Source of the DNA: a virus
Taxonomy: Duplodnaviria; Heunggongvirae; Uroviricota; Caudoviricetes
Virus record (IMG/VR): IMGVR_UViG_3300050026_000241
Strand: one strand, 5' to 3'
Length of the DNA stretch: 64,000 nt
Part shown: positions 1-64,000 of the stretch, piece by piece
Layout of the letters: each line of letters opens with the position of its first letter
Numbering within the stretch: position 1 is the first letter of the stretch
Notes under the pieces: generated by a model
Databases searched by the model: none
The model's input: the letters and a program-made list of their open reading frames with translations, nothing else
What the model was told of the DNA's origin: nothing
Position numbers and translations under genes: made by a program

Positions 1-39
1 TCGCTCTATGGGAAGCGTGAGATAACTCTTTCCAACGGT

Positions 40-528
40 TTGAAGGCAAAGGTCAGTCCAGAGGATTTTGACTATCTTAGCCGATGGAATTGGTCGGCCG
101 TTCCGCAAAACAATGCCATCTACCGAAACGGTGAGAGCGGCCAAAAATGGCGAGCAATGAGAAAGTTAAAAATTGCAGGACTTTCGATAACTCGCTATAT
201 GCACCAGGACGTTGTATTAAGAATGGGGTCGCCTTATGACCCTGCCGAAGTCGAAGTAGACCACAGAGACGGGGAACCGTTGAACAACGTGCGTGAAAAT
301 CTGCGAATAACTGAACACCCGATCAATCAGCACAATCGCGGCAAACAAGCCAATAATATGAGCGGTGTGAAAGGGGTTTGGGTCGATAATAAAGGCTTTC
401 ACCACCCTGAAATCTCGTATTACGGTGTAAAACACCGTGTCGGGAAGTACAAGACAATGGAAGAAGCCCGTGAAGTGAGAAACAGCGTAGGTCGAGAACT
501 TCTTGGAGCTAATTACCATGAAATCTGA
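40..528 (+). CDS. HNH homing endonuclease with AP2-type DNA-binding domain
   Basis: HNH motif VDHRDGEPLNNVRENLR; AP2-like segment SGVKGVWV...YYGVKHRVGKYKTMEEA; TTG start after in-frame stop at 25-27. Confidence 0.75.
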   Translation: MKAKVSPEDFDYLSRWNWSAVPQNNAIYRNGESGQKWRAMRKLKIAGLSITRYMHQDVVLRMGSPYDPAEVEVDHRDGEPLNNVRENLRITEHPINQHNRGKQANNMSGVKGVWVDNKGFHHPEISYYGVKHRVGKYKTMEEAREVRNSVGRELLGANYHEI

Positions 529-739
529 CCCTTCCCTTCCCAGACGAACACTTATCAAAGGCTTGTCCTTTGAAGCGATAAGCAACTTGGTTGGCCTTTG
601 GCTGGCCTACCTTTGGTTTGGCGACTTTAACTGTTGCCTCATTTTCACGTTGGTCTGTTTCGCTGTGAAGCTGGCCATATTCTATTTTCACGAACGTCTC
701 TGGCATCAGTTTGACTGGGGCCGAGAGAAAGGGAATTGA
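518..739 (+). CDS. small hydrophobic protein
   Basis: ATG inside track ORF 503..739; hydrophobic LVGLWLAYLWF...LIFTLVCFAV; overlaps end of upstream gene. Confidence 0.35.
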   Translation: MKSDPSLPRRTLIKGLSFEAISNLVGLWLAYLWFGDFNCCLIFTLVCFAVKLAIFYFHERLWHQFDWGREKGN

Positions 740-740
740 C

Positions 741-1025
741 ATGCAGAACACCACGAGTTACAACCAGCCTCAAGACGCATCGACGCCCGCCGTCCAGGCC
801 GAAGCACCCATCATGGGCGGCAAATGCGATGGCCCGGCAGGTATGGGCGGTGCGTTCGAGAGCGGTGGCAGTAGCAATCAGGCCGGCAGCGGCTTCGCTA
901 CCGGTGGCCTTGGCGGCAAGGCCGACAACTGCGTCGGTATGGCCGACAAGAAGACCCCGGCCCCGGAAGTGGCCCAGGGTGGCCCGCTACAGACTTACAG
1001 CGGTGACGCTGGCTGGAAGAACTAA
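741..1025 (+). CDS. Gly-rich small protein, MQNTTSY family copy 1
   Basis: tandem paralog of 1029..1280: shared MQNTTSY N-terminus and YSGDAGW[KQ]N motif. Confidence 0.5.
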   Translation: MQNTTSYNQPQDASTPAVQAEAPIMGGKCDGPAGMGGAFESGGSSNQAGSGFATGGLGGKADNCVGMADKKTPAPEVAQGGPLQTYSGDAGWKN

Positions 1026-1028
1026 GTC

Positions 1029-1280
1029 ATGCAGAACACGACCAGTTATCAGAAAGAAGCGCCGCCGCCCGATAAGGGCAGTGCTTGCCCCGAAGGCAAT
1101 CACGGCGGCGCGGCCCAGGTCTACAGCGGCGATGCCGGCTGGCAGAATGCCGGCACCGACCCGAGTTGGCGTGACGGCACGCCCGAATTTCAAGGTAGCA
1201 ACGTCGATACCGCCCCGATCAGCACGCCTGTCGGTGCAAGCGACAATTTTACTGGCGGCGGCCAGCTACAGGGTGACTGA
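1029..1280 (+). CDS. Gly-rich small protein, MQNTTSY family copy 2
   Basis: paralog of 741..1025. Confidence 0.5.
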   Translation: MQNTTSYQKEAPPPDKGSACPEGNHGGAAQVYSGDAGWQNAGTDPSWRDGTPEFQGSNVDTAPISTPVGASDNFTGGGQLQGD

Positions 1281-1370
1281 TGGAGAATGTCGCAACGGTG
1301 CCGGCAACGGTGCCGGCACCGTTGCGTGCGGCATCCGAAACGCCTTTAATCCTTCAACACGAGAGAAACC

Positions 1371-1853
1371 ATGAGCAGTAAAGCCAGGAAGCGATCAATC
1401 GAAGCCCACAAGCAAAAGGCGGCAAATACCGGAACGGCCTACCTTGGCAGGAACGCCCCCTGTCCTTGTGGCAGCGGGAGGAAAATTAAAGTCTGCTGCT
1501 TGCGGAAGATAAACGCAATCGCGGCGCTGCCGCCTGCCGTGCGCGATGCGATGATTGTCAACCGGATTCTTCACGGGCCAAATGCCGCCTTGCTGCCCGG
1601 AGCGACTGGCCCGGTTGCGATACCGCCCGCCGTGGCCGCGAGGTTCGCTGCCATACGGGCCGCACAGGCGGCAGCACAGGACAAGAATCCTGACGACTCG
1701 GCTGCGCAGGTCATTGCCGGCATCGCCGTCGCCGCTGGCGATCCAACTGATGCCCACCCGCAGCAAACCGGTGTCGAGATCAAGGGTGGCTATGTTGAGT
1801 TCGCCGGACAGCAGTTTGAAATTGAAAGAGCCATTATCGAGGTTGCCAAATGA
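1371..1853 (+). CDS. SEC-C motif-containing protein
   Basis: CPCGSGRKIKVCC matches the SecA C-terminal zinc-binding (SEC-C) motif. Confidence 0.6.
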   Translation: MSSKARKRSIEAHKQKAANTGTAYLGRNAPCPCGSGRKIKVCCLRKINAIAALPPAVRDAMIVNRILHGPNAALLPGATGPVAIPPAVAARFAAIRAAQAAAQDKNPDDSAAQVIAGIAVAAGDPTDAHPQQTGVEIKGGYVEFAGQQFEIERAIIEVAK

Positions 1854-2494
1854 GCATTGACAAAGAAAGATGGAGCACAGCCCAAGAGCGCGAAGCAGCA
1901 TACTGGGGCAACTGCAATAGCCACGTTGCATACGGTGAATTTCTCAAGCAGGAAGTGTACGGACGAGAAATGGGCGTGTTCGCCGAATACGGCACACCTG
2001 AGTTGGAGTTGGATATGCGCGGCAAGAGTGTCTTGGACATTGGCGGCGGCCCTGTGTCAATGACGCTTCGGGCCTTCAATGCCGGCCAACTGGTTGTCGT
2101 CGATCCGTGTAAGTGGCCTGATTGTGTGCTACGTCGCTACGACCGTCACGGCATCAATTTCCTGCGATGTTCCGGCGAGGAACTTGACGAAAAATTCCTC
2201 AGCGACGAGACAACATTCGACGAGGTTTGGATGTACAACGTGCTCCAACACGTTCATAACCCTGAGTTGATCGTCCACAACGCTGTGAAGCGAATCAATC
2301 CTGTTGGTGGTGTCCTGCGGGTTTATGAGTGGGTATGGATTCCTGCGGACGTTAACTGCCATCCACACACATTGACGCCGGAGGGGATGCTGAATTGGCT
2401 TCATGGTTGCCGAATTGTGAAGGTTGGACTGCCGCGAATCGTGGAGCACGGGTGCGATGCCACCGCCTTCACAGGTCTCTTTGAAAGGCCGTAA
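1850..2494 (+). CDS. class I SAM-dependent methyltransferase
   Basis: motif I VLDIGGGPV; ATGA overlap with upstream stop. Confidence 0.7.
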   Translation: MSIDKERWSTAQEREAAYWGNCNSHVAYGEFLKQEVYGREMGVFAEYGTPELELDMRGKSVLDIGGGPVSMTLRAFNAGQLVVVDPCKWPDCVLRRYDRHGINFLRCSGEELDEKFLSDETTFDEVWMYNVLQHVHNPELIVHNAVKRINPVGGVLRVYEWVWIPADVNCHPHTLTPEGMLNWLHGCRIVKVGLPRIVEHGCDATAFTGLFERP

Positions 2495-2495
2495 C

Positions 2496-3965
2496 ATGGC
2501 GGTTCGCAACTATCTGGAAATCGGAACGTGTGATTTTGATACACTGAACGACAAGTTCGCTGACCGCGAACATTGGTGTGGTGTGTCTATCGAGGCCGTG
2601 CCGGAGTATTTCAAACGACTTCGCAAGCTGGATAAGAATGAGTACATCAATGCAGTCTGCTTGGTGGAAAAGAATAAAGAGACGTGTGACTTTCATCATG
2701 TTCCCAGTGATGTTATCACCCGACACGGGCTGCCAGATTGGTTGCGTGGCTGCGGGGCTATTGACAAGGCTATCCAGCCGTCGTTGAGAGCCTACGGCAG
2801 ACACGTCATTACGACACGGCTTCCGGTCGTTTCGATTCGGGACGTTCTCAATCGGGACGTTTTCAAAGACCAGATCACCCGAACCATCCGTGTTGACTTG
2901 TTGAAGATTGACACAGAGGGGTACGACCTGGCGCTGCTTAATGCAGTCTTGGATATTACCTGTCCGACGAACATTGTCTTTGAGACGTGGGGCATAAGTC
3001 CGGCCATCTTCCCGATTCTGGAAAAGCGTCTACTCGACTTGGGTTATAGTTGCCGAGGCCGAAGCGGCGATAATGTGCAGTATTCGTTGCCGTCAGTGTT
3101 GATGATCGGTGAGGCAGCCTGGTCCACGGGGTCGATTGCCAAAGACCTGATCCATGCAAGCAGTTGGCATGGCCGATTGTTGAATTGGAACCGATACCCG
3201 AAGGATTTGCCAGCCAGTTTCCCTGAGTACGATGCGGTAGTGATTTTCGGACTACATTCGCCGACCACCTGGTCCGCACTGGCCCCGCACGGTGTCATTT
3301 GCTGCGGCCCGTGTGAATTGCTCACGACGAATACGTGGCGCAATAATACGGGCGGTGCTTTGTGGGGAGGCTGCTTTGGTGCTGTATCGCGGGAATGCTA
3401 CGACGGAGTGAAGGCCGTGGCTACAAAGGACGTGTTCTACACGCCGGCCAGCACCAGGCTATCGAGGTTCACCCGGCGTCCGGCACGAGAAGTCAAGACA
3501 TTGGGTTGGTGTGCTATCAAGGACAGTGCGAAGAATTTTGGCGGCATTGACTTGAAGCGGTTTTCGATGTTCGATGAGATTGCCAAAGCAGCCTGTCTCA
3601 ACTCTCGTGTGTCAGGTCGTGACTTTACATACGATACGATGCAGGACTTCTACGACTCGATTGATCTGCTGGTCTGCACTTCGGTGTCGGAGGGTGGCCC
3701 GTTGCCTGTGTTTGAAGCGATTGCGTGCGGTGTGCCAGTGATCTCGACACCAGTAGGTCTCGTCAAGGAAACAAGCACCATACCGACATTCTCGACGGTT
3801 CCCTACGCCGCGAGTCTTATAGACTCGATACGAAGCTGCCCTGACCAGTACGCTAACGCACAATACAAGGAACTTGAAGGAATGTCAACTGATCGACTTA
3901 TCCGGCATTGGGAAGATTTCTTCGCCGGCTGTGCGAAAGTCAACAAGACGAAAACCTTCCTATAA
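2496..3965 (+). CDS. FkbM-family methyltransferase fused to GT1 (GT-B) glycosyltransferase
   Basis: N-terminal FkbM signature RVDLLKIDTEGYDLALL; C-terminal GT-B motif SEGGPLPVFEAIACGVPVIST. Confidence 0.65.
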   Translation: MAVRNYLEIGTCDFDTLNDKFADREHWCGVSIEAVPEYFKRLRKLDKNEYINAVCLVEKNKETCDFHHVPSDVITRHGLPDWLRGCGAIDKAIQPSLRAYGRHVITTRLPVVSIRDVLNRDVFKDQITRTIRVDLLKIDTEGYDLALLNAVLDITCPTNIVFETWGISPAIFPILEKRLLDLGYSCRGRSGDNVQYSLPSVLMIGEAAWSTGSIAKDLIHASSWHGRLLNWNRYPKDLPASFPEYDAVVIFGLHSPTTWSALAPHGVICCGPCELLTTNTWRNNTGGALWGGCFGAVSRECYDGVKAVATKDVFYTPASTRLSRFTRRPAREVKTLGWCAIKDSAKNFGGIDLKRFSMFDEIAKAACLNSRVSGRDFTYDTMQDFYDSIDLLVCTSVSEGGPLPVFEAIACGVPVISTPVGLVKETSTIPTFSTVPYAASLIDSIRSCPDQYANAQYKELEGMSTDRLIRHWEDFFAGCAKVNKTKTFL

Positions 3966-3968
3966 GGA

Positions 3969-4382
3969 ATGATTGTGAGCAAGAAAAGAACACTCCGACG
4001 CCGGCTGCAAAATGCCTGCCGCTGGTTTCACGACTGCTGGTATTGGATCAAGTGCCGCCTACTTTGTCGTTACAATGTAGTGGTGTGCAGGCCGCTGCCG
4101 CCGACCTGGGTTGACCGTGATTACCTTTTGCTGTTTGCGTCCTTCCAGATTTTGGAAGACTTTGTGGACCGGGAGGAAGGTCACTTTTACGAGAACGTCT
4201 ACCCGCTCTACCTTGACTGCGGCAAGGAACGTGCCCGCGAGGAAGAGCGGGATTGGGACGCAATTCGCAACCTTTACGTTTGGTGGCAGAGTCGTAAGGC
4301 CGACAAGTACGCCGACGATTACGATGAAGACAGCGACATGCTTCACCGACTTATTGACCTGCGGAAATACCTCTGGACCTGA
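3969..4382 (+). CDS. hypothetical protein
   Basis: 137-aa ORF, Trp/Cys-rich N-terminus, acidic C-terminus; operon-coupled. Confidence 0.4.
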   Translation: MIVSKKRTLRRRLQNACRWFHDCWYWIKCRLLCRYNVVVCRPLPPTWVDRDYLLLFASFQILEDFVDREEGHFYENVYPLYLDCGKERAREEERDWDAIRNLYVWWQSRKADKYADDYDEDSDMLHRLIDLRKYLWT

Positions 4383-4391
4383 AAGAAAACA

Positions 4392-5393
4392 ATGAGAATC
4401 CCCAAATCGCTTTCCTATTCGTCGCTCTCGCTGTTTGAAAAAGATTGCGAAGAGTTTTACATGAAGTACCTTGCGGACAAGTCGCCCGAGCGGCTGCCGC
4501 AAGAACCGCCGATGGCCGTGGGCTCCGCGTTTGACGCCTACTGCAAGTCGTCGCTCCATGCCGCCCTGTTCGGGGCCGGAGCCGATCCGCAATTTGAGTT
4601 GGCGACCATCTTTGAGTCGCAAGTCGAACCGCAGTGCCGAGATTTTGCCTTTGAGGCCGGTAAGCATGTTTTTGAGTGCTATGTGTTGTGCGGGGCCTAC
4701 GACGAATTGCTGTCGCTCTTGAAGCAAAGCACCGAGCCACCGCGATTCGAGTTCACGGTAAAGGGAACCATCGGCGGCGCACCGTTCTTGGGTAAGCCTG
4801 ACTGTCGGTTCGTTCTCGATCTCGGTCAGGGACGCATTAGCGTGGTGTTCGACTTCAAAGTTCATGGCTACTGCTCCAAGTATGGGGCGTCCCCGACGAA
4901 GGGCTACCGGCTGTGCCGCGATGCCTATAAGACGGACAAGCCGAGCCGCTCACACATGACGGCGCACAAGAACTACCTGGGCATGGATTACCGGGGCATG
5001 GAGATCAACAGCGGCTATATGGAGTATTGCGGAAAAGAATACGCTGACCAGCTTTGCCTCTACGGCTGGCTGCTGGGCGAACCTGTCGGCGACGAGAATG
5101 TCATCATGGCCTTGGACGAGGTTGTGGCGAAGTATATGGGCGAAGGCAACAAGCCTCTGCTCCGCGTTGCCAACCATATCGGCCGCGTGAGCAAGGCTCA
5201 CCAGGACGCGCTCGTGAAACGGGTCGAGAAGTGTTGGGCCGCGATTCAGAGCGGCCATATCTTCCCCGAGATGTCGCTGGCCGACAGTCAGAACCGGCAG
5301 TCGATTCTCGATGAAATGTCCGGTGCCCTGTTGACGGACGGTTCGGTCAAGGACGATTTCTTCGTCGATTGCGTGCGGAGTCCCAAATGGTAA
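4392..5393 (+). CDS. putative PD-(D/E)xK nuclease-family protein
   Basis: N-terminus SYSSLSLFEKDCEEFYMKYL resembles Cas4/RecB-like nuclease N-termini; VFDFKVHGY supplies a (D/E)xK. Confidence 0.45.
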   Translation: MRIPKSLSYSSLSLFEKDCEEFYMKYLADKSPERLPQEPPMAVGSAFDAYCKSSLHAALFGAGADPQFELATIFESQVEPQCRDFAFEAGKHVFECYVLCGAYDELLSLLKQSTEPPRFEFTVKGTIGGAPFLGKPDCRFVLDLGQGRISVVFDFKVHGYCSKYGASPTKGYRLCRDAYKTDKPSRSHMTAHKNYLGMDYRGMEINSGYMEYCGKEYADQLCLYGWLLGEPVGDENVIMALDEVVAKYMGEGNKPLLRVANHIGRVSKAHQDALVKRVEKCWAAIQSGHIFPEMSLADSQNRQSILDEMSGALLTDGSVKDDFFVDCVRSPKW

Positions 5394-5410
5394 CTAACCC
5401 GAGAGCAACA

Positions 5411-5674
5411 ATGACCCCTTCACGAACCCTACCGCTGAATGACTCGAACTACAAGGTTCATGCCGACAACATCGCGCGAATCATCGCGGGTGCCGCCAAC
5501 ATCAATGACGCCGATATTAAGGTCGTCTATTACATGGCCCTAGTCACCTACACGGAGCCGGCGAAGTCGGAGCCGGCGAAGTCGGTAACTGTGCCGACGC
5601 ACGCCGAGAAGGCGGCCGCTGCGATTAACCCCGTCGCTCTTGACACGATCTTGGCGGGAGGGGGTGTCAGTTGA
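5411..5674 (+). CDS. hypothetical protein
   Basis: ATG inside track ORF 5369..5674; repeat EPAKSEPAKS. Confidence 0.4.
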   Translation: MTPSRTLPLNDSNYKVHADNIARIIAGAANINDADIKVVYYMALVTYTEPAKSEPAKSVTVPTHAEKAAAAINPVALDTILAGGGVS

Positions 5675-5682
5675 GCAAGTCC

Positions 5683-5901
5683 ATGAAAATCTCCCAGACG
5701 ATCCTTGATCGACTGAAAGATTCAAGGCTATCCCCGGAGCACTTTATCCAGGGCTTCGGGGCCTTGCTGGCAGCTACAAATCACACCGGGCTACTCGGTT
5801 TAGCTATTACCATCGACTATGCCGATGTGGACGAAACGGTTGGACCAGACGAACTAATACCCATCATCACTCTTTCATTTCGAGCAAGCAGTAATCAGTG
5901 A
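5683..5901 (+). CDS. hypothetical protein
   Basis: first ATG in track ORF 5671..5901. Confidence 0.3.
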   Translation: MKISQTILDRLKDSRLSPEHFIQGFGALLAATNHTGLLGLAITIDYADVDETVGPDELIPIITLSFRASSNQ

Positions 5902-6146
5902 CACCCTACGAATTAGTCACCGCCTCAGTGAGTGATTTCCACCGGGACTATCCCCGGCGTGCGGTACGGTCATTGGGTTGGTGCGAGGATGAAGTCACCG
6001 ATTTGCAGGCGGTGCGGGCCAAAAGAAAGACTGTCTGCCACTTGTCTTTTTACAACGGCGGCGGCTCGCTTATACTGATGGGCGGCCTTGACTTTATGAT
6101 GGAAGTTATTCGCACGGAGGATTACTGTTACACTTTACTCATGTGA
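5898..6146 (+). CDS. hypothetical protein
   Basis: GTG start overlapping upstream stop. Confidence 0.3.
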   Translation: MTPYELVTASVSDFHRDYPRRAVRSLGWCEDEVTDLQAVRAKRKTVCHLSFYNGGGSLILMGGLDFMMEVIRTEDYCYTLLM

Positions 6147-6154
6147 GGAATCTT

Positions 6155-6370
6155 ATGACTGCGGAATTGGGCATCGACGGAAACGCCGCCTACGCCCTTC
6201 TTGGTCCGAACCTCCACGAAGGCGAGGCCGAGTTTGTGCAGGTTGAACAAGGTGACGAGCTACTGTCTTCGGCCGAAATGCGCGCCGCCAAGCAGGCTCT
6301 CGCCAAGTTGCGAGCCCGCCTGGGGCAGCCTGAACTTTCCTACTACTTGGGGCCGGGATTGTCAGTATGA
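6155..6370 (+). CDS. hypothetical protein
   Basis: ATG inside track ORF 6143..6370. Confidence 0.4.
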   Translation: MTAELGIDGNAAYALLGPNLHEGEAEFVQVEQGDELLSSAEMRAAKQALAKLRARLGQPELSYYLGPGLSV

Positions 6371-6407
6371 TACACTGTCACAAGATTCGCTTGTTTTGGA
6401 GATTACA

Positions 6408-6584
6408 ATGGTTAGATTGATTGAGGGCGACTGCCTGGAAGAAATGAAGTCGATCCGAGACGGATCAATCGACATGATTCTCTGCGACCTGCCCTACGGA
6501 ACGACTTATTGCAAGTGGGATGTGCGGCTACCTTTCGAGCCGCTGTGGGCTCAGTACGAGCGTATCATCGTGATTGCATTCTGA
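6408..6584 (+). pseudogene. DNA amino-methyltransferase N-terminal fragment (truncated after 58 aa)
   Basis: MVRLIEGDCLEEMKSIRDGSIDMILCDLPYGTTY carries a (D/S)PPY-type motif IV then stops; full-length related methyltransferase at 7749..8516. Confidence 0.45.
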
Positions 6585-6623
6585 TTGAGAATGAACCGCA
6601 ATACTGTGCAATGGTGAGGGAAC

Positions 6624-6776
6624 GATGTTCGATACCAGGGTAGACGAACCTGAATGGCAACACGGCTTTGCCGTCTGTCCGCAATGCAATCACACATGGG
6701 TCTGTTCGGTGCAAGTTGGCGAGGCCCCGGAGTGTCCGGTGTGCCACGAGAAGGGCGAATTGAGAGGGTCATCGTG
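6624..6776 (+). CDS. small zinc-ribbon protein
   Basis: 50-aa ORF with CPQC...CPVC pairs; not in ORF track (<60 aa); coordinates approximate. Confidence 0.35.
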
Positions 6777-7019
6777 AAAGCACTTGTACTGCTTGCGGCG
6801 CTTGTTTGTGGTTTTGTCTACGACTACATCTGGGCGAAGTGCGTCGATGCTGTCCAACATAGGCGGGCTATCTACGCCGCCAACCTTGGCATCATCCTTT
6901 ACATTTGCACACTCATGGCAACTGTTATGGTGGTGGAGAAGTGCTTGTGGGCTGTAATCCTGTACGGCATCGGCAACTGGCTTGGCGTTTACCTGGCAGT
7001 GAAAGGGAAGAAACAATGA
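6774..7019 (+). CDS. small membrane protein (two TM helices)
   Basis: GTG start overlapping upstream stop; LVLLAALVCGFVY and ILYGIGNWLGVYLAV. Confidence 0.4.
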   Translation: MKALVLLAALVCGFVYDYIWAKCVDAVQHRRAIYAANLGIILYICTLMATVMVVEKCLWAVILYGIGNWLGVYLAVKGKKQ

Positions 7020-7333
7020 GCGGCTTACTCCTAATCGACCTGAATCCGAAGTGGTGGCACTTTGACGAAGGTGGCCCGCGTGTCGGGCTCACATTCCTTT
7101 GTCCCTGTTGCGTCGGCACCGAGCGTGAGACGCACCTGGGCATCGCATTTCACCACAAGGGCCACGAAGCCATCGAGGACCAATACATCCGGGCTCATGG
7201 GCACGGCAAGGAAGAACACATCTGGGAACTTGCGAGCGAGGAAGACTTTCATAGTCTGACTTTAACACCGTCCATTGACGCCAGCAAGAGTGGCCATTGG
7301 CACGGTTGGATTCAAAACGGAGAGATACGATGA
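7016..7333 (+). CDS. His/Cys-rich hypothetical protein
   Basis: ATG at 7016 inside track ORF; CPCC and multiple His. Confidence 0.45.
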   Translation: MSGLLLIDLNPKWWHFDEGGPRVGLTFLCPCCVGTERETHLGIAFHHKGHEAIEDQYIRAHGHGKEEHIWELASEEDFHSLTLTPSIDASKSGHWHGWIQNGEIR

Positions 7334-7749
7334 ACAGCATAGGGAATCGACCCTTTCGCGCGGCCATAGATTTTGACGGCACCGTAGTCACAAGCAGCCC
7401 TTGCGACAAGACCCTCATTGGTTCGCCAGTGCCCTTTGCCCTTTACTGGCTGCAAAAATGGCAAGATGCCAGAGCCGAATTGTATCTCTGGACCATGCGT
7501 GGCAGGCAGGGCACCGATGGAGATAGACTCTCCCCTGCTGTTCGTTACTTGCTCGACAACGGTATCAGACTGGCCGGTGTGAACCGTGGTGAGCGGCCGT
7601 GGACCGACAGCCCGAAGCTCTACGCCAATGTCTATGTTGACAATGCGGCGGCCGGAGCACCGCTGATCTATCCCGCAAACGGATTACCGTCGTACCTAGA
7701 CTGGACTGTTGTTGGTCCACTCGTTTACAATATGATTAGGGAGTGGTAA
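7330..7749 (+). CDS. HAD-like hydrolase family protein
   Basis: AIDFDGTVV = HAD motif I (DxDGT). Confidence 0.5.
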   Translation: MNSIGNRPFRAAIDFDGTVVTSSPCDKTLIGSPVPFALYWLQKWQDARAELYLWTMRGRQGTDGDRLSPAVRYLLDNGIRLAGVNRGERPWTDSPKLYANVYVDNAAAGAPLIYPANGLPSYLDWTVVGPLVYNMIREW

Positions 7750-8516
7750 TGGTGAAGTATCAACTGCTGAACATGGATTGCCTTGAGTGGCTGCCGAGCA
7801 TCGAGACCGAGATCGACACGCTTTTCGCGGACCCGCCCGATAATTTGAATCTGGCCTACGACAGCTACAAAGACAAGCTGACCAAGGACCAGTACGTCGG
7901 CATGTTGCAACAGTGGCTCTGCATGTTCGTCGCCAAAGCCCGGACGGTCTGGTTCTCGTACAACGCTAAGTGGTCGTTCGAGGTAGGCCGAATTGTCTGT
8001 GCCCTCCAAGAGTCCTACGGCAAGGGCATCGAATGCAAACCGTGCGTCCAAACCTTTACCTTCGGGCAACACTGCCACTTTGATCTTGGCAACAACCATC
8101 GGCCGTTGCTCCGCATTCAGAAGGCGGGCGCGCCGCTGTACCCGGACGCCATCCGTGTGCCGTCGTGGCGGCAAGAGCACGGCGACAAGCGGGCTGACCC
8201 TCGTGGCAGAGTCCCAGGTGATGTTTTTGATGTTCCTCGCGTGACAGGCAACAGTAAGCAACGCAGAAGTTGGCATCCAACTCAGTTGGGTGAGACGCTG
8301 GTCGAACGCTGCGTAAAGTTCACCACCCCTCCGGGTGGAATGGTTGTCGATCCATTCGCCGGCACCGGCACGACGCTCAGAGTGTGTAAACGTCTTGGCT
8401 TCAACTGTGTCACGACCGAGATCGACAAGACGTATTGTGAGAACATTGCCAAGGAAAACGATCTTGCCCGGTCGGAATACTGCCACCGAGCCGTGTGGGG
8501 GAGCGAGGTAATATGA
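7749..8516 (+). CDS. DNA N6-adenine/N4-cytosine methyltransferase (beta-class)
   Basis: motif IV FADPPDN precedes motif I VVDPFAGTGTT. Confidence 0.8.
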   Translation: MVKYQLLNMDCLEWLPSIETEIDTLFADPPDNLNLAYDSYKDKLTKDQYVGMLQQWLCMFVAKARTVWFSYNAKWSFEVGRIVCALQESYGKGIECKPCVQTFTFGQHCHFDLGNNHRPLLRIQKAGAPLYPDAIRVPSWRQEHGDKRADPRGRVPGDVFDVPRVTGNSKQRRSWHPTQLGETLVERCVKFTTPPGGMVVDPFAGTGTTLRVCKRLGFNCVTTEIDKTYCENIAKENDLARSEYCHRAVWGSEVI

Positions 8517-9262
8517 GATACTTACTCATCTTACTGATCTTTCTTGTCGGCTGCGAGGCCCCGGCCGAGACGCCCGCCCCGCTGCCGGTCGTGGTCGTAG
8601 AGCCTGCCTGGACGCACTACGCCCCTGTCCGAACGGTGCGAGACAGGGGACCAGTGTTGGACGACATTGACTCACATCTGCCCGCTGGCAACGTCTACAC
8701 ACGCGAATCTGACCCCGTTACGGCGTGCCACGAGGGTACTCACGGTGTCAACAGCGACTTGCGGCAAGCCTATCACAAGGCAGGGTTCTATGTCCTGAAC
8801 GACCGGGCCGTCTTGATCGACAACCCGGTCATTACGCTAACGGCCGTGGCCCGTGAGGTTCCGGCCAGCCTACGGGGTTTCAACTATCGGCTGTATTTCG
8901 TCCAACAACTTGCCGACTGGAATGAGCATCCGACATACCCCTTTGACGAGTGGTGTGCTTACACTAACGGAGCGGAAGCCCGGCTGCGGCGGAACATCCC
9001 CGACAGAGACGACACGGTTCAATTCGCCTTAGAATTCGTACCATATAGTATCTGTGTCGCCAAGGCGGCACATGACGCCGGGCTGCCGGATGACCCTCAA
9101 ATGAAAGCGTTCATTCAGTGGCAGGCCGAGCGGTGCATTCGGCTGGGAGGCGAAATTAAGCAACCTCTGCCGAACATGACGGCGGCCGATGCCGCCAGCT
9201 TCCGCGACTTTTGCCACCTTTACTTTGGTGCCCCTTGGACCCTCAAGAATCTAGGTTTCTAA
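8513..9262 (+). CDS. lipoprotein
   Basis: MRYLLILLIFLVGC signal peptide with lipobox. Confidence 0.55.
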   Translation: MRYLLILLIFLVGCEAPAETPAPLPVVVVEPAWTHYAPVRTVRDRGPVLDDIDSHLPAGNVYTRESDPVTACHEGTHGVNSDLRQAYHKAGFYVLNDRAVLIDNPVITLTAVAREVPASLRGFNYRLYFVQQLADWNEHPTYPFDEWCAYTNGAEARLRRNIPDRDDTVQFALEFVPYSICVAKAAHDAGLPDDPQMKAFIQWQAERCIRLGGEIKQPLPNMTAADAASFRDFCHLYFGAPWTLKNLGF

Positions 9263-9522
9263 TGCGATTTCAAACTTGTCCGAACGTCATTGTCGAAGAG
9301 AATCGAATCTGCCTGACACGTATCCGCTGGGAAAACGGCGTCGTCGGCAAGGGCGGCTATTCCGCCAAGTTGAGCCTGTCCCTGTGCTTTGATTGGAGAA
9401 GCCTGTGGGTAGGCTTATTCATCAAGCGGCGGCACCACGGCTTCTATGCTTGGCTTTGCCTACTGCCCTGCCTGCCCCTCCGTATCTCGTTTCAGCGGTC
9501 CTATGGCGGCATCTTCCCCTGA
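9262..9522 (+). CDS. hypothetical protein
   Basis: ATG overlapping upstream TAA. Confidence 0.4.
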   Translation: MRFQTCPNVIVEENRICLTRIRWENGVVGKGGYSAKLSLSLCFDWRSLWVGLFIKRRHHGFYAWLCLLPCLPLRISFQRSYGGIFP

Positions 9523-9530
9523 AAGACACA

Positions 9531-9854
9531 ATGGGCACAATGATTTGCACACGTTGCAACGGCACCGGCTTTCTCAACCTTGAGCAAGTCGATAAAAAGA
9601 CCCTAGCACGGTTTGAAGAAACCGGCGACCCCGGCATAATACTGGCCTGGATCGACGACCGAGACATAAAGGCGGCAGAGTGCGGCGGCTGTTACTGCGC
9701 TGCAACAAGAAGGCCGCCGTGTTCCTACTGTACTGACTTTGCCCACGACGTAAGCCCCTGCGATTGCTGCGGTAACGGAGAGCCCTGGGGCTGGTACTTT
9801 CTCCCTGGCTTACATAATTGGGACGACCCAAACGACCCGAAAGGATGCAGATAA
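9531..9854 (+). CDS. Cys-rich hypothetical protein
   Basis: CTRCNGTG, CGGCYC, CSYC, CDCCGNG clusters. Confidence 0.45.
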   Translation: MGTMICTRCNGTGFLNLEQVDKKTLARFEETGDPGIILAWIDDRDIKAAECGGCYCAATRRPPCSYCTDFAHDVSPCDCCGNGEPWGWYFLPGLHNWDDPNDPKGCR

Positions 9855-10045
9855 TGCTTCTTGATGAAGTCCTGTTAAACGACCGGCAAGTCCGGCCACG
9901 ACAAAAGTTCGACGGCTACGCCCACAACGAGACTGAGGCTGCCGTCGCCGCCCGTCTCGCTGTCTTGGAGGCCCGAGACCCTTCACAGAAGAGGCCGACG
10001 CCGAAGCGGAACGCCAACGCCAACGTCGATTGGATTGACCTATGA
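9845..10045 (+). CDS. hypothetical protein
   Basis: ATG inside track ORF 9818..10045. Confidence 0.35.
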   Translation: MQIMLLDEVLLNDRQVRPRQKFDGYAHNETEAAVAARLAVLEARDPSQKRPTPKRNANANVDWIDL

Positions 10046-10212
10046 GGTTACATGTGGAGAACCATTTGAAATACGTCACCAACTACAAAGCGGCCCTGGA
10101 TGAAGTGCTAGGAAGGCTGTCGCTTCCTTACGCCGATCTGGTGTCGGCTGCTGAACCGTCGTCTGTTTCACTTACCCCGTTCGAGTCCTTAGAAATTGGA
10201 GAGTTCGCATGA
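10042..10212 (+). CDS. hypothetical protein
   Basis: 56-aa ORF with ATGA overlaps at both ends; not in track; approximate. Confidence 0.25.
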   Translation: MRLHVENHLKYVTNYKAALDEVLGRLSLPYADLVSAAEPSSVSLTPFESLEIGEFA

Positions 10213-10433
10213 GTCAAGACTTTATTGGACGAGCCATCGCGGCCGGAAACACCATTGTCTATCCTGTCCGTCGTGGCAGCAAAATGTGGCTGAACAAGTT
10301 GGCCGTCACGCAAGTCGATGACGACCATATCACCGGGTTCAACAGCGACGGCCGCCGTATCACGGTGAAAAATCTCAAGAATTGCGTCGTGGTTGAACCG
10401 CTGCCCGTCGTGGACGGCGCTGCCGGCCTGTAA
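10209..10433 (+). CDS. hypothetical protein
   Basis: 74-aa ORF. Confidence 0.4.
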   Translation: MSQDFIGRAIAAGNTIVYPVRRGSKMWLNKLAVTQVDDDHITGFNSDGRRITVKNLKNCVVVEPLPVVDGAAGL

Positions 10434-10449
10434 ACACGGAGGTTTCATC

Positions 10450-10647
10450 TTGCCGAATTATGACTATCGCTGCGTGGGCTGCGGCCACGAGTGGGAAGTC
10501 TTTCACGCCATTGCCGACGAGGGGCCGAAGAAGTGCCCCAAGTGCAAGACGAAGAAGAGGCCCCGCAAAATGATTACGAGCCCGCCCGCATATCACAACC
10601 ATTATAGCCCGATGCACCCGCGAAAGAATCGCGGCCGGGGCTATTGA
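10450..10647 (+). CDS. FmdB-family zinc-ribbon protein
   Basis: YDYRCVGCGHEWEV...CPKC; TTG start. Confidence 0.5.
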   Translation: MPNYDYRCVGCGHEWEVFHAIADEGPKKCPKCKTKKRPRKMITSPPAYHNHYSPMHPRKNRGRGY

Positions 10648-10692
10648 TCGTAACGATTATACCTGCCGGAGCAATGCTCCGGCAGGCACAGC

Positions 10693-10720
10693 TTGACTTC
10701 TGGCCAAACTATGGTATATA
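10693..10720 (+). promoter_or_regulatory. sigma70-like promoter cassette
   Basis: TTGACT-N16-TGgTATATA; ATG 10728 ~7 nt after -10 (leaderless). Confidence 0.55.
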
Positions 10721-10727
10721 TTAAGAT

Positions 10728-11648
10728 ATGGAATTCATTCGCACGAAGAAGCGCGGTCAAAGTGCAAAAACATATCGCACTTGGCTCGCTGACGACGACT
10801 ACAGGATTGTATGGCGTAAGGAAGCGTTCGGCGTCGAAATGACGCCGGCCTACATGGCGTGTGTTAAGGTCATGGTTCCTAACGTCGGACAGGATTGGTA
10901 CACAACGCCCGAACTAGAGCGCGGCAAGCCGAAGTCCGCCGTCATGTGGGACTTCGTTGACCCGGCCCGCCACCTGCAAAAGAAGCTGAAAACCGCGCAA
11001 GAGACGTGCGAAAAGCACAAACGGCTCTGGACTAAAGCCTGTGACACCACGGGCATTCGCGGCATCATTGAACTTTTCGGTAAGGTGCCGTCTGCCGTGC
11101 CGCTGTGGGTGAAGAGCAAGCTACCCAAGAAAGTACTTGAAGTTCTCACCCGGCCGCCACACCTTTTTTACGAGGATGAAGAGGAATGTCAAGCACCTAC
11201 GCTGCCGGATGGCCCCGAAACAAGCCAGTCCGACCCTATCGCAATCTCTCCGACTTTGTTTCAAAATACCAATACCTCTCCAAGCGAGAGTGGCCCTGTC
11301 TCGCCTGCCGAGGCCGAGGATGGGACTACGACCCGGAAGACCCGGAAGACCCGGAAGACCCACCGTGCCCGGTCAAAGGGAACCGAGGTCGAAACACCAT
11401 CCCCTGCGCCGCCTGCGGAGGCACCGGCGAAGGCACCGGCGAAGGGAGCCGGCCAGCACCTGCTGGATTCTACTGCGCCGCCTGCGGAGGCACCGGCGAA
11501 GGGACGAAAGCCGCGTGTGTCAAAGCCTACCGGGAAGCCATCCAAAGGTTCAAAGCGGAAGCCGACGACTACAAAAGGCTCGCGCAAGTCCGCAAAGAAC
11601 TCCGCGAAGGGCTCTCGAAAGAGCAAATCCGCGCCATCAAAGAACTAG
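10728..11648 (+). CDS. hypothetical protein with basic K/A/P-rich low-complexity tail
   Basis: first gene led by the cassette promoter (ATG at TSS); frame ambiguous after ~11186. Confidence 0.45.
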   Translation: MEFIRTKKRGQSAKTYRTWLADDDYRIVWRKEAFGVEMTPAYMACVKVMVPNVGQDWYTTPELERGKPKSAVMWDFVDPARHLQKKLKTAQETCEKHKRLWTKACDTTGIRGIIELFGKVPSAVPLWVKSKLPKKVLEVLTRPPHLFYEDEEECQAPTLPDGPETSQSDPIAISPTLFQNTNTSPSESGPVSPAEAEDGTTTRKTRKTRKTHRARSKGTEVETPSPAPPAEAPAKAPAKGAGQHLLDSTAPPAEAPAKGRKPRVSKPTGKPSKGSKRKPTTTKGSRKSAKNSAKGSRKSKSAPSKN

Positions 11649-11656
11649 GAATTTAA
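11186..11656 (+). CDS. alternative overlapping ORF, Cys-rich (CxxCxGxG x3)
   Basis: GAGGA 5 nt upstream of ATG; CLACRGRGW, CAACGGTGEG twice; non-low-complexity C-terminus. Confidence 0.3.
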   Translation: MSSTYAAGWPRNKPVRPYRNLSDFVSKYQYLSKREWPCLACRGRGWDYDPEDPEDPEDPPCPVKGNRGRNTIPCAACGGTGEGTGEGSRPAPAGFYCAACGGTGEGTKAACVKAYREAIQRFKAEADDYKRLAQVRKELREGLSKEQIRAIKELGI

Positions 11657-11731
11657 CGTGAACGCCGAGTCGCTTATCCAGCGGCTTACAATCAGAACAA
11701 CCGATACAGAGTGAATTCCGAAAGATTCTAT

Positions 11732-11759
11732 TTGACTTCTCCGAATCAGATGGTATACT
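11732..11759 (+). promoter_or_regulatory. sigma70-like promoter cassette
   Basis: TTGACT-N16-TGgTATACT; ~65-nt leader to ATG 11824. Confidence 0.55.
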
Positions 11760-11823
11760 TGAATAGTCTTTGAGATAGTGCCATTACGGTATTAGTCCTG
11801 AGACAACACCTTTGGAGAGTACT

Positions 11824-12315
11824 ATGAAAACCGCCGACTATGAATCCTTAGCAGAGGCCGAGTTCTACATCTATGCCTACTTTGACGAGAAGGATGTGCC
11901 AATCTACATCAAAGCTGGCCGTGGCGACCAGGCTCATTCGCACATTCAAGGATGTCAGGCGGTATTCCGTGACAACAATTCGCCGGCTTTCTACCGGAAA
12001 CTCCGCGACATGCTTTATAAGAATTTGAAGCCGACTGTCCGCATCATTGCCGAGAATCTGACACAAGTTGAAGCGTTTGAAGTGTGGGAAGATTTCTTCA
12101 TCCAAGCCATCGGCCAACAAAGACTGGGCACCGGCCCGCTGCTGAACGAACACTTGAACGGCGACGGGGATGCTCAGGAACTTCACCCGCGCGTGGCACG
12201 GCCGCAACAACTCGCACACGCGCGCCCACATCGTACCCCGGCACGTTCCACCGTTCGACAGCAGCTTGAAATCGAATGGCAGACCGATTTGCAGACCGAA
12301 TTGCTGGCAACGTAA
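11824..12315 (+). CDS. GIY-YIG-like domain protein
   Basis: FYIYAYFDEKDVPIYIKAGRG resembles GIY...YIG; cassette promoter ~90 nt upstream; Arg-rich tail possibly over-extended. Confidence 0.4.
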   Translation: MKTADYESLAEAEFYIYAYFDEKDVPIYIKAGRGDQAHSHIQGCQAVFRDNNSPAFYRKLRDMLYKNLKPTVRIIAENLTQVEAFEVWEDFFIQAIGQQRLGTGPLLNEHLNGDGDAQELHPRVARPQQLAHARPHRTPARSTVRQQLEIEWQTDLQTELLAT

Positions 12316-12422
12316 TCATCCGGCAGTCCAAACGCGCCAAGGTTGGCGATGCTGCCGGGTGGCGAGCGCCTTCTTGCGAGACTCGTCACCACCCGGCAGC
12401 AATTCGACTGTGACCACACACA

Positions 12423-12617
12423 ATGCAAAAGACAGACCGTTTGAACCAACTGATCGCGGACATTCGCCGCGAGGCCCCGCACGTCGGCAAGAAGCCGTAC
12501 AGCCACAACATTATCCGAACCGCTTTGAGTATCATCGCCGACGAGTTTGGCGTCGAGGAAGCCAATAAGGTCGTCCGAAAACTCAGGCTGCATCGGAGAG
12601 GATTCAACGAAGAGTAA
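12423..12617 (+). CDS. hypothetical protein
   Basis: 64-aa ORF. Confidence 0.4.
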   Translation: MQKTDRLNQLIADIRREAPHVGKKPYSHNIIRTALSIIADEFGVEEANKVVRKLRLHRRGFNEE

Positions 12618-12621
12618 TTCA

Positions 12622-12924
12622 ATGACGAGTAAAGCCAAGGCAACAAAACTGTCGGACCCGACGCCGTTCAGAACAGTGGCGGACGAGCGAATCTCAAAAC
12701 GCACAAGCGAAAAGCAAACCCTACAAACCCTGCGTGAACAAGTACAAGCGGGTAAAAGTGACGCCAAGGTGAAGGCAGTGCTCGCCCAGATCAAGAGCAA
12801 GTTTGGGGACGCCGCCTTCGAGAAAGAACTTCGCGCCTACGCCGTGACCAAGGCCGGCGTCAAAGGTGCGCAAGACGTGAGGCTACCGCCCGGCGTCAGC
12901 CCGAATGTGGGAAGGAACAAGTAA
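12622..12924 (+). CDS. basic small protein, PARAKKLD/KFGD family copy 1
   Basis: array of 5 tandem paralogs; shared N-terminal K..ARAKKLD-like and QIxxKFGD[AE][EA][YF] motifs. Confidence 0.5.
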   Translation: MTSKAKATKLSDPTPFRTVADERISKRTSEKQTLQTLREQVQAGKSDAKVKAVLAQIKSKFGDAAFEKELRAYAVTKAGVKGAQDVRLPPGVSPNVGRNK

Positions 12925-13211
12925 TGGGCAAGGCACGCGCAACACGACTCAACCGGCAAGTGCCCTTGAAGCTGGCGACAGACAGCCAAGCAAAGAAGGC
13001 CGCCGAACAGGCGACAAACAAGGCCCGAATGAAGGCGATGGGCAAGCCGGCAACCAAGGAAGAAAAGCTGAAACTGGCTGTCGCCCAGATTCATGCCCGA
13101 GACTCGGAAGCCTTCAAGCAGCACGCCGAGACCAGGAACGACATGCCGGCTCGCGGCATCGACAAAGTTGGTTTCATACCCAACGACCCCTCAATGGCAA
13201 AGGTAAAGTAA
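12924..13211 (+). CDS. basic small protein, family copy 2 (divergent)
   Basis: MGKARATRLN..., LAVAQIHARDSEAFK. Confidence 0.45.
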   Translation: MGKARATRLNRQVPLKLATDSQAKKAAEQATNKARMKAMGKPATKEEKLKLAVAQIHARDSEAFKQHAETRNDMPARGIDKVGFIPNDPSMAKVK

Positions 13212-13498
13212 TGGGGAAGAAACCAACACCGGCGAGAGCCAAGAAGCTCGATACGAGCGTACCGATGCGGGGCAGAAGCGTCGGTATCGAACCGCCAAAG
13301 ACTGGCCGCCCGCTGCCAGCAACACCCAAGGCAGGGCCGGCGAAAGCCACTAGCAAGGATGCCGCGCTGCAAAAGATTCGTCAGAAGTACGGCGAAGACG
13401 AGTACCACAGGGCGCTGGACGAATACCAGAAAACCTTCCGTGGTGAGCAGCGAACCAACAGCGAGATTCGCAACAAGGATAACAGCCATGCGAAGTAA
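13211..13498 (+). CDS. basic small protein, family copy 3
   Basis: KKPTPARAKKLD; QKIRQKYGEDEY. Confidence 0.5.
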   Translation: MGKKPTPARAKKLDTSVPMRGRSVGIEPPKTGRPLPATPKAGPAKATSKDAALQKIRQKYGEDEYHRALDEYQKTFRGEQRTNSEIRNKDNSHAK

Positions 13499-13823
13499 AC
13501 CGCAACCAGCGCGAGCCAAGAAGCTCGATATGACACGACCGCTGCATACTGTGCCGGCCCAAGCCGACAGGTCTGTGCCCAAGGCAGACAAGCGGACAGT
13601 CCGCAACAAGACCGAACTCGCTGCCTTGCGTGAGCAAGTGAAGCAGGCGGCGGCCACAGAGGGCGGCCGTCAGAGTCAAGCCGCCAAGCTGGCTCTGGGC
13701 CAGATCGAGGCCAAGTTCGGTGACGCCGAGTACCGCAAAGCCATGCGTGAGAACAACTTGACGTACAAAGGGCATCAAGACATGCCCATCAACGTCCTGC
13801 CTGGAAAGGGGCCGGTCCAATGA
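13488..13823 (+). CDS. basic small protein, family copy 4
   Basis: KPQPARAKKLD; LAALREQV; QIEAKFGDAEY. Confidence 0.5.
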   Translation: MRSKPQPARAKKLDMTRPLHTVPAQADRSVPKADKRTVRNKTELAALREQVKQAAATEGGRQSQAAKLALGQIEAKFGDAEYRKAMRENNLTYKGHQDMPINVLPGKGPVQ

Positions 13824-14203
13824 GCAAGCCGTCGAGCAAGAAGCCACAACCCGCCAGAGCCAAGAGACTCGACAGAGAAATGCCGCTGCGGGCTACGCGA
13901 ATGGGCGTCGGCCAGCAAGAGTCGCGGCCGACTATTACCAAAGAGGTAAAGCCACCGGCCCAACTCACGGCGTTGCGTGAGAAAATCCGGGCTGAAAACA
14001 GCGGTAAGAATGACAACGCCCGTGCCCGAACAGCGAACGTCCAAAGCACCTTGGAGCAGATTCGAGTCAAGTTCGGTGACGAGGAATACCGCGCGGCCGT
14101 GCAGGATTTCAAGACAGACTTCCGCGAGTTTGACAAGATCAACTTGCTCAGAAATAAGGGGCCTGGGGTGCAACCCAAAGACCACTTGCAAACCCCTCCC
14201 TGA
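13820..14203 (+). CDS. basic small protein, family copy 5
   Basis: KKPQPARAKRLD; LTALREKI; QIRVKFGDEEY. Confidence 0.5.
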   Translation: MSKPSSKKPQPARAKRLDREMPLRATRMGVGQQESRPTITKEVKPPAQLTALREKIRAENSGKNDNARARTANVQSTLEQIRVKFGDEEYRAAVQDFKTDFREFDKINLLRNKGPGVQPKDHLQTPP

Positions 14204-14218
14204 CAACAAGGCCGACAA

Positions 14219-14626
14219 ATGGGCGACAAGATTGCCGACATGCTTGCATCTTTGCAGCAGTATACCGCCAGCATCAAGCTAGGATGCAACCATGCTGCCC
14301 GTATAATCATACTATCACACCGGTTTACAGTCCTGAACGACATCTTCAAGGAAATGAATAGCGCGTTGCTCGTCGAACACGAGTCCGTGAAAGAAATCCT
14401 TGACGCCGGCACCGACCCGCAGCCACCAGCATACGTGGCTTTCATGGCCCATTACGAGGAATTCAAGGTGATCCACAAGCTGATGCAGGATACGGCCAAG
14501 GAAATACAGGAAGAGAAGGGCTTCGTCGATTGGCACATGGACAATGGAATCATGCCGGATTACAACGAGGTCGTGAAGCACTTGAAAGATGTCATAGGGG
14601 AGCAAGGAAACACGAATGTTAATTGA
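14219..14626 (+). CDS. hypothetical protein, paralog pair member 1
   Basis: TDPQPPAYVAFMAHYEEFKVIHKLMQDTAKE aligns with 14616 paralog. Confidence 0.5.
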   Translation: MGDKIADMLASLQQYTASIKLGCNHAARIIILSHRFTVLNDIFKEMNSALLVEHESVKEILDAGTDPQPPAYVAFMAHYEEFKVIHKLMQDTAKEIQEEKGFVDWHMDNGIMPDYNEVVKHLKDVIGEQGNTNVN

Positions 14627-15242
14627 AATTATCACAGTCGAGCAATTCAAGGTGTTGCTGGACTACGACATTGCCGAGAAAATAGCCAATGACCGGCTAG
14701 CCCGCTTAGAGACGCTCAACAACAGAGTCAGCATGTTGGCCGTGTTATACACGGAGCTGTGCCGCAGGCTGTATGTCGAGTGTGAGGATGCCAGGGAGAT
14801 TGTCGAAGCGACAGAGAACCCGCAGGCAACAGCCTACGTTGAGTACGTGTCCCATTACGACGCTTCCAATGTGGTCTACGATCTGATGCAGGAAGCAACG
14901 AAAGAAGCCAATACGGAAGCAAGCTATCTCGCCTGGTTCAAAACAATGACGTTTGACCCCGCATACAAGGCGGCGATAGAATTGATTAAAGGTAAGAGGG
15001 ACGAAGGGACGAAGGGTGAAACAGTGCAAGATATAACGCTAAACGAAGATATAACGGACGCAGCCGAAGATATAACGGACGCAGCCGAAGAAGCCTTAAT
15101 TGAGGAAGTTAAAGGTCTTGACGCCGATGACTTGCTCGATGCTTGCGAGCATGTCCTTGGATTAAATCATCCAGCGACAAAGGCACTGCGTTTTGAAGTT
15201 GAGCGCATCAATGGTGAACATGAAACACCGGGGAGTCTCTAA
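14616..15242 (+). CDS. hypothetical protein, paralog pair member 2
   Basis: TENPQATAYVEYVSHYDASNVVYDLMQEATKE; internal repeat EDITDAAEx2. Confidence 0.5.
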   Translation: MLIEIITVEQFKVLLDYDIAEKIANDRLARLETLNNRVSMLAVLYTELCRRLYVECEDAREIVEATENPQATAYVEYVSHYDASNVVYDLMQEATKEANTEASYLAWFKTMTFDPAYKAAIELIKGKRDEGTKGETVQDITLNEDITDAAEDITDAAEEALIEEVKGLDADDLLDACEHVLGLNHPATKALRFEVERINGEHETPGSL

Positions 15243-16087
15243 TGTGGTTGAATCTATCAACAACCTTTCCCTCTGCTCCGGTGGTGGCGGGCTCGACATC
15301 GGACTTGAACTCGCTCTCGGAGCGGTTCGCACGGTCTGTTGGGTGGAGTGGGAAGCCTTTGCCATCGAGTACATTGCGAAAGCGATGGAAAACGGCGGCT
15401 TGGATAAAGCACCTATTTGGACTGACGTGCGCACTTTCGACGGACGACCCTGGTGTGGCGTCGTGGATAGCATCACTGCGGGCTACCCGTGTCAACCGTT
15501 CAGCTATGCGGGTGACAGACATGGACAGGATGATCCTCGTCACCTGTGGCCACACGTCGCTCGAATCGTTGGCGAAATTAAACCCACACTCGTCTTTCTC
15601 GAAAACGTGTCAGGACACCTTACCCTTGGGTACGATCAAGTCGCTGCCGATCTTGACAAACTGGATTACACAGTTGCGACAGGACTCTTCACAACGTCAG
15701 AAGTTGGCGGAAGCCAAAAACGAGAGCGGCTTTTCACTGTGGCCTGCGCCGGCCGCGACCATGACAACAGGCGAAGACAAGGATGCGAGCTGGGTTCCCG
15801 GTCAGAAGCCGACACGGTGGGGGAAAGTAGTACAAACAGCGTTGACCACCTGTGCCAAGATTTGGATGCGGGACTACCTCTCTTCCCTCCGCGACCGGAC
15901 GACTATGAAACCTGGACCGCCCTGCTCAAAGACACCCAAAACCAAAGGCTCGCCCCTGCGCTTGAACCCGACCTTCACTGGCTGGCTGATGGGATGGCCG
16001 AACTTCGGTTGCACGGCAACGGAGTGGTCCCGCTACAAGCAGCGTATGCGTTCTGCTCTCTGTGGTCTGTTTTGCGAAACGAAGTAG
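15220..16087 (+). pseudogene. DNA (cytosine-5)-methyltransferase split across two reading frames
   Basis: frame of 15220: motif I LSLCSGGGGLD, motif IV GYPCQPFSYAG, motif VI ENV, motif VIII QKRERLF; frame of 15242 downstream: TRD LWPAPAATMTTGEDKD and motif IX-like RLNPTFTGWLMGWPNFG; switch at T4 run ~15731-15734. Confidence 0.55.
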
Positions 16088-16091
16088 CCAC

Positions 16092-17018
16092 ATGAACATC
16101 TTCTACAAACATCCGAGAAGCGGTATGGTTGTTTGGCCCGCTGACTGGACCGACCGCCACTTCAACTGTAATGAACCCTGTGACGTGCTCATCGGTGCGT
16201 GCTCTTGTGGAGCATGGCACAATGAAAACGAAGAATGGGTGCGCCAGATTTTACTCGACCACAACGCAATCATCCTAGAAAGACCTGACATGCCTCTCTA
16301 TTGTCCGAATTGCCGCTCGCAACTCGACCCCACGAATGCCGTTAAGCAGCATATTAGCTGCGCCATGTGCTTCTGGATGGGTATGCTCAAGGACTGCCTC
16401 AAGGAGCTGCCGTCGCGCATCGGGATGCCGTATGTATCTATTGATTTAGAGACAACCGGCCTGAACCCTGATTATTGCCAGCTTCTTGAGATCGGTGCGG
16501 TATACGACGACGGCAGATTCATTGACGAATTACCGGTCTTCCATAAGTACGTCTACAGTCCTGACGGCCGCTATACTGGCGAACCATTCGCCCTGCAAAT
16601 GAATGCAAAAATCTTAAAGCGGCTGTCGAGCATTTCCGAGGCCGATAAACAGAACAAGGTGTGCGTGCGGCCGGATGAAGTGGCCGAGTGTTTCCGTCAA
16701 TGGTTAATTGAAGCCTGTGGGTGGGACGGTAAAACCTGTATCACCCCGGCCGGCAAGAACTTTGCCAGCTTCGACAAGCAGTTTCTCTACCGACTCCCCG
16801 GCTGGACCGAGAAAGTGAAGCTGAACCATAGGACGCTGGACCCGGCCATGCTCTGGTGGAACCCGTTGACGGACGACAGGCTGCCAGGCAGTCAAGAGTG
16901 CATGGACCGCGCCGGGCTCAAGGGCACCGTTGCCCACACCGCCGTCGAAGATGCGGAAGTTGTAGTCAGGCTTATCCGGTTGGCAGTCAGGCAGGGGCGA
17001 GTCAAGTGGAGCGATTAA
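16092..17018 (+). CDS. DEDDh 3'-5' exonuclease (DnaQ-like) with Cys-rich N-terminal domain
   Basis: Exo I VSIDLETTGL; Exo II GKNFASFD; Exo III HTAVEDA. Confidence 0.7.
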   Translation: MNIFYKHPRSGMVVWPADWTDRHFNCNEPCDVLIGACSCGAWHNENEEWVRQILLDHNAIILERPDMPLYCPNCRSQLDPTNAVKQHISCAMCFWMGMLKDCLKELPSRIGMPYVSIDLETTGLNPDYCQLLEIGAVYDDGRFIDELPVFHKYVYSPDGRYTGEPFALQMNAKILKRLSSISEADKQNKVCVRPDEVAECFRQWLIEACGWDGKTCITPAGKNFASFDKQFLYRLPGWTEKVKLNHRTLDPAMLWWNPLTDDRLPGSQECMDRAGLKGTVAHTAVEDAEVVVRLIRLAVRQGRVKWSD

Positions 17019-17653
17019 CCCTTTCACACCCTGCCACCTCGCAAGATGCCTGGGTCATTGAGACTCTTGGACGTAGGCGCGGTGGTTTCTTCGTAGAGAT
17101 CGGTGGCTACGACGGCGTTACGCACAGTAACACACTGGCTCTGGAACGCAGTTTTGATTGGGATGGCTTGCTGGTGGAAGCCAACCCGGACCACTACAAG
17201 AAGATGGTGGAGTACCGGCCAGCGTGCCAGCATGACAACCGGGCCGTGAGTGTCAGCACCGGCAGTGATGTCAGATTCACTAAAGCCGGTCAGTGGAGCG
17301 GTCTGACCGACTTTCTGCCCGAGGCTTGGCAGCAAGAGTACGACGACCGAAACGCGCCGACCTTCTGGGTGAAGACGGTCAAACTGCTTGACTTGTTCCG
17401 AGAGCACAACGTACCGAGAGTCATTGACTACTTCTCGCTCGACATTGAAGGCGGGGAATTACCTGTGTTGCGGGAGTTTTTCCGATTCGGCCACACCCTG
17501 TTTCGTTTTCGCTGCATGACCGTCGAATACCAGATGGACGGCGGCAACCTCATGCGCTTGGAACGCTTACTTGGACCCCACGGCTACACGCTTGAAAAGG
17601 TGCAAGCGTGGGACGCCTTCTTCGTCAACCGAGACCTTTTGGAGACCCAATGA
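17006..17653 (+). CDS. FkbM-family methyltransferase
   Basis: FVEIGGYDG; IDYFSLDIEGGELPVL; GTG start overlapping upstream gene. Confidence 0.6.
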   Translation: MERLTLSHPATSQDAWVIETLGRRRGGFFVEIGGYDGVTHSNTLALERSFDWDGLLVEANPDHYKKMVEYRPACQHDNRAVSVSTGSDVRFTKAGQWSGLTDFLPEAWQQEYDDRNAPTFWVKTVKLLDLFREHNVPRVIDYFSLDIEGGELPVLREFFRFGHTLFRFRCMTVEYQMDGGNLMRLERLLGPHGYTLEKVQAWDAFFVNRDLLETQ

Positions 17654-17913
17654 TAGTCGAATCCCTGCTTTTCCTTATTGTTGTGCTGCTGGGCCTGTTG
17701 CTCTACAAGGCCGGTATTGTGGAGGCCCCTTCCGAGGGGCGTGAGACACTAAACCGGCTGGACTACGACCGAGAGGCCGTGAAGCTGGCCGCCGAAGAGG
17801 CCGCTGCCAAAGAAGCCGAGCAGGCCCGTTTGAAGCACGACCTTGAGTGTGCTTCCCACGAATCGCCGGCCGCCAAGAAGGCCCGCACCGCGCGAAAACC
17901 GAAAAATTCGTAA
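17650..17913 (+). CDS. small membrane-anchored protein
   Basis: N-terminal TM LLFLIVVLLGLLLY, charged helical tail. Confidence 0.45.
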   Translation: MIVESLLFLIVVLLGLLLYKAGIVEAPSEGRETLNRLDYDREAVKLAAEEAAAKEAEQARLKHDLECASHESPAAKKARTARKPKNS

Positions 17914-17935
17914 GAGCGCGCACAACTCGCGCCCG

Positions 17936-17954
17936 TTTTACGACTCTCTATGTG
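17936..17954 (+). promoter_or_regulatory. T7-like single-subunit RNAP promoter candidate
   Basis: TTTTACGACTCTCTATGTG vs T7 TAATACGACTCACTATAGG; same element recurs at ~23029. Confidence 0.45.
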
Positions 17955-17997
17955 AACACCGTTTACATTCCATTCGTTTGAACCCGGAGAAAGTACC

Positions 17998-18255
17998 ATG
18001 TCCGAAAGCATCATGCAGAAGGTCAAAGACGCCGCCAAGTCGGGCTTGACCGCCGTTGAAACCGCCCTGGGCTTCGCCAAGGCCGAAGGCCAGAAGGTTG
18101 CCGCCGCCGCCACGACGGTCGTGACGACCGACGCCCCCGCCGTACAGGCCGCCATCAAGGCCGGTGAGACCGCTGCCGTCGCCGTCGCGCAGAGCGCCAC
18201 GGCCGCCGTTCAGCAAGTCGCCGCCACCGGTGCCCCGGCACCCGCCGCAAGCTGA
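17998..18255 (+). CDS. Ala-rich small protein
   Basis: 85 aa, ~35% Ala; follows T7-like promoter motif at ~17936. Confidence 0.5.
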   Translation: MSESIMQKVKDAAKSGLTAVETALGFAKAEGQKVAAAATTVVTTDAPAVQAAIKAGETAAVAVAQSATAAVQQVAATGAPAPAAS

Positions 18256-18282
18256 TCGTATCCCGAAGTCGGTTTTCCCGGC

Positions 18283-18310
18283 TTGACTTCTGCGGAATAG
18301 CCGGTATACT
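18283..18310 (+). promoter_or_regulatory. sigma70-like promoter cassette (orphan; drives hairpin transcript)
   Basis: TTGACT-N16-cGgTATACT; no ORF before next cassette at 18432. Confidence 0.45.
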
Positions 18311-18312
18311 TC

Positions 18313-18395
18313 AATACGGCTTCGTAGTTGAGACGAAGATGTCGGGGACAGACAAAAAGTGTGTCAACATAACACCGTCCTTTTTGTCTGTCCCT
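18313..18395 (+). ncRNA. candidate short structured transcript (orphan promoter + 15-bp stem-loop)
   Basis: stem GGGACAGACAAAAAG (~18345-18359) pairs with CTTTTTGTCTGTCCC (~18380-18394), 20-nt loop. Confidence 0.3.
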
Positions 18396-18431
18396 GTGGG
18401 GAACAACTAAGTGGGGGCCAAGGATTTTCAC

Positions 18432-18459
18432 TTGACTTCTACGAAAAAGGTGGTATGAT
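18432..18459 (+). promoter_or_regulatory. sigma70-like promoter cassette
   Basis: TTGACT-N16-TGgTATGAT; ATG 18466 leaderless. Confidence 0.6.
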
Positions 18460-18465
18460 TGAGAT

Positions 18466-18711
18466 ATGAAGACTGTCACCTTAACCGAAGCCGAAGCCAG
18501 ACGTGTTTACGAGCTTCTCGGCGGCTCGTGTCCGTTGGACCCGCTTGAGCAACGTATGGCCGACAAAATAGCCAGAGTGTTACTGTGCGTAACGCCGTAC
18601 CCAAAGCGGCCGGCAGCGCGTCGGGCATATCCAGGCGACCCGATACGTGGCGACCCGATACGTGGCAACCTCACCGACAAAGTAACGGAGTCATTACATG
18701 GCATCAACTGA
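18466..18711 (+). CDS. hypothetical protein, paralog pair member 1
   Basis: cassette promoter, leaderless; LTEAEARRVYELL...MADKIAR; GDPIRGDPIRG from 15-nt tandem repeat. Confidence 0.45.
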   Translation: MKTVTLTEAEARRVYELLGGSCPLDPLEQRMADKIARVLLCVTPYPKRPAARRAYPGDPIRGDPIRGNLTDKVTESLHGIN

Positions 18712-18874
18712 CATCGACGGCTCGACCATCGTGATACTGTCCGAGGCGGAAGCCGTGCGGGTGTACGAACACTTATGCAACATTTCCGCCAACTGGACGT
18801 TCGACAAACTGGACCACCAGATTGCCGACAAACTCTCCCGCGACCTTAACCTTCCACCACTTGGCCAGGATTGA
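18698..18874 (+). CDS. hypothetical protein, paralog pair member 2
   Basis: LSEAEAVRVYEHL...IADKLSR; 58 aa, not in track; approximate. Confidence 0.35.
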   Translation: MASTDIDGSTIVILSEAEAVRVYEHLCNISANWTFDKLDHQIADKLSRDLNLPPLGQD

Positions 18875-18877
18875 ATC

Positions 18878-19147
18878 ATGCAGATCGTAAGATTGTCCGA
18901 ACGCAACCTATTGTCCCTTCTTCACAAGATGGTCATGCCGGGCAGCGCCCGCGAGATCATCAAGTGGAGCGAAGATCAGCCGGGCGTGCCGTCCGAGCAA
19001 GTCGCCATCCGTGTCGCCACCGACGACGAAGTGTACGGCGCTCGCCGGCCCGGCGAAATGCACCCTGAGACGGAAAGTTTCATTGCCTACCTGCGTGTGC
19101 AAGTCGCCAGAATCACCGCCGAAATGTACCCGAGTGAGCAGCAATGA
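18878..19147 (+). CDS. hypothetical protein
   Basis: 89-aa ORF. Confidence 0.45.
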   Translation: MQIVRLSERNLLSLLHKMVMPGSAREIIKWSEDQPGVPSEQVAIRVATDDEVYGARRPGEMHPETESFIAYLRVQVARITAEMYPSEQQ

Positions 19148-19248
19148 GTTGGGACCAGTGGTTCAATCTTGGTTTCAGCATCTTCCTGATCGCCGTGTTC
19201 CTGTACGGCGATTACTTGAACCGGCGTTGGTATAAGAAGCATCCCTAA
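19144..19248 (+). CDS. very small TM protein
   Basis: 34 aa; ATGA overlap; approximate. Confidence 0.25.
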   Translation: MSWDQWFNLGFSIFLIAVFLYGDYLNRRWYKKHP

Positions 19249-19267
19249 CCCACAGGCAACAGTAATC

Positions 19268-19804
19268 ATGGATACGTATTTTCGTGCTTCCAGCGTTCAA
19301 CCCGAGCTTCTTCCTCTTGACAAAGAGTATGGCGACTTGTTGGAGGGTATTGACGACAATGCTGCAAGCACCGGCGTCGATGCAGACTACGCGAGGCATC
19401 CTTACAGACCTGATGGCACACAGTGGTCCGAAACCGTCGCAAAATACCTTGGTTTCACGATAATGGAATCATTGGCCACCTGTTTCGACGGCTCTGGCTG
19501 TGTCATTCTTAGTCGGTGTGAAAAGTCCATCTTCGTTCCTGAGACACACCCGGCAAGACGTTTCAAGTTCCTGTCGGTTCTATCTATCAGCTACGAGGAA
19601 GACATTATCGTAGCAATACGCGACGAGGCCGCTCTGCTTCAATACTATCGGCTGATAGAGTCGTTCCTTCGTCTCACGACGGACAATAGTTTCCAAGACA
19701 CCACCCGAGGTCCGAGCAAAGGTGGCTGGGACCAGGGCAGGAATTGGAAAGCTATTGCCGATAGCCGCAAAGCCTACTTTGACGCCCACCCAGATCAGAA
19801 GTAA
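19268..19804 (+). CDS. hypothetical protein
   Basis: 178-aa ORF. Confidence 0.5.
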   Translation: MDTYFRASSVQPELLPLDKEYGDLLEGIDDNAASTGVDADYARHPYRPDGTQWSETVAKYLGFTIMESLATCFDGSGCVILSRCEKSIFVPETHPARRFKFLSVLSISYEEDIIVAIRDEAALLQYYRLIESFLRLTTDNSFQDTTRGPSKGGWDQGRNWKAIADSRKAYFDAHPDQK

Positions 19805-19819
19805 CCAAAGGAAGTAACC

Positions 19820-20005
19820 ATGAGACCTTTCCTTGAGACTTTCGGCTACGGTGCCATAATCATCCTTCTGCTACTCGGTATGCAAGGTGGCGGGCAGACT
19901 GTGGGTCAATTCATCGTGTCGATGGGTTGCCTCTTCCTATTTGGGGCTGTAGCCCGGTTCCTGGTTGAACTCGGCAAGGACTTCTACCGTTTGTTGAAGG
20001 GGTAA
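19820..20005 (+). CDS. small membrane protein
   Basis: two hydrophobic segments. Confidence 0.4.
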   Translation: MRPFLETFGYGAIIILLLLGMQGGGQTVGQFIVSMGCLFLFGAVARFLVELGKDFYRLLKG

Positions 20006-20006
20006 C

Positions 20007-20144
20007 ATGCGTCGGTTTCAAGAGGTTTGTGTCTGGACGATGTTCACCATCGGCCTCGCACTGTTGTCAATTCGCCTTTGGCCGGTCGTCCTGGTAGGGC
20101 TTCTGGCCTACGGCATTGTTAGCTGCAAACTGTGGAGAAAGTGA
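20007..20144 (+). CDS. small membrane protein
   Basis: 45 aa, hydrophobic; approximate. Confidence 0.3.
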   Translation: MRRFQEVCVWTMFTIGLALLSIRLWPVVLVGLLAYGIVSCKLWRK

Positions 20145-20257
20145 TGGACGCCGCCTACTACATTCATCACTTTCTCGTCGGCTTCCTCTCCCTTGTCGTC
20201 GTAACCGAGAAGATTTGTTACGCCGTCGAAACCTACATTAAGGACAACTATCCATGA
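20145..20257 (+). CDS. small membrane protein
   Basis: 37 aa; ATGA overlaps both sides; approximate. Confidence 0.3.
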
Positions 20258-20703
20258 GTGACACTGTGAACGAACTCTTCAACATCGCGCCGATGGACTT
20301 TGAGCCGGGCCTAATGGAAATCACTGTACCGGGCCGCGAGCCTTTCATAAGGAAAATTCTTGGCGGTGGCGGTGACGGCGTGTTTCCCATGCGATACGCG
20401 CAGCACTTGATCGCCCTCGAATTCGGCGTCAAGGACGAGGAAGTGGGATTCAATCTGCCAGTATACGACAACGAGGAAGATGCCGCAATTTGCAGCTTTA
20501 TTCAAGACGTAGTGTACGGCGTCTGGCAGTTTGGCAACCCCGGCGACTGGTGCCGGGCCGACATCGACGACCCACCGGCCGACTACAATCTGATCGACAC
20601 GCCGCCCGTTTTGGTGTGGTCCACTGTGGAGGCCGCACAGGGCTTCATTGATGCCGCCGAAGCGTGGGCACCCCGCGAGATTCGTCCTTACACGAAGTCG
20701 TAA
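20254..20703 (+). CDS. hypothetical acidic protein
   Basis: 149-aa ORF. Confidence 0.5.
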   Translation: MSDTVNELFNIAPMDFEPGLMEITVPGREPFIRKILGGGGDGVFPMRYAQHLIALEFGVKDEEVGFNLPVYDNEEDAAICSFIQDVVYGVWQFGNPGDWCRADIDDPPADYNLIDTPPVLVWSTVEAAQGFIDAAEAWAPREIRPYTKS

Positions 20704-20758
20704 TCATGGGCTGGTGCGGTGGTGGAGAACTTGCCGCAAAACGCAAGAGGAAATAACT

Positions 20759-21376
20759 ATGATAAATGAAGTGCCTGACGCGCTGTTTCCAACAGATGGA
20801 AATGAGTGGGATATTCCTTCACTTTATCTGCCATTGCAGGCGGATTTTGTCGATTTGCCTGTGCGTGGCTGGGGTTCCATCAAACGGAAAACCACCATGC
20901 GCGGGACTTGGCACTTCTACGTGGACGATTATAAGTTCTCGGCCATTTGGAAAACACCTGATGTGATTATTAAGACAGCAGCCGTGTCAGTCGTGGAAGT
21001 CAACTTTACCACGGAAGACCTGATGCCAAGGGCGGTCGGCCTCTACCGCACGATGCAAAAGCGATGGCTGGCCCGGTACTGGCAGAGTCAAGGACTGCGT
21101 GTGTTCGTAGACCTTAACGTCGCCAAAAAGTTCGACGAAATCAACCTGTTGGGCGTGCCGAAGGGCTGGAAGTCATTTGCCACCAGCGGGGCTGACTACG
21201 CTATCGACCGACTGGAAACTCAGTGGGCGATAGCAAATAACGTCGCCAACGGTAATGGTCCGATCATTTTCCTCGTCTACGGCGGCGGCTTGAAAGTCGC
21301 CAAGATATGCGCCGAGCGCGGCTGGGTATTCATACCCGACGCTCGCAATGCAGCAAGGGAGGCACCTGATGCCTAA
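20759..21376 (+). CDS. hypothetical protein
   Basis: ATG inside track ORF 20648..21376. Confidence 0.5.
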   Translation: MINEVPDALFPTDGNEWDIPSLYLPLQADFVDLPVRGWGSIKRKTTMRGTWHFYVDDYKFSAIWKTPDVIIKTAAVSVVEVNFTTEDLMPRAVGLYRTMQKRWLARYWQSQGLRVFVDLNVAKKFDEINLLGVPKGWKSFATSGADYAIDRLETQWAIANNVANGNGPIIFLVYGGGLKVAKICAERGWVFIPDARNAAREAPDA

Positions 21377-21941
21377 AGAGGGCGGCGGTGGCCGTAGTTC
21401 GGGCGGCGGTGGCCGCAAGGGCCGTGACCGATTCAGTGGCGGTGGTGGCGGCCCAATGTCGCCACAGGATGCCGAGAAGCTGATGCAGCAGCTTGGCGTT
21501 CATGCGGTCAACCTTGCTATGATGAAAGCAGACGGTACGCTGGGTGAGGTTGGTGCGATGATGCCCCCTGGCACAAAGCTGCTGGGGCAAGGGGCCGAGG
21601 CCGTGGCCTTTCGTCTGCCGGACGGCACGGTTTTACGAGTGCAGAACATGGTGCCAGTGGCCAGGCCCAACATCGGCGTAATGACGCAGCCGATGTCAGT
21701 GACAAAGATCGGTAACACGACAGTCGAGCGTCTGCCATACGTACAACCGGCGAGCAGCATGTCAAATGCGATGCAGGCAGAGGGTAAGAGTTACCTTGAA
21801 TCACACATGCCTGCTAGCTACTACGGCGAGGATTTGCACGCCGGTAACTACGGTAAAACAAGCGGCGGACAGTGGCAAGCCTTCGATCCGGGTGCTATCC
21901 AGCCCAAGGTTCCTGGCTTTACTTATTGGCAAACACAATGA
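21369..21941 (+). CDS. hypothetical protein with Gly/Arg-rich N-terminus
   Basis: GGGGRSSGGGGRKGRDRFSGGGGG. Confidence 0.5.
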   Translation: MPKEGGGGRSSGGGGRKGRDRFSGGGGGPMSPQDAEKLMQQLGVHAVNLAMMKADGTLGEVGAMMPPGTKLLGQGAEAVAFRLPDGTVLRVQNMVPVARPNIGVMTQPMSVTKIGNTTVERLPYVQPASSMSNAMQAEGKSYLESHMPASYYGEDLHAGNYGKTSGGQWQAFDPGAIQPKVPGFTYWQTQ

Positions 21942-22096
21942 ATAACCGAGACGAGCAGCGCAAAGAACTTGAGAAGCTAGGTGTTAGTAATTTTCCGAGA
22001 GATCGTTCAAATCGGCGTCGAACTTCTCTGCCGTGAAGGTGCGCCGCCGCGCGAATATAGGAGAACAGTCACTAACATGCGCGACGGTAAACCCGC

Positions 22097-22501
22097 ATGA
22101 AACTATTTTTCATCAAGCGAACGGATACGGGTCAATATCTTGAGTGGCAACGCATCGTGCCGCGATGGACCACGCGCGAAAACGCCACCATCCATCGCAG
22201 TCACGCTTTTGCCGCCGACACGGCCGACACAATCTCGTCAAACGACAACATTCCTGTCAAGGTTGAAACCTACGACCTTGACGCCGGGCAGGAAGCCTTA
22301 CAGATTCTCGCAACTCTGGAGAACATTCAACACCTTGGCGATTACGTCTACGACATACGAGAGCGGGAGGGGCTAGGCTGGGACGGCCCGAAGGTCGCGG
22401 CCTGGGGTGGTGCGAGTGCGCGAGCCGAACAACTGGTAAGACCGTTGATAGCCAAGACGATGCTTGCGGAGGCAGACGATGAAACACTACTTGATTCGTG
22501 A
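22097..22501 (+). CDS. hypothetical protein
   Basis: 134-aa ORF. Confidence 0.5.
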   Translation: MKLFFIKRTDTGQYLEWQRIVPRWTTRENATIHRSHAFAADTADTISSNDNIPVKVETYDLDAGQEALQILATLENIQHLGDYVYDIREREGLGWDGPKVAAWGGASARAEQLVRPLIAKTMLAEADDETLLDS

Positions 22502-22736
22502 CAATTACGTCGGCCTGTGCCTACAGGTCAACGGCTGGGGCAAAGACGCCCTGATATTTTCCGACCACGGTGCCGCCGTCCAAGCGTTGGCCGACGCCCG
22601 AGATTCTGACTACTATCGTCGGCAACACGCCGACGCTATCCAACTTGTACCACTGCCGGAGAAAGAAAATGTGCGACAACGTACCTTCCACCCCCGAAAC
22701 ATCGGACTCCCCCGACGCCCCACCGGCCACACCTAA
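22479..22736 (+). CDS. hypothetical protein
   Basis: overlaps next gene by ~67 nt; end uncertain. Confidence 0.3.
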   Translation: MKHYLIRDNYVGLCLQVNGWGKDALIFSDHGAAVQALADARDSDYYRRQHADAIQLVPLPEKENVRQRTFHPRNIGLPRRPTGHT

Positions 22737-22998
22737 GCAGCCGGTCTTGCAAAAGCTGATCGCCTACGGCACCGGTGCGCTGGCCCTGGCCCTGGTCGCC
22801 GCCTCAACCGGGTCGGCAATCACTTACGCCATCATGCACGGTCAAGACACCTTATCTCAGCTTGGCATGTCCGTGCTGAATGGCATAGGAATTGCTGTTG
22901 GCGGCTGTTTGGGAAGTGCTTTGGTGCTTCGCTTCAAGGCGGCCCGGCGTTTCGTGAATGGCGTCGTCCGCGACGTTCACGACCACCATTTCAAATAA
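22669..22998 (+). CDS. membrane protein
   Basis: GGAGAAAGAAAATG RBS; TM stretches. Confidence 0.45.
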   Translation: MCDNVPSTPETSDSPDAPPATPKQPVLQKLIAYGTGALALALVAASTGSAITYAIMHGQDTLSQLGMSVLNGIGIAVGGCLGSALVLRFKAARRFVNGVVRDVHDHHFK

Positions 22999-23028
22999 TT
23001 TTCTGACCGCGCGCACAACCAACTTCCG

Positions 23029-23047
23029 TTTTACGACTCTCTATGTG
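23029..23047 (+). promoter_or_regulatory. T7-like single-subunit RNAP promoter candidate
   Basis: TTTTACGACTCTCTATGTGGAGG; ATG 23063 16 nt downstream; shares ~40-nt upstream context with 17936 copy. Confidence 0.45.
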
Positions 23048-23062
23048 GAGGAAAGTTGCGAA

Positions 23063-23329
23063 ATGAGAGAGACCGAACTACTGAATGCCCTGGCACTTAG
23101 CAAGCCCGGCATCGAGATTCGCATGTGCAAAGGGCACAAAGTCTCGGTGCGGATGCGCGGCGAGCCCTTAGTGTGCGGCATCGGCACGACGCTTATGGAA
23201 GCCGCCATTGACTGTGCCCACTGGGTTTTCGACGTGTGTGCTGACCGCCCCGAGTTGGAAGAAAAGATTCCCGAAGTCCTGGCCGCTTTGTGTGCCTATG
23301 ACGAACATTCACAGGGTTTACAACTATGA
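23063..23329 (+). CDS. hypothetical protein
   Basis: ATG 16 nt after T7-like promoter motif ending ~23047. Confidence 0.45.
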   Translation: MRETELLNALALSKPGIEIRMCKGHKVSVRMRGEPLVCGIGTTLMEAAIDCAHWVFDVCADRPELEEKIPEVLAALCAYDEHSQGLQL

Positions 23330-23430
23330 ACGCCACCGACCGGTTGTTGGCACTTTTGGCTTTTGGCGTGCTGATGGGCTTTGCGCTTTGCACGGCCACC
23401 GCCATGCTCATTGCACTGTTCACCCGATAA
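23326..23430 (+). CDS. very small TM protein
   Basis: 34 aa; approximate. Confidence 0.25.
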   Translation: MNATDRLLALLAFGVLMGFALCTATAMLIALFTR

Positions 23431-23447
23431 CCCATACGACACGAACT

Positions 23448-24194
23448 ATGAATGACAGCATTGGCGACCGATTCAAGAACAATTATGAGGCCCCCGCGCG
23501 TCACCTACTGACCCGCAGGACGCCCGTAATCGTGCGCATTGACGGTCGTGCCTTCCACACCTTCACCCGCGACTTCCTCAAGCCGTTCGACCGTGAGTTA
23601 ATCAACATGATGGTGTTGTCGGCCATGCACGTCTTTGGCGAAATGCAGGGCTGCAAGATAGCTTACGTCCAGTCGGACGAGGCCAGCTTCGTGTTGACCG
23701 ACTACGACACTTTCGACACGCAGCCTTGGTTCGGCTACGTCAAAAGCAAGGTGGAAAGTGTCGCGGCGTCCTGCATGACGGCTGCGTTCGCACGTTGCCA
23801 GCATCTTGCGGGTGGGCGGTACGCCGACTCACTGGCGACATTTGACGCCCGTGCCTTCAACATCCCCAGGAATGAGGTAGTAAACTACTTCGTGTGGCGG
23901 GCGAAGGACTGGGCGCGCAACAGCTTGTCGATGTACTGCCAGTCGATCTTCTCTCACCGCGAGTTGCAGGGCAGGAACTCCAAGGCCATGCACGAAATGC
24001 TGTTTGCGAAAGGCCGTAACTGGACACGCGACCTTTGCAACGCCGAGAAGAATGGGACGTTCTTGATTGCCCCGAAAGAGGCCGTGGCCGCGAATTCCGA
24101 CATCGAACCAAGATACGGCGACATTGATGCCGTATGGGAAGCCGTTCGACCAAAAGAGGCCGTCACTACCGCAATCGAAATCGTAAGCGAATAA
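23448..24194 (+). CDS. Thg1-like protein (tRNA-His guanylyltransferase family, 3'-5' nucleotidyltransferase)
   Basis: N-terminal VIVRIDGRAFHTFT matches Thg1/TLP signature. Confidence 0.65.
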   Translation: MNDSIGDRFKNNYEAPARHLLTRRTPVIVRIDGRAFHTFTRDFLKPFDRELINMMVLSAMHVFGEMQGCKIAYVQSDEASFVLTDYDTFDTQPWFGYVKSKVESVAASCMTAAFARCQHLAGGRYADSLATFDARAFNIPRNEVVNYFVWRAKDWARNSLSMYCQSIFSHRELQGRNSKAMHEMLFAKGRNWTRDLCNAEKNGTFLIAPKEAVAANSDIEPRYGDIDAVWEAVRPKEAVTTAIEIVSE

Positions 24195-24196
24195 CT

Positions 24197-24625
24197 ATGC
24201 CACCGCCCTCCAACATCTGCCCACCACCGCCGCCTGGGACCATACAGCAAGCGGTGGCAGGGCCGCCGCCGAAGCCGCTGCCGCTAGATACGTCTGTGCC
24301 GCCCCCGGCTGCCCCGTCAGATTCGGGGCTATCGCCGGAGTTGGCAGCAGCCCTGGCTGCGGCGTCAGAAGCGGCAGAAGTGTTGGCACCGCCACCACGG
24401 CCGCCTGTGTTGCCTCCGGCCATGCCTGTGCCGGCCACGACCGACATTGAGCCGCCGCCCGTCACGCTTGACGAAATAGTATTCGACTGGGTTGCGGTCA
24501 ACCGTAAACCGGAAGATGTTTTCAGCCGTGAGGCCCTTGTCGCCTGGGCACATGGTAGCGGCTTTTGCACCAAGGAAGAAGTAGTCAAGGCGATTGTGGA
24601 AAACCTTATACCAAAGAAGCTATGA
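24197..24625 (+). CDS. Pro-rich hypothetical protein
   Basis: PEDVFSREALVAWAHGSGF module shared with 24622 gene. Confidence 0.45.
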   Translation: MPPPSNICPPPPPGTIQQAVAGPPPKPLPLDTSVPPPAAPSDSGLSPELAAALAAASEAAEVLAPPPRPPVLPPAMPVPATTDIEPPPVTLDEIVFDWVAVNRKPEDVFSREALVAWAHGSGFCTKEEVVKAIVENLIPKKL

Positions 24626-24879
24626 GCACCAGACAACAACGCAACGATTTCATCAGTTACGTCATTGCCGACGACCTGTTGGATACCGCAATCGAGTGGA
24701 TTAGCCAAAACATGGCACCGGAGGAAATGTTCGACGAGAGCACCCTTACTTCCTGGGCGCACGAGAACGACATGCGCACACGAGACGAGACCGCCGGCCG
24801 GTTTGGGCCGGAAGACGTTTTCGAGCAGCACGTCCTGCGCGATTGGGCAGAGGCTAACGGCTACGTGGAGGAACAATGA
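24622..24879 (+). CDS. hypothetical protein with two PE[DE][VM]F..WA module repeats
   Basis: PEEMFDESTLTSWAHENDM and PEDVFEQHVLRDWAEANGY. Confidence 0.45.
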   Translation: MSTRQQRNDFISYVIADDLLDTAIEWISQNMAPEEMFDESTLTSWAHENDMRTRDETAGRFGPEDVFEQHVLRDWAEANGYVEEQ

Positions 24880-25391
24880 GCGACCCGACAAACGACACGC
24901 CCCAGATCATTGCCCCGGCCGCCCCTCAGATCGTGGTGCCTCAGATCGTAGTGCCTGAATTCGGCATCCGCGAGTTGATCGACCGCTTCATAGGTGAGAC
25001 GTTGCAACTCGGCGGTAAGCCGAACGCCACGGCCGCCAACACGCCCCGCAACCCGAAATTCGAGGCAGCCGCCAGGCTGTACTTGAAGGGCAAGAAGTGC
25101 ATGATTTGCGGCGGTACGTTGAAGTTAATGGCCCACCACAAATACCCCTTTCACCTATTTCCCGAGTTGGAAATGGACGAGACCCACTGGCGGCCGCTGT
25201 GCGAGGGCGACCACCGGTTGAATTGCCACTTGTTGGTTGGACACGGCGGTAATTTTGAAGGCTTCAATCCGCTTGTGGACGAGTTCGCGGGCCTGATTCA
25301 ATTCCTGCTGCGAACCAACAGCGTCTTGCTGTCGGCAATCCGCCAAGAGATCAAGGCCAACGTCGGGCCGCAACCGGCCGCCGCGACATGA
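24876..25391 (+). CDS. HNH endonuclease-family protein
   Basis: CMICGG...AHHKYP...NCH. Confidence 0.55.
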   Translation: MSDPTNDTPQIIAPAAPQIVVPQIVVPEFGIRELIDRFIGETLQLGGKPNATAANTPRNPKFEAAARLYLKGKKCMICGGTLKLMAHHKYPFHLFPELEMDETHWRPLCEGDHRLNCHLLVGHGGNFEGFNPLVDEFAGLIQFLLRTNSVLLSAIRQEIKANVGPQPAAAT

Positions 25392-25588
25392 AAGACCTAC
25401 AGACTGGACAGTCGGGCCGAATCAGTGACATACGCGGTAGGGCCGACTACGTTCATCGTTTAGAAGAGTTCGGACTGCAAGCGGGCACACGAATTGAAAT
25501 GTTCCAATCAGGGAACCCTTGTATCATTCGCACGGCCGGCTGCAAAATCTGTCTTCGTGCTGACGAGCTAATGATAACCGTGGAGTGA
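25388..25588 (+). CDS. FeoA-domain protein
   Basis: 66 aa; LQTGQSGRISDI...RLEEFGLQAGTRIEM...GNPCII pattern of FeoA/SH3-like fold. Confidence 0.5.
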   Translation: MKDLQTGQSGRISDIRGRADYVHRLEEFGLQAGTRIEMFQSGNPCIIRTAGCKICLRADELMITVE

Positions 25589-25590
25589 TT

Positions 25591-25821
25591 ATGGCCGGAG
25601 TAAGTGACGAACCTGATGCCCGAAACCGACACCGCAAGAAGGCGTCGAAACACAAGAAGTACGGCATACAGGAATGGTCAAAATGGTTCAAGAAGTGGGC
25701 CTTTAGTCACTGGTATGAGACAGAAAAGGCCCGAGACCAAGCATTCGTCGTCTTGGAGAAGGCGAATGAGCGTTTGAAAGCATACGACAAGGACAGTCCT
25801 ATTAGAAAGGTAGACAGGTGA
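25591..25821 (+). CDS. basic hypothetical protein
   Basis: ATG inside track ORF 25585..25821. Confidence 0.4.
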   Translation: MAGVSDEPDARNRHRKKASKHKKYGIQEWSKWFKKWAFSHWYETEKARDQAFVVLEKANERLKAYDKDSPIRKVDR

Positions 25822-26387
25822 AAAACCCCGGCGACCAAGTTATACCGAAGTCAATGATACGCACGTTCCAAAGCGACTTTCGCATTCTGGACGAGTGGAC
25901 CATTGAGTATGAGGAAGACGGCGAGGCGTTGGTCGGTCGGTTTTGCACCAACGGGCAGTGTTGCCATAATGTGTCCGATAAGTTAGCATCCATCTACCCT
26001 TGTCCGGCCGACGTACCGATACATAAGTACGTCCGGCACGAAATGATACACATTGCCCTGGCCGCGTTGTTCGGCCCGGACGAGCCTTACGGCGTCCGAC
26101 GCCGGTTGGAGGAAGAGTTCGTCCAAGACGTTTGCGCCTTGACCCAAAGCAATGGAGAAACCATGAGTCCCGAGCGATTCCCCGAAATGACCGCCACACT
26201 GGCCGAAGACCGGCCCGAATACCTCCCACTCCCCGTCTGCGTTTACGGTGAGCGGACAACAATTTCCTGTTGGCGTTTGAGTTTGTGGGAAAGGCTCAAG
26301 CTGCTGTTCACCGGCCGCTTGTGGCTGCTGGTCCTGAACTTCCGGCAGCCGTTACAGCACAACTTGAACGCAACAAACGCAACATAG
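25818..26387 (+). CDS. hypothetical protein with HExxH motif
   Basis: RHEMIHIALAALFG; GTG start (alt ATG 25854). Confidence 0.4.
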   Translation: MKNPGDQVIPKSMIRTFQSDFRILDEWTIEYEEDGEALVGRFCTNGQCCHNVSDKLASIYPCPADVPIHKYVRHEMIHIALAALFGPDEPYGVRRRLEEEFVQDVCALTQSNGETMSPERFPEMTATLAEDRPEYLPLPVCVYGERTTISCWRLSLWERLKLLFTGRLWLLVLNFRQPLQHNLNATNAT

Positions 26388-27779
26388 TCAAATGACCAAG
26401 CCAATACCTAGAACAACCCCGCAATCGGCTTTTGCCACTATCCAGGGCGACTTGTCGCCATATTGGAATGACAAGTGCCGCGCGTTGCAATCGCGCCTCT
26501 GGTGCCCAACCGAGAATGATTGCAAAGTGTTGTTCGATTCTTCGGAGTTCATTGAGCGTGTTGCCTCACCGTCTGCCGGAGATTTGTGCCCGTCGTTTGT
26601 ACTTCCCGCTCTATCTGGCGAGCGACCCAAGGAAAAGGAAGTTAGCCGTAAGATAAGGCTCTATCCGAAGAACTTGGAGAAGTGGGAGGAATGTTTGTGG
26701 GCGGCTCGTCGGGCCTACAACCTCGCTATTGAGGCTTTCAAGGAATGGAAGAAGGATGTGCCGAGCGAGGCAGATAACCAATCCGCCTTTCGCCGCTCAA
26801 TCCGTGAAAAGGTAGCGGCTGAATTTCCCGGTGTGCCGCGCGTAATGCTTGACGAAGCGGTCAACAGCGCTTACCTCACACGGCAAGCCATCATTAAGAA
26901 AAGATCGCAAGGTGAGCAATGCGACTTTTCCTTCCGTTGCCGGAAGGACACGAAGCAATCGTTTGTAGTTGAGAGGCTTGCGAACGGTGGGCCGTTTCCA
27001 ACCTTTCTGAAATGCCATCTTACCGAGGCGATTCCGAGCGAATCTGCCGGGAAAATGGCGGTTGTTGTGCGAGAGCATGGTAGATGGTTTCTGACGTGTA
27101 AGGTCAAGGTGCCGGTTGCTGCCGAGAGCCAAGGTAGGAAAACCGTCGCTTGCGACCCCGGCGTAAGAACTTTTCTCGCTACCTACTCTCTTAGTGATTG
27201 TGCGTTTATCGGCCACGGCTTTGCCGCCAAGATACGACCAATGCTCTTGCAGCTTGATAAGTTGCTTGGGCGGCGGAAGTGCTTGAGCAACATCAAGGAA
27301 TGGAAGCAATGTCACCGGGATAGGAACCGTAACTTGCAAAAGCGAATCGACTCGATCTTTTGCAAGGTGCAAGACTTGATGGACGATCTGCACCGGCGTG
27401 CGGCCGATTTTCTCACAAAGAACTTCGACGTGATTTTGCTTCCGACATTTGAGACTTCCGAAATGGTTTCCAAGAGCGCACGCAAAATTGGTAGCCGCTC
27501 CGTCCGGTCGATGCTATCCCTTGGTCACTATCGCTTCAAGCAATTCCTGATTTGGTCGGCCTACAAGCGTGGCAAGATCATAGTGGATTGCAGCGAAGCG
27601 TGGACCACATGCACCGACTCCCGAAGCGGTGTGATTATTGATGTTGGTTCAAGGGAATGGATCAACGGACTTCACAGGGATGTAAACGGCTCGCGGGGTA
27701 TTTTCCTCCGAGCGATGGCGGCTTGAGCCCGAAACATCCCCAGCAAACGCTACAAAATGTTGCGTTTGTTGCGTTTCAA
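26364..27779 (+). mobile_element. TnpB-only transposon-like unit bounded by inverted repeats
   Basis: left TTGAACGCAACAAACGCAACAT (~26364-26385) vs right ATGTTGCGTTTGTTGCGTTTCAA (~27757-27779), 22/23 match; tnpB fills the interval. Confidence 0.5.
26392..27726 (+). CDS. tnpB: TnpB-like RuvC-fold nuclease (IS200/IS605 OrfB family)
   Basis: RKIRLYPKNLEKWEECLWAARRAYN; RuvC-I KTVACDPGVRTF; RuvC-II LLPTFETSEM; RuvC-III HRDVNGSRGI; zinc finger degenerate. Confidence 0.75.
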   Translation: MTKPIPRTTPQSAFATIQGDLSPYWNDKCRALQSRLWCPTENDCKVLFDSSEFIERVASPSAGDLCPSFVLPALSGERPKEKEVSRKIRLYPKNLEKWEECLWAARRAYNLAIEAFKEWKKDVPSEADNQSAFRRSIREKVAAEFPGVPRVMLDEAVNSAYLTRQAIIKKRSQGEQCDFSFRCRKDTKQSFVVERLANGGPFPTFLKCHLTEAIPSESAGKMAVVVREHGRWFLTCKVKVPVAAESQGRKTVACDPGVRTFLATYSLSDCAFIGHGFAAKIRPMLLQLDKLLGRRKCLSNIKEWKQCHRDRNRNLQKRIDSIFCKVQDLMDDLHRRAADFLTKNFDVILLPTFETSEMVSKSARKIGSRSVRSMLSLGHYRFKQFLIWSAYKRGKIIVDCSEAWTTCTDSRSGVIIDVGSREWINGLHRDVNGSRGIFLRAMAA

Positions 27780-28015
27780 ATCAAGAGAGTATTCGCAACT
27801 TGGAGCCGGACAAGTGCGTCAAGTTGGAGTGGTTCAAGTGGGACAAGCTGCCCGAACCTTTGATGCCCGGCATCGTGCATCTGGTCGCCTGCGGGTACAA
27901 CCCATTCATACCTGACATTCGAGGTTGCCATGACTGACATACAAGCGGAGTCCGCCAAGCGTGTAATTCCGCTTGCGCCCGATACCGCATGAACCCCGAC
28001 AGCTATTGAGTTAAA

Positions 28016-28540
28016 ATGAGCAAAACCAAACAAAAGGACCGCAAAATGTTCCAAAATAGAATCCCCGGCAACAAGCCCCGCGCCTCATACGCTAATCGCA
28101 CCCGGCGAGAGAAAGTCATAGGTGCTTTGGTACTCGGCGGTGCGATCTTCATGGCTGGCTTCGTGGCTGGCTACGACTGTAAGAACACCCCGACAGCCCC
28201 GGCTACCCCAACCGACCCAGCAGGCCCGACCACGACACCGGCTACCCCGCCGTCTGCCATCGTGCCGGCCACAAGCCGCCCCGGCGTCCCGTCGATTCAG
28301 CTTGCCCCGATGCCCAAACTGGCTGCCGATCTGGCACCCCTCCCGAAAGTAGCAGTCGCACAGGCCCGGGACGACATGGCCCCGGCACCCAAGGTAGCCG
28401 CCCCGGCACCTAAGACGGTCGAGAAGACGGTCGAGAAGACGGTCGAGAAGACGGTCGAGAAGACGGTCGAGAAGACGCCTGCCAAGGCCGCCAAGCCCAA
28501 GAGCACGGCCGCCCCTGCCGCTTTGGGCGGAAAGAGTTGA
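28016..28540 (+). CDS. single-pass membrane protein with Pro/Ala/Thr-rich region and (KTVE)x5 repeat
   Basis: basic N-terminus, TM IGALVLGGAIFMAGFVAGY, 12-nt tandem repeat gtcgagaagacg x5. Confidence 0.5.
   Translation: MSKTKQKDRKMFQNRIPGNKPRASYANRTRREKVIGALVLGGAIFMAGFVAGYDCKNTPTAPATPTDPAGPTTTPATPPSAIVPATSRPGVPSIQLAPMPKLAADLAPLPKVAVAQARDDMAPAPKVAAPAPKTVEKTVEKTVEKTVEKTVEKTPAKAAKPKSTAAPAALGGKS
28415..28476 (+). repeat. 12-nt tandem repeat GTCGAGAAGACG x5 (coding, KTVE x5)
   Basis: seen directly. Confidence 0.8.
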
Positions 28541-28547
28541 TTTCCGC

Positions 28548-28575
28548 TCGACTTCTGCGAATTGCCGTGTATAAT
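28548..28575 (+). promoter_or_regulatory. sigma70-like promoter cassette (variant -35 TCGACT)
   Basis: TCGACT-N16-TGtTATAAT; leader to sigma factor gene ATG 28601. Confidence 0.5.
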
Positions 28576-28600
28576 TGAATAGGATTTAACCACAGGAAAC

Positions 28601-29185
28601 ATGATGCTTCAACTGCAAGATGAAGAACTCTTTTTGCTCTACAAGACGACTCGTAACAACGAATACTTCACCACCGTCTACAATCGCCAGGTGGGTCGGG
28701 TTCGTCACTACCTGATGCGTCTCATGCCGGCATCTGGCGGCTGCATCCATAGCAGTTACATCGACGACCTAATCCAGCTAGTCTTCACCGACCTGGTCGG
28801 ACACGACAGCTTCAAGAAGAGCACGCTGCTTAACTACCTTCTTGAGCGAGCCAAGTGGCATTGCCTGGACCTGCGCCGACACCTGACCGCCAAGAAGCGG
28901 GCCACATCTATGCCGGAAGTTGAAATCAGCGAGACCGACAGCATTACCACCATCACACCGTTAGACGACCTGTGCGAGAAAGAGTCGCGCGAGGTTCTCC
29001 GAGACATGGTCGAGCGTTTGCCCGAAATTGAGCGAAATATCATACAACTTCTGCTGAACGGCCACAGTAAGAGCAAAATCGCCAAGGTTTTGAGCATTAG
29101 CCCTCGTAAATTCCTCACCCGTTACAACTTCGCCCTTCGGTTGTTGAAAATCATGGCCCACAGCAGAGAGCTAACCGTCGCATGA
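28601..29185 (+). CDS. sigma-70 family (ECF-like) RNA polymerase sigma factor
   Basis: region 4 HTH LPEIERNIIQLLLNGHSKSKIAKVLSISPRKFLTRYNFALRLLK; region-2-like LIQLVFTDLVGHDSF. Confidence 0.6.
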   Translation: MMLQLQDEELFLLYKTTRNNEYFTTVYNRQVGRVRHYLMRLMPASGGCIHSSYIDDLIQLVFTDLVGHDSFKKSTLLNYLLERAKWHCLDLRRHLTAKKRATSMPEVEISETDSITTITPLDDLCEKESREVLRDMVERLPEIERNIIQLLLNGHSKSKIAKVLSISPRKFLTRYNFALRLLKIMAHSRELTVA

Positions 29186-29481
29186 AGTTCTTCGGCTGGA
29201 ATCCCGAATGGCTTGAAGGTCGAATTGTCAACCGCCGACTGACGGATGCCTATGACATTTCGATCTGCCGACCCTCAAAATGGGGTAATCCATTCGAGGT
29301 TGAAGTATACGGCCGAGAGCGGGCTATCGCCCTTTTTGCGATACATCTACGACGCCGCCCCGATCTTATCGCATCTTTGCCCGAGCTATCGGGCAAAATT
29401 CTAGGCTGCTGTTGTTATCCGCTACACTGCCACGGTGCTATTTTGCTCCAATTTCTATGGGAATACCACGGCTTGCTATGA
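29182..29481 (+). CDS. DUF4326-family protein
   Basis: RPSKWGNPF and GKILGCCCYPLHCHGAIL. Confidence 0.5.
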   Translation: MKFFGWNPEWLEGRIVNRRLTDAYDISICRPSKWGNPFEVEVYGRERAIALFAIHLRRRPDLIASLPELSGKILGCCCYPLHCHGAILLQFLWEYHGLL

Positions 29482-30515
29482 ATCTTAAATCAATCGGCTT
29501 CTACACGCTCAGCGACGAGCGCTGTCTTAACGTCAGTGCGTTGTCGCCTATGCAGCGGTGCGAAATGATCCTGACGGACAAATGCAACTTCAAGTGTCCG
29601 TACTGCCGGGGCCTGCGCAACGATTGCAAGGGCGACTTGCCGATTGAAGACGCGATGGCGACCCTCAAGCTGTGGTGCGACGACGGCTTGAAGAACGTGC
29701 GGTTCTCTGGCGGCGAACCCCTCACATACCCGCATCTGGACGCCTTGGTGAAGTACGCCAAGTTCCGTGGTGTCGAACACATAGCGATCTCTTCCAACGG
29801 CTCGTTCCCGTTCGGCCGCTACTACGAATTGATTACCGAGGGCGTCAACGACTTCTCAATCAGCCTGGACGCTTGCTGTAGTTCATACGGCGACAAGATG
29901 GCGGGCGTCAGCGGGCAGTTTGAACGGGTGACGTACAACATCGTCGAGTTGTCAAAGCTAGTTTACACGACGGTCGGCGTGGTACTCACAGCCGAGACCG
30001 TTTCCACGACTCGCAGAGTCGTGGAGTTTGCACACGGCCTGGGCGTGACCGACATACGAATCATCCCGTGCGCCCAAGAGGGGAACGGCAACGCTGAACT
30101 TGTTCGACAGGTTGGACTAATTTCGCAAAAAATCTTGGACGCCCACCCTATATTAAAATATCGGGTACAGAACATCCTTAATGGTGTGCTAATTCGCGGC
30201 TTACAAGCGTCCGATACGCACACCTGTTACCTGGCCCTGGACGACAGCGTAGTCAGCGGCGGGTATCACTATCCCTGTGTTATTTACCTGCGTGAGAAGG
30301 GCGAGCCAATCGGCAAAGTCGGCCCGAACATGAGAGGCCAGCGAGTAGCGTGGATGGCCCAGCACGACACCCACAAAGACCCGATCTGCTCTAAGCAATG
30401 TCTCGATGTCTGCTGCGCGCATAATAATCGTTGCGCCTTTTATCAAGAGAGGAAGCACTGGTTTGTCACGCAGACTGCATCTACCGATGCCGAAAATGTC
30501 AGCACGCGACATTGA
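29478..30515 (+). CDS. radical SAM protein with C-terminal Cys-rich region
   Basis: CNFKCPYC (CxxxCxxC); RFSGGEPL; C-terminal CSKQCLDVCCAHNNRC. Confidence 0.7.
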   Translation: MNLKSIGFYTLSDERCLNVSALSPMQRCEMILTDKCNFKCPYCRGLRNDCKGDLPIEDAMATLKLWCDDGLKNVRFSGGEPLTYPHLDALVKYAKFRGVEHIAISSNGSFPFGRYYELITEGVNDFSISLDACCSSYGDKMAGVSGQFERVTYNIVELSKLVYTTVGVVLTAETVSTTRRVVEFAHGLGVTDIRIIPCAQEGNGNAELVRQVGLISQKILDAHPILKYRVQNILNGVLIRGLQASDTHTCYLALDDSVVSGGYHYPCVIYLREKGEPIGKVGPNMRGQRVAWMAQHDTHKDPICSKQCLDVCCAHNNRCAFYQERKHWFVTQTASTDAENVSTRH

Positions 30516-30562
30516 TCGTTTCAAATCAAGAGCAAGAAGTCTATAGCCAACGGATAAACTCA

Positions 30563-31015
30563 ATGCCTAATATACTTAAAAGTTGGACCGAGAAGCTGGG
30601 CCTACGGCACCAGGGCGTGCTCATGTCGGTCATTCGCGGGTGCGACAACGTGCCCAAGGAAGACCCTTGCAAATCATTGGCCCGCTGCATCCGGTACGTG
30701 TTGCTTAACTCGTTCAGCGAGAAACCATCGTCCTTCATCGAGAACGTGGACGACCGAGAATTGGAGCGGCGCATGAGGGAAGTCCTACGCAGCCACGACC
30801 AGTACCCTGTCCATTACATCATGCACGTTTTGCACGCCACAGAAATCATCGGGTATAAGCACCCAGACGACCGAGTGGCCGACCGCTGGCGATGGTTCTA
30901 CTCGAATCTAGCCAGATGTTTCCACCTTAACCCCGAAACCGAAGAGCAACTGGACGCGCGGCTTGGCGCTTGCGAAGACCAGTTTGCTCGAAACGCGGAG
31001 ATTGTTGCATCGTGA
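30563..31015 (+). CDS. hypothetical protein
   Basis: ATG inside track ORF 30431..31015. Confidence 0.45.
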   Translation: MPNILKSWTEKLGLRHQGVLMSVIRGCDNVPKEDPCKSLARCIRYVLLNSFSEKPSSFIENVDDRELERRMREVLRSHDQYPVHYIMHVLHATEIIGYKHPDDRVADRWRWFYSNLARCFHLNPETEEQLDARLGACEDQFARNAEIVAS

Positions 31016-31584
31016 TTCAGAAGCAAAAGAAAGTCTTGACCTACCCCGAAACCCGCCAAGTGTATGACTATGATTGCGGCAGCAACTCTCTAATGAGTAT
31101 GCTCGTCTACTGTGGAGTGGAAGAGAGGGAGGAACGCATTGCCAAGCTGGCAGGCACCACCGAGGAGGAGGGCACCACCACGGAAGGCATACTCTTTGTA
31201 TTTGGCTACTTCGGCCTTGAAGTATCGGCCGGAGAGGGCATGACAACTGCTGACATTCGTGAGGCCATCGACCAGGGGCACCCGGTTTTGCTTACCTTGC
31301 AAGCCTACCGCGACCCTACCGATTTACGACCGTACTCAGAAATATGGGACTCCGGGCATTACGTCGTGGCTATTGGATACGAGGGGGACGGCACCGCTGT
31401 TGACGACCGAATTATTTTTGAAGACCCCGCCTCATTCCACCGAACCTATCTGACAGATGGCGAGTTGAACGAGCGGTGGCGGGATGACAACGGCGCGGCC
31501 AACCCGCCGAGGCTGAATCACTGGGGCTGTATCTTGCTTACCCAGAGTACCTACAACCATGATCTCATGGAACGCATGGAATGA
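31012..31584 (+). CDS. papain-like cysteine peptidase (C39-like)
   Basis: YDYDCGSNSLMSML (Cys) and GHYVVAIGYEGD (His); GTG start. Confidence 0.5.
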   Translation: MIQKQKKVLTYPETRQVYDYDCGSNSLMSMLVYCGVEEREERIAKLAGTTEEEGTTTEGILFVFGYFGLEVSAGEGMTTADIREAIDQGHPVLLTLQAYRDPTDLRPYSEIWDSGHYVVAIGYEGDGTAVDDRIIFEDPASFHRTYLTDGELNERWRDDNGAANPPRLNHWGCILLTQSTYNHDLMERME

Positions 31585-31613
31585 AACGGATTCCTTTTTA
31601 TGGATTTGTCCGC

Positions 31614-31641
31614 TTGACTTCTGCGGAAAGGGTGGTATAGT
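31614..31641 (+). promoter_or_regulatory. sigma70-like promoter cassette
   Basis: TTGACT-N16-TGgTATAGT; leaderless ATG 31648. Confidence 0.55.
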
Positions 31642-31647
31642 TGTAGT

Positions 31648-31821
31648 ATGATGACACTAACACTGATCGCCTACAGCCTGTTTGTTCAACTGCCACTGGT
31701 GGCCGCCTGCGGCCTGATGTGGTTGGCGATGATGTGGCGTGACTTGTGGTGCGATGCCTCCGAGGCCACCCAAGAGGCCGAGGCGATTACCCGCGATTTC
31801 ATCTTTGGGGAGAGACATTGA
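31648..31821 (+). CDS. small membrane protein
   Basis: cassette promoter, leaderless; 57 aa; approximate. Confidence 0.35.
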   Translation: MMTLTLIAYSLFVQLPLVAACGLMWLAMMWRDLWCDASEATQEAEAITRDFIFGERH

Positions 31822-31897
31822 TTACCGAAGGCACCCATTTTCGATACGAAATGGTCCCTGCTGGACGAGCAAATTCGCACACTGGAAAGGTCTGCCC

Positions 31898-32101
31898 GTG
31901 ACTGAACAGTCCGGTAAACCGGACTACGACAGAGATATGGCCCGCTTGGAGAACTTCATCGCTCTGGTGCGGCTGGTCCCTGTCCTGCATATCCCCACAC
32001 CGGGCAGGGTCGAAGAGCACGAAGTCAGAATGGCCGGCGTAAACATCGGCACGATCGGCGTCAAGTCGCTGGCGTGCTGGGATATTCCCGAGGGGCCATG
32101 A
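31898..32101 (+). CDS. hypothetical protein, paralog pair member 1
   Basis: LENFIALVRLVPVLHIPTPGRVEEHEVRMAGVNIGTIGVKSLACW; GTG start. Confidence 0.4.
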   Translation: MTEQSGKPDYDRDMARLENFIALVRLVPVLHIPTPGRVEEHEVRMAGVNIGTIGVKSLACWDIPEGP

Positions 32102-32409
32102 CGCTCACAACAACCTTCAATTACCGGGTCTACATCGAAGTCACCCGCAAGACGCCGGAGACTATTAACTTCAACATCGTGCCCACGGTCGAAGTAATAG
32201 GCGAGGCCCTACGCCGGCTGAAGGAAGATGTCTGCAAGCAAGAGATCGAGCGGCTGGACAACCTTGTCTCGCTCGTCAGGTTGGCCGGCACGCTCCGCAT
32301 TCCGACTGCCGGACAGAAAGAGATTCACGATGTAAAAGTGTCCGGCATCTACATCGGGAAGGTCGTTATCAAATCCATAATTGCCTGGACCACAGTAGGG
32401 ACACCATGA
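32098..32409 (+). CDS. hypothetical protein, paralog pair member 2
   Basis: LDNLVSLVRLAGTLRIPTAGQKEIHDVKVSGIYIGKVVIKSIIAW. Confidence 0.45.
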   Translation: MTLTTTFNYRVYIEVTRKTPETINFNIVPTVEVIGEALRRLKEDVCKQEIERLDNLVSLVRLAGTLRIPTAGQKEIHDVKVSGIYIGKVVIKSIIAWTTVGTP

Positions 32410-32969
32410 ATTTTTTATCGAGCATCTTTGGATTTTTCAAGTCCTTCCAGTTTTGGGTGGTTGTGGCTCCGTGGGAGTTGGGACTTCGGATACGTCTTGG
32501 CAAGACGGCTGTTGTCCTGCGTCCGGGTCCGCACATACGCATTCCGTTTCTCGACCGTATGTACGTTCAGCCCACCAGACTGCGTACAATCAGTGGCATC
32601 GCCCAAACAGTGACCACCAAAGATGTCAAGGCATTTACGGTCGGGACTGCCGTTATGTATCAGATCGCAGACATCCTAAAGCTGCACATGGCCGTGGCGA
32701 ACCCGGAAAGTTCGCTTCTCAATCTGATATACGGAGTAATCTCGAAAATCGTCACCGATCGTTTGTCTACTGAGCTAACCCTTGAAACATTGGAAACGCA
32801 AGTAATCAAGGAATTGCCCACGGCAGATTGGGGACTGTCAGATGTCAAGTTGATCGTGACGACATTCGCTTTTACGAGAGTGCTTCGACTTCTGAATACG
32901 GCCTCGTATGAGTACCAAAACACGAGTCAAACGAATAACCTTTCGGCCACCACTGATGTCCAAGGATAG
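32406..32969 (+). CDS. SPFH/band-7 domain protein, copy 1
   Basis: FQFWVVVAPWELGLRIRLGK...PGPHIRIPFLDRMYVQPTRLRT. Confidence 0.55.
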   Translation: MNFLSSIFGFFKSFQFWVVVAPWELGLRIRLGKTAVVLRPGPHIRIPFLDRMYVQPTRLRTISGIAQTVTTKDVKAFTVGTAVMYQIADILKLHMAVANPESSLLNLIYGVISKIVTDRLSTELTLETLETQVIKELPTADWGLSDVKLIVTTFAFTRVLRLLNTASYEYQNTSQTNNLSATTDVQG

Positions 32970-32973
32970 AGCA

Positions 32974-33495
32974 ATGTCCTACACCTTCTGCCTCTGCCAG
33001 CTTCACCCCAAGTGCCCCGACCTGACCGGCTGGATGCTCGCCATACGGCCTACCGATCCCGTTGGCCTTCTAATGGAGGTTCACCGGGGCGTTATTTCGC
33101 TCTACTATAACAAGTTCGGACTGGACCCGCATATCCAAGCTGACGAGTTTCGCCGGGGCCTTTACAATCCAATCAAGTTGGCGGCCGGCTGGCTTCAAAC
33201 CGCCGACAAATTCCTGATCGAAGGTGAGACAATCCTGGTAAACGTCAACGGCGGCATGATGTGTGCCAAGGAAGTCACCATCCTCGAAACCATCGAGAGA
33301 GATAAGATTGACTGGACCGTCCGCTACGAGGACGAGCGCATTACAATCTCCCGCTGGCCTGAGGGGGAGCATTACTATCTGTGCTCAAGCAAGAATCGTA
33401 TCTTCGTACCGGACAAGTATCACGATTACGCCGACGCACTCAAGGCGGCCCACCGCTACGTGCCGGTAGCCCGAATAATTTCCAAGGGCTGTTGA
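32974..33495 (+). CDS. hypothetical protein
   Basis: ATG inside track ORF 32908..33495. Confidence 0.5.
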   Translation: MSYTFCLCQLHPKCPDLTGWMLAIRPTDPVGLLMEVHRGVISLYYNKFGLDPHIQADEFRRGLYNPIKLAAGWLQTADKFLIEGETILVNVNGGMMCAKEVTILETIERDKIDWTVRYEDERITISRWPEGEHYYLCSSKNRIFVPDKYHDYADALKAAHRYVPVARIISKGC

Positions 33496-33511
33496 TTCGC
33501 TAGGGTTTCAC

Positions 33512-33539
33512 TTGACTTCTGTAAAAAGGATGGTATGAT
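33512..33539 (+). promoter_or_regulatory. sigma70-like promoter cassette
   Basis: TTGACT-N16-TGgTATGAT; leaderless ATG 33546. Confidence 0.6.
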
Positions 33540-33545
33540 TGTAGT

Positions 33546-33872
33546 ATGAGCGAACGAAACATGAACCCACTGCGTCTTGCCGGCCTTTTCCACAACGAAT
33601 ACGTCACTCTCGCGCCGGTGTACGGCCTTGAGCCGACACTGGAATTCCCGCCCGCCTTTCGGCCCACGTCGCCGCACGGACGGCTGCTGGTGCGTGTGTG
33701 CGAAAAGCTATTGAAGGACATTCTGGGCTGCCAAAAGTGCGGCGGCCATCGTTTTCATATCGTCAACACCTTGGGCAACGATCCCGACATTATCCTGGGC
33801 GACCTGGAAATCTGCCTCGATTGTGGCCAAGTCCAAGGCAAGTGGCCCTACCCGGAGAACCCAAATACCTGA
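33546..33872 (+). CDS. Cys-rich hypothetical protein
   Basis: cassette promoter, leaderless; CQKCGGHRF...CLDCG. Confidence 0.5.
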   Translation: MSERNMNPLRLAGLFHNEYVTLAPVYGLEPTLEFPPAFRPTSPHGRLLVRVCEKLLKDILGCQKCGGHRFHIVNTLGNDPDIILGDLEICLDCGQVQGKWPYPENPNT

Positions 33873-33900
33873 TCGACCCGAGGCCCGACCCGTGAGTGAA

Positions 33901-34401
33901 ATGACCGACCAAGACGTTATCCTGTTGGTAATCAACGCCATTCCTGGCAGCAAGACCGTGACTGTTGGCGGTAGAAAATTCGAGTTTGCTACCATCGCAA
34001 ACGGTGCTGTCGAAAAACGGTTCGCCAGATTCATCAAGAAGCTCCCGCACCCCATCGACTTCACCGTCCGCCGCTACCTGGACGATACCTACCTGGACGA
34101 AGCCGGCAAGATCAAGCAGTGGTCCGTTATCTACGGGTTGCAACTGGACGGCGAGAAGATTTTCCCGGTCTCCGGCGAGACCATGAAGCGCAGCCGCAAG
34201 AAGATGGAGGGTGTCGTATTCGAGACCCCGGACCTTCACGCCCTGCTGGCCCGGCTCATGGCAAACGCTGCTGGCGAGATCGGTGAGGCCGGGTCCGACG
34301 CCTACAAGGCCGCCATCAAGGCCGGTGGCGAGTGTGAGGATGCCTGTGAAGCCGCCATCAACGCCGCCGCCGAGGCCGCGATAAGGAAGATCAAACAATG
34401 A
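33901..34401 (+). CDS. hypothetical protein
   Basis: ATG 33901 (or GTG 33892) in track ORF. Confidence 0.5.
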   Translation: MTDQDVILLVINAIPGSKTVTVGGRKFEFATIANGAVEKRFARFIKKLPHPIDFTVRRYLDDTYLDEAGKIKQWSVIYGLQLDGEKIFPVSGETMKRSRKKMEGVVFETPDLHALLARLMANAAGEIGEAGSDAYKAAIKAGGECEDACEAAINAAAEAAIRKIKQ

Positions 34402-34841
34402 AGAAAATTCTCCCCTGGCTCCCCGTCACCCTAGCCCTGTTGTTCCTGGTATTCATGTTCGGCTTGGACGCCACCATCAAGCACACTCCCGAGGCCACTT
34501 GCCTTTTCCTGGTGGCCTGCGTAATGGCGGCGGCCGTCCTATTCAGCTTGATTATGGCGAATGTCACAGTGTCGGCGGCCGGCGAAATCATCCAAGAGGC
34601 CGAAGCTGTGGTACAAGCAGTGCCCGAGCGACCGAGAGAAGACCTTTCCGACGCCGAGGCCCTGGCCATCCTTGGCGATTATTTACTAGGCAAGAACGGC
34701 GAGATTCCAGACACGATCACCTTTGAGCGTGAAGCCATCGGATGGGCCTACGGCCGAATGCAGTACCGACACACCTGGGTCGTCTGCGGCCCGTGCGAGG
34801 ATTCAATGGAACGGCTGATGAAGAAGAGGGAGCAAGCATGA
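34398..34841 (+). CDS. membrane protein
   Basis: two N-terminal TM helices. Confidence 0.5.
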   Translation: MKKILPWLPVTLALLFLVFMFGLDATIKHTPEATCLFLVACVMAAAVLFSLIMANVTVSAAGEIIQEAEAVVQAVPERPREDLSDAEALAILGDYLLGKNGEIPDTITFEREAIGWAYGRMQYRHTWVVCGPCEDSMERLMKKREQA

Positions 34842-35044
34842 GAGGCTTTGGAACAGACGGTCTTGGCAGCGTCCAAGCCGACGTGTGGAAGTCACTTCAA
34901 GAACACGGCTATTGGTCCCGTGTCGGCTGCGGCTGGCTCTGGGACACGCCATCCAACACGGCCCGCATCATGGAGTCACTCGTCCGTCGTGGGCTGGCGA
35001 CAAAGACCGTTGACGGCCACCGAATCATCTACAAACCAACATAA
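34838..35044 (+). CDS. hypothetical protein
   Basis: ATG inside track ORF 34742..35044. Confidence 0.4.
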   Translation: MRGFGTDGLGSVQADVWKSLQEHGYWSRVGCGWLWDTPSNTARIMESLVRRGLATKTVDGHRIIYKPT

Positions 35045-35079
35045 GGTGGACTCGTGGCGTGGAACCCGCGAGTTGCAAT

Positions 35080-35328
35080 ATGAAGCGGCGACCCTACGGC
35101 GACCCTACGGGGAGGCTGGCGTATACCGCCGTCGCGCGATGTGCCGTATGGCGACGTTCGTTCGGTCCAATTCCGACCTTCACCACCTTTGAAACTATGA
35201 ACATCGCCATCAAGTACAATAGAAAAGGCCGTCCGATCTTCGGCACCCTTTGGCAGCGGCTCTGGTGGGGCCTTGGCTGCTGGTCCCACGAAGACACTAT
35301 CGTGTCTGTGTTTACTGGCGGATTGTGA
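35080..35328 (+). CDS. hypothetical protein
   Basis: weak; Trp-rich. Confidence 0.3.
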   Translation: MKRRPYGDPTGRLAYTAVARCAVWRRSFGPIPTFTTFETMNIAIKYNRKGRPIFGTLWQRLWWGLGCWSHEDTIVSVFTGGL

Positions 35329-35383
35329 ACGGCAACCTGGAATCGTTCAGCACGGCATACAATAAAGGCAACGGACAACTCGT

Positions 35384-35590
35384 ATGATTTTCAAAGCAAC
35401 CCATATCGGACAGCTTACCGGCGATGCCCGCACAGGCGGCCAAAAGCCGACCGTGCGACTGCGTGAGACCAAGACGTGCTGGATAGACAAGCACGGCATC
35501 AAGTATCGAAAGGCAACCGGCTGGCCCACGGGCGGCGATAGCTGGCCTCTCTGGACATTGGCCGTAGAGACAGTGAGGCCAATAGTATGA
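35384..35590 (+). CDS. hypothetical protein
   Basis: 68-aa ORF. Confidence 0.4.
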   Translation: MIFKATHIGQLTGDARTGGQKPTVRLRETKTCWIDKHGIKYRKATGWPTGGDSWPLWTLAVETVRPIV

Positions 35591-36138
35591 GTTGGCTTAC
35601 GAGTGTGTTTGGGTTCTTTCGTTCCTTCCAATTTTGGGTCACGGTAGCCCCGTGGGAATCTGGCCTGCGTGTTCGTTACGGTACAACGGCCACACTACTT
35701 AACCCAGGTCTACACTGGCGGGTTCCGTTTCTGGATCGTATCTTCATCCAGCCTGTCCGTCTTAGAACCATTGAGACGCCGACCATCACGTTCACCACGA
35801 AGGACGGCAAGACGCTTTCCGTGCGACTGGCAGTAATGTACCGGGTGGCCGATGTTAAGGCACTCCACATGACCGTGGCGAATCCCGAAAGCACGCTTCT
35901 GGCAACCGTACAAGGATTGATTGCGACATACGTTAGCGCTACGGCGGCTGACGATATTACTACGGAGGGTTTGACCGCGATCATTAAGCAAAACAAAGTC
36001 GGCATTGATTGGGGTTTGTGCGACGTGGACGTACTGGTTATGACCTTTGCGTTCTGCCGGACGCTTCGGCTTCTTATGCAAGACTGGCAGAATACCAGCA
36101 TGACCAACATGCTGCCATCGACAACCGATCCTCTGTAG
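35587..36138 (+). CDS. SPFH/band-7 domain protein, copy 2
   Basis: FQFWVTVAPWESGLRVRYGT...PGLHWRVPFLDRIFIQPVRLRT; paralog of 32406. Confidence 0.55.
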   Translation: MSWLTSVFGFFRSFQFWVTVAPWESGLRVRYGTTATLLNPGLHWRVPFLDRIFIQPVRLRTIETPTITFTTKDGKTLSVRLAVMYRVADVKALHMTVANPESTLLATVQGLIATYVSATAADDITTEGLTAIIKQNKVGIDWGLCDVDVLVMTFAFCRTLRLLMQDWQNTSMTNMLPSTTDPL

Positions 36139-36143
36139 TTGAC

Positions 36144-36171
36144 TTGACTTCTCTGAAAAGGATGCTATGAT
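36144..36171 (+). promoter_or_regulatory. sigma70-like promoter cassette (duplicate copy with doubled -35)
   Basis: GTTGACTTGACT...TGcTATGAT; followed by truncated copy of 36523 gene start. Confidence 0.45.
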
Positions 36172-36295
36172 TGAGTATGGACACAACCAAGAACCGACAG
36201 CGTGACGCCTACACCTTCGCCTACACCTTCGCCAACACCAACCTGTTGGGTCGGTCCACTTTTCCAAATGGCTCAACTAGACCTGGGAGATTGAT

Positions 36296-36493
36296 ATGCA
36301 CGAAGTTGAATTTGTAAGCGCCCGATACCTGGAAATGGCCGCCGCGCATCCGGGCCTGATTACCAGAAGCCGCCCGGTAATGATCGAACGGCGGATACTC
36401 GACAGGCGAACGACCGACCGGCGCGAAGTTGACCGCTGCGATTCAGTAGCACAACTGCTACGGGCCGCCTTTCCCGAATTCGGCCGCGCTTGA
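36296..36493 (+). CDS. hypothetical protein
   Basis: 65 aa; lies between the duplicated promoter/5'-end copies. Confidence 0.4.
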   Translation: MHEVEFVSARYLEMAAAHPGLITRSRPVMIERRILDRRTTDRREVDRCDSVAQLLRAAFPEFGRA

Positions 36494-36517
36494 CTTCTCC
36501 GAAAAGGATGCTATGAT
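36490..36517 (+). promoter_or_regulatory. sigma70-like promoter cassette
   Basis: leaderless ATG 36523. Confidence 0.6.
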
Positions 36518-36522
36518 TGAGT

Positions 36523-37368
36523 ATGGACACAACCAAGAACCGACAGCGTGACGCCTACACCTTCGCCAACATCAACCTGTTGGGCCGGTGCAACTGTGAT
36601 TGTTTCTTCTGCTTGGGTAAGGATATTCCCGAGCTATTACAGCAACATGACCAGCGGGCCGTCCACTTTTCCAAGTGGCTCAACTGGTGGGCCTTCCTTC
36701 GTCGCTGCTGTGACGAGGGTGTGTCCAAGCTGTACGTCACCGGGCAGAACACCGATTCATTACAGTACGTCCACTTGCAGGAATTGATCGACTTCCTGCA
36801 TCGCCAACGCTTCCAAGTCGGGCTGCGGACCAACGGCTATCTCGCATCAAAGCGGCTGGCCGTAATCAACAGCACTGACCTGAGCGTGGGCTACAGCATC
36901 CATTCGATCATCCCGGCCACGACCAGGGCCATTCTCGGTCGAAGCGACATTCCCGATTGGGACATGCTTCTCACCGAGACCGAACGGCCGCGCGTGCAGA
37001 TCGTCGTCAATCGCTACAACAAGACCGAATTCTGGCCGCTGCTTGAGCACATCGCCAGCTTCCCAAAGGTCCGCTACGTTCAGGTGCGGCGGGTTTGCTC
37101 CGACACGCGAGAGCCCGAGTTGACGCCGGACATTGAGGCACACGACCGGCTGCATGACGAAGTTCGGCAACTCTACCCGCTCAAGAAGATCATCTACGGA
37201 AGCGCGGAAGTCTACAACATTTACGGCAAGGAAGTAGTCTTCTGGCGCACGGTCAAGACAACGGCCAACTCGCTCAACTACTTCACGGACGGCACCGTGA
37301 GCGACCAGTATTTCATTGTGGAGGGCTACCAGAAATACTGCGGCCGGGAGTGCGCCAATGCCAACTGA
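36523..37368 (+). CDS. radical SAM protein
   Basis: cassette promoter, leaderless; CNCDCFFC (CxxxCxxC). Confidence 0.7.
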   Translation: MDTTKNRQRDAYTFANINLLGRCNCDCFFCLGKDIPELLQQHDQRAVHFSKWLNWWAFLRRCCDEGVSKLYVTGQNTDSLQYVHLQELIDFLHRQRFQVGLRTNGYLASKRLAVINSTDLSVGYSIHSIIPATTRAILGRSDIPDWDMLLTETERPRVQIVVNRYNKTEFWPLLEHIASFPKVRYVQVRRVCSDTREPELTPDIEAHDRLHDEVRQLYPLKKIIYGSAEVYNIYGKEVVFWRTVKTTANSLNYFTDGTVSDQYFIVEGYQKYCGRECANAN

Positions 37369-37594
37369 CCGTCCAACTGATCGACCGGAGCGCCAGACTG
37401 AGCTACTGAGCGCGCCAGGCGCTAATCAACCGGCGCGCCAGGGAAAACCAGAATTTGTTGGCGCGCTAGGCGAACTCGGTTCCGAGATCGACTGGTCGCG
37501 CGAGCCGGAGACACGAGTATTCGATTCGGTCTTGTGGACCCTTGCCGACGCCGAGCAAGTCACCTACGGCGGCCTAACCTTCTGGCATCCATAG
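37358..37594 (+). CDS. hypothetical protein
   Basis: repeat PTDRPTDRP; 3' half coincides with dispersed GGCGCGCC-containing repeat, coding status uncertain. Confidence 0.3.
   Translation: MPTDRPTDRPERQTELLSAPGANQPARQGKPEFVGALGELGSEIDWSREPETRVFDSVLWTLADAEQVTYGGLTFWHP
37378..37470 (+). repeat. dispersed element ACTGATCGACCGGAGCGC...GGAAAACCAGAATTTGTTGGCGCGCTAGGCG (copy 1)
   Basis: copies at ~43343-43380 (partial) and ~63584-63645. Confidence 0.5.
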
Positions 37595-38690
37595 TCACGA
37601 ACCGTGTAAACCGTGTAAACGTCTTGTGTAAACGTCGCCACCGCTACCGGCGACCGTCAGCGGCCCTGTTACTGAACGGATTCCCGTTCGGGAATAGGGC
37701 CGTTTTCATTGCGCAGTGAAATGCGCATTTGTGTAACGCCCGTTAGAAAAGTCAGCCGCGTTTTAGACTATAAGCATCAGTGATACTGGCAGGCTGCGGG
37801 TGGGTGAAGTTGCCGTCAGAGCGACTACAGGAACCGGACATAACCGGACATGCCAATGACATAAACCGGACACGCCAATGAGACAGTTATGGCACTTATG
37901 AGCCATGTTCACGAAACCGGCTTCGGGCATCGGGCGGGTAAAGGCCGGAGCTAAGGGCCAGGTCAGGCTCCGGTTAAATCGAAACCGAAAAGTCAAAACT
38001 TGGCCCTCGCGCGCCACGGTTACTAAGGGCGCGGGCCCTCCCCGGACAGCTTCCGGTGAAAACGGAAACCGATTTTTCAAACTTGGGGAGTTTTTTCTCA
38101 CGGTTAAAATGACCCGGGTGGCCTCCCTCTAACGGGGGTCAGCCACCACCCCTGTCTTGGCCGGTGCTACCGTCACGACCCTTCCGAGCACCCCCGGTCG
38201 CTACATCCCTCGCCCACGGCCCCGCACAGGCGCTCCAGACAGTCGCCTTGGAGTAACCGTCATAACCGGACTCTGGCTGCGCAGTCCCGGCCAGCGGTTT
38301 GCGGGGAGTTTCAAAGCGGCCATTGAAGCGGCCATTGAACCGGCCCTGGCCCCTGGCTTCGCGTAGGACAGGCGAAAACAGCGGGGATAGCCGGGAAGTC
38401 AACCAGCGGATGAAAGCGGCCAAAACAGCGGCCAAAGGCCCTATCAGGGGCTGGTGCGGGGCAGAGTTTGATTGCTTCAAAAACATGGACGCCGGGGAAA
38501 GGTTTTCTATGTCTTCCGGCCTGTTGCGTATCTTAATTATGACAGCCAATTCGCAGAAGTCAAGGATTATTCCAAAGAATCCGGTTGCCGGGCGCGAGTC
38601 GAAGTCAAGCGGGAATCTGAAAATAGTTTTCCGGCTGCGTTTTTGGCGCTTATATTGCGCGCTTTCGCGCGATGTCGAATTCGCCGGCCG
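37595..38690. other. ~1.1-kb repeat-rich noncoding block
   Basis: no credible + strand ORF; internal direct repeats (CGTGTAAAC x3, AACCGGACAT/GCCAATGA x2, GGCCATTGAA x2) and many GC hairpins. Confidence 0.5.
38060..38110 (+). repeat. dispersed noncoding element AAACCGAATTTTTCAAACTTGG...TTTTC..TCACGGTT (copy 1)
   Basis: related copies at ~43950-43995 and ~55930-55995; partial at ~37960-38000. Confidence 0.5.
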
Positions 38691-38694
38691 CGAC

Positions 38695-38722
38695 TTGACT
38701 TCTCCGAACCACATGGTATGAT
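38695..38722 (+). promoter_or_regulatory. sigma70-like promoter cassette
   Basis: leaderless ATG 38729. Confidence 0.6.
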
Positions 38723-38728
38723 TGCAGT

Positions 38729-39040
38729 ATGAGCGAACCAATTTACGCAATACCGGGCACCAGAATCATCGGTGCAAAATTGTCAGTCGGCACGACCCTC
38801 CGGGTCCACGGCTGGATCATGCTGAAAAACCTTGACGAAGGCGATTACGTCATTACGTCGGTCGGTTACTTCTACAACAATCCTTGCTACACCTTTCGCA
38901 AGGCGCGGGGCCGCAAGCGGGTTTGCTGCCACTTTGCCAATGACGTTGACCGTTGCGTCCGCCCGGCCGGCGACATCGACCTTAACAGGATTGAGATATT
39001 GGCCGTTGGCGAGCGGCGGCCGGTCGAAATCCCGGCTTGA
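38729..39040 (+). CDS. hypothetical protein
   Basis: cassette promoter, leaderless. Confidence 0.55.
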   Translation: MSEPIYAIPGTRIIGAKLSVGTTLRVHGWIMLKNLDEGDYVITSVGYFYNNPCYTFRKARGRKRVCCHFANDVDRCVRPAGDIDLNRIEILAVGERRPVEIPA

Positions 39041-39064
39041 CTTTTCTCCGGCACATGGTAGAAT
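39037..39064 (+). promoter_or_regulatory. sigma70-like promoter cassette
   Basis: TTGACT-N16-TGgTAGAAT; leader to 39095. Confidence 0.55.
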
Positions 39065-39094
39065 TGAACATCAATCAAGCAACAGGGAGCAGCA

Positions 39095-39550
39095 ATGTCA
39101 ACCACGAAACTACCGCACGAAACGAAGATTATTCAGTTCGAGCGGGCACACGCGACCGTCATTTTCAAAAACGAGTTGAGCGCCGCGACGGGCAAGCGTA
39201 TACCCCGGCTTTACGTCCAGTGTATCGACCAATATGGCTATCAGCGCGAATGGTCTTTGCAACGCACCCACAAGCCCGGCGATTCCAGCACAACCTACTG
39301 GGAGAGCCACATCTACCAGCACCCCGGCCGCCGTGAGATAACAGAAGTGAGCGATTCGATTGCCGCCCGGTGTATCGGCCGTTTCCTCTATTTGTGTGAG
39401 AATTACCCCACCCTCTTGTTCAACGAAACCGCGATACGGGCGCAGAACGCGCCGAACGGTACGCCGGACGTGCGGCCCCGTTCCGAGGGGTTTGTCCACT
39501 TTGCCGAAGCCCTGCACCGGGGCGCGCGGCCTACCGCGAAAATGCTCTAA
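39095..39550 (+). CDS. hypothetical protein
   Basis: cassette promoter + leader AACAGGGAGCAGCAATG. Confidence 0.55.
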   Translation: MSTTKLPHETKIIQFERAHATVIFKNELSAATGKRIPRLYVQCIDQYGYQREWSLQRTHKPGDSSTTYWESHIYQHPGRREITEVSDSIAARCIGRFLYLCENYPTLLFNETAIRAQNAPNGTPDVRPRSEGFVHFAEALHRGARPTAKML

Positions 39551-39557
39551 GAGCCGC

Positions 39558-39585
39558 TTGACTTTTCTCCGGCAGGATTGAAATA
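39558..39585 (+). promoter_or_regulatory. degenerate cassette copy
   Basis: TTGACT present, -10 region deleted/altered (ggcaggattgaaata); ATG 39587. Confidence 0.3.
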
Positions 39586-39586
39586 A

Positions 39587-39802
39587 ATGGACCCGAACGA
39601 AACCCTATCAAACATCGTCGAATCGCTAGACAATGGCGATTACAATGATGCCCGCGATGCGGCCGAGATTCTAAAATCCTGGCTTAGTCGCAACGGTTGC
39701 CCGCCTATCGGTTGCACGAAAGAGGAAACTTTAGCGTTTTGCGTCAAGGTTCTCCGAAACGCCGCCGCCGTCACCCTAGTTGAAACCTGCATTGGAGAGT
39801 AG
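39587..39802 (+). CDS. hypothetical protein
   Basis: degenerate cassette upstream. Confidence 0.45.
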   Translation: MDPNETLSNIVESLDNGDYNDARDAAEILKSWLSRNGCPPIGCTKEETLAFCVKVLRNAAAVTLVETCIGE

Positions 39803-39817
39803 AAAGAGACAAAACCG

Positions 39818-40375
39818 ATGATCGAATTCATGCCCGAACCAACTTTGATTTTGGAAAACAAAGACGACCTTGCCGCCCTTCTCGACACGAAGCCGGAAGC
39901 CGAAATTCGTTTGCACCGTCACCGTATCAAGAGCCGTTGGCTTATCGGCCTGATCGACGAAATCGCCGCTTCCGGCCGTTACCCCTACAACGCCACGGTG
40001 AACAAGTTGGCTTGCGAGCGCCTGGGCTACCCGCCGAAATCCGAAGCCGAGTATTCGCGTGAGGGCACTGCCCTATCCTGGCTTATTTACAACGCGCAGA
40101 ACTTCCGGCGTAGCGACCAGTTTATCGCGGCCGGCTACACCCCGTTTACGCCCGCCATGCTTGACGAAGCGTACACCATCGGGGCGAAGGTCGAAGTGGC
40201 GGCCGAAACGCTGCTAGGCGGTTCCGCCGTCATCGTCCTAACCCCGAAGGACATCGACGGCAAACTCTACGCCGTGCTGCCGCGCAAGCGGACCCAGCAC
40301 TTGCCGCCGATGGGTCAACCGGCGAAAATCATCAAGGCCGGCAAGCGGGTGAAAAAATCCGTTGCCGCCGCTTGA
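39818..40375 (+). CDS. hypothetical protein
   Basis: 185 aa; co-transcribed. Confidence 0.5.
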   Translation: MIEFMPEPTLILENKDDLAALLDTKPEAEIRLHRHRIKSRWLIGLIDEIAASGRYPYNATVNKLACERLGYPPKSEAEYSREGTALSWLIYNAQNFRRSDQFIAAGYTPFTPAMLDEAYTIGAKVEVAAETLLGGSAVIVLTPKDIDGKLYAVLPRKRTQHLPPMGQPAKIIKAGKRVKKSVAAA

Positions 40376-40399
40376 CTTCTCACCGGCACATGGTATGAT
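40372..40399 (+). promoter_or_regulatory. sigma70-like promoter cassette
   Basis: canonical; leader to 40434. Confidence 0.6.
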
Positions 40400-40433
40400 T
40401 GAGTAAGTTCAAACTACAACAGGGAACAACACA

Positions 40434-40868
40434 ATGATCGAACAGCTAGACCAGATTTTCACGACTGTCAACGTATCGCACGACATTCCTGAGCAGCGAG
40501 TACGCGATTTGCTTTGTTCCGCCTGGGAGGGCGGTAGCAATTACTGGTGCAACTACAAGAGCCGCACCATGTCTATCACCGGCCTGAGCGAAGTCAATCG
40601 GATTCGACGGGAACGGAAAGCGGCCGGAGAAGACTTCTATGTCCATGAGTACCCTTTCATCGACGGGGTTGCCCTGATACTCGAAGTCAATGACGAAGAT
40701 GACCCCCGGCCCCTGACCCTGGACCGCGCCGCGCTGATTCGCGGGTTGCAAGTCATGGCGGAAAAGTACCCCCGCCAATTCCACAATTTTCTGATTGAGA
40801 ATGATGACGCCGAAACCGGCGACACATTCCTGCAATGCTGTCTTTTCGGTGAAACCGTTTACGGCTAA
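40434..40868 (+). CDS. hypothetical protein
   Basis: cassette promoter + full conserved leader. Confidence 0.55.
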   Translation: MIEQLDQIFTTVNVSHDIPEQRVRDLLCSAWEGGSNYWCNYKSRTMSITGLSEVNRIRRERKAAGEDFYVHEYPFIDGVALILEVNDEDDPRPLTLDRAALIRGLQVMAEKYPRQFHNFLIENDDAETGDTFLQCCLFGETVYG

Positions 40869-40924
40869 CCGGCCACAACCCTCCGACCCCTCCAACTCTC
40901 ACAATAGGAACAACAGGAACAACC

Positions 40925-41194
40925 ATGAAAGAAGTAACCGCCAGTTTTAGCGATGCGTTCGATTGCACGAAAATCCGCAAGGTCCGCGTGACGATCGAAA
41001 CCCAGGGCGTTTGTATTCAACCGGAGGGCACCGGCGTTTACGACGGGGCCGATTGCGGCCCGATCCTGGTGGAATTCCAGAACGGCAAGCCGTTCCTTCA
41101 CGTTTGGGCCGACATTAACGAGGATAGCCCCACCCACACCATCGACCTTTCTGGGGCGCTGGAGGCGGCCCGCCGCGAGCCGTTGGAAGTCTAA
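40925..41194 (+). CDS. hypothetical protein
   Basis: AGGAACAACAGGAACAACCATG RBS. Confidence 0.5.
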   Translation: MKEVTASFSDAFDCTKIRKVRVTIETQGVCIQPEGTGVYDGADCGPILVEFQNGKPFLHVWADINEDSPTHTIDLSGALEAARREPLEV

Positions 41195-41208
41195 GCCGAG
41201 ATTCCGGC

Positions 41209-41236
41209 TTGACTTCTCCGATTCACATGCTATGAT
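41209..41236 (+). promoter_or_regulatory. sigma70-like promoter cassette
   Basis: TGcTATGAT; leader to 41271. Confidence 0.6.
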
Positions 41237-41270
41237 TGAGTAGACTTCAATCACAACAGGAAACCAGACA

Positions 41271-41684
41271 ATGAGCAACAAAATCATTACCGTGTCGAAC
41301 CTTGATGAATTCGCCCGCGCCTACGTCGAAGCGGCCTTATGGTCTACCACCGACGAATCGGACGAACAGGGCGGCGAACCAATGGACCAGAATTATGACG
41401 CCTGGGATGTTGACCCGGAAACGCTGAGAGGCATGGCCGCCGACTGTGCCGAGTTCCAAGCGGAAAACGCCGCCGACTTGGCGCTCTACAACGCCCCGCA
41501 ATGGACGGCGGCCGAATTGGGCGGCCACGATTTTTGGTTGACCCGCAACGGCCACGGTTGCGGCTTCTGGGACCGCAATGGTATCCTGCCGGAAGATGCC
41601 GGCGAGCGCCTGACCGCTGCCGCCAAAAAGTACGGGGAAGTATACCTCTATATTTCTGATAGTGGCATGGTTTGCAGTAACTAA
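41271..41684 (+). CDS. hypothetical protein (GHDFWLTRNGHGCGFWD motif)
   Basis: cassette promoter + leader. Confidence 0.55.
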   Translation: MSNKIITVSNLDEFARAYVEAALWSTTDESDEQGGEPMDQNYDAWDVDPETLRGMAADCAEFQAENAADLALYNAPQWTAAELGGHDFWLTRNGHGCGFWDRNGILPEDAGERLTAAAKKYGEVYLYISDSGMVCSN

Positions 41685-41690
41685 TCCGGC

Positions 41691-41718
41691 TTGACTTCTC
41701 CGAATCACATGCTATGAT
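41691..41718 (+). promoter_or_regulatory. sigma70-like promoter cassette
   Basis: leader with (CA)n to 41779. Confidence 0.6.
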
Positions 41719-41733
41719 TGAGTAGACTTCAAT

Positions 41734-41764
<31 letters not shown>

Positions 41765-41778
41765 CAGGGAGCAACACA

Positions 41779-42288
41779 ATGCAGACTTTCATTTACCGTT
41801 GGCAAGAGCGAGCCGGGGTCGAAGGCACCCGGCGGGGCGAAATCGACGGCCCTATTCACGAAATCCGGGGCGATGCCTACGCCCTTTGGACCGTCGCCAA
41901 GCAGCTTGAATTGCCGGTGCGCCCTTTCTGGTCCGAATTCACCGACCTTGACGGCAATGCCGCCGACATCTGGGGCGCCAGTATAGCCGCGAAAACCGAG
42001 CGGCTACGCCCGCCAACGGAGTTGCTTTGGATTCGCATTGGCGATGCCGGCGACTACGCTTCCTTTACCGACCTTGACGCCGCCATTGACGACCTGAACA
42101 TGATGGAAGTGGGCACCGTCGATTATTGGCTTGACGGCGGGGTAGGAATTGGATTCGCTACCTGGAATTACCACGGCCACGATTTTGTTTCATTCTTCTG
42201 GGGCGATGCCGAAGCCAATCTGATTCGCGCCTTGAACGCGGATGAAAAAGCCTACACCGAAAACAACCTAGAAGCGTACCTGAACTAG
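41779..42288 (+). CDS. hypothetical protein
   Basis: cassette promoter; leader contains (CA)~14. Confidence 0.55.
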   Translation: MQTFIYRWQERAGVEGTRRGEIDGPIHEIRGDAYALWTVAKQLELPVRPFWSEFTDLDGNAADIWGASIAAKTERLRPPTELLWIRIGDAGDYASFTDLDAAIDDLNMMEVGTVDYWLDGGVGIGFATWNYHGHDFVSFFWGDAEANLIRALNADEKAYTENNLEAYLN

Positions 42289-42294
42289 ACGCCA

Positions 42295-42519
42295 ATGGAA
42301 ACGACCATCATTCGCGTGCAATCGCACCCCGCCGATGTTTACCACGGTAAGGTATGGTATGGCCCGCGTGACAAGAAGGCCGCCAAGTCCCCCGGCTTTT
42401 CAACCTGGGAAGCGGCCCGCCGTTGGATTTTCAGCCAGCCGAAAACCGGCCGGTTCAAGGCAACACGCCAGTCAACCATCCTGAAAAACGGCACGCTCTT
42501 TACCACATGCTCTGATTGA
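42295..42519 (+). CDS. hypothetical protein
   Basis: 3' end encodes -10/leader-like sequence for next gene. Confidence 0.45.
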   Translation: METTIIRVQSHPADVYHGKVWYGPRDKKAAKSPGFSTWEAARRWIFSQPKTGRFKATRQSTILKNGTLFTTCSD

Positions 42520-42583
42520 GTAGTAACTTAACAACACAACGCAACCGAAGCCCAAACCGGAGGAAAAGAAAGTGGAAACCCCC

Positions 42584-42775
42584 ATGAAGAGCGTCCGCGA
42601 CAAAATCGCCGAGTTGACCCAGGGCGCGAAGTCGGTTTGCGACTTCGACCGCATCGTTTCCAAGGCCGGCGGCCTTGGGGCATTGTGGAAGCAAATCGGC
42701 GGCGACCGCGACGAATTCGCCTACGAATGGGACATGGTGAAAAACTCCATTAAGAAAATGACTAGGTACGATTGA
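42584..42775 (+). CDS. hypothetical protein
   Basis: ATG (alt GTG 42572). Confidence 0.45.
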   Translation: MKSVRDKIAELTQGAKSVCDFDRIVSKAGGLGALWKQIGGDRDEFAYEWDMVKNSIKKMTRYD

Positions 42776-42805
42776 GTAACTTAACAACACAACAGGAACA
42801 CCAGA

Positions 42806-43342
42806 ATGAGCCAGACTGAAAACTATCGTGATCTTGCCGAATCGGACGCCAAGAGCACCGTTAGCAACTTCCGCGATGAAATCGTTGAAATGCTGCTTGA
42901 CGACGGCAAGGCCAGCGATGACCTACTGAACGATTACCCGGGCGGCGACAGTTACCACCACGAAACGCACACTGACAAGTGGTACAACTTGCAGGAAGCG
43001 GCGGCCGTTCTCGACCAGCTTGACAATTTTGAGGAAACCGACAGCGGGCTATGGCAAGGACAAGACATGAAAACCGCCCTGGCGACCTGCGCGGCCTACA
43101 CCTATGCCAATGCGGTCTACTCCGAATGGCATGACCTTATCGGCACAATCAACGACCGGGCCGAAGATATTCTCTCCGATTTTATCACGGAAGAAACCGA
43201 CCTGGAAACCGAGCGTGACGAGCCTCGGACAATGACCGAAGCCGCCCGCACCTGTGCGGCCGAGAAGCAAGCCTTGCTCGATTCGCTGGACATACGCAAG
43301 GCGGACGCCTTGCGAGAAATGGTTGACGAAATCGCAAGCTAG
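42806..43342 (+). CDS. acidic hypothetical protein
   Basis: leader AACAGGAACACCAGAATG. Confidence 0.5.
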   Translation: MSQTENYRDLAESDAKSTVSNFRDEIVEMLLDDGKASDDLLNDYPGGDSYHHETHTDKWYNLQEAAAVLDQLDNFEETDSGLWQGQDMKTALATCAAYTYANAVYSEWHDLIGTINDRAEDILSDFITEETDLETERDEPRTMTEAARTCAAEKQALLDSLDIRKADALREMVDEIAS

Positions 43343-43468
43343 GCCGGCGCGCTAGGGACTGATCGACCGGCGCGCTAGACAAAACAAGAGTGACCCTGTT
43401 GTGTGGCCGGGGCCTGCAAGCATCTACTCACTTGCGGCCCCGGCCCTCTGAATTACCCTGTTGCGATT

Positions 43469-43506
43469 GGCCGGGCAGATCGTTTCCGCCCGGCCTATTT
43501 TTATTT
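43469..43506 (+). terminator. intrinsic terminator candidate
   Basis: GGCCGGGC...GCCCGGCC stem + TATTTTTATTT. Confidence 0.5.
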
Positions 43507-43532
43507 GACTTCTTGCAATCACATGCTATGAT
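43505..43532 (+). promoter_or_regulatory. sigma70-like promoter cassette
   Basis: leaderless ATG 43539. Confidence 0.6.
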
Positions 43533-43538
43533 TTAGGT

Positions 43539-43724
43539 ATGAGTACAATTCAAGCAAAGGATTTAGTCGAGGGTCAAACGGTCGAAACTCGCAAGGGTGT
43601 CAAGACAGTAAAGACCAGCGGCTACCTTAACGAGAAACTTTGGCGGCTGGAATTCACCGACTGGGAAATCTGCCTTTGCCGGCATGACCACCCATTTCCC
43701 ACTACATCGGAGCGACCAGCATGA
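43539..43724 (+). CDS. hypothetical protein
   Basis: cassette promoter, leaderless. Confidence 0.5.
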   Translation: MSTIQAKDLVEGQTVETRKGVKTVKTSGYLNEKLWRLEFTDWEICLCRHDHPFPTTSERPA

Positions 43725-43945
43725 GAGCAAGGTTCTACGGAATCAAAGGGCGATGCGGCTTCGTTCACGCCTGTTGTTTTGACGCCTTTGTAGAGGCCAA
43801 TGCCGTAAGGGATGTGCAAGGCCGCATTGTTCGCCGGCCGCTTGCCGACGCCATTGTCTACACGCTAGGACACGCCGGCAACGGCCCTTGCCTGCATTGC
43901 AAGGAAGTGCTATCGGCCGCCCCAAACACGGCCCGGAGAAATTGA
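43721..43945 (+). CDS. Cys-rich hypothetical protein
   Basis: CGFVHACCF...CLHC. Confidence 0.45.
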   Translation: MRARFYGIKGRCGFVHACCFDAFVEANAVRDVQGRIVRRPLADAIVYTLGHAGNGPCLHCKEVLSAAPNTARRN

Positions 43946-43949
43946 TTCC

Positions 43950-43995
43950 CGATTGAGTAAATTTGGGGAAAATTTTCACACGGTTGCGCGCACCC
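43950..43995 (+). repeat. dispersed noncoding element (copy 2)
   Basis: GTAAATTTGGGGAAAATTTTCACACGGTTGCGCGCACCC. Confidence 0.5.
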
Positions 43996-44083
43996 GCCCC
44001 CGCCTACCCGCCCGCACCCAGGTAATCCGATCAACCCTTAACCTTAGAAAGCCCGCTATGACCCCGAAACCGCAAAATCCGGC

Positions 44084-44111
44084 TTGACTTCTGCCGTTTA
44101 CGTGATATGAT
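44084..44111 (+). promoter_or_regulatory. sigma70-like promoter cassette
   Basis: leader to 44150. Confidence 0.55.
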
Positions 44112-44149
44112 TGAGTAGGTTCACAACGCAACACAACAGGACTACCGCA

Positions 44150-45028
44150 ATGAATGATAATCGAGCCAAGTATCAGGCCCTCCGCAACGCCGGCAAACTG
44201 ACCGGCACAATCGAAGCCGCCGTGAGACTGCGCGACAAGAGAGCCGCCGCGAAGCCCCAAAAAGTTTCTGGCAAGTGGAAGCAAAATCTTCGTGCCAAGT
44301 GGGTCCGTTCAATCCCCCTGGGCAGTAACGACCGCGCCGCCGCCTATGCAATCGGCCGAGAATTGCGCTCGCATATTCGCAACTTTCACGATGTTTCGGC
44401 GAGTATCGAGACGAACAACGGCCGGGGTTGCACGGTCATCGACCGTGACGCCGGCCGGTATGGCGGCCCTTGCACATACCGCAAGATTGAGCATACTATC
44501 TTTGTCACGTCCTACGGCCGCACCGACGGGCGCGTGCTAACCTATCGGTTGTTTACGACCGATAAGACCATCAAGGCCCCCTTCGGCTACCGATGGGGTT
44601 ATGATTCCAACGGTATCAAACTCTACGCCATTGCCCGCCCGGCCGACGATTTTCACCCGGACACTGCCGACTTGGCGGCCGGTAGCAAGCATTGCGTGGA
44701 AAAGCTGAAGCGCAACGCCGAAACCCGGTGCAAGTGCGTAGGTGAAACGAAGCATCAAATTGCATTGATTCGCAAGGCCGAGCGGGAGGGATTGTCTGTC
44801 TGCCTTGCGGACAGCTTGAAAGCCGGCAACTGCCGGGCCGGCACAATCGCATGGGCCAATCGACACGGCTTTTCAAACGGACAGCACTACAAGCCGAGCC
44901 AACTGCTTGCGGACGCCAACGGCGATACGCCGCGCGTGGCCCTGGTGGTAGCGGTAGCGCTACGACGCCACCGCCGCGAAATGGAGCAAGGGTACGCCGT
45001 GCTTGCCGAGCATCTTGACCCCGGCTAA
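44150..45028 (+). CDS. hypothetical protein
   Basis: cassette promoter + long leader (track M... upstream residues are leader). Confidence 0.55.
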   Translation: MNDNRAKYQALRNAGKLTGTIEAAVRLRDKRAAAKPQKVSGKWKQNLRAKWVRSIPLGSNDRAAAYAIGRELRSHIRNFHDVSASIETNNGRGCTVIDRDAGRYGGPCTYRKIEHTIFVTSYGRTDGRVLTYRLFTTDKTIKAPFGYRWGYDSNGIKLYAIARPADDFHPDTADLAAGSKHCVEKLKRNAETRCKCVGETKHQIALIRKAEREGLSVCLADSLKAGNCRAGTIAWANRHGFSNGQHYKPSQLLADANGDTPRVALVVAVALRRHRREMEQGYAVLAEHLDPG

Positions 45029-45043
45029 ATCCGGGCGGCCGGC

Positions 45044-45071
45044 TTGACTTCTGCCGGGCACATGCTATGAT
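45044..45071 (+). promoter_or_regulatory. sigma70-like promoter cassette
   Basis: leader to 45116. Confidence 0.6.
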
Positions 45072-45115
45072 TGAGTAGGTTCACAACGCAACACAACACA
45101 ACGCAACAGGAAACC

Positions 45116-45616
45116 ATGACCATGACAGCCGCCACTATCACGCCCGAAACCGCCGTAACGATCAACGAAGAGCAGCAGCTTTACGTCATTCCCTCTTACC
45201 GCAATGGCAAGGTCGGCGGCTACTCATGCCTGGGCTTCGACTACCTTTTGCAACGGGCCAACGCCGTTGCCGATTGGCTTATCAGCGAAAGTCAGCACGC
45301 CACCCGGATACCGGCCGAAGACCGGGGCACGCCCCGCGCCTACGGTGCTTACCTGGCCCTCATGTCCCAGGGGAGCGCCTACAATCAGCGCACCGGCAAG
45401 CGATGCAACGGCGAACTAGAGCCGCAACTGATTGGCCTTGAAAACAAGCGGGTAGAAGTCACCTATGACGACGGCCGCACCGGGCGCTTCTGGGTGGGCA
45501 AGTCAACCGGGTGGATGCCTTGCCACTTGGAAATCAAACGCCGTGACAGCACAGGCGGGGGCGCGGTTTGCGGCCCTTACAAGCGCGTTCGCGTAGTCAG
45601 CAGCAACCGCCGCTAG
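45116..45616 (+). CDS. hypothetical protein
   Basis: near-identical promoter/leader to 44150 gene. Confidence 0.55.
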   Translation: MTMTAATITPETAVTINEEQQLYVIPSYRNGKVGGYSCLGFDYLLQRANAVADWLISESQHATRIPAEDRGTPRAYGAYLALMSQGSAYNQRTGKRCNGELEPQLIGLENKRVEVTYDDGRTGRFWVGKSTGWMPCHLEIKRRDSTGGGAVCGPYKRVRVVSSNRR

Positions 45617-45627
45617 AACCGCTACAG

Positions 45628-45696
45628 CCCGCAGGAATCAGTAATCCGGTACAATCAGTCCACCCTACCTGATTACCGATTACTGTTTCCTGCGGG
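45628..45696 (+). terminator. long imperfect hairpin (19-bp stem) abutting next promoter
   Basis: CCCGCAGGAATCAGTAATC / GATTACTGTTTCCTGCGGG. Confidence 0.35.
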
Positions 45697-45726
45697 TTGA
45701 CTTCTTGACGGTAGTATGCTATACTC
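45697..45726 (+). promoter_or_regulatory. sigma70-like promoter cassette (variant)
   Basis: TTGACT then TTGACG; -10 TATACT at 18-nt spacing; leaderless ATG 45732. Confidence 0.45.
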
Positions 45727-45731
45727 TAAGT

Positions 45732-46520
45732 ATGAAACCACCTTTCACCTATCAGGGGAACAAGACCCACTATGCGAAAGAGATTCTTTCGCATATCGAC
45801 CCGGCCCGTAACGAATCGTTTTACGATTTGTGTTGCGGTTCCGGGGCAATCTCGATTGAGCTAATCAATCAGGGGTTTCGGCCTAAGTCAATCACGATGC
45901 TTGACAAAGGCCCCTGGGGTCTATTCTGGGCGGAAGTGGGCAAGGGCACTTTTGACCTTGACAGATTCGCGCAGTATTGCCGTGAATTGCCCGAACCGGC
46001 CGACGTGAAACGACACTTGGAAATGCTTGCCGAGCGACCGGCAAGCCTTGACACTGTTTGCGTTTTTCTATTGCTGCAATCGGGCACTTTCGGCGGGGTT
46101 GCCGTTTGGATTGAAAACGGACGATGGGCAAAACAAACAGGGTTCCGGCCCTATTGGACCCCTACCGCCACGTCGAAATGCCGCTACCCTACGCGCACCG
46201 TGCCGAATGACCTGCCGAAAAAGGTAAGGGCAATCTGTGAGAGTATGAGGGGAATTAAGGGAATCTGTACTGATATAGGCGACTTCCGGCCCGGCCCTGG
46301 CAACGTCTACATCGACCCGCCTTATCAGGGAACGGGCGGATATGGGCACAATTTTGACGTGCTAGGGTGTGCCCGGCGAATCGGCCGTTGTTTCGTTTCC
46401 GAAGGCCGCCCGCTATCGGCAACAGCTTGGCAGCTAGGCGAGCGAAAGAAGGCAAGCGCCGTCTACAACGGCCGGGGAGTTGCCCCTAATCAGGAATGGC
46501 TTTCGCTAATTTTGCCTTGA
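45732..46520 (+). CDS. DNA adenine methyltransferase (Dam-like, D12 class)
   Basis: PFTYQGNKT N-terminus; motif I CCGSGAISIE; VYIDPPYQGTGGY. Confidence 0.75.
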   Translation: MKPPFTYQGNKTHYAKEILSHIDPARNESFYDLCCGSGAISIELINQGFRPKSITMLDKGPWGLFWAEVGKGTFDLDRFAQYCRELPEPADVKRHLEMLAERPASLDTVCVFLLLQSGTFGGVAVWIENGRWAKQTGFRPYWTPTATSKCRYPTRTVPNDLPKKVRAICESMRGIKGICTDIGDFRPGPGNVYIDPPYQGTGGYGHNFDVLGCARRIGRCFVSEGRPLSATAWQLGERKKASAVYNGRGVAPNQEWLSLILP

Positions 46521-46544
46521 CTTCTGCCGGGCACATGGTAAGAT
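46517..46544 (+). promoter_or_regulatory. sigma70-like promoter cassette
   Basis: TGgTAAGAT; leaderless ATG 46551. Confidence 0.55.
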
Positions 46545-46550
46545 TCAAGT

Positions 46551-47111
46551 ATGAGCAACGGGACAGCGACCATTGAAGCGACCATTGAACGGATTGCGGC
46601 CGAATTCCAGACAAGGAAACCGGCTAATTATCAGTTTGACGCCTTTCAAAAGTACAAAAAGGCGACAGCCTTGCGGGAGGGGAAAGTTGCCCCGGCCGCA
46701 CCCGCCGCTTTCGACCCGGCAACAGTCAAGGATACTCGCAAGCAAACCTTTACAACGCAACGCGACGGGCAAGCCGAGTTTCGCAAGCAACTGATTGCGG
46801 CATACGGCGGCAAGTGTGCCGTCACTAGCAATAGGGTTGAGGCTATTTTAGAAGCCGCGCATATCACCCCTTACAAGGGTGAGGATTCAAACCACGTTAG
46901 CAACGGCTTGCTTCTATCTGCCGAGTTGCACATCCTTTTCGACCGGGGCCTGATTGCCATTGACCTATCGGGTTGCCTTCTGGTTTCCTCTAAGCTAACG
47001 GGAAGCATTTACGAAAGCTACAAGGGCAAGCGAGTCGCAATGCCGGTTGACCCGGCGAATCGACCGAGCCGCAAGGCACTTGACCGACACCGAGAAACTT
47101 TCATACCCTGA
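46551..47111 (+). CDS. HNH endonuclease (HNH_2-type)
   Basis: GGKCAVTSNRVEAILEAAHITPY...NGLLLSAELHILFDRG. Confidence 0.6.
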   Translation: MSNGTATIEATIERIAAEFQTRKPANYQFDAFQKYKKATALREGKVAPAAPAAFDPATVKDTRKQTFTTQRDGQAEFRKQLIAAYGGKCAVTSNRVEAILEAAHITPYKGEDSNHVSNGLLLSAELHILFDRGLIAIDLSGCLLVSSKLTGSIYESYKGKRVAMPVDPANRPSRKALDRHRETFIP

Positions 47112-47120
47112 GCAATCACT

Positions 47121-47555
47121 ATGAAATGCCTTATCTGCCAGAAGCCTATCGGGCGGCGAACCACCCGGACCTATGTAACGGTCAAGGCCGCCGCCACAAG
47201 CCGCCCCCGCAAGGTCTACGCTTGCGAGCATTGCCAAGCCGAGTTTGACAAGTGGATTGACAGCCGAGCCGTTGACACTGACGGTACGCTATTCGACTTT
47301 CAAGTGGCCGTGCGAACCTACAAGACCTATGCCGCCGCCGTCAAAGACATGCCCACTTGTTGCGCGGTCGATGATGTGTCAGGAATCGAGGCGCAAGCCG
47401 AGCGGGATTGTGAGAGTCCGATAGCCCTTTTGCGGGACATGGTACGCACCGAACTTGACTTGATTGACGAAGGCGAAGAGGCGGCCGGGGATTACAACGC
47501 CCGCCAGCGTAGAAGCCTCTACAACTATTGGCTACAACTGTGCGGATCGGCATAA
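47121..47555 (+). CDS. zinc-ribbon hypothetical protein
   Basis: CLICQ...CEHCQ. Confidence 0.5.
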   Translation: MKCLICQKPIGRRTTRTYVTVKAAATSRPRKVYACEHCQAEFDKWIDSRAVDTDGTLFDFQVAVRTYKTYAAAVKDMPTCCAVDDVSGIEAQAERDCESPIALLRDMVRTELDLIDEGEEAAGDYNARQRRSLYNYWLQLCGSA

Positions 47556-47602
47556 CCGATACCGAACATAAGCAGCATTATCGGACGAAGAGACCTTACA
47601 AT

Positions 47603-47770
47603 ATGCACAACCCCGACAACTACATCCGTTACCTTGAAGTCTTGTCGTTGTCGCTTCTCCATGAGCGGAAGCAAAACGGCGGCGACGAGCTAGACGATAT
47701 TCGAGCCGTTGAAAACGACTTTCCGCCGACAAGAGGTTCTGATTTTTGCCCGAAAAATGCAAGGGGCTAA
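47603..47770 (+). CDS. hypothetical protein
   Basis: weak; internal ATG of track ORF 47528..47770. Confidence 0.25.
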   Translation: MHNPDNYIRYLEVLSLSLLHERKQNGGDELDDIRAVENDFPPTRGSDFCPKNARG

Positions 47771-47969
47771 TCGAAAACAACATTGCAATCCGCGACAAGG
47801 GCGGCGAAGGCTCCGCCCTGGCTTGGCGCAATCCCCACAACCCTGCCGCTTGGAGCGACCATTGATACTCGCACTTCTACTAGTCGTCATCGGGGCGGTA
47901 TGGTTCTGTGCGCCTAGCAGTAGCAGGGCCGACCGAAAAACTCATTTGGTGAGGGAGGATGGTGGTAAT

Positions 47970-48197
47970 ATGGGAACCTGCCTTGGAACCTACTTGCTAC
48001 GCGAAATCGAAACATCGACCGACGAACCGACAGGCATCATCCTCTCGTTCAAAAGCGAGGGCCGCCGTATCGAGTTTGCCGCTACGCATGAGGCAAGAGC
48101 GGGTTGCCACTTTGAAACCGGGTATCAGGACGAAAACGGCAAGCCGCAAAATTTAGATTCATTTGACTTCTGCCATACACATGGTAGAGTTGTTTAG
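47970..48197 (+). CDS. hypothetical protein
   Basis: AGGGAGGATGGTGGTAATATG RBS; may extend upstream to include TM LILALLLVVIGAVWF; 3' end encodes next cassette promoter. Confidence 0.4.
   Translation: MGTCLGTYLLREIETSTDEPTGIILSFKSEGRRIEFAATHEARAGCHFETGYQDENGKPQNLDSFDFCHTHGRVV
48163..48190 (+). promoter_or_regulatory. sigma70-like promoter cassette inside 3' end of upstream CDS
   Basis: TGgTAGAGT; leader to 48226. Confidence 0.55.
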
Positions 48198-48225
48198 AGT
48201 TCAACAACACAACAGGGTGCAAACC

Positions 48226-48690
48226 ATGACAAAGTTTATTATCGCTTTCACCTGGGTTACAACGATCTTCGGCATTGCCTACTGGCTTACGTCGAACAAA
48301 CCGGCCCCGACCCTGGCAACGTCACCGCAACCGCAACCGGCAAGTTCTATCCCGCCGATGGTCAATCCGTCACAACCATTAGAATTGCAAAAAGCGATAG
48401 AAGAGGCGGATGCCTCTTGTGTCAGCGTAATTCAACGGTACAGATGTGTGGAAGCTAACATGCCCGCAAATACTATCCTGCTAGACCAAAGCGGGCAACG
48501 TATTGAGGCTTGGAAGTTTTTGGATGATACCGCATTTTGTGCCAAACGGGCACAAGATTTTTTAGACCGGAGGATTGCCCCGGCAGCGTTTGTAAACACA
48601 GTACACACTTGGCAACGCAAGTATTCCGATCTTAAAATATACGACCCTGAAAACGGCGTCTACGTAACCGTCGTCCCGCACTTTCAATAA
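48226..48690 (+). CDS. membrane-anchored or secreted protein
   Basis: N-terminal hydrophobic FIIAFTWVTTIFGIAYWL. Confidence 0.55.
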   Translation: MTKFIIAFTWVTTIFGIAYWLTSNKPAPTLATSPQPQPASSIPPMVNPSQPLELQKAIEEADASCVSVIQRYRCVEANMPANTILLDQSGQRIEAWKFLDDTAFCAKRAQDFLDRRIAPAAFVNTVHTWQRKYSDLKIYDPENGVYVTVVPHFQ

Positions 48691-48706
48691 CCCGCCCGAA
48701 AACCAC

Positions 48707-48734
48707 TTGACTTCTGCAAACCACATGGTATAGT
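48707..48734 (+). promoter_or_regulatory. sigma70-like promoter cassette
   Basis: TGgTATAGT; leaderless ATG 48741. Confidence 0.55.
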
Positions 48735-48740
48735 TTCATT

Positions 48741-48920
48741 ATGAGCAACCGTACCGCGCAAGAGATACTAATGGGCCTTGCCCGCCGATGGGCCGCCGAC
48801 GATTGTACCGATCTAGTATTAGATATGCTTGAAAAGGTACTCGACTTGACGCATGAGGATACCTTGCGCGACAACTTCCAAGCCGACATTGAAGAAGAGG
48901 AATCAAAGGAACCGGAATAA
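48741..48920 (+). CDS. acidic small protein
   Basis: cassette promoter, leaderless; 59 aa; approximate. Confidence 0.4.
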   Translation: MSNRTAQEILMGLARRWAADDCTDLVLDMLEKVLDLTHEDTLRDNFQADIEEEESKEPE

Positions 48921-49321
48921 TGAGCAACCCAACACTCAAAGAACTAGCCCGCAAAGTCGATCTTACCTTTACGCACGGTGCGACCCTCACCGTTGCCGAG
49001 CGGGACGAACAAAGCGATTGGCAGTGTAACGCCAACAGCTATCGTTGCACGTTGAACTATCAGGGGCGGCGGTACAGTTTCAACTACTGGCAGGGAATAG
49101 GTATCAAGGATGGTCCGACTGCCGAAGGTTGCCTCGATTCGCTCTTGTCCGACGCCGACGCCGCCGGTGAGACTTTCGGGGAGTTTTGCGGAAATATGGG
49201 CTATGACGAAGACAGCCGGACGGCAGAGCGGATTTACACGGCTTGCCGCAAAGAGGGTGTAAGCCTCAAACGCCTGTTAGGCGGCGATTACGAAACTTTC
49301 CGCGATGCCGAGCGTGATTAG
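48920..49321 (+). CDS. hypothetical protein
   Basis: ATGA overlap. Confidence 0.5.
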   Translation: MSNPTLKELARKVDLTFTHGATLTVAERDEQSDWQCNANSYRCTLNYQGRRYSFNYWQGIGIKDGPTAEGCLDSLLSDADAAGETFGEFCGNMGYDEDSRTAERIYTACRKEGVSLKRLLGGDYETFRDAERD

Positions 49322-49323
49322 AC

Positions 49324-49351
49324 TTGACTTCTCACAACCACATGGTATAGT
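49324..49351 (+). promoter_or_regulatory. sigma70-like promoter cassette
   Basis: identical -10/start context to 48707 copy; leaderless 49358. Confidence 0.55.
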
Positions 49352-49357
49352 TTCATT

Positions 49358-49723
49358 ATGAGCAAGCGAAAACCGAAAACCGAACCGGCTTACGAGCCGC
49401 CCGCGCCCGAGCCGATGAATACGATTGCCGGGGTTCAAGCCGAGTACAATCGTCAATATGAGCGATACGCGGCCGCGCGCAAGGCATGGTATGACGCGAA
49501 CCCCTACGTTCGCGGCGAGAATCGGGTTTATCCTGGCCTCACCATCGACTATGACGGCATGGGCGGGTTGCTTGTCAAGGCGATTCAAGCCGAGTACGGC
49601 TTCTCCGAAGCCCGCGCCGGCGCAGTCTACGGCCTTGCGTATGAGAAAGGCCACTCGTCCTTCAGTGACGTGTTTTGCTACGCTTACGAGTTTGCCGATT
49701 TTGTCAAGGGGTTGCCGGCATAG
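49358..49723 (+). CDS. hypothetical protein
   Basis: cassette promoter, leaderless. Confidence 0.55.
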   Translation: MSKRKPKTEPAYEPPAPEPMNTIAGVQAEYNRQYERYAAARKAWYDANPYVRGENRVYPGLTIDYDGMGGLLVKAIQAEYGFSEARAGAVYGLAYEKGHSSFSDVFCYAYEFADFVKGLPA

Positions 49724-49726
49724 CAA

Positions 49727-49762
49727 CCAGCATGACAACCAGCATGACAACCAGCATGACAG
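49727..49762 (+). repeat. 12-nt tandem repeat CAACCAGCATGA x3 spanning a start codon
   Basis: seen directly. Confidence 0.75.
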
Positions 49763-49971
49763 ACCCGGCCCACACAATCGTTATGGTTGCCAAGACCCAC
49801 AAGGGCTATCTGCCGGGCTACTTGAACCACTACGGGCGGAAGCTAGGGCGGCAACTGTATCGGCAAACCCGGTACGGGGCCGCCACCTATCTCCGTTCCT
49901 TGACCCACGAAGGCCGCCGACTCGTCTACTTTCGGCATGACAACCTTGTGAACCCCGCGCCCGGCCAATGA
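49732..49971 (+). CDS. hypothetical protein with MTTS N-terminal repeats
   Basis: start lies in 12-nt repeat caaccagcatga x3. Confidence 0.4.
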   Translation: MTTSMTTSMTDPAHTIVMVAKTHKGYLPGYLNHYGRKLGRQLYRQTRYGAATYLRSLTHEGRRLVYFRHDNLVNPAPGQ

Positions 49972-50159
49972 ACAACGAAGCCAACAGTTACCTACCCCTT
50001 GACCCGCGACTAGCCGATTGTATGAAACGGACGATACAATTCTGCCGAGCCGCCACCGAAGACCCTACACCGTTCAAGTTGAACACCGCCCGCATGTGGC
50101 TTACCAACTTGGAAGGGTGGCTACCCGAACAACCCTTAACACCCGGAGAATCAGTATGA
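49968..50159 (+). CDS. hypothetical protein
   Basis: 63-aa ORF. Confidence 0.45.
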   Translation: MNNEANSYLPLDPRLADCMKRTIQFCRAATEDPTPFKLNTARMWLTNLEGWLPEQPLTPGESV

Positions 50160-50386
50160 TTATCAAAATCAATAGCGAAGCCGTGGCCGAATTGTTTTTC
50201 GCCGCCCGGCGACTTCTCTACAACACGCCTTACACAACCGCCCTGGCCCCCAGCCTTGACCAGCTTCGCAATGCCTTGGCCGCCTTTGCCCTGGCCCCGC
50301 CCGTCAAGGCCCTGGCCCTGCGCAAGAAGGCCGCCAAGAAGGCCGCCAAGAAGGCCCCGCGCAAGAAATCGAAATCCTGTGCTTGA
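50156..50386 (+). CDS. hypothetical protein with basic KKAAKKAAKKAPRKK tail
   Basis: ATG inside track ORF 50018..50386. Confidence 0.45.
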   Translation: MIIKINSEAVAELFFAARRLLYNTPYTTALAPSLDQLRNALAAFALAPPVKALALRKKAAKKAAKKAPRKKSKSCA

Positions 50387-50410
50387 CTTTCGCGCGGCAC
50401 ATGATAGAGT
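50383..50410 (+). promoter_or_regulatory. sigma70-like promoter cassette
   Basis: TGaTAGAGT; leaderless 50417. Confidence 0.5.
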
Positions 50411-50416
50411 TGTCTT

Positions 50417-50698
50417 ATGAACAAATCAACAGTCGAAGGCAATTACATCGAAAACGGAATCCTCTATAACCGCCTGGGCAGGGTGGTTGACCCCGGTATC
50501 TGCCGACAATACGGATGGGATTGTCCGGTCGGGCAAGCCGCCGCCTATGACAAGTATTGTGAGCGGGTTGCCGCCGAATACCATGCCGCCTGGCGTAATG
50601 CCCCGGTATCACATGAGGAAGCGGCCGAAATGCGGGCCGCCTTCGGCCCCGGGGCGGAGGTTGTCAACGTGTTCACCGGCCGCCGTCATCGCACCTAA
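50417..50698 (+). CDS. hypothetical protein
   Basis: cassette promoter, leaderless. Confidence 0.5.
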   Translation: MNKSTVEGNYIENGILYNRLGRVVDPGICRQYGWDCPVGQAAAYDKYCERVAAEYHAAWRNAPVSHEEAAEMRAAFGPGAEVVNVFTGRRHRT

Positions 50699-50716
50699 AC
50701 GGCCAAAAGTTTCGAC

Positions 50717-50744
50717 TTGACTTCTTGCAATCACATGCTATGAT
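50717..50744 (+). promoter_or_regulatory. sigma70-like promoter cassette
   Basis: leaderless 50751. Confidence 0.6.
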
Positions 50745-50750
50745 TTAGAT

Positions 50751-50969
50751 ATGAGCGACGAACTTGCTATCCTTGACGCCCTGTGGACAACGCTCCGTAT
50801 CCGGTTGCACGGTCCTTTCATCGGCGTAGGATATTTCATTGTGAAAGACCTGGGGGCCTGTGCCGAGAGGATTTGGACCGGGGAAGATTGGGGCCGTGCC
50901 CCGAAATACTACCCCACCTTGCAAGCCGCCTTTGACGACTTGCCTAACATCTGCCGGTTTCTGACTTGA
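50751..50969 (+). CDS. hypothetical protein
   Basis: cassette promoter, leaderless. Confidence 0.5.
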   Translation: MSDELAILDALWTTLRIRLHGPFIGVGYFIVKDLGACAERIWTGEDWGRAPKYYPTLQAAFDDLPNICRFLT

Positions 50970-51001
50970 CTTTCGACTTGACTTTCGACTTGACTTTCGA
51001 C
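50962..51001 (+). repeat. 12-nt tandem iterons TTGACTTTCGAC x3 merging into true -35
   Basis: seen directly. Confidence 0.8.
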
Positions 51002-51029
51002 TTGACTTCTCTCCGGCACATGCTATGAT
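51002..51029 (+). promoter_or_regulatory. sigma70-like promoter cassette preceded by three extra -35 iterons
   Basis: leader to 51065. Confidence 0.6.
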
Positions 51030-51064
51030 TAAGTAGGTTCACAACACAACAGGGAGCAACCGCA

Positions 51065-51493
51065 ATGATTACCGCAATGATTACCGCAAAAGGCCGCCTG
51101 GGCAACCACGACATTGAAGCCGAATGTATCAATCCTGGCGATTGGTTTGGCAAGGTTTGGCTCTTGGAAATCGGTTGCGGTTATAGTTCCGGCTTCTTTG
51201 CCGTCGAAGCCGACTCCGTTACCGATGCCATTGACGAATTTTCAGGCAGCAAGTACGGCCACCTTATCCTGATCGACGAAGCCGATTTTGCCGATTACGT
51301 GGAAGATGGCGAGTTCAACGGTTACACCAACGATGGTGGGCAGCCCTGTGATTTGGACAACGTAATGGTTCACGGCGAAGAGCGCCCCGGCCGTGGCGAG
51401 TATACCCCCTGGAATTGCCGATATTTTGCCGACGATCTTCCGGCCGAAGGCATGACGCCGATTGCCTACTATCGACGAAATGACGAAGAGTAA
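51065..51493 (+). CDS. acidic hypothetical protein
   Basis: MITAMITA from 12-nt duplication. Confidence 0.55.
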   Translation: MITAMITAKGRLGNHDIEAECINPGDWFGKVWLLEIGCGYSSGFFAVEADSVTDAIDEFSGSKYGHLILIDEADFADYVEDGEFNGYTNDGGQPCDLDNVMVHGEERPGRGEYTPWNCRYFADDLPAEGMTPIAYYRRNDEE

Positions 51494-51500
51494 AAATCAC

Positions 51501-51529
51501 TTGACTTCTTGCGGCCACATGCTATTCTT
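51501..51529 (+). promoter_or_regulatory. sigma70-like promoter cassette (variant -10 TATTCT)
   Basis: 17-nt spacer; leader to 51550. Confidence 0.45.
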
Positions 51530-51549
51530 AAACAGAAGGAAACATTGTT

Positions 51550-52041
51550 ATGATAACTAAGGGCAGAATCGTCAACAGCGGTGTGGGCGGGTTTCTCAAC
51601 CCGCCTGGGCACCCGGAGCATACTCATTCGGTCGAAACGGACCTTCGCCGCAAGCCGGAAAACCGGGGTTCAATGTCCCTGAGTTACGCCGTCAAGTCAC
51701 AATGGCTTGACAGCGGCACGTTTGCCGAAGCTATGACCTTGCTATTAGCCTGGGCAGTGAATAAATTGCCCTTGACCGCCCCGGCCGTCAAGGATTGGAT
51801 TCTGCAATGCCTGGGTTACTTCCGGGGTTGCTACAACTTTCGTTTCGGCGGCACGCCGGCAGACAACGAAGCCGGATGGGAGGCGGGCAACCTTACCATC
51901 GACCAGGGTCTTGACCCGATGAAAAACGCCGATTTTCACGCCGGGGTTCACCATATCCGCGAATTCTACCCGGACTACACGCCCCGCGCCGTTGACTTCC
52001 AACGGGCCTACTGGGGTAAACAGCGTCAATCCGCTTTCTAA
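51550..52041 (+). CDS. hypothetical protein
   Basis: cassette promoter + GAAGGAAACATTGTTATG leader. Confidence 0.55.
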   Translation: MITKGRIVNSGVGGFLNPPGHPEHTHSVETDLRRKPENRGSMSLSYAVKSQWLDSGTFAEAMTLLLAWAVNKLPLTAPAVKDWILQCLGYFRGCYNFRFGGTPADNEAGWEAGNLTIDQGLDPMKNADFHAGVHHIREFYPDYTPRAVDFQRAYWGKQRQSAF

Positions 52042-52042
52042 C

Positions 52043-52070
52043 TTGACTTCGCCCCGGCACATGATATGAT
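52043..52070 (+). promoter_or_regulatory. sigma70-like promoter cassette
   Basis: leader to 52103. Confidence 0.6.
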
Positions 52071-52102
52071 TGATTAGTCAACTAACAACGCAAGAGGAAA
52101 CC

Positions 52103-52495
52103 ATGACGACCCGCGACAAGTGCAAGCAACTCCGAATCGAACTCGATACCGCCCTCAAGGCCATTGGCGAAAAGCTGGGCATGACGATTCAAGTAGGCCG
52201 GTCAATGAGTTTCACTGACTCGGCGATCAACATCAAACTCGTTGCGAGCCTCCCGAACGCCACGACCGGCGTAATCGAACCCGTCGAAGCCAAGGACTTC
52301 AAAGCGAACACCTGGAAGTGGGGTCTGGAAGCCAGCGACCTGGGCCGCACCTTCACCCATGCCGGCGACACTTTCGAGATTACCGGAGCAAAGCCGAAAG
52401 CCAGCAAATTCCCTATCCTCGCCAAGCGCGGCGACGGCAAGGGCTACAAGTTTCCGGCCGACTTGATTCGCTTGAAACTTCACCCGGCCGCCTGA
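52103..52495 (+). CDS. hypothetical protein
   Basis: cassette promoter + leader. Confidence 0.55.
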   Translation: MTTRDKCKQLRIELDTALKAIGEKLGMTIQVGRSMSFTDSAINIKLVASLPNATTGVIEPVEAKDFKANTWKWGLEASDLGRTFTHAGDTFEITGAKPKASKFPILAKRGDGKGYKFPADLIRLKLHPAA

Positions 52496-52503
52496 AATCT
52501 GAC

Positions 52504-52531
52504 TTGACTTCTTCAAACCACATGGTATGCT
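52504..52531 (+). promoter_or_regulatory. sigma70-like promoter cassette
   Basis: TGgTATGCT; leaderless 52537. Confidence 0.55.
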
Positions 52532-52536
52532 TGAGC

Positions 52537-52740
52537 ATGTTCAAGAGCTTCTATACGAAAGATCAACTGACAATGCTTCTACTCGATTGGAGGCAACCCC
52601 TCGTCATTCCGAAGGGTAATCAGTCAATCGTTTTGGAGTTCCCGCCTGACCGACAATTCAGCCGATGCCGCTACAATCGGGCCGCGCAGAAATCGACCTA
52701 CGGCAAGCCACTTTACGAAGTCACCCTCTACAACCCCTAG
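52537..52740 (+). CDS. hypothetical protein
   Basis: cassette promoter, leaderless. Confidence 0.45.
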   Translation: MFKSFYTKDQLTMLLLDWRQPLVIPKGNQSIVLEFPPDRQFSRCRYNRAAQKSTYGKPLYEVTLYNP

Positions 52741-52750
52741 AACCCGCACA

Positions 52751-53152
52751 ATGCAAACAGCAAAAATCAGAATGGCACTCACGAAGGGCGAACGAGCCGC
52801 CCGCGATCATGCCGAGAAAAACAGCCGCCTGGGCTTGCCGGCAACGCCGGCGGACGCCCGGCACTTGGCGAACTATCGGCGTAAGATGCACCTATGGCAG
52901 TACGGAAAAGCCGCAATAGGTGCGGCGGCGATAGGCGTCACTGCTATTCTAGCAGCTTTCGCAATGGCAAAATTCGCCGACGAACAGTACAATGCGGCGG
53001 GTCAGAAAGCCCGCGCAGATTTTGAAAAGACACGCAGCGACCAACTCGCTATGGAAGACGCAGCCAGAGCCGAGAAGATAGCGGCCGAAGCCGCTGCCGA
53101 TGACATTGAGTTTAAGTTCCGCCGTTGCCTAGGCTACCGGCCCTTGCCCTGA
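52751..53152 (+). CDS. membrane-associated coiled-coil protein
   Basis: TM AIGAAAIGVTAILAAFAMA. Confidence 0.5.
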   Translation: MQTAKIRMALTKGERAARDHAEKNSRLGLPATPADARHLANYRRKMHLWQYGKAAIGAAAIGVTAILAAFAMAKFADEQYNAAGQKARADFEKTRSDQLAMEDAARAEKIAAEAAADDIEFKFRRCLGYRPLP

Positions 53153-53161
53153 AATTCCAGC

Positions 53162-53189
53162 TTGACTTCTCACCGTCACATGGTATGAT
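53162..53189 (+). promoter_or_regulatory. sigma70-like promoter cassette
   Basis: leader with 21-nt duplication to 53244. Confidence 0.6.
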
Positions 53190-53243
53190 TGATTATCAGT
53201 CAACCAACAGGAAGCAGCAGTCAACCAACAGGAAGCAGCAGTT

Positions 53244-53693
53244 ATGTTTTTCGACGCCACCGAATTGCAAGAAGTCCTGGGCACCGTCACCTGCCCGCAC
53301 ATGAAACGGGCCTTTCGCAACCGAAGCCCTATCACGGTTTCCCTCTGGAATCGGGCCGCTTTCAAGTTGACCGGCGACCACTATAACGGCGGCGCGATCT
53401 ATGCCGCTTGTAGCCGGTATTGCAGCAAAATGGGAGTTTTCGACGGCGGCAAAATGACACCCGGCAACTGGCAAGAGATTGCCGGCAAACTGCCTGGGTT
53501 TATTGCGGACCCGCCCGAATTGGCCCTGAGCCGCTACAGGTACGAAGTGCGCCACGGCCTGACGGACAGCCGGCAAGACAGCGATTACCCGGCCGGGAAA
53601 TTCCGGCTTGACTTTTCCCCGGCACATGTATATAGCTTGATTAAGTTAAATCTGTTCCCCGGCAGGGAACAAACCGACAAGAGGATATTATGA
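53244..53693 (+). CDS. hypothetical protein
   Basis: leader has 21-nt duplication; 3' end encodes next promoter (true stop may be earlier only if sequence differs). Confidence 0.5.
   Translation: MFFDATELQEVLGTVTCPHMKRAFRNRSPITVSLWNRAAFKLTGDHYNGGAIYAACSRYCSKMGVFDGGKMTPGNWQEIAGKLPGFIADPPELALSRYRYEVRHGLTDSRQDSDYPAGKFRLDFSPAHVYSLIKLNLFPGREQTDKRIL
53609..53636 (+). promoter_or_regulatory. sigma70-like promoter cassette inside upstream CDS
   Basis: TGtATATAG; leader with small hairpin to 53690. Confidence 0.5.
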
Positions 53694-54151
53694 GACTTAA
53701 CGCATCGTCCGCCGAAATCGTAAAAGTTCTACGGCGTTACGGCTATGACGTTTCCTTCCCCGTCGAAATCGACTTGCAAGAGTATCAGGCGAAGGTCACC
53801 CTGACCGGCAACCGGCGCGCCCTTGTATCGAAGAACGATCAAGGCGGATGGGTAATGGAATACGCGAAAATTTACCCGGACAAGTTGACCTATCACGATC
53901 ATCTTTGCATCTACAACGCCCTCACCCGCGAGGGCGTGCGCCTTATGGCCCTCTGGTATGACAGCCTATGCGAGCCGGCTCTACGCGATAAGGCCGCCGA
54001 GTATTCGGCAGACTTGAACCAGAATAATTATCTCAAGTGCAAGGTGGAACGGCTATTGAAAGCCGAGCGCAACCGGCAACTTGCCGCCGAGCGAGCCGAG
54101 CAAGCCGCCGCCCTGAAATCTGACTTGACTTCTTCAAACCACATGGTATGA
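53690..54151 (+). CDS. hypothetical protein
   Basis: internal cassette promoter; 3' end encodes the next cassette promoter. Confidence 0.5.
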   Translation: MRLNASSAEIVKVLRRYGYDVSFPVEIDLQEYQAKVTLTGNRRALVSKNDQGGWVMEYAKIYPDKLTYHDHLCIYNALTREGVRLMALWYDSLCEPALRDKAAEYSADLNQNNYLKCKVERLLKAERNRQLAAERAEQAAALKSDLTSSNHMV

Positions 54152-54152
54152 T
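54125..54152 (+). promoter_or_regulatory. sigma70-like promoter cassette
   Basis: near-identical to 52504 copy; ATG 54161. Confidence 0.6.
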
Positions 54153-54160
54153 TGAGAACT

Positions 54161-54508
54161 ATGAAACTCTTTCGCCCTTACACCAGCGTCAAGCCCACCC
54201 TCGCAACGGGCGGGGCCTGTTACAAACTGACCGAAGCCGAGTTACGCCGGCTCGTGCCGAAGGCCGCCGCCGATGACATCATGGCCGCCGCCAACAGCCG
54301 CGAGCCGGGCCAATGGAGCAAGGAAACCGTTTCCTACCCCTTGAACCGCCCCGGCACCGTTACCGTGCAAAACGTCGAATTCTACGGCGGAGAAAACTTT
54401 GGGCAAGCCTACGCTTTCCCGGCCGAAATCCGGCACAATACGACGCAATCGGCTTTTGCCGCCTGTGTCAACCGCCTGCGCATACCCCTCCGTCCCCTCA
54501 ACTACTAG
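54161..54508 (+). CDS. hypothetical protein
   Basis: cassette promoter, short leader. Confidence 0.5.
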   Translation: MKLFRPYTSVKPTLATGGACYKLTEAELRRLVPKAAADDIMAAANSREPGQWSKETVSYPLNRPGTVTVQNVEFYGGENFGQAYAFPAEIRHNTTQSAFAACVNRLRIPLRPLNY

Positions 54509-54526
54509 CCCTGACTCGACGCCGCC

Positions 54527-55090
54527 ATGCAAAACAAAACCATCGCCAAGAAGGTAGACGAAATCGAACGACAGATTAACACCGGCCGTTCTGCCCTGCA
54601 CGCGCCAACGGGCAAGAAGGCCGATTCCGCAATGTTTGACGCCCAGCGTTACGCTATCGGCTTTTCGTACCGGGCAAGAGAAGGCCACCTTACACCGAAG
54701 GGCTTGATTATCAACGCGAACCGTCTAGCCCGCCTGATTGCCGCCGCCCGCCCCACCGTTCCCGCTATCGACGGTATCGCCCTTAACGCCCTTACCCGCG
54801 CCCAAATGGCCGCCAACGCCCTTGCCGCCGCCTTGCTACCGGCCCCGGCCCCGGCAGTAAGCGGGCCGGCGAAACAAGCGACAAAACGACCGACTATGAA
54901 TCAAAACGAATTCATTGTCAAGGCCGATGCCGCGAAAGATCAAGCCCAGGTTTACTTTCGCAACCGGCGTTTGACCCTCCGGCAGTACGGTTGCATACTC
55001 CGTAACATCGGAGCAACCGTCAAGAAGCACGAAACCGAATCGGCCCCGGCAGAAAGCCGCCTTGCCGAGATTTTGCAAAAGTTGACTTGA
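54527..55090 (+). CDS. hypothetical protein
   Basis: 187-aa ORF. Confidence 0.5.
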   Translation: MQNKTIAKKVDEIERQINTGRSALHAPTGKKADSAMFDAQRYAIGFSYRAREGHLTPKGLIINANRLARLIAAARPTVPAIDGIALNALTRAQMAANALAAALLPAPAPAVSGPAKQATKRPTMNQNEFIVKADAAKDQAQVYFRNRRLTLRQYGCILRNIGATVKKHETESAPAESRLAEILQKLT

Positions 55091-55114
55091 CTTCTCCCCG
55101 GCACATGGTATGAT
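55087..55114 (+). promoter_or_regulatory. sigma70-like promoter cassette (doubled -35)
   Basis: GTTGACTTGACT; leader to 55151. Confidence 0.6.
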
Positions 55115-55150
55115 TGAATATCTAACAGAATATCTAACAGGGAGCAACAC

Positions 55151-55528
55151 ATGACCGCCGACGAATACAAAGCATACGAAGCCGCCGTCGCCAAGTTCTT
55201 TTTCCTTGAGGGAGTCACGAATCTCTCAACCGGGCATTACCGTTGCCCGAATTGCAGCACCCCGGAACGGGATGTCGAATTCGACGACAACGGTATCTGC
55301 CCAGAATGTGGCGCTGATCGGGAAATCCTGAACGAGTCGAGTTTCTCATGGCGACGTTGCGATTGTTGCAACCGGCCCCTGGGCGGGGACCGGGAATTTG
55401 CAACCGGCTACAACCCCACAACGCGCGAGATTCAGGAATATCACATCTGCACCGATTGTGTCTACTTTGCCGAGTACGGCCGCCTTGACGATATGACCAT
55501 GATGAAAGTGGAGGAAAGCAAGCAATGA
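55151..55528 (+). CDS. zinc-finger-rich hypothetical protein
   Basis: CPNC, CPECG, CDCCN, CTDC. Confidence 0.55.
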   Translation: MTADEYKAYEAAVAKFFFLEGVTNLSTGHYRCPNCSTPERDVEFDDNGICPECGADREILNESSFSWRRCDCCNRPLGGDREFATGYNPTTREIQEYHICTDCVYFAEYGRLDDMTMMKVEESKQ

Positions 55529-55719
55529 GCAAATGGCAATTATTCAGCCTGTTAGCCGATGCCGACGCCCGGCCCCGGCACTTTACCGATAACAACGGGG
55601 TTCAATACTTTGGACTTCTGCAATCGGTAGCAAGGGAGAGCGGTAACGGTTCTTCCTTTAATGTCACCGTTGCAAATCAATCGGGTTGTGCCACATTCCA
55701 TTTAAGAACGGTTGACTAA
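55525..55719 (+). CDS. hypothetical protein
   Basis: 64-aa ORF. Confidence 0.45.
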   Translation: MSKWQLFSLLADADARPRHFTDNNGVQYFGLLQSVARESGNGSSFNVTVANQSGCATFHLRTVD

Positions 55720-55934
55720 TGAATTGCATCTATTGCAACGCCGTAGTTGCCGATGGCAACCTTGAACGGCACGCGGAACAAAGCGCCCTGTGCGCCCGTA
55801 TGGCCCTGGCTTTCATCCGTTCGATTCCTACCGGGCACGCCGACATCGACGGTTCTTTCAGCCGCGAGGATAAGGCTGGGGCAATCCGGCGAAGCCGGGC
55901 ACGTCTAGCGAAAGCATTGGCGGCCCCGGCGTAA
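55719..55934 (+). CDS. hypothetical protein
   Basis: CIYC N-terminus. Confidence 0.45.
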   Translation: MNCIYCNAVVADGNLERHAEQSALCARMALAFIRSIPTGHADIDGSFSREDKAGAIRRSRARLAKALAAPA

Positions 55935-55995
55935 CTCCGGTAAAATCGAAAACCGAATTTTCAAACTTTGGCCCTTTTCCTTCACGGTTGCGCAC
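55930..55995 (+). repeat. dispersed noncoding element (copy 3)
   Basis: CGAAAACCGAATTTTCAAACTTTGGCCCTTTTCCTTCACGGTTGCGCACACCC. Confidence 0.5.
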
Positions 55996-56016
55996 ACCCA
56001 CCCACCCAGGCTAATT

Positions 56017-56262
56017 ATGAGCAGCAAGAAGAATCGACCGAAACCCGCCGCCAAAACCCTGCGCGACAAGAAGAAAGCGAAAGACACCCGCTGCGCGAAA
56101 CGGAAAGAGCGGGCCTGGGCCGCGAAATTGACCGCCCCGGCCCTGCCGACTTGGAAGCGACCGCCCGGCCCCTTGCCGCCACCCGGCCCCTTGCCGCCAC
56201 CTGCGGCCGGCGAAAATAGCCACTTGGATTCTGGCTTGACTTCTCCCCGGCACATGGTATGA
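56017..56262 (+). CDS. basic hypothetical protein with PGPLPP x2
   Basis: 3' end encodes next cassette promoter. Confidence 0.45.
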   Translation: MSSKKNRPKPAAKTLRDKKKAKDTRCAKRKERAWAAKLTAPALPTWKRPPGPLPPPGPLPPPAAGENSHLDSGLTSPRHMV

Positions 56263-56263
56263 T
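56236..56263 (+). promoter_or_regulatory. sigma70-like promoter cassette
   Basis: leader to 56293. Confidence 0.6.
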
Positions 56264-56292
56264 TGATCTAACAACGCAACAGGGAGCAAGCA

Positions 56293-56724
56293 ATGAACAA
56301 TTACATTCTCTACGCCTACCCGCATACGGCCGGCGCGAAGAACAAGGGAATCATCGGCACCAGCGGGCCGAACCCCCGCGCCACAATCCACAATTCCAGC
56401 GGCCTACGGCCGGAGCGGTTTTACTTCCGGGCCGCCGACAATGCCGCCGCCTACCGCTACGTTTGCGAGAATTACCGGCCGGAAGATACCCGGCCGCTAT
56501 CGGGCAAGAGTTACATCAAGCCCCGCAAGTTGGCGGAAGGGGATAGGGTCTATCTCATTGAGCCTTACCGCCTGGGGTGGAACGATAACGGCGATAAGGT
56601 TTACGCCGATTGTGGCGTCATTTCCGAAGTACTCGAAACATTCATCAGTATCGACTTTAACGGTGTTCACGATCAGCACTATCACACGCGGTTTGTCGAT
56701 TTTTCCTTGAGTGAGATTCTCTAA
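56293..56724 (+). CDS. hypothetical protein
   Basis: cassette promoter + leader. Confidence 0.55.
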   Translation: MNNYILYAYPHTAGAKNKGIIGTSGPNPRATIHNSSGLRPERFYFRAADNAAAYRYVCENYRPEDTRPLSGKSYIKPRKLAEGDRVYLIEPYRLGWNDNGDKVYADCGVISEVLETFISIDFNGVHDQHYHTRFVDFSLSEIL

Positions 56725-56738
56725 CAGAAGGTAGCATC

Positions 56739-56966
56739 ATGGCAATCAATATGGGAACGGGTGGCAAGCGACGGGGGAAAAACCTATGGCTCGACCTTGT
56801 TACCTCTCAGCAGCAATGGGTTGCGGAGCATGGCGGGGACTTGGCGGGCTACATCGACCGCTACACCGGCCGATACGGGCGAACCGTGGAAAACGCGACA
56901 GCGATCTATCAGGCGGATATTGACGCCCTGAAACGATACGAAGCCCACCTTGCCAATTATCGGTAA
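56739..56966 (+). CDS. hypothetical protein
   Basis: GAAGGTAGCATCATG RBS. Confidence 0.5.
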   Translation: MAINMGTGGKRRGKNLWLDLVTSQQQWVAEHGGDLAGYIDRYTGRYGRTVENATAIYQADIDALKRYEAHLANYR

Positions 56967-56983
56967 TCCCGTTGAAATTCGAC

Positions 56984-57011
56984 TTGACTTCTTCCCGGCA
57001 CATGCTATGAT
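56984..57011 (+). promoter_or_regulatory. sigma70-like promoter cassette
   Basis: leader to 57055. Confidence 0.6.
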
Positions 57012-57054
57012 TGTATAGATTCACAACGCAACGCAAGCAACAGGGAGCAAAACA

Positions 57055-57426
57055 ATGGGAATACAAGTTCCGCGATTGGCGAAGGGTAAGGGCTATAAAG
57101 GGCCGGAGTTTTACGGTTGTTTCAATACCGGCATGGCCCCGGCAATCTTTCATTCGCGCACCGGCAAGTATGTGGTGGGGCCGGAAATCCCCTGCCGTGA
57201 CGCAATGCGGGCCTGTGCTTGCCTTGATAACAAGCGCACCTGGGGCACCGACCCGCGCCGCAAGGTTTACATTTTCAAAGGCCGGGCCGCCGCCGTTTCA
57301 AAGTTCCTGGCATTGTGCGGGGCGGCAATTCTACAGAACCACCAGATACGGCAAGAGCATATCGAAACCGCCCGCAAGGCAAAGGCCGGGGACATTGGGG
57401 CCGCCCTTGCCCTGGGAGATTACTAA
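57055..57426 (+). CDS. hypothetical protein
   Basis: cassette promoter + leader. Confidence 0.55.
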   Translation: MGIQVPRLAKGKGYKGPEFYGCFNTGMAPAIFHSRTGKYVVGPEIPCRDAMRACACLDNKRTWGTDPRRKVYIFKGRAAAVSKFLALCGAAILQNHQIRQEHIETARKAKAGDIGAALALGDY

Positions 57427-57624
57427 ATGGCAAAGCGACCGCCGAAACCTATCGACCCGGCCGATGCCCGCGAAACCGTCTATGCGGTCCTGAACGTAAT
57501 GCAGGGAGTGACGGCCGGCATGTTGCAAATGGCGACACAACTGCCAGCGGCCTACTGTCACGAAGTTGCCGCCCTCCACCGGCGGCTACTTGCCCGATAT
57601 GGGGATGATTGGGAAAATTCCTAG
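57427..57624 (+). CDS. hypothetical protein
   Basis: 65-aa ORF. Confidence 0.45.
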   Translation: MAKRPPKPIDPADARETVYAVLNVMQGVTAGMLQMATQLPAAYCHEVAALHRRLLARYGDDWENS

Positions 57625-57632
57625 ACCGCCGC

Positions 57633-57660
57633 TTGACTTCGCCCCGGCACATGGTATGAT
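57633..57660 (+). promoter_or_regulatory. sigma70-like promoter cassette
   Basis: leader to 57694. Confidence 0.6.
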
Positions 57661-57693
57661 TAAGTAGGTTCACAACACAACAGGGAGCAAACC

Positions 57694-58254
57694 ATGAGCG
57701 TGCATATCGTAGATCGAATTGAAGCTGTCCGCTTTCCCGCCCTCGCTATCGGCCACTATGAGGATGTCTTTCTCGTCATGGAATTGGGCGGCGACAATAA
57801 TTGCACAAACGCCCGCACCGGCCGCCGCGCGAAATCGTGGTCCGCTACTTGCATCGGGCCGGACTGGGTTGTAGTTGGCGATTGCTGCCGTTTCGCGGCC
57901 GATTGTGCGGGCGGTTCTACGAAGTTGAAAAGCCGCCGCACAACGCCCGAAGCCTACATCCGGGCCTATCGCAAGGCCCTGGCAAACGCTACCACCTTGC
58001 AAGACGCACTTGTTTCGCGCGGCCTGCATATCCGGGGGCGCATTCGATTCAACCCCGCCGATAAGAGCGGGGCCTACGCCCTGGAAAGGGCAATCGCGGG
58101 TGGCAAGGCCCCGGTTGAAATCGACTACTTCGGTACGAAGATGCTTTCCGTCGAATTCAATCTTGACGACACTGCCGACCTTTCCCTTTGGAACGATTGT
58201 CGGCACGGTACGGGCTGGAACAACTGTGACGTTCACGGCCCCGGCTGCCATTAA
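57694..58254 (+). CDS. Cys-rich hypothetical protein
   Basis: cassette promoter + leader. Confidence 0.55.
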   Translation: MSVHIVDRIEAVRFPALAIGHYEDVFLVMELGGDNNCTNARTGRRAKSWSATCIGPDWVVVGDCCRFAADCAGGSTKLKSRRTTPEAYIRAYRKALANATTLQDALVSRGLHIRGRIRFNPADKSGAYALERAIAGGKAPVEIDYFGTKMLSVEFNLDDTADLSLWNDCRHGTGWNNCDVHGPGCH

Positions 58255-58269
58255 ATTCTTACGGCCGGC

Positions 58270-58297
58270 TTGACTTCTCCCCGGCACATGCTATGAT
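58270..58297 (+). promoter_or_regulatory. sigma70-like promoter cassette
   Basis: leader to 58351. Confidence 0.6.
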
Positions 58298-58350
58298 TGA
58301 GTAAGTTCAGACCGTGTAAACGCAACAGGGAGCAACAGGGAGCAAACAGT

Positions 58351-58662
58351 ATGACCGACACCGAAACCACCGTTGACGAAGTTATCTTTCGCGTTTGGAA
58401 CAAAGTCCGACATGGTGGGTGTGACGACGTTTTCGCGCTCTTCCCCTACATCCCGGCGACCGACCGCTACGTCACCAGTTATCAGTATATCGGCCAGCAT
58501 TGCGCCGCCGATTACGACTGGTGTATCGCGCATAGCCGCCCGGCCACCCCTGCCGAGTATGCAGACCTTTTAGCCGAATTGCGCGGCCTGGGATACTGCC
58601 CCCGGGCGGTTACGCGAGTCAACCGCCACCGTATGCTTGACGCCTTCGCGGCGATTCTGTGA
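58351..58662 (+). CDS. hypothetical protein
   Basis: leader has CAACAGGGAGCAA x2. Confidence 0.55.
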   Translation: MTDTETTVDEVIFRVWNKVRHGGCDDVFALFPYIPATDRYVTSYQYIGQHCAADYDWCIAHSRPATPAEYADLLAELRGLGYCPRAVTRVNRHRMLDAFAAIL

Positions 58663-58669
58663 ACACCGC

Positions 58670-58697
58670 TTGACTTTTACCCGGCACATGGTAGAGT
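58670..58697 (+). promoter_or_regulatory. sigma70-like promoter cassette
   Basis: TGgTAGAGT; leader to 58728. Confidence 0.55.
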
Positions 58698-58727
58698 TCA
58701 TTATCTAACAAGCAACAGGGAGAAACC

Positions 58728-59132
58728 ATGTTCAACACCGAGCGAGCCGAAGCCACCGTGAGACTTGATACCGCTATCCGATTCCGACAAATGGGCGGGG
58801 GTTACTGGTATCCCGATACGACCACCGACCGCAACGCTATCAAGTTGGCAGGGGTCAAGACTTTCAAGCCGACGAAGACCGAGGATGAAATCCTGACGCA
58901 ACTTTCCGGGGTTGCCTTTTGCGAATTTCTGACGCCGCCCCTGGGCCGCAACAGCGAGAAGGCCGCCCTCGTTACCGCCTTTCAAGCGCGGCAAACCGCC
59001 TACGCCGCCCAGCCCCTAAGCGACCGTGACGCAAAGCGGCTTGCAATCGTCGAAACCGCGCTTGAGCAACTGGAATACCCCACGGCCGAAGCTATCGACG
59101 CCGCCGCGCATATTCTGGAAATGCTGGCTTGA
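58728..59132 (+). CDS. hypothetical protein
   Basis: cassette promoter + leader. Confidence 0.55.
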   Translation: MFNTERAEATVRLDTAIRFRQMGGGYWYPDTTTDRNAIKLAGVKTFKPTKTEDEILTQLSGVAFCEFLTPPLGRNSEKAALVTAFQARQTAYAAQPLSDRDAKRLAIVETALEQLEYPTAEAIDAAAHILEMLA

Positions 59133-59156
59133 CTTCTCTCCGGCACATGGTATGAT
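59129..59156 (+). promoter_or_regulatory. sigma70-like promoter cassette
   Basis: leader to 59206. Confidence 0.6.
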
Positions 59157-59205
59157 TGAGTAAGTTCAAACTACAACGCAACCGCAAGCAACAGGAACAA
59201 AGACC

Positions 59206-59658
59206 ATGATCGACCACGAAACCGACCCTTACACTCTGCCTATCGACGCCCACGTTATCAGCCTGAACGAAACGGACCACTATCAGATCGACGAAGCCGA
59301 CGCCCCTTTCATCGCGGAAATCCGCGGCGCGTACTTTTACGACAGTAATGTCGTTACGTGTTGCTGCGAATTGACCGGAAGTTATTTCCTCATGCACATT
59401 GGCGACTCCGTTATCCTGACGCCGGCCGGGGAGGAATTGGACGATGACGCGAAGGACGAGATTTACCAGAAGTACGAATTTAACGGCGGGGACGATATTT
59501 ACATGCACGCGCACACCATCGACCGCCTTGCCGCCAATGCCGAATACCGCTTCGAGTATCACCACTATGGCGAGACTGGCGTTTCTTACGACGAATCGGA
59601 CTATGAATCCCAAATTGAGGGATTGCGGGAACACTTCTGCGGAAACGCATACGTCTAA
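59206..59658 (+). CDS. acidic hypothetical protein
   Basis: followed by intrinsic terminator. Confidence 0.55.
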   Translation: MIDHETDPYTLPIDAHVISLNETDHYQIDEADAPFIAEIRGAYFYDSNVVTCCCELTGSYFLMHIGDSVILTPAGEELDDDAKDEIYQKYEFNGGDDIYMHAHTIDRLAANAEYRFEYHHYGETGVSYDESDYESQIEGLREHFCGNAYV

Positions 59659-59684
59659 TCGACGCCACAACTTATCCCGTTGCC

Positions 59685-59729
59685 CCGGCCGGCTTGCCCT
59701 CCCCTTGCAAGCCGGCCGGTTGTTTTTCT
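59685..59729 (+). terminator. rho-independent terminator
   Basis: CCGGCCGGCTTGC...GCAAGCCGGCCGG stem followed by TTGTTTTTCT. Confidence 0.7.
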
Positions 59730-59739
59730 GGGATGAAAC

Positions 59740-59767
59740 TTGACTTCTCCCCGGCACATGGTATGAT
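59740..59767 (+). promoter_or_regulatory. sigma70-like promoter cassette
   Basis: leader to 59799. Confidence 0.6.
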
Positions 59768-59798
59768 TGATTAACAGTCAACAACAGGGAGCAACAAA

Positions 59799-60044
59799 AT
59801 GAGCAAGCCAGTACGATTTTTCGAGCAAGCCGACAGAACCGGCAGTGTTATTACCTACTCTTGGATCATCGACGCCCCGAAGCGGGCCGCCCGGCACTTG
59901 CCCGGATGGAAGTGGGTTGTCGGCCGCCCCGGCAGCTTCGTCACTAACGACCGGCAAACCGCCGCCGAAACGGCCGCCCGCCTGGGCCTTACCCCGCAAT
60001 CGAACGGCACGCACCACGTTCACAACGCCCCCTTCTGCCTCTAA
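59799..60044 (+). CDS. hypothetical protein
   Basis: cassette promoter + leader. Confidence 0.5.
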   Translation: MSKPVRFFEQADRTGSVITYSWIIDAPKRAARHLPGWKWVVGRPGSFVTNDRQTAAETAARLGLTPQSNGTHHVHNAPFCL

Positions 60045-60055
60045 CAACGCGAATC

Positions 60056-60274
60056 ATGTGCAACCATAGCGACCATCCTCTTGACGCCCGGTTTATCGTG
60101 CAACTGACTCAAATGAGTACCGGCAGCACGCACCTATCGGACCCTACCGACCGCCGCCAACTTGCCCGTAGCATTCGGGCCGCCCGCCGCGAAACGCAAC
60201 ACTATCAAGCGCAACGCGATTACACCGGCCCCTACCGCATCTTCGACCACTGGACACCCCGCCGCCCGGGTTGA
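60056..60274 (+). CDS. hypothetical protein
   Basis: 72-aa ORF. Confidence 0.4.
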   Translation: MCNHSDHPLDARFIVQLTQMSTGSTHLSDPTDRRQLARSIRAARRETQHYQAQRDYTGPYRIFDHWTPRRPG

Positions 60275-60336
60275 CCCTATCGACGTTTACCGAATTGTCC
60301 CCCGGCCGGACCCCTCCGAAAATCTTGACGGCCCAT

Positions 60337-60364
60337 TTGACATTGCCCCGGCACATGGTATGAT
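60337..60364 (+). promoter_or_regulatory. sigma70-like promoter cassette (-35 TTGACA)
   Basis: leader to ~60407. Confidence 0.5.
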
Positions 60365-60406
60365 TGATTATCAGTCAACGCAATCACGCCGCAACAGGGA
60401 GCAACA

Positions 60407-60574
60407 ATGTACGCCACGACCCAGAAAACCAGCAAGCCAATGATTATCAGCGGCCGGGACATCCTGGCCGGGACTCGACAACTTTACAAGTTGCCGTTTC
60501 GTTGCGAAACGCATGGAAAGAAGGGGCGAAAAACGCGAGGGGAAATCAGCCGCCGCGCTATCAGGGAATTCTAA
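60407..60574 (+). CDS. small basic protein
   Basis: 55 aa after cassette promoter + leader; not in track; approximate. Confidence 0.4.
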   Translation: MYATTQKTSKPMIISGRDILAGTRQLYKLPFRCETHGKKGRKTRGEISRRAIREF

Positions 60575-60583
60575 TTGCCCGGC

Positions 60584-60611
60584 TTGACTTCTTAGAGGCA
60601 CATGGTAGAGT
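60584..60611 (+). promoter_or_regulatory. sigma70-like promoter cassette
   Basis: TGgTAGAGT; leader to 60654. Confidence 0.55.
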
Positions 60612-60653
60612 TAAATATCTAACAACGCAACAGGGAGCAACAGGGAGCAAACA

Positions 60654-60836
60654 ATGGACTTTCAAGTAGGTCAGCATTTGATACATACCGACCGCCGCCA
60701 ATGTCAAACAATTTGCGAGTTTCGCGGTTTCCATAACCACGCCGAAACCGGGCAGCGCGTAGCCCGCGTGATCTTCCGCCCGGTTGCCGGGCCGCCGTTT
60801 GAAACCTCCGTTGACCCCGCCGAATTGAGAGCCTGA
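60654..60836 (+). CDS. hypothetical protein
   Basis: cassette promoter + leader. Confidence 0.5.
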   Translation: MDFQVGQHLIHTDRRQCQTICEFRGFHNHAETGQRVARVIFRPVAGPPFETSVDPAELRA

Positions 60837-60852
60837 CACCGGAGCAAGAGCA

Positions 60853-61044
60853 ATGCACAACATTCGCCTATCATTGACGCCGGCCGGCTGGGTTGCCCGG
60901 TACACTGACCCGGAGATTTACCGGCTATTCAAGACCGTCACCTTATTGACCACTTTCACGGCCAACGCCGCGCCTATGGCCGTTCTAGCGGAAATTAGAC
61001 GACTTAACCCGGCCGCCGATGTTCAACTAGACCTGGGAGATTGA
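60853..61044 (+). CDS. hypothetical protein
   Basis: 3' end shares CAACTAGACCTGGGAGATTGA with ~36268. Confidence 0.45.
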   Translation: MHNIRLSLTPAGWVARYTDPEIYRLFKTVTLLTTFTANAAPMAVLAEIRRLNPAADVQLDLGD

Positions 61045-61062
61045 CTTGACTTCGCCCCGGCG
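61035..61062 (+). promoter_or_regulatory. sigma70-like promoter cassette (doubled -35)
   Basis: TGgTAGTAT; leader with (CAACG)n to 61128. Confidence 0.55.
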
Positions 61063-61069
61063 CATGGTA

Positions 61070-61105
61070 GTATTAAGTAACAACGCAACGCAACGCAACG
61101 CAACG
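61070..61105 (+). repeat. (CAACG)n pentanucleotide repeat in 5' leader
   Basis: 5-6 units; exact count uncertain. Confidence 0.7.
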
Positions 61106-61127
61106 CAACGCAACAGAAAGTAGAACA

Positions 61128-61388
61128 ATGAGCAACACAACCGCGACCGCAACCGAAATCTATCCGAAAGAACTTTTCGACCTTGCCGACGCAATCAAAC
61201 GGCAGCCGCCCGACATTCGGGCCGCCCTTGCCGCCCCGTTGAAAACGGCCCTTGACGCCGCCGCCCGCCTCCGGCTCGTCCTGACGCTAGTACAGGACAC
61301 CTTGCAACAGATACGGCTTGACATCAAGTTTCTGACCTTCGACCTTGAGGCAACGCGCCGCGAGCGCGATGCCGCGAAAGGATTGTAA
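61128..61388 (+). CDS. hypothetical protein
   Basis: leader has (CAACG)n. Confidence 0.5.
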   Translation: MSNTTATATEIYPKELFDLADAIKRQPPDIRAALAAPLKTALDAAARLRLVLTLVQDTLQQIRLDIKFLTFDLEATRRERDAAKGL

Positions 61389-61390
61389 CA

Positions 61391-61612
61391 ATGGCAGCGA
61401 TTGCAACATTCAACGGCCGCAATATGAAAACCATACGCCGGGCCGATGCCACGTCTTTCGGACCCTCTTCCGGGGGTCAAGACGGCCGCAACGAAACACA
61501 TGCAAAGCGGGAAGTAGCGGAAGAAGTTGCCGCCCGACTTACACAACTCGATTACCTTTTCCCTACCCAAAAACGACCCCAGAAACGACCCCAGAAACGG
61601 AGCAGCAAATGA
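61391..61612 (+). CDS. hypothetical protein
   Basis: KRPQKRPQK from 12-nt duplication. Confidence 0.45.
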   Translation: MAAIATFNGRNMKTIRRADATSFGPSSGGQDGRNETHAKREVAEEVAARLTQLDYLFPTQKRPQKRPQKRSSK

Positions 61613-61767
61613 AACCCATGCGAACGTACAAGGACAAAAATAACCTGACCGGCACGGCCGCCGAACTCGCTACAATCGAAAAGGTCCGCACGGAGTTTCA
61701 AGCGGAATGGCTTTTGCAGAAGGCCCGCCTGACGCGCAAGACGGCCGCCGCCAAGAAGCGGGCTTAA
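61609..61767 (+). CDS. small basic protein
   Basis: 52 aa; ATGA overlap; approximate. Confidence 0.35.
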   Translation: MKPMRTYKDKNNLTGTAAELATIEKVRTEFQAEWLLQKARLTRKTAAAKKRA

Positions 61768-61799
61768 CTTTCAACTTAACTTTCGACTTAACTTTCGAC
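61768..61799 (+). repeat. 12-nt tandem iterons CTTAACTTTCGA(~x3) upstream of -35
   Basis: seen directly. Confidence 0.75.
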
Positions 61800-61827
61800 T
61801 TGACTTCGCCCCGGCACATGGTATTAT
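61800..61827 (+). promoter_or_regulatory. sigma70-like promoter cassette preceded by 12-nt iterons
   Basis: TGgTATTAT; leader to 61852. Confidence 0.55.
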
Positions 61828-61851
61828 TGAGTAACCTAACAGGGAGAAATC

Positions 61852-62124
61852 ATGGCAAAAAACAACGGCAAATGCAGCGAGTGTAACAAGAGCCTGCGCA
61901 TCAGCGTAGAGCAGTTTATCGGCCCCGCCAAGAGTAAGCCGATTGCCCCCGGCACTACAATGCCGGGTGGCACTACAACCTGCATAAAGCAACTAAGCGG
62001 AACAAGCTGGTGCGCGGATTTTCGCGTAGGAAACTGGGCAATCATCGACGGCCGCAAAATCTGCACGACCTGCGCAGAAGCTAAACTCGACCCGAACAAT
62101 CACCCGGCACTTGAGCCGACTTGA
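61852..62124 (+). CDS. Cys-rich hypothetical protein
   Basis: CSECN...CTTC. Confidence 0.5.
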   Translation: MAKNNGKCSECNKSLRISVEQFIGPAKSKPIAPGTTMPGGTTTCIKQLSGTSWCADFRVGNWAIIDGRKICTTCAEAKLDPNNHPALEPT

Positions 62125-62168
62125 GAATCGACTTGAGAATCGACTTGAGAATCGACTTGAGAATCGAC
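62117..62168 (+). repeat. 12-nt tandem iterons CGACTTGAGAAT x4 upstream of -35
   Basis: seen directly. Confidence 0.8.
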
Positions 62169-62196
62169 TTGACTTCTCCCCGGCACATGGTAAGAT
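62169..62196 (+). promoter_or_regulatory. sigma70-like promoter cassette preceded by 12-nt iterons
   Basis: TGgTAAGAT; leader to 62258. Confidence 0.55.
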
Positions 62197-62257
62197 TGAG
62201 CATACAAACAACGCAACAGGAACAACACAACAGGAACACCGCAACAGGAACACCGCT

Positions 62258-62563
62258 ATGAAAATCACCGGAAGCAAGTTTGCAACAATGGCCGCCGCCG
62301 TCAAGGCCGTTGTCGAATACGCTGGGGGACCGCGAGCCATTATGGCCGCCTATGACCGATACACCGAGAAACGCCTGATATGGGACTTGTGGCACGCCGC
62401 AAGCCACAATATCCTCTATGATGACGCGCACCCTCAATTTGCCCTGGGATACTGCACCCGCGTCTATCCGCACGTTCCGAACTTCGATATTTACAGTGAC
62501 GGGGTTTACGATTCGCATATCGAAACGGCACTTTTTAAGATTTGGCGTGAAATTGCCGCTTGA
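62258..62563 (+). CDS. hypothetical protein
   Basis: leader has CAACAGGAACA x3. Confidence 0.55.
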   Translation: MKITGSKFATMAAAVKAVVEYAGGPRAIMAAYDRYTEKRLIWDLWHAASHNILYDDAHPQFALGYCTRVYPHVPNFDIYSDGVYDSHIETALFKIWREIAA

Positions 62564-62587
62564 CTTCTCCCCGGCACATGGTAAGAT
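62560..62587 (+). promoter_or_regulatory. sigma70-like promoter cassette
   Basis: TGgTAAGAT; leader to 62623. Confidence 0.55.
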
Positions 62588-62622
62588 TGATTAACAGTCA
62601 AACAACAACAGGAACAACAGAA

Positions 62623-62808
62623 ATGCACACCAAGCTAAAACAAGCCGTCATCCAATTCATCTTTGACAACCTGAATGAGTTTCAGTTAGTCAACGCCACC
62701 GTCGCACACTTCCGACCCTACATATACGACAGCAAAGGCGAATACCTAATCGGCGGAAAAGAAGTCGCCGGCTTCATCGTCAACGCCGCCAGACTTATCG
62801 CGTCCTAA
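62623..62808 (+). CDS. hypothetical protein
   Basis: cassette promoter + leader. Confidence 0.5.
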   Translation: MHTKLKQAVIQFIFDNLNEFQLVNATVAHFRPYIYDSKGEYLIGGKEVAGFIVNAARLIAS

Positions 62809-62828
62809 CCGAAACGGGGAGAACCGAA

Positions 62829-63104
62829 ATGGTACGCAAAACCGACTTGAATATGTTCACGGAAATGGCGGGCGAACCCGTCGAAGCTGAAAAAATCAAG
62901 GGCGTGATCTTCGTCTTTGGCAGCGAACTCGCCACGCTACGTATTTTCGCCAAGTATCAGGCGAACGGCAGCATACACAACCCGAAGGCCCGCGTAGGTC
63001 ATAGCGTCAACCTGGGCAAGTTTTACTTTGCCCTGGACACGACCGCCTATCACACCACCGAACGGTCCACCGAACCCGGCCACTTGAACCTCACCCTCGT
63101 TTAA
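62829..63104 (+). CDS. hypothetical protein
   Basis: GGGGAGAACCGAAATG RBS. Confidence 0.5.
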   Translation: MVRKTDLNMFTEMAGEPVEAEKIKGVIFVFGSELATLRIFAKYQANGSIHNPKARVGHSVNLGKFYFALDTTAYHTTERSTEPGHLNLTLV

Positions 63105-63127
63105 CCCGCCCGAACCGGAGAATCAGT

Positions 63128-63274
63128 ATGCGTAAAATCGTTCAACTCGTTTTACTTGTTGCCGCAACTTGTTGCCTTGTTGCCGGCTTCGGACTCGCGA
63201 AAGGCTGGGGTATCGTCCTCTTGTACCTAACAGCCCAAACTTTCGTTGCCCGGTTGCATGAGGGGGACGATTGA
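63128..63274 (+). CDS. small membrane protein
   Basis: 48 aa hydrophobic; approximate. Confidence 0.3.
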   Translation: MRKIVQLVLLVAATCCLVAGFGLAKGWGIVLLYLTAQTFVARLHEGDD

Positions 63275-63380
63275 ACAAGCCGCCGCCAACTATCCGCAAG
63301 GCTTGTCAATCAGACACGAAAACGACACGCCGACAGCGTATTGATTACTGATTACTGATTACTGATGCCAGAAGGTAGAC

Positions 63381-63554
63381 CATGCCGAACCATTTGAAAT
63401 TCTGCGGTTGCAAGGCTTGCCGGAGGGGCAAGCATACCCCGGCCGGCAGCGCCACGGTACGCGCAGCGATACGAAAGGACCGCAAGGCAGTCAAGGCCGC
63501 GCTAAAGAAAGGCGAAGAGCCGCCGCGCAAGGCCGGAGTGACGTACACGGATTA
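63381..63554 (+). CDS. small basic protein
   Basis: 57 aa; CGCKACRRG; approximate. Confidence 0.3.
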
Positions 63555-63583
63555 ACCCCGGCGACCGGCGCAACCGGGCCACT

Positions 63584-63645
63584 GATCGACCGGAGCGCTA
63601 GGCGCTAGGAAAACCGGAATTTGTTGGCGCGCCAGGCGGAATCGA
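63584..63645 (+). repeat. dispersed element (copy 3)
   Basis: ACTGATCGACCGGAGCGCTAGGCGCTAGGAAAACCGGAATTTGTTGGCGCGCCAGGCGG. Confidence 0.5.
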
Positions 63646-63825
63646 AAACCCCGGCAAATCCGGCACAATACCACCAGCGCGTTTACACGCTCTTTCTTCA
63701 CGCCGCCCGAAGTTTCCGTCGATGCCCGGGACTTGACGCCCGGCCGACGCCCGCCGGCACCCATGCCCGGCAGATCGAAACCGAGCGCCCGGACTCTGCG
63801 AAAAATGGAACACGGTTGATAAGGC

Positions 63826-64000
<175 letters not shown>

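Follow-up and report, generated by a model that had tools for sequence, protein, structure and literature searches.

In a large uncultivated phage, two gene arms that point the same way are separated by a 1.1-kb block, best read, from its DNA signals, as a transcription boundary and switch that carries a phased array of putative protein-binding sites. That the block as a whole forms a conserved control region of composite make-up is, in our view, an even call. The block is not a single element, and not all of it is non-coding; interesting as it is as a control region, it is made of ordinary parts. Throughout, the window denotes the whole stretch of DNA that was analysed, 64,000 nt of IMG/VR record IMGVR_UViG_3300050026_000241.

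A delimited and conserved block

Between positions 37595 and 38728 the window holds no rightward gene. This gap of 1134 nt, measured after three weak ORFs that lack conservation were discounted, compares with 298 nt for the next-largest gap in the 64 kb and bears out the first-pass annotation, which had called it the only long stretch without a plus-strand ORF. Plus-strand ORFs at 37905–38132, 38157–38366 and 38410–38721 were rejected, having stops and frame-breaking indels in relatives. The last of these, an automatic 103-aa call that runs across the segment TTTTGGCGCTTATATTGCGCGCTTTCGCGCGATG, corresponds in relatives to an open stretch of 39–151 aa without a conserved start. Pfam and PHROG gave no match for any ORF of the block. 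Separately, public contigs carry the spurious 103-aa plus-strand gene call over regulatory DNA.

The block had also been described as non-coding and as the divide between an operon-style region and a promoter-dense one. Between 37370 and 38300 codon statistics gave no sign of coding in any frame, but the non-coding label is correct only in part: a predicted leftward promoter and a 115-codon open frame, neither of which had been noted in that annotation, occupy 38139–38563. The divide is roughly right: the 38 kb on the left of the block carry about 9 promoter cassettes and the 25 kb on its right about 34.

Directly left of the block, and outside its noncoding part, lies a small conserved ORF of 78 aa (37358–37594, plus strand) with four GCGC(G)CYAG repeats. 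It is open in about nine sequences, its indels are in-frame, its dN/dS is 0.3–0.6 compared with 0.9–1.4 in shifted frames, and its GC content at the three codon positions is 0.71/0.51/0.60.

Alignment to relatives, which the first-pass annotation had proposed as a way to find indels, did return indels and copy-number changes, tolerated across the whole block, while the order of parts is common to six diverged metagenomic lineages. Some islands within the block are more conserved than the flanking genes. Contigs 100% identical to the window were of no use for comparison and were left out, and four of five metagenome DNA-pattern matches were rejected as chance. Megablast against 50,697 phage records found no match, nor did IMG/VR searches that used three DNA patterns and the proteins on either side of the block, and a scan of 185,579 genomes found neither prophages nor split copies of the block. 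The two genome-collection scans being empty, they gave no host or prophage lead.

These comparisons bear on the proposal that the block is a module boundary: a recombination hotspot, attP-like site or mosaic scar at which modules are exchanged, its repeats being arm sites for a recombinase or directionality factor, or functionless leftovers of exchange. A boundary is supported in a limited sense. Gene content upstream does vary, with 0–3 different inserted genes between a radical-SAM gene and the 78-aa ORF in relatives. One relative, L009, an element that has an integrase, a resolvase and a DUF5906 gene, carries only the left half of the block, its homology ending at about 37968, at an 11-nt repeat; the right half holds motifs of which other copies lie at distant places in the genome. 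Against this, the order and motifs of the whole block are kept in the six diverged lineages as one conserved unit, and islands that are more conserved than flanking genes are unlike a scar. No integrase was found in the window, and the 185,579 genomes held no split copies or prophages. We regard an exchange site or scar as unlikely.

Predicted left-end terminators and the motif array

The left end of the block begins with three ACCGTGTAAAC-type units on the plus strand (37603–37633), present in 1–3 copies in relatives. They correspond to a repeat, CGTGTAAAC, that had been reported in triplicate; the exact 9-mer occurs twice, but the third copy differs and reads TGTGTAAAC. The shorter GTGTAAAC does occur three times, at 37604, 37613 and 37626, with 7 copies in the window versus 1.25 expected. 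In general, the repeats listed by the first-pass annotation are real, as are their coordinates, and exceed chance.

Immediately downstream, stem-loop 1 (37634–37654, plus strand; GTCGCC-ACCGCTACC-GGCGAC) has a covarying stem and a loop that keeps CGCTAC. Three stem variants all pair: GTCGCC/GGCGAC, GTCGTG/CACGAC in L009 and CACGCC(G)/(C)GGCGTG in L018. It is followed on the same strand by a predicted intrinsic terminator, T1 (37659–37710), comprising a long GC-rich stem (37659–37704) and then GTTTTCATT, and by a terminator-like hairpin, T2 (37710–37733), in which TGCGCA-GTGAAA-TGCGCA (37710–37727) precedes TTTGTG. Both T1 and T2 combine a GC-rich stem-loop with a U tract, as intrinsic terminators do, and show compensatory changes in relatives. 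RNAalifold detected compensatory pairs in T1, including GGCTC/GAGCC in L023, and other lineages carry a different hairpin at the position of T2. The segment 37655–37750 folds at −45.4 kcal/mol (z = −6.0), and 10 of 26 pairs in the terminator region have both-sided changes that keep pairing. The two predicted intrinsic terminators would end the upstream operon. A conserved CGTTAGAAAAGTCAG, a variable-length spacer and TATAAG follow (37741–37774, plus strand); because the spacing varies by 8–18 nt between lineages, this pair is not a canonical promoter.

The left-end hairpins, the long stretch without a plus-strand gene and a promoter that points inward would suit a large structured non-coding RNA, or several small RNAs, filling the block. 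The first-pass annotation had noted many GC-rich hairpins, which holds for 37600–37760 (z = −3.9 for the single sequence) but nowhere else in the block, where folding z-scores are ordinary. Compensatory changes occur in the terminator hairpins only and not in the core; Rfam gave no match at gathering thresholds or at E ≤ 10, and indels and copy-number changes are tolerated throughout. On the absence from Rfam and of covariation outside the terminators we rejected a large structured RNA, the candidate role that had been suggested, and we find the RNA explanation in any of its forms scarcely credible. No tRNA or tmRNA genes were found.

The roughly 370 nt to the right of the terminators are conserved as sequence, not as RNA structure, in motifs built around AACCG. 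This pentamer is the most enriched (11 copies versus 1.8 expected, P = 3e-6), and the block holds its densest cluster in the 64 kb. The sequence-conserved core (37793–37907) contains GCTGCGGGTGGGTGAAGTTG, three AACCGGACA boxes, a 22-nt unit and GAGACAGTTATGGCACTTATGAGCCATG. The boxes, at 37832, 37842 and 37864, are the only three copies in 64 kb; spaced 10 and 22 nt apart, with 2–3 of them invariant among relatives, they form the most conserved columns of the block. The 22-nt unit, which contains GCCAATGA, is duplicated in five of the eight sequences that cover the core. Together these are the paired repeats that had been noted at about 37840–37890. None of 29 predicted pairs in the core has changed in a compensatory way, with an unfavourable covariation term. 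Further right, 37953–37973 keeps about 1.5 degenerate copies of GGCCCAAGTCA, the remnant of an 11-nt tandem repeat that reaches from about 2 to about 8 copies in relatives. Direct repeats 10–11 bp apart, as in Cox, Apl and Xis operators, are found here in the boxes (10 and 22 nt) and in the 11-nt unit, and the repeated motifs of the block probably bind protein.

Phased 10–11-nt repeats could also be wrapped by a small terminase subunit, and the block would then be a pac site or genome-end sequence. A partial paralog of the block adjoins the contig end at 63573–63830 and includes a GCGCGCYAGG segment, CGTGTAAACG in inverted orientation and a degenerate element like A below; it has 47 8-mers in common with the block versus 7 ± 4 in controls; a motif copy at that place would then reflect terminal structure, and the contig end itself consists of CCCCG repeats and poly-C. 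The poly-C run is, however, more likely a sequencing or assembly artefact, and contigs of many samples read straight through the block. No terminase gene, near the block or elsewhere, and no structural gene was found in the window (147 ORFs) or in 8.6 kb upstream. This leaves the packaging role proposed by the first-pass annotation quite improbable.

Beyond the 11-nt repeat stand two tandem 60-nt elements on the plus strand. Element A (37970–38028), of the form CCGGT.AAATCGAAACCGA-N5-CAAAACTTGG-N11-CACGGTTACTAAGG, is bipartite and kept in all covering lineages. Element B (38051–38111) is its tandem copy, 84 nt downstream, and homologs always carry the two as a tandem pair. B contains the dispersed element reported earlier, AAACCGATTTTTCAAACTTGG at 38066, which has a related copy at 37976 and a two-mismatch copy at 55950, where none is expected by chance. 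A third bipartite copy, C, lies outside the block (55935–55990, plus strand). The window holds three matches to the pattern AACTT-N12-17-CACGGTT versus 0.1 expected, and A and B keep its two-block form AACTT-N13/14-CACGGTT, on the plus strand only, in all lineages. Two conserved blocks on one strand, as in alternative-sigma (ECF-like) promoters, are a feature of A, B and C, though their AAC-N17/18-CGG spacing is long as ECF promoters go. Of the three, C alone lies upstream of a gene (ATG at 56018). The A/B region has no conserved RNA fold (alifold z about −1.2 to −1.8), and comparison by eye with consensus sequences for sigma-54, sigma-28, IHF, DnaA and SPO1 late promoters gave no convincing match. 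We consider A and B a candidate second promoter class.

A predicted leftward promoter, its open frame and the right edge

A predicted promoter at 38563–38536 and the 115-codon frame it precedes form the sole transcription unit that points left in about 72 kb. The promoter, CTTGACTTCTGCGAATTGGCTGTCATAAT (38536–38563, minus strand), is of the phage sigma-70 type and is the only good minus-strand copy, versus about 42 on the plus strand. It matches 10 of 12 consensus positions and has a TG extension: TTGACT, a 16-nt spacer, a TATAAT-like −10 and the extended CTTGACTTCTGCG common to other cassettes. Its closest counterpart is the plus-strand promoter at 28547, 87% identical. A complete leftward promoter stands upstream of the frame in seven of seven sequences and in every lineage, at a distance to the ATG of either 49–51 or 226–263 nt, depending on lineage. 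A second inverted −35-like box, GAAGTCAAG (38601–38609, minus strand), lacks a −10 element in the window; at its position, L013 and L022 carry a complete leftward promoter.

The 115-codon frame (38139–38486, minus strand) is alone among leftward ORFs in having a promoter of its own, and it contains the doubled GGCCATTGAA (38318–38339) that the first-pass annotation had noted, which reads GRFNGRF in this frame. The frame has no stops in any of seven sequences from six lineages, two of which were found independently of the ORF, while each other frame has 1–8 stops. In a neutral simulation the probability of its staying open was 0.07–0.17 per lineage. A reading of the ORF as the shadow of a plus-strand gene was rejected, since all plus-strand frames carry stops.

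Measures of coding gave a different picture. The dN/dS of the frame (0.37–1.31) is like that of shifted-frame controls (0.78–1.95), while the flanking real genes are at 0.07–0.08. Its GC content at the three codon positions is flat (about 0.65/0.64/0.70, versus 0.55/0.44/0.70 for the genome's genes), its codon log-likelihood is weakly positive, and its predicted fold is poor (pLDDT 52). Among 1.84 billion proteins it has six representative relatives, all clade-restricted, and in L028 its C-terminal half is replaced. No Shine-Dalgarno motif was found before the ATG, and no convincing terminator was found for the leftward transcript. For the first-pass annotation, a conserved coding gene recognised by homology or codon statistics would have counted against its view; the leftward frame is open, yet fails on both. 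Its coding status is contradictory, open in all lineages against failed coding statistics. Judged by these comparisons, the leftward frame is kept open, and its sequence appears not to be constrained as protein.

To the right of the promoter lies a near-invariant 34-nt segment, TTTTGGCGCTTATATTGCGCGCTTTCGCGCGATG (38641–38674), whose palindrome, GCGCGC-TTTC-GCGCG, has its centre about 64 nt before the next start site. The segment has the look of an operator or of a site for an activator. The first promoter cassette of the promoter-dense arm follows (38695–38728, plus strand), with a leaderless ATG at 38729.

The unique long gap, the phased repeats and the predicted transcription into them fit a replication origin too, and a transcription-activated origin is the main rival to our reading, though a doubtful one. 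The AACCG boxes and 11-nt repeats would be iterons for a phage initiator, and the leftward transcript, or transcripts from A and B, would open or prime the origin. The block is the longest non-coding stretch of the window. Its direct-repeat cluster is unique, spaced by about one or two helical turns and variable in copy number; a conserved promoter would fire into these repeats, no ribosome-binding site precedes the ATG, the leftward "protein" is under no amino-acid constraint, and the tandem duplication of A and B also suits an origin. Precedents exist in the tandem-promoter origin of T7 and in the lactococcal c2-type ori, where replication requires a promoter-driven transcript that lacks a ribosome-binding site. 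The ori of the Ceduovirus lactococcal phage c2 is described as a promoter-flanked non-coding region with an ori transcript (PMC7150918). Like that ori, the block exceeds in size every other non-coding region between gene blocks, is promoter-flanked with one predicted transcript lacking a ribosome-binding site, and, though variable, would be functionally conserved within its clade. The c2 gene blocks diverge, whereas here both arms point the same way, the 115-codon frame is kept open and there is no AT-rich segment.

The first-pass annotation had listed an origin among its candidates. Most of the other origin hallmarks we tested were absent. No DnaA box TTATCCACA occurs in the block with up to one mismatch allowed, and there is no AT-rich unwinding segment (minimum GC 0.47 per 100 nt). 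Cumulative GC skew across the 64-kb window, part of the genome, is at a plateau or maximum at the block and not at a minimum, although its slope does change at the right edge, as an origin might have it. Initiator, primase and helicase genes were not found in the window and 8.6 kb upstream, again part of the genome, and a purely non-coding ori transcript leaves a frame kept open in all lineages unexplained. Iteron-type origins, such as lambda ori and those of iteron plasmids, share with the block a unique cluster of helically phased short direct repeats; their repeats are 17–22 nt, however, compared with 9–11 nt here, and no adjacent initiator gene, unwinding element or DnaA boxes were found. 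In the primary origin of T7, the tandem promoters phi1.1A and phi1.1B precede an AT-rich region. Two tandem promoter-like bipartite elements in an intergenic region recall that layout, but the A/B spacer is variable, as in sigma-factor promoters, while the T7 promoter is a contiguous 23-bp sequence; the window yielded no phage RNA polymerase, and the downstream DNA is GC-rich (0.63–0.70).

A candidate switch between the two arms

Under the reading that we prefer, a transcription boundary and switch, rightward transcription of the left arm would meet the stem-loop and two predicted terminators (37634–37733), and the terminators would insulate one arm from the other. At least one sequence-specific DNA-binding protein would assemble on the repeats, about one or two helical turns apart, in an array resembling those of Xis/Cox/Apl or initiator type. 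The leftward promoter, back-to-back with the invariant palindromic segment and the first right-arm promoter, would give a transcript that starts with the 115-codon frame and runs into the motif array. If A and B are second-class promoters, they would fire rightward against this transcript, and the resulting convergent-transcription switch could time expression of the right arm and of the leftward unit. Genes for a regulator, repressor, recombination-directionality factor, sigma factor or RNA polymerase, and for a cognate small DNA-binding protein or integrase, were not recognised in the window, where most ORFs have no known function.

A more novel form of this idea, which we hold only tentatively, makes the block an origin or developmental switch run by convergent transcription, from a host-type promoter leftward and from two tandem candidate promoters of an undescribed class, with the form CAAACTTGG-N11/12-CACGGTTA. 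The frame would then have to be open, or translated, while its amino acids hardly mattered, and the transcript would meet the AACCG sites. We know of no description of such an arrangement in large virulent-type phages.

In lambda cro-nutR-tR1, the nut stem-loop lies just upstream of an intrinsic terminator. Stem-loop 1 is likewise a hairpin with a covarying stem and conserved loop, 5 nt before a strong predicted terminator at the end of an operon, but no boxA-like sequence or N-like antiterminator was identified here. Stem-loop 1 could equally be an RNA 3′-end stabiliser or a weak terminator of the leftward transcript; tried as a terminator in that direction, it gave only weak folds (z −0.75 to −2.0) and was rejected.

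The P2/186 switch offers a second comparison. There, Apl/Cox-type regulators bind direct repeats 10–11 bp apart between the opposed promoters pR and pL (PMC7498355). The block also has direct repeats about one helical turn apart between opposed transcription units, their copy number varies, and the DNA is conserved as sequence and not as RNA structure. Unlike P2 and 186, the phage has no Cox/Apl, repressor or integrase gene recognised in the window and shows no sign of temperate life; the opposed signals are about 400–550 nt apart, versus 40–60 bp, and the rightward partners, A and B, are candidate promoters only.

To our knowledge, large uncultivated phages have been annotated mostly one gene at a time, and very little is known of their control regions. 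The block would supply one that is conserved and well delimited, whose parts include predicted terminators, a single leftward promoter, an array of phased motifs and what may be a second class of promoter. It also urges caution in annotation: a spurious 103-aa rightward gene call runs across regulatory DNA, and a leftward frame that is truly kept open fails every standard coding statistic. Because the region is conserved, delimited and made of testable parts, it may serve as a starting point from which to locate the origin or temporal switch of this phage clade.

A block free of + strand genes in a phage genome

The + strand carries every sizeable ORF of the window. Recognizable accessory genes encode several DNA methyltransferases, HNH nucleases, a Thg1-like enzyme, radical-SAM enzymes, an RNase T-type exonuclease and a TnpB-like protein. 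The last is a TnpB/Cas12f-like ORF at 26392–27726 (PHROG transposase, TNB domain). In L001, a variant from the population, another TnpB-like gene sits at a different place (3–1070), suggesting mobile IS200/605-type elements in this phage population. The window starts inside a gene and finishes in CCCCG repeats and poly-C, and is therefore the end of a longer contig. Its last stretch (63815–64000) consists of GGCCGCCCCG-type repeats and then over 100 nt of poly-C; an artefact of sequencing or assembly that marks the contig end is the probable cause, a physical genome end the less probable one. A perfect tandem repeat, (TGATTAC)x3–4, lies in intergenic DNA before the last ORF (63341–63366). Several metagenomes hold identical or near-identical contigs, while GenBank phages, IMG/VR and 185,579 reference genomes yielded nothing similar.

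A stereotyped promoter, CTTGACTTCT-N-CACATGGTATGATTG, occurs along the whole window in about 42 near-identical copies, all on the + strand (e.g. 38695, 40372, 55087 and 62560). These cassettes are few before 36 kb and recur once per ~500–700 nt beyond 38.7 kb. By a crude test, about 14 genes are leaderless, starting 4–8 nt past the −10 element; others have a C/A-rich leader, CAACGCAACAGGGAG. One cassette, together with the first ~25 codons of the following gene, is duplicated (36144–36258 and 36490–36592, 87% identical), and several short-read contigs end just past it, at 36538.

The first-pass annotation had singled out a noncoding, repeat-rich block. As an observation this was confirmed: with non-conserved weak ORFs removed beforehand, 37595–38728 (1134 nt) is the longest stretch lacking a + strand gene (runner-up, 298 nt), and all the listed repeats are in place and exceed chance expectation. 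Codon statistics, with the window's own genes as the training set, gave no coding signal in any frame across 37370–38300 and a weak, ambiguous one at 38300–38560. The many hairpins it described narrowed to 37600–37760, the only part of the block with structure above chance, and its proposed roles were supported in part.

The upstream neighbor (36523–37368) encodes a widespread radical-SAM enzyme, whose closest homologs led to four contigs (L009–L012) that have the block's left part in common with the window. A DNA pattern taken from the most conserved string recovered L013, which is syntenic and covers the entire block at 69% identity, against 85–88% for the flanking genes; protein searches with two candidate ORFs added L018, L019, L020, L022, L023, L024 and L028. 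Element order is identical across six diverged lineages (alignment A4), and thus the block is a conserved unit. The DNA just upstream is a mosaic, where 0–3 additional genes separate the radical-SAM gene from a small ORF. L009 (NCBI JBLFKV010077196.1, 1–13483) is a different element, with an integrase, a resolvase and a 959-aa DUF5906 protein; it has the radical-SAM gene and the block's left half (small ORF, hairpins, terminators and core boxes), and its homology ends at the block's 11-nt repeat. Within the window, a shortened partial paralog of the block adjoins the contig end (63573–63830). It contains a CTGATCGACCGGAGCGCTAGG...TTGTTGGCGCGCCAGGCG segment, an inverted CGTGTAAACG at 63680 and ATCGAAACCGA...CACGGTTGATAAGG at 63774–63825, and shares 47 8-mers with the block (7 ± 4 in controls).

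Terminators and a motif array

The upstream operon probably ends at the block's left end. The small ORF next to the block (37358–37594, +, 78 aa) is open in about nine sequences with in-frame indels, and its dN/dS is 0.3–0.6 in frame and 0.9–1.4 out of frame. A dispersed repeat family, CTGATCGACCGG(A/C)GCGCYAG / GCGCGCYAGG, occurs at 37376–37470, 43347–43389 and 63582–63636. Four copies lie within this ORF at ~23-nt spacing in differing codon phases and two in clearly intergenic DNA, so the family works as DNA or RNA, not as a repeat in the protein.

Just past the ORF come one to three ACCGTGTAAAC units, then a stem-loop (37634–37654) whose stem exists in three compensating versions around a constant CGCTAC loop, a strong intrinsic terminator, T1 (37659–37710), and a second terminator-like hairpin, T2 (37710–37733). 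RNAalifold found compensatory changes at 10 of 26 pairs in the terminator region, and the window sequence folds there at −45.4 kcal/mol (z = −6.0). A stem that covaries around a conserved loop, lying 5 nt ahead of a terminator, calls to mind lambda nutR-tR1, a likeness that serves as a lead rather than a test.

Strong conservation continues through 37790–38111, none of it owed to base pairing. Of the 29 pairs predicted in the core (37793–37907), none changes in a compensatory way, and covariation contributes an unfavorable term; around the elements A and B, the alifold z is −1.2 to −1.8. Covariation is confined to the terminator region, and the idea that the block acts as a structured RNA has little or no support. 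The most conserved columns of the entire block are three AACCGGACA boxes (37832, 37842 and 37864), spaced by 10 and 22 nt; a 22-nt unit with a box is duplicated in five of the eight sequences covering that region. An 11-nt tandem repeat, GGCCCAAGTCA, is present as ~1.5 degenerate copies in the window, and relatives have from about 2 to about 8 of them; its gains and losses thus keep helical phase despite the change in length.

A 60-nt bipartite element, CCGGTGAAAATCGAAACCGA-N5-CAAACTTGG-N11/12-CACGGTTA, occurs twice in tandem, as A (37970–38028) and, 84 nt on, as B (38051–38111). Matches to the pattern AACTT-N12–17-CACGGTT number three in 64 kb (0.1 expected), all of them on the + strand, and in homologs it always comes as a tandem pair. 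The third copy (55935–55990) sits between a stop codon and the next ATG; a fourth, degenerate copy is close to the contig end. AACCG, common to the GTGTAAAC units, the boxes and both halves of A and B, is the block's most enriched pentamer (11 against 1.8 expected, P = 3e-6, the copies being non-independent because the motifs are duplicated), and the window's densest cluster is here.

A leftward promoter and an open frame

On the minus strand, the window has only one good copy of the phage promoter, at 38563–38536; its closest match is the + strand promoter at 28547. A complete leftward promoter is found in each lineage, 49–51 or 226–263 nt ahead of a conserved ATG. The frame that starts there (38486, −) spans 115–142 codons and is open in seven of seven sequences from six lineages, two of them (L013 and L023) found independently of this ORF. 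The other five frames contain 1–8 stops each, all indels preserve the frame, and a substitution-only neutral simulation gives P(open) of 0.07–0.17 per lineage. All other coding tests, in contrast, came out negative. The frame's dN/dS is 0.37–1.31, resembling out-of-frame controls (flanking genes, 0.07–0.08). Codon-position GC is flat, the ATG lacks a Shine-Dalgarno motif, Pfam and PHROG give no match, and homologs among 1.84 billion proteins number six clade-restricted representatives. AlphaFold models one N-terminal helix confidently (overall pLDDT 52), and in L028 the C-terminal half is replaced. Translation is thus slightly favored; the sequence is probably of little importance past the first ~75 residues, and the act of transcription or translation may itself have a role. 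The doubled GGCCATTGAA falls within the frame, reading GRFNGRF. A doubled 12-mer, AGCGRCCATTGA, recurs at 38315–38340 and 46565–46590 (92% over 26 nt), reading GRFN on the minus strand of the block and ATIEATIE in the first + strand codons of an HNH_2 gene.

Automatic callers place a 103-aa + strand gene at 38410–38721, which we rejected, as the ORF is not conserved between lineages. The call owes its existence to a near-invariant 34-nt segment (38641–38674) with the palindrome GCGCGC-TTTC-GCGCG, centered ~64 nt upstream of the next gene's leaderless start. Public contigs identical to this interval (L001–L007) carry the 103-aa protein annotated over the promoter/operator region; in L004 the minus-strand ORF is called instead, as 191 aa.

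A possible boundary and switch, or an origin

The terminators, the promoters (recognized by conservation and by likeness to their family), the array of sequence-level motifs and the open frame lead us to infer that the block is a boundary and switch region. T1 and T2 would shield the right arm from left-arm transcription, and a DNA-binding protein would assemble on the repeats, which lie roughly one or two helical turns apart; Apl/Cox-type regulators are documented to bind in this way between promoters that face each other (PMC7498355). Leftward transcription would converge on the array; if A and B were promoters of a second class, their firing would oppose it.

The main rival is a transcription-activated replication origin, as in c2-type lactococcal phages, where a noncoding region with promoters on its flanks yields a transcript that lacks a ribosome-binding site and is required for replication (PMC7150918). 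Such an origin would fit a gap of unique length, the repeats and a leftward-frame "protein" under no constraint. Across 1–64000, GC skew changes slope at the block's right edge: on the coding strand it is about zero or positive over 0–38 kb and steadily negative over 38.7–64 kb, despite all genes pointing one way. However, searches for DnaA boxes, an AT-rich segment, a GC-skew minimum and, in the window, an initiator gene found none of them. No gene for a terminase, capsid, sigma factor, RNA polymerase or integrase was seen in the window either, and a pac site, for packaging, or an attP site or recombination scar finds little or no support.

Taken together, the block is a phage intergenic control region of a familiar kind, built from ordinary parts. 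Two features go beyond these: the AACCG-based array with its bipartite A and B elements, and a frame that stays open although it is not constrained like a protein.

Follow-up and report, generated by a model that had tools for sequence, protein, structure and literature searches.

A repeated element of about 55 bases in an uncultured phage and its candidate pairing with a phage-encoded ECF-type sigma factor

What are the short related sequences that recur between the genes of an uncultured phage, and what would read them? The question arises from a stretch of 64,000 nt of phage DNA (IMG/VR record IMGVR_UViG_3300050026_000241, hereafter the window), in which a first-pass annotation described a dispersed noncoding element, each copy following a gene end and preceding a promoter cassette. 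The roles put forward were a rho-independent-like attenuator, a small RNA gene or a site for a DNA-binding protein.

Copies and conserved layout

The repeated element of about 55 bases is real. The related copies reported in three intergenic gaps at ~38060-38110, ~43950-43995 and ~55930-55995 are recovered as copies B, C and D (Table 1), and the partial copy at ~37960-38000 as the degenerate copy A, which has lost 1 nt from its upstream half, has a spacer rich in G+C and lies in tandem, 84 nt upstream of copy B. The count of three gaps missed the variant E1 and could not include two copies just past the window end, which are seen in other assemblies of the same phage: there, E2 repeats E1 in tandem, and behind it come F, a canonical copy, and then iterons of the ACAACCGTTATA type. 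All copies have the orientation of the gene strand. Identity to copy B is 69% for copy C and 80% for copy D. A degenerate 37-nt pattern, CCGANNNNNYAAANNTKGGSNNNNNNNNNNCACGGTT, has four matches, exactly A, B, C and D, with 0 expected and 0 in shuffles, and a 21-nt core allowing up to 3 mismatches has 2 matches vs 0 expected. No copy was found in positions 1-36 kb of the window, in the 5.6 kb upstream of it or in six relative contigs with the sigma gene discussed below; the window spans all of the genome but ~33 kb, in which the late genes would be expected.

Table 1. Copies of the element and associated features in the window
Feature	Coordinates	Strand	Basis and remarks
Copy A, degenerate	37968-38021	+	nhmmer E 2.4e-10; CCGA, AAACTT and CACGGTT kept
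Copy B	38052-38105	+	Repeat-family search; CCGA 38069-38072, -35-like AAACTT 38079-38084, CACGGTT 38099-38105
Copy C	43932-43985	+	Repeat-family search; -35-like AAATTT 43959-43964, CACGGTT 43979-43985
Copy D	55936-55989	+	Repeat-family search; -35-like AAACTT 55963-55968, CACGGTT 55983-55989
Copy E1, variant	63765-63817	+	ATCGAAACCGA-N26-CACGGTT in register; GGACTC replaces AAACTT
Gene-free, iteron-rich region with copies A and B	37369-38690		1.3 kb
Conserved C-rich leader of copy C (GCGCGCACCCGCCCCCGCCTACCCGCCCGCACCCAGG...)	43986-44087	+	Ends in 9-codon remnant ORF: ATG 44058, stop 44085-44087
Short C-rich leader of copy D (GCGCACACCCACCCACCCAGGCTAATT)	55990-56016	+	Runs to ATG of next gene
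81-aa basic, proline-rich gene directly downstream of copy D	56017-56262	+	No sigma-70 cassette of its own
194-aa ECF-type sigma factor gene (regions 2 and 4)	28601-29185	+	Pfam in homologs, PDB profile search, fold search, PHROGs

For the comparison, the seven copies (A, B, C, D, E1, E2 and F) were joined by R, the ortholog of copy C in a related phage. These eight share 15 invariant columns, including the runs CCGA and C.CGGTT, and their similarity extends well past the short A/T-rich strings on which, as the first-pass annotation had cautioned, the alignment might have rested. The conserved layout is bipartite with fixed spacing, CCGA-N6-AAACTT-N16-CGGTT, and lies behind a stretch of A/T tracts that differs in length between copies; A, B, C, D and R all keep CCGA-N6-AAAYTT-N14-CACGGTT in register. 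The spacer between AAACTT (AAATTT in copy C) and CGGTT measures 16 nt in four copies (B, C, D and R) and 15 nt in two (A and F), and the distance from CCGA to CACGGTT is 26 nt in seven of the eight copies and 25 nt in F. The distance to an upstream CCGG box is variable (10 to 12 nt). The strictest blocks are CCGA, at about -43, and CGGTT, and the -35-like box varies, as it contains AAC (AAACTT) in A, B, D, F and R (5/8) and reads AAATTT in C and GGACTC in E1 and E2. Copy C and its ortholog R differ by substitutions in the stretch from CCGA to the -35-like box and in the middle of the spacer, with GTAAAyTTGGGGA and CACGGTTGCGCG unchanged.

RNA-level readings, leaders and gene junctions

Explanations at the level of RNA fare poorly. 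The fold z-scores of the copies are ordinary (-0.66 to +0.96), Rfam has no match for the element, and the RNAalifold consensus consists of a single 5-bp invariant pairing of -2 kcal/mol, for which the covariation check returned 0 compensatory changes. No G+C-rich hairpin with a T-run is common to the copies. The one feature that speaks for an attenuator is a weak 5-bp hairpin picked up by the terminator scan in copy B only (TTCCG-GTGAAAA-CGGAA, with ATTTTT behind it); A, C, D and F have neither this hairpin nor its T-run, and terminator-like sites in the region occur at shuffle expectation (31 vs 28.4). Complementarity between flanks and spacer is also at shuffle level (p = 0.06-0.86), and shuffled versions of the 585 nt downstream of copy B fold just as well as the sequence itself (z = +0.73). 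Both proposals of a structured RNA, the intrinsic attenuator and the small RNA gene, are largely refuted and must be regarded as very improbable, and their failure counts for a promoter.

From the perspective of gene context, nearly every other gene is preceded by a sigma-70 cassette, of which there are ~45 near-identical examples. The statement that each copy of the element stands before such a cassette holds strictly for copy C alone (cassette at 44084), since copy D is followed by a gene without one and copy B by ~590 nt of C-rich, gene-free DNA without a convincing ORF. The gene behind the C ortholog in the related phage likewise lacks a cassette. Within 38.7-63.5 kb there are only ~5 cassette-less intergenic gaps of at least 40 nt, and copy D occupies one of them. 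The description as noncoding also has to be amended, because the upstream half of copy C contains the stop codon of the preceding gene (43943-43945), and the upstream half of the C ortholog likewise takes in the 3' end of the ORF before it. Copy D starts 2 nt past the stop codon of gene 55719-55934.

The leader behind copy C ends in a remnant ORF in the window; in two relatives (L018 and L019), the C ortholog is followed by an 85-nt leader and no cassette, and there the leader and first codons seen in the window lead into complete ORFs, of 73 aa in L018 and 97 aa in L019. Element, leader and first codons are common to all three phages and are followed by three different genes, an arrangement that fits a 5' expression module. 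Copy D and its leader form an 82-nt block that is absent from the relative L023/L024, in which the two flanking genes overlap (ATGA). The gene downstream of copy D is real, because a 94-aa homolog is present in that relative. A C-rich, G-poor tract follows C, D, R and F. CA- or C-rich leaders are also found behind sigma-70 cassettes and look like a general 5'-UTR style of this phage.

These junctions bear on two further explanations. The first is a factor-dependent termination or antitermination module acting at gene ends, with a recognition element just past the stop codon, a C-rich, G-poor tract for Rho loading behind it, and downstream genes expressed on read-through only. The layout recalls lambda nutR-tR1, where a conserved element just past a stop codon is likewise followed by a C-rich, G-poor tract. 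C and D do start at or a few nt from a stop codon, and intrinsic terminators are not enriched despite the promoter-dense region. In contrast to lambda, no boxB-type or other conserved hairpin appeared in the copies when nut/rut sites of the lambda type were looked for, and there is no evidence of termination. Moreover, similar leaders lie behind sigma-70 cassettes, such a module would not readily account for tandem copies in gene-free DNA, and the genes flanking copy D are translationally coupled in the relative that lacks the element, so that insertion of a pure terminator would silence the downstream gene. Such a module is considered quite unlikely.

The second explanation is a recombination linker or mobile mini-module without a regulatory role, kept for the exchange of gene cassettes. 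It would accommodate the presence of copy D in one phage and its absence from a relative, as well as the three different genes behind one element and leader. However, a test for MITE-like features found no terminal inverted repeats or target duplications common to the copies, and the strict internal spacing, with boxes conserved in paralogs that are only 69-80% identical, argues for a selected function, leaving a linker of this kind doubtful at best.

An ECF-type sigma gene and the promoter reading

A candidate reader is encoded in the window itself. The assignment of ORF 28601-29185 to the ECF-type sigma factors relies on several lines of comparison. The ORF on its own reaches 21.8 bits with Sigma70_r4_2, under the cutoff of 25.7. 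Among the members of its family, Sigma70_r4_2 is found in eight of nine, Sigma70_ECF in six of nine and Sigma70_r2 in three of nine (best E 1.5e-8). In a profile search of the PDB, the best match is the ECF sigma factor SigK, aligned over the full length (E 1.7e-4), with SigW and SigL next, and the top Foldseek matches of the AlphaFold model (pLDDT 78.9) are SigL, SigH, SigK and sigma-E, with a probability of 1.00; region 2 of sigma-E alone superimposes on the model with a TM of 0.72-0.73. PHROGs labels the ORF 'RNA polymerase sigma factor'. A homolog of 77% identity comes from Ga0074046, and the relative that carries R from Ga0074044 and Ga0074045; the consecutive numbers suggest one sample series. 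Comparison with cultured phages revealed no sequence similarity.

The fixed bipartite spacing, the gene-strand orientation, the cassette-less genes downstream and the ECF-type sigma gene together point to recognition as double-stranded DNA, for which an RNA polymerase with a sigma factor is the most likely reader, and therefore to a promoter and not to something that acts where genes end. The earlier suggestion of a site for a DNA-binding protein survives in this specific form. With a probability of roughly one half, the elements are promoter-plus-leader modules of a minor second class, read by the phage's own ECF-type sigma factor. The link between sigma factor and sites is circumstantial, a candidate pairing, and we infer the binding of the one to the other, the start position and the timing.

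According to the promoter reading, the host core RNA polymerase carrying the phage sigma factor would recognise, in copy D, an A/T-tract, UP-like stretch with the conserved CCGA box (55936-55962), AAACTT as the -35 box (55963-55968), a 16-nt spacer, often with a T-run, and the -10 box CGGTT within CACGGTT (55983-55989). Transcription would start ~6-8 nt beyond the -10 box, in GCGCACA, and yield a C-rich, G-poor leader up to the ATG. The sigma gene lies behind a sigma-70-type cassette, so that host sigma-70 would make the phage sigma first; the latter would then turn on the few cassette-less genes and also drive transcription into the two iteron-rich, gene-free regions with tandem copies (A-B and E1-E2-F). 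The sigma gene itself has no copy of the element in front of it, which counts against this reading, as autoregulation is frequent among ECF sigmas.

The E. coli sigma-E (RpoE/ECF02) promoter type is GGAACTT-N16-TCAAA. The present elements resemble it in their AAC-bearing -35 box followed by TT, the 16-nt spacer, the short, G/C-containing -10 box and the A/T-rich upstream part, and differ from it in a -10 box that is CGGTT and not CGT/TCAAA, in the invariant CCGA at about -43 and in the GGACTC -35 box of two copies. In ECF promoters, the -35 box generally contains AAC, often followed by a T-tract, and a CGT core is common in the -10 box (PMC5758882). The invariant -10-like box C.CGGTT contains CGG and GTT without CGT; -10 motifs differ among ECF groups. 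Both CGGTT in place of the common CGT core and a variable -35 box beside strictly invariant CCGA and CGGTT would, judged by motif comparison, count against a promoter, as does the distribution of the copies, with none in the first 36 kb, the upstream 5.6 kb or the six sigma-bearing relative contigs.

Small numbers of sites are known from other phages with a sigma factor of their own, phage-sigma promoters amounting to 6 in phiEco32 and ~10 in 7-11 (PMC4331800). These lytic phages are similar in using strong sigma-70 promoters first and in having a small sigma of their own and 6-10 scattered intergenic phage promoters. Unlike the bipartite element of ~55 nt described here, with its upstream box and C-rich leader, theirs is a single -10-like motif of 9-12 nt (TAATGTATA / TGATGT), and their sigma gene has its own phage-specific promoter (PMC4331800), whereas none is seen here.

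Iteron-rich regions and meaning for the phage

Five of the seven copies lie within two gene-free, repeat-rich regions that have one opening box in common. In the region with A and B, AACCG/CGGTT reaches 15 per kb vs 3.3 window-wide, an enrichment of ~4.5-fold in 37.5-38.5 kb, where the iterons include AACCGTGTAA (twice) and ATAACCGGACA (three times); the region also contains a minus-strand sigma-70 cassette (38563-38536). Within the element, AACCG...CGGTT forms an inverted pair 33 bp apart, and AACCG is the core of the iterons enriched around A and B, features that fit a separate DNA-binding protein equally well and thereby weigh against a promoter.

The main rival accordingly is a composite site for a phage AACCG-binding protein (a replication initiator, a partition or packaging protein, or a repressor), in which inverted AACCGA and CGGTT cores would sit 33 bp apart across intrinsically bent A/T-tract DNA; dispersed copies would serve as operators or roadblocks, and clustered ones would be part of an origin or a region for packaging. 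In its favour, the eight copies have no invariant runs other than CCGA and CGGTT, and E1 and E2 keep the exact N26 and lose AAACTT. The single orientation of all copies is, however, needless for a symmetric site, the left arm differs in C and R (TCCCGA and ATCCGA) with the right arm unchanged, copy D and the C ortholog before cassette-less genes, each with a conserved leader, are left unexplained, and no candidate binding protein was identified. This rival is judged unlikely.

Cluster A mycobacteriophage stoperators (the L5 gp71 sites), which occur in temperate phages with a repressor, are 13-14 bp long, and each genome has 20-30 or more of them. They are likewise asymmetric repeated sites in short intergenic gaps with one orientation relative to transcription; here, seven copies of ~55 nt are found and no repressor was identified. 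T7 has the phiOL and phiOR promoters near its genome ends and the tandem phi1.1A and phi1.1B at its primary origin, and so offers a parallel for tandem phage-specific promoters that, besides those before genes, occupy repeat-rich DNA without genes at an origin or genome ends. It differs in its single-subunit polymerase and 23-bp promoters, and the status of the present regions as origin or genome ends is only inferred.

A more speculative proposal, judged rather improbable, is that the promoter-plus-leader cassette is portable and serves two ends. Copies on their own would enter and leave gene junctions, rewiring early genes to the phage sigma, and the tandem arrays (A-B and E1-E2-F) would fire into iteron-rich, strand-skewed DNA, switching on origins or genome-end processing; with the CCGA and CGGTT cores shared by the polymerase and an iteron-binding protein, the sigma switch would be coupled to the start of replication.

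That phages may bring their own sigma factor is already established, and nothing known is overturned here. If the promoter reading is true, a ~97-kb uncultured phage lineage without a cultured relative would gain a readable two-tier transcription programme, the first tier consisting of the ~45 sigma-70 cassettes and the second of a handful of promoters for the phage ECF-type sigma. It would provide an orthogonal sigma/promoter pair with a defined 55-nt promoter that is directly testable and a possible genetic part, and it would mean that promoter modules are gained and lost at single gene junctions between closely related phages. In addition, the placement of tandem copies in iteron-rich, gene-free regions hints that the sigma switch may be tied to replication or packaging.

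The repeat family and its genomic setting

The window seems to belong to the large genome of a lytic phage. Its G+C content is ~55% and all its convincing genes lie on the + strand; neither tRNA genes nor Rfam families were found in it. Searches by megablast and blastn gave no DNA-level relatives among cultured phages, tblastn with the Thg1-like and exonuclease proteins gave no close relative, and the protein-level matches to cultured phages are distant only. Several metagenomes hold near-identical contigs, samples with the phage include JGI 3300037094, SRR35911584 and SRR35914902, and the longest contig in the protein cluster table has 97,254 nt. At its end (63829-64000) the window runs into CCCCG repeats and ~100 C. 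L025 and L026, two more assemblies of this phage, part from it at ~63829 and continue into the further copies E2 and F and iterons. The terminal poly-C probably arose as an artefact, in assembly or in sequencing, at a repeat.

The repeat that a first-pass annotation had placed in three intergenic gaps, with one partial copy beside, is real, and its family is larger than first reported. Repeat family D17 comprises B, C and D, and a degenerate 37-nt pattern derived from the shared positions has as its matches exactly copies A, B, C and D (0 in shuffled sequences). A profile search of the window and 5.6 kb upstream gave no copies beyond those known.

Copies of the repeated element
Copy	Coordinates	Strand	Remarks
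A, partial	37968-38021	+	1-nt deletion
B	38052-38105	+	repeat family D17
C	43932-43985	+	repeat family D17, 69%
D	55936-55989	+	repeat family D17, 80%
E1, variant	63765-63817	+	fifth copy
E2 (tandem duplicate), F (canonical)	past window end	+	assemblies L025, L026; long iteron arrays next

All copies have the same orientation. Two runs, CCGA and C.CGGTT, do not vary among eight aligned copies, and the strict register is CCGA-N6-AAAYTT-N14-CACGGTT. The spacer from AAACTT to CGGTT measures 16 nt in B, C, D and R (the ortholog of copy C in a related phage) and 15 nt in A and F, the distance to an upstream CCGG box floats between 10 and 12 nt, with short A and T tracts in between, and E1 and E2 keep CCGA-N26-CACGGTT, with GGACTC replacing AAACTT.

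Exchange at copies C and D, and tests for RNA structure

A metagenome scan gave three true relatives (L018, L019 and L021) and two chance matches. The three represent a phage 80-91% identical to, and syntenic with, 42.8-47.3 kb of the window, and they carry R. C and R differ by substitutions in mid-spacer and in the stretch from CCGA to the -35-like box, and have in common GTAAAyTTGGGGA, CACGGTTGCGCG and, further downstream, the C-rich tract CACCCGCCCCCGCCTRCCCGCCCGCACCCAGG. An ATG 85 nt past CACGGTT starts ORFs of 73 and 97 aa in L018 and L019, respectively. The first four codons are all that these ORFs have in common, both between themselves and with a remnant of 9 codons in the window; at the same place the window has an inserted sigma-70 cassette and a 292-aa gene. 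Since the first codons are shared and different ORFs stand behind them, element, leader and start behave like a conserved 5' unit whose cargo can be exchanged. Against L018 and L019, 44058-45028 shows a mosaic junction directly past the fourth codon (ATGACCCCGMAAC), with three different genes in three related phages, and the window's cassette and 292-aa gene have cut the original ORF to 9 codons.

In a second relative (L023 and L024, 77% protein identity), copy D is wholly absent, and the 77-aa gene there shares an ATGA overlap with the next gene, a homolog of the 81-aa gene in the window. D and its 27-nt leader (55935-56016) are therefore an indel module of 82 nt, and the homolog in this relative shows 56017-56262 to be a real gene. 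Terminal inverted repeats or target duplications common to the copies were not found, and a recombination linker devoid of function is an improbable account of the element. DNA-pattern searches of IMG/VR (two patterns) and of the GTDB genomes gave chance matches only, and homologs of the 292-aa gene occur in unrelated phages from which the element is absent.

Regarding RNA, the first-pass annotation had proposed an attenuator or a small RNA gene, ideas that found no support. Folding of four window copies gave z-scores of -0.66 to +0.96, no better than shuffles and with no common structure. The covariation check, carried out with RNAalifold on eight copies, recovered the AACCG/CGGTT pairing only (5 pairs, -2 kcal/mol, 0 compensatory changes), and its left arm differs in C and R alongside an unchanged right arm. 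What looked like a covarying stem, formed by the upstream flank with the TTGGSSS spacer in copies A, B and C, was discarded as being at shuffle level (p = 0.06-0.86; ~0.2 by Fisher combination). The 585 nt after B contain no structure and no Rfam match, and the ORFs there score as non-coding. On the fold z-scores, RNAalifold and these 585 nt, RNA structure was rejected as the nature of the element, and a structured RNA is very hard to credit. Terminator-like sites show no excess over expectation. A termination module resembling nut or rut is an unlikely, lesser rival. The other idea of the annotation, a site in DNA, finds support, specifically as a promoter.

Promoter cassettes and the sigma factor gene

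Between 38.7 and 63.5 kb, an almost identical sigma-70-type cassette, TTGACTTCT..CACATGGTATGATTGAG, stands ahead of nearly every gene; the cassette repeat families have 28-31 copies each, and promoter-like sites number 39 vs 9.7 expected. Almost all gaps of at least 40 nt in this region contain a cassette, and the gap of copy D is among the ~5 that do not. Over 38690-63500 there are ~45 near-identical cassettes (TTGACTTCT-N7-CACATGGTATGATTGAG, extended -10), nearly one per gene, with CA-rich leaders (for example, 44084-44111 and 56236-56263), and left of 36.5 kb the cassettes have a second spacer variant, GAAAAGGATGG. A cassette with its gene start is duplicated at 36143-36225 and 36489-36571 (98% identical), and four units of CGACTTGAGAAT lie just upstream of another (62117-62176). 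A single minus-strand cassette (38563-38536, within 37369-38690) is directed at copies B and A, and a transcript of the DNA in between would be G-rich.

Among 136 ORFs scanned with Pfam, a single one matched Sigma70_r4_2. It is ORF 28601-29185, the gene for an ECF-type sigma factor of 194 aa, and scores 21.8 bits, under the 25.7 cutoff; the assignment draws on its homologs, a profile search of the PDB, a fold search and PHROGs. In the family of this ORF and eight homologs (50-81% identity), Sigma70_r4_2 is matched by 8/9 members, Sigma70_ECF by 6/9 and Sigma70_r2 by 3/9 (best E 1.5e-8), and the family profile matches the ECF SigK (4nqw) at full length (E 1.7e-4), followed by SigW, SigC region 2 and SigL. 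All top Foldseek matches of its AlphaFold model (mean pLDDT 78.9) are ECF sigmas, with sigma-E region 2 alone giving a TM of 0.72-0.73 at ~3 Å, and PHROGs labels the ORF RNA polymerase sigma factor. A sigma-70-type cassette precedes the gene. A protein-based IMG/VR search for the sigma gave no match, and six contigs of relatives that bear the sigma gene have 0 copies of the element. A homolog at 77% identity comes from Ga0074046 and the R-carrying relative from Ga0074044 and Ga0074045, consecutive numbers that suggest the same sample series. The ORF after the sigma gene (29182-29478) matches DUF4326 and phrog_464; 28400-28489 is a coding 12-nt tandem repeat (AAGACGGTCGAG, six units), and 26392-27726 is a TnpB-like ORF (Cas12f1-like TNB domain, E 1.1e-4; phrog_506 transposase, E 5.7e-23).

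A candidate promoter class and its main alternative

The gene-free region 37369-38690 (1.3 kb without a convincing gene) may be an origin and holds several iteron sets, with AACCGTGTAA twice near 37600, ATAACCGGACA three times at 37832-37870 and GCGGCCATTGAA twice near 38315. A common box of ~60-100 nt, CTGATCGACCGGAGCGC...GGAAAACCRGAATTTGTTGGCGCGCYAGGCG with GGCGCGCC palindromes, is found at 37376-37472 and 63581-63638, in both cases directly past a gene end and as the first part of a gene-free region. Just past the window end, L025 2290-2619 contains dense iteron arrays, made of ACAACCGTTATA-type units and of GACCGGCACAATCGTTAC units with GCTCTGACCGCGAGCCGTCGTAGCCGCC. Three independent assemblies break here, and the site may represent an origin or the end of the genome. 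Other repeats are GATTACT, three times at 63343-63365, and three 58-nt repeats at 13211-13889, one at each start of neighbouring ORFs.

A protein binding AACCG, with a role in replication, packaging or regulation, is a possible, if rather doubtful, reader of the element. AACCG and CGGTT in the element are inverted copies of each other, 33 bp apart. In the gene-free 1.3 kb that surround A and B, AACCG is enriched ~4.5-fold and forms iterons; iterons of similar kind follow F, and the two gene-free regions begin with the common box. This reading and that of a promoter are not mutually exclusive; in T7, phage promoters are known to stand in tandem at an origin or at genome ends.

The reading with the best support makes the element a candidate for a minor class of promoters, which the phage-encoded ECF-type sigma would recognize; we assign it a probability of about 0.5. 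A promoter is indicated by how the copies are oriented and by their place ahead of genes that have no cassette, as well as by the leader joined to them, the absence of RNA structure and the sigma gene itself. The probability is no higher because transcription from the element is a prediction, the -10 box departs from the usual CGT and the -35 box shows less conservation than CCGA and CGGTT. Inspection by eye showed no fit of the copies to the sigma-70, sigma-54, sigma-28, sigma-32, IHF or T7-like consensus forms; a sigma-70-like match occurs in D only, a chance TTGGCG-18-TAAAAT, and a promoter on the opposite strand was rejected. Sigma-E promoters have the form GGAACTT-N16-TCAAA. AAACTT-N16-CGGTT with A/T-rich upstream DNA parallels ECF promoters, whose -35 box contains AAC and is often flanked by a T-tract (PMC5758882). 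With few promoters for a phage-encoded sigma, the phage would resemble phiEco32 and 7-11, which have their own sigma and few phage-specific promoters (PMC4331800).

Follow-up and report, generated by a model that had tools for sequence, protein, structure and literature searches.

The window, a 64,000-nucleotide stretch of an uncultured bog phage, carries three 12-nt tandem arrays on its plus strand, at 50962-51009 (site 1), 61763-61810 (site 2) and 62117-62176 (site 3). Each of them ends in the -35 box of a sigma-70-type promoter, and they amount to 3-4 extra head-to-tail copies of a 12-base stretch containing that box at early-gene promoters. The arrays were described in an earlier note, and their existence is confirmed both by reading the sequence and by Tandem Repeats Finder (TRF). 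Site 1 has four units, TGACTTGACTTT (50962-50973), two copies of CGACTTGACTTT (50974-50997), and CGACTTGACTTC (50998-51009), the last one being the -35 unit; TRF reports 50958-51008 with period 12, 4.2 copies, 97% matches, and a score of 93. At site 2, CTTAACTTTCAA is followed by two copies of CTTAACTTTCGA and then by CTTGACTTCGCC, the unit with the real -35 (TRF 61763-61806, period 12, 3.7 copies, 93% matches, score 74). At site 3, a partial CTTGAGC precedes four perfect copies of CGACTTGAGAAT, which are followed by CGACTTGACTTC (TRF 62117-62172, period 12, 4.7 copies, 100% matches, score 112). The units are those of the earlier note, except that the first unit of site 1 starts with a T, not with a C. 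The arrays are 48-60 nt long, their units have a G+C content of 33-42% (counted directly) compared to 56% for the genome, and we looked for hairpins in them but none formed.

At all three sites, the last unit provides the TTGACT of a promoter of the form TTGACT-N16-TGnTA(T/A)(G/T)AT, so that the arrays do run into a true -35, as the earlier note had it. The site 1 promoter (51002-51029, plus strand) has its -35 TTGACT at 51002-51007, a 16-nt spacer that includes a TG at 51021-51022, and the -10 TATGAT at 51024-51029. The promoters at site 2 (61800-61827, plus strand) and site 3 (62169-62196, plus strand) also have TTGACT and a 16-nt spacer with TG, and their -10 boxes are TATTAT and TAAGAT, respectively. 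These are the features of a sigma-70-type extended -10 promoter (a TTGACA-like -35, a 16-nt spacer, TGn, and a TATAAT-like -10), and we predict from them that the three sites are active promoters. The same promoter type is found in 41 copies on the plus strand of the window, 38 of which have no counterpart of the arrays. Promoter-like sites are in clear excess (36 observed vs. 7.4 expected), and the promoter is conserved, with 75 non-redundant instances across relatives. Its 16-nt spacer (CCGGCACATG) is conserved to the same degree as the hexamers. About 15 of the promoters would apparently produce leaderless mRNAs.

The unit sequences differ from site to site, and what each array repeats is the junction, at its own locus, of an upstream stop codon with a -35 box. 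The site 3 unit CGACTTGAGAAT has no occurrence elsewhere, and the matches of the site 1 and site 2 units elsewhere are ordinary -35 boxes of other promoters. The upstream units tend to depart from the real -35 (TTAACT, TTGAGAA), and at site 2 every one of them has TTAACT, a weakened -35. Here, selection may have acted against decoys, or in favor of an A-rich element resembling UP. When the upstream units were checked for a facing -10, none was found; only the final unit pairs with one.

The genes that flank the arrays, all on the plus strand, run into them. At site 1, the upstream ORF (50751-50969, 72 aa, an identical protein in 5 contigs) ends at a TGA (50967-50969) within the TTGACT of the first repeat unit, and the downstream ORF (51065-51493) encodes 142 aa; neither has a family match. 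At site 2, the upstream ORF (61609-61767, 52 aa by the JGI call, with an open frame that starts at 61345) ends at a TAA (61765-61767) within the TTAACT of the first unit. The Cys-rich ORF of 90 aa that lies between these two sites and site 3's array (61852-62124) ends at a TGA (62122-62124) in the first unit of the third array; in relatives L060 and L072, its orthologue continues into a longer protein. Downstream of site 3, an ORF of 101 aa (62258-62563) has a weak match to phrog_9817, of unknown function, and it ends in turn at a TGA within the next promoter's -35 (62560). A Pfam and PHROG search for functions of the array-flanking ORFs returned none, and no Rep or repressor-like neighbor.

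In each of the three arrays, it is the first unit that contains the upstream ORF's stop codon. Compared to the 11 other promoters that have a TGA embedded in TTGACT, the array stops are shifted by exactly 36, 36, and 48 nt. Arrays occur at 3 of the 14 promoters with an ancestral stop embedded in the -35 versus none of the 27 others (post hoc Fisher p ~0.03).

The arrays are not conserved at the orthologous promoters of diverged relatives, which have 0 or 1 extra unit versus 3 (site 2) and 4 (site 3) here. As an example, the site 2 orthologue in L085, which has the same upstream gene (85% identity), reads ...AAGAAGCGGGC-TTGACTTC and has no repeat; going by the sequence, this unrepeated junction is the ancestral state, seen directly. 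L071/L022 have a single extra unit at the orthologues of site 2 and of site 3. No extra unit is present in L052 at the orthologue of site 2, in L060 at its promoter for the same downstream gene, or in L036 and L052 at the promoter that precedes the downstream gene of site 1. Relatives also have independent 12-nt duplications of the -35 at other promoters (L030/L062, L045, and L062). The period is 12 in all six -35 arrays seen in the window and its relatives, versus 5-21 for repeats in 5′UTRs, a uniformity that could hint at a constraint.

Differences are also found between contigs that are nearly identical. In assembled consensus sequences (not reads), the array at site 1 consists of 4 units in the window and in sample 3300048772, but of 3 in samples 3300048778 and 3300050032; over 2.5 kb, only 0 and 2 SNPs separate these 3-unit contigs from the window. 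We observe no variation in unit number at site 2 among 9 contigs or at site 3 among 5 independent contigs, and in L007 one SNP homogenizes the first unit of site 2. All four indels among near-identical contigs fall in tandem repeats of regulatory regions, the loci being site 1, a (CA)n tract at 41734 with two alleles, and GCAAC at 42540. The earlier note saw active expansion and contraction in these arrays, and suggested looking for copy-number variation in related genomes. Copy number does change, in the assembled alleles of site 1 and between relatives, while sites 2 and 3 are constant among the contigs compared.

What we can add to the earlier note, besides the stop codons in the first units, is that the three arrays belong to a lineage-wide pattern. 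They are among 29 perfect tandem duplications with period at least 9 in the window, 14 of which have period 12. Thirty Markov-1 simulations of the window produced 0-2 such duplications, and the control phages have 1 (lambda), 4 (T7), and 0 (Rhodococcus phage Weasels2, 40 kb). Per unit length, the window has 5-20 times as many as these three phages, and about 100 times as many as chance would give. In relatives, we find 27 duplications in 112 kb (0.24 per kb), and the period is 12 in 9.

Duplications in the early region are mostly in promoters, 5′UTRs, and start codons. Independent gene calls cover 20.5 kb, of which 17.7% is non-coding; of the 12 repeats there with period at least 9, no fewer than 7 either fall in this non-coding part or span gene starts. 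By a rough estimate for the non-coding early region, -35 boxes are struck as often as under random placement (2 observed vs. ~2.4 expected). In the site 1 transcription unit, ACCGCAATGATT is repeated 2.6 times across the start codon (51059-51089, plus strand), and the protein begins MITAMITA. In the 5′UTR of the site 3 transcription unit (62207-62256, plus strand), AACAACGCAACAGG is present in 3.6 copies that repeat the Shine-Dalgarno-like (SD) CAACAGGAAC. Other SD repeats (GCAACAGGGA, 2.4 copies) are at 58322 and 60627, and ATG repeats at 51059 and 49724. We regard this 12-nt duplication bias across the lineage as a more interesting point than the arrays themselves.

Our preferred reading, which we consider probable, is that the arrays are near-neutral variable-number repeats generated by slippage at junctions that have a stop codon embedded in TTGACT. 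Most likely, they are young replication-slippage products of an unusually duplication-prone genome, and not dedicated regulatory sites. Less in line with near-neutrality are the uniform period of 12, the presence of arrays only at promoters with an ancestral stop in the -35, the upstream units that depart from the real -35, and the constant counts at sites 2 and 3. Slippage and near-neutrality are what we infer from the anatomy, lineage specificity, polymorphism, and genome-wide excess that we observe. Many genes of this phage end at a TGA inside the -35 hexamer of the next promoter (T-TGA-CT), and at three such early-gene junctions the 12-nt stretch covering the overlap would have been duplicated. 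A microhomology-mediated tandem duplication would have come first, and gain and loss of units would have followed. The first unit would now provide the stop codon, with all units repeating it in frame, and the final unit alone would provide the -35 of a strong promoter of the extended -10 type for the host sigma-70-type RNA polymerase. The middle units would be passengers that moved the upstream DNA 36-48 bp away, and their effect on promoter strength would be modest, if there is any.

Such arrays could persist because the upstream edge of a -35 box tolerates a 12-nt insertion, leaving both the gene and the -35/-10 spacing intact, and there are few such places in a region as densely packed as this one. 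That units are perfect or near-perfect suggests that their origin is recent. The arrays have the properties of variable-number tandem repeats (VNTRs): near-perfect local copies (93-100% matches), counts that differ between orthologues, and a genome-wide population of repeats. Slippage was one of the possibilities raised in the earlier note, and the site 1 alleles together with the orthologues that have 0-1 extra unit argue for it. If near-neutral slippage products is what they are, then the arrays could be used as strain-typing markers, they are a warning against calling promoter-adjacent tandem repeats "iterons", and they illustrate how micro-duplication can separate overlapping signals, such as a stop codon inside a -35 box.

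Alternatively, and here we are talking of a possibility well short of an even chance, the arrays and the repeats in 5′UTRs, SDs, and start codons could be hypermutable knobs for tuning expression, as contingency loci are. Gain or loss of a unit would shift promoter or translation strength, and the result would be standing variation in early-gene dosage. Consistent with tuning, the duplicated elements are functional signals (-35, SD, ATG), the repeats concentrate in non-coding sequence and at gene starts, the indels among near-identical strains are all in such repeats, and new arrays arise repeatedly in relatives. There are also bacterial precedents for promoter-proximal repeats that control expression: the TAAA repeats upstream of the -35 of nadA in Neisseria meningitidis (PMC2791445), and the 7-bp repeats in the promoter region of hmw1A in Haemophilus influenzae (PMC8262952). 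However, purifying selection against 4-codon insertions would equally produce the non-coding enrichment, -35 boxes show no excess over other non-coding positions (by the estimate above), and orthologous promoters do not conserve the arrays. Extended -10 promoters depend more weakly on upstream contacts, and therefore large effects on expression are not expected. Moreover, the downstream genes have no known family, so that no phenotype can be linked to them.

Doubtful, and less probable than tuning as such, is that the lineage has a replication-linked mutational process that produces perfect duplications of ~12 nt very frequently, and that the phage exploits the arrays in -35 boxes, leaders, SDs, and start codons as reversible switches for the dosage of individual early genes. 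If true, a bacterial virus would have contingency loci that act at the level of promoters and of translation. A lineage with 5-20 times the usual duplication density and a 12-nt mode would have either an unusual replication machinery, or a routine adjustment of early-gene expression by repeat number.

We consider it unlikely that the upstream units are decoy sigma region-4 sites, or UP-like elements for alpha-CTD, selected for promoter strength. Of the 75 non-redundant promoters, 9 have a further TTGA word at a distance of 12 nt upstream from the real one and 3 have it at 11 nt, while other offsets have about 1 each; but the TGA at that offset is often merely the stop codon of the upstream gene. 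Many upstream units in the promoter family read TTGAAAT or TTGAGAA (some have GAAAT or GAGAAT), and in those two the A-rich patch falls near -42 to -45, the position of the proximal UP subsite. The low G+C of the units goes in the same direction, but the A/T-tract consensus of UP elements was not found in them, and 38 of the 41 promoters do without arrays. As for the helical phase, 12 nt make 1.14 turns, which adds ~51 degrees per unit. The earlier note had the units nearly in phase; this is roughly so for the adjacent unit only, and the third and fourth are nearly on the opposite face. Nor does anything point to the decoy or extra region-4 sites it proposed; no upstream unit has a -10, and those of site 2 read TTAACT.

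Very improbable is that the arrays are iterons or operators, that is, repeated sites for an initiator or repressor encoded by the phage. Tandem direct repeats beside promoters bear a superficial resemblance to them. Iterons at origins and in plasmids, however, are ~17-22 bp long and usually ~two helical turns apart, share one initiator-binding consensus, and adjoin an A+T-rich region and the initiator gene. Here, three arrays of period 12 have three different units, one of them unique and the others matched elsewhere by -35 boxes. There is no adjacent Rep or repressor-like gene and the neighbors have no family matches, no A+T-rich unwinding region was found (G+C 0.55-0.59 in 2-kb windows), and the orthologous loci have no repeats. 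An iteron or operator identity is thus largely refuted, and we drop both the label "iterons" and the phage-regulator sites of the earlier note: each unit derives from its own locus, and the other 38 promoters have no arrays. Finally, an assembly or sequencing artifact that inflates simple sequence has almost no chance of being the explanation: the last 173 bases of the window are an obvious poly-C artifact, and short-read contigs often break in the arrays (with ends at 62146 in L004, L007, and L008 and at 50990 in L079, and starts inside site 1 in L014 and L084), but two pipelines (JGI and Logan), run on at least 5 samples, independently gave identical arrays and unit counts, and at their length the arrays are shorter than one read.

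How do these arrays compare to known systems? With replication-origin iterons (the O-binding repeats of the lambda ori, or plasmid RepA iterons) they share being tandem direct repeats, and they differ in their period of 12 and in having no common consensus, no A+T-rich region, and no initiator gene. Extended -10 sigma-70 promoters with a long conserved consensus are known from phage early regions, the early promoters of T4 being an example. As there, we have many near-identical strong promoters here, each for one or a few small early genes of no known family; what differs is that the spacer here is conserved like the hexamers, and that the mRNAs from ~15 promoters are seemingly leaderless.

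Bacterial contingency loci also have a tandem tract at or just upstream of a promoter (here ending in the -35 hexamer), and a unit number that changes by slippage and differs between close strains (here at one of the three arrays, as seen in assembled consensus sequences). Their repeats, on the other hand, are of an unrelated 1-9-nt motif, short enough for slippage to be frequent, while those here are 12-nt copies of the -35/stop overlap, in a phage genome, and known from sequence alone. To our knowledge, contingency loci in phages have so far been reported for homopolymers only. Those described in T2/T4 and other phages are homopolymers of at least 6 nt that mostly cause ORF frameshifting, in a report whose main text does not contain the word "promoter" (bioRxiv 10.1101/2025.10.21.683753). 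Common to both are slippage-prone repeats in phages and heterogeneity in the population, whereas the units here are of 12 nt, non-coding, and frame-neutral. The arrays are like the slippage VNTRs of bacteria and viruses in their perfect head-to-tail copies, in the polymorphism of unit number, in being missing at orthologues, and in the many repeats that co-occur with them. They stand apart from those VNTRs by an unusually high density, a sharp 12-nt mode, and the recurrent capture of -35, SD, and ATG.

Direct reading of the sequence and Tandem Repeats Finder (TRF) both confirm the three 12-nt arrays that the earlier note placed immediately before a -35 element. Site 1 (50962-51009, TRF score 93) reads TGACTTGACTTT, two copies of CGACTTGACTTT and CGACTTGACTTC; site 2 (61763-61810, TRF score 74) reads CTTAACTTTCAA, two copies of CTTAACTTTCGA and CTTGACTTCGCC; and site 3 (62117-62176, TRF score 112) has four copies of CGACTTGAGAAT followed by CGACTTGACTTC. 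The arrays are base-for-base identical in contigs independently assembled from several JGI and Logan samples, and thus they are not an artefact of the window's assembly. The perfect repeats, together with a decaying poly-C run, had raised the suspicion of a synthetic or generated sequence, which is dismissed because several JGI and Logan assemblies contain DNA of 100% identity as well as exact matches to the proteins. The poly-C run itself, at the window end (63828-64000), consists of CCGCCCC repeats decaying into 114 C. A metagenome contig (L003) that matches the window exactly to 63827 continues with 470 nt of ordinary sequence, so this tail arose in assembly or sequencing and is not biological. 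Independent short-read contigs repeatedly begin or end within arrays or conserved promoters (50975-50990, 61085, 61754, 62146, 28441), and metagenome assemblies of the phage are broken up by these repeats.

The last unit of each array provides the -35 TTGACT, followed by a 16-nt spacer and a TG extended -10 (TATGAT, TATTAT or TAAGAT at the three sites). The window holds 41 near-identical promoters between 11732 and 62587, all on the + strand and of the form cTTGACTTc-N16-TGnTAtgaT, and the same promoter is also found in 50 related bog-metagenome contigs, with 75 non-redundant instances. Downstream of each promoter copy lie one or a few small genes without a family match, an arrangement that resembles a phage early region; Pfam and PHROGs searches with ten flanking ORFs gave nothing informative. 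One promoter class has a spacer, CCGGCACATG, conserved like the hexamers, and then a CA-rich leader and an AGGGAG Shine-Dalgarno (SD) sequence, while some 15 other promoters have an ATG 6-7 nt past the -10 and are predicted to produce leaderless mRNAs. A sigma-54 promoter has -24 and -12 elements, with GC at -12. A likeness of the spacer (CGGCAC...ATGAT) to these elements was set aside because GA stands in place of the -12 GC and the sigma-70 elements are close to consensus. A 346-bp tandem duplication at 36143-36571 (98% identity) covers a promoter together with ~50 nt from the start of its gene, and yields two neighbouring paralogous gene starts.

The position of stop codons is informative about how the arrays arose. 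At 11 of the 41 promoters, a long upstream open frame stops at a TGA within the -35 hexamer (T-TGA-CT), as at 40372, 46517, 55087, 59129 and 62560; a TGA within the TTGACT of the next promoter makes coding and promoter signals overlap to an extreme degree. In the three arrays, the stop codon of the upstream gene holds the equivalent position, but in the first unit: TGA at 50967-50969 (site 1) and TAA at 61765-61767 (site 2) are each 36 nt upstream of the otherwise expected place, and TGA at 62122-62124 (site 3) is 48 nt upstream of it. Because these displacements are exactly 36, 36 and 48 nt, each array is a duplicated 12-nt overlap of stop and -35. The upstream gene ends in the first unit, an in-frame stop recurs in every unit, and the last one would serve as the working -35.

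Diverged relatives preserve earlier states of these loci. At site 2, contig L085, whose upstream gene is an orthologue with 85% identity, reads ...AAGAAGCGGGC-TTGACTTC, with the stop within the -35 and the repeat absent; L071 and L022 have one extra unit (ccTGACTTTCGcTTGACTTC), L052 has zero, and L060 has none at the promoter of the downstream gene's counterpart. At site 3, a single upstream unit is present in L071, and before the orthologue of the site 1 downstream gene L036 and L052 have only cTGACTTGACTTC. Other promoters of the relatives carry 12-nt -35 duplications of independent origin: CCGGCTTGACTT twice in L030 and L062, GCTTGACAATCG x2.6 in L045, and a phased three-unit -35 series in L062. 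Taken together, these unit counts and independent duplications show that the arrays are young, lineage-specific and recurrent. Array 3, in addition, lies at a mosaic junction, at a promoter cassette, since the orthologue of the 90-aa Cys-rich ORF (61852-62124) continues into a longer protein in L060 and L072. The window copy is truncated, and the break directly follows CACCCGGC, where the array starts (62109-62124).

The lineage is without a related genome in INPHARED or IMG/VR, as judged by a near-identity search that used 19.8-kb and 25-kb stretches of the window (no match among 50,697 INPHARED phage records) and an IMG/VR scan for the exact promoter pattern (no match). The host clues conflict. 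L085 (CAVSGB010000324.1) was binned into a MAG with the label Bacteroidetes, but TTGACT/TATGAT promoters and AGGGAG SDs are atypical of Bacteroidota, and a Thg1-like protein (23208-24194) is closest, at 51% identity, to Mycobacterium and Rhodococcus phage proteins. The window also has a TnpB/Cas12f-like ORF of 444 aa (26392-27726), which matches transposase family phrog_506 and, weakly, PF07282 (22.7 bits, under the 26.3-bit cutoff). Its element (26367-27776) is bounded by perfect inverted 18-mers, each composed of a 9-mer in tandem, (AACGCAACA)x2 and (TGTTGCGTT)x2. In L030 the matching region (79% identity) follows, at a distance of ~160 nt, an early promoter whose -35 is duplicated.

Does copy number change between closely related genomes, as expected under the active expansion and contraction suspected in the earlier note? 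At site 1 it appears to: the window and sample 3300048772 have four units, and assembled contigs from samples 3300048778 and 3300050032, with 0 and 2 SNPs relative to the window over 2.5 kb, have three. The unit count is constant at site 2 in 9 contigs and at site 3 in 5. At site 2 of L007, a single SNP removes the difference between unit 1 and the remaining units. A (CA)14.5 tract at 41734-41762, in the leader between the promoter at 41691 and the SD of the gene at 41779, is shorter by 4 units in L093 and by 2 in L094 (both near-identical contigs), and L094 has an additional GCAAC in the 42540 leader. All indels among near-identical contigs fall within tandem repeats.

In all, the window has 29 perfect tandem duplications of period at least 9 (0.45 per kb), among them the three arrays; 14 of the 29 are of period 12. 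Simulated sequences of the same composition have 0-2, which excludes a chance origin. The same count gives 1 for lambda (0.02 per kb), 4 for T7 (0.10 per kb), none for 40 kb of Rhodococcus phage Weasels2 and 1 for an unrelated bog contig. Among the relatives, 112 kb contains 27 distinct perfect duplications, 9 of them of period 12, and across the window and relatives L018-L073 the density is 5-20 times that of lambda, T7 or Weasels2 and ~100 times chance. The sharp 12-nt mode is seen in coding and non-coding DNA alike. Of the 20.5 kb for which genes were called independently, only 17.7% is non-coding, yet at least 7 of its 12 repeats are non-coding or span gene starts; within non-coding DNA, repeats that hit -35 boxes number 2, against ~2.4 that we estimate under random placement. 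The repeats copy -35 boxes, SD regions (a 14-mer x3.6 at 62207-62256, and GCAACAGGGA x2.4 in the ribosome-binding region at both 58322-58345 and 60627-60650), leaders (55116, and a 21-mer x2.2 at 53197-53242) and start codons (ACCGCAATGATT x2.6 at 51059-51089, whose protein begins MITAMITA, and CAACCAGCATGA x3.2 across a stop/start junction at 49724-49761).

Of the origins put forward in the earlier note, replication slippage is the one that the young, lineage-specific arrays and the change at site 1 support. We propose slippage in an unusually slippage-prone genome, followed by a selective filter under which ~12 nt may be tolerated in few places: at the upstream border of the -35, within the leader and at the ends of genes.

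The main rival is that the repeats tune expression in the manner of contingency loci, since they overlap signals for expression and vary more than any other position in the population; in bacteria, repeats near promoters are known to control expression (PMC2791445, PMC8262952). We consider it unlikely that these repeats act as expression switches, although that possible role, with the lineage-wide duplication bias, is their chief interest. Upstream units could instead act as alternative promoters, but none is paired with a -10, and a promoter scan that found 36 promoter-like sites against 7.4 expected found none built from upstream units. Their supposed near-phasing with the real -35 holds for the nearest unit only; with 12 nt equal to 1.14 helical turns, further units are out of phase. 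The reading as iterons or phage-regulator sites fares worse: the units are not the same from site to site and do not qualify as iterons, and nothing supports a dedicated binding protein. A dispersed operator motif fails because the site 3 unit has no further occurrence within the window and the other sequences that match the unit of sites 1 and 2 are just -35 boxes of further promoters; TCGA before the -35 is no hallmark of an array, as 50717 has TCGACTTGACTT without array or upstream unit; and a hairpin or slipped structure is dismissed by z-scores of 0.07, 0.93 and -1.72.

Turning to known systems, in the phage literature we found only contingency loci that are homopolymers (bioRxiv 10.1101/2025.10.21.683753), and nothing specific on tandem -35 duplications or a 12-nt duplication bias. 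The best-supported reading is that the arrays would be slippage-derived VNTRs at a promoter, a type already known.
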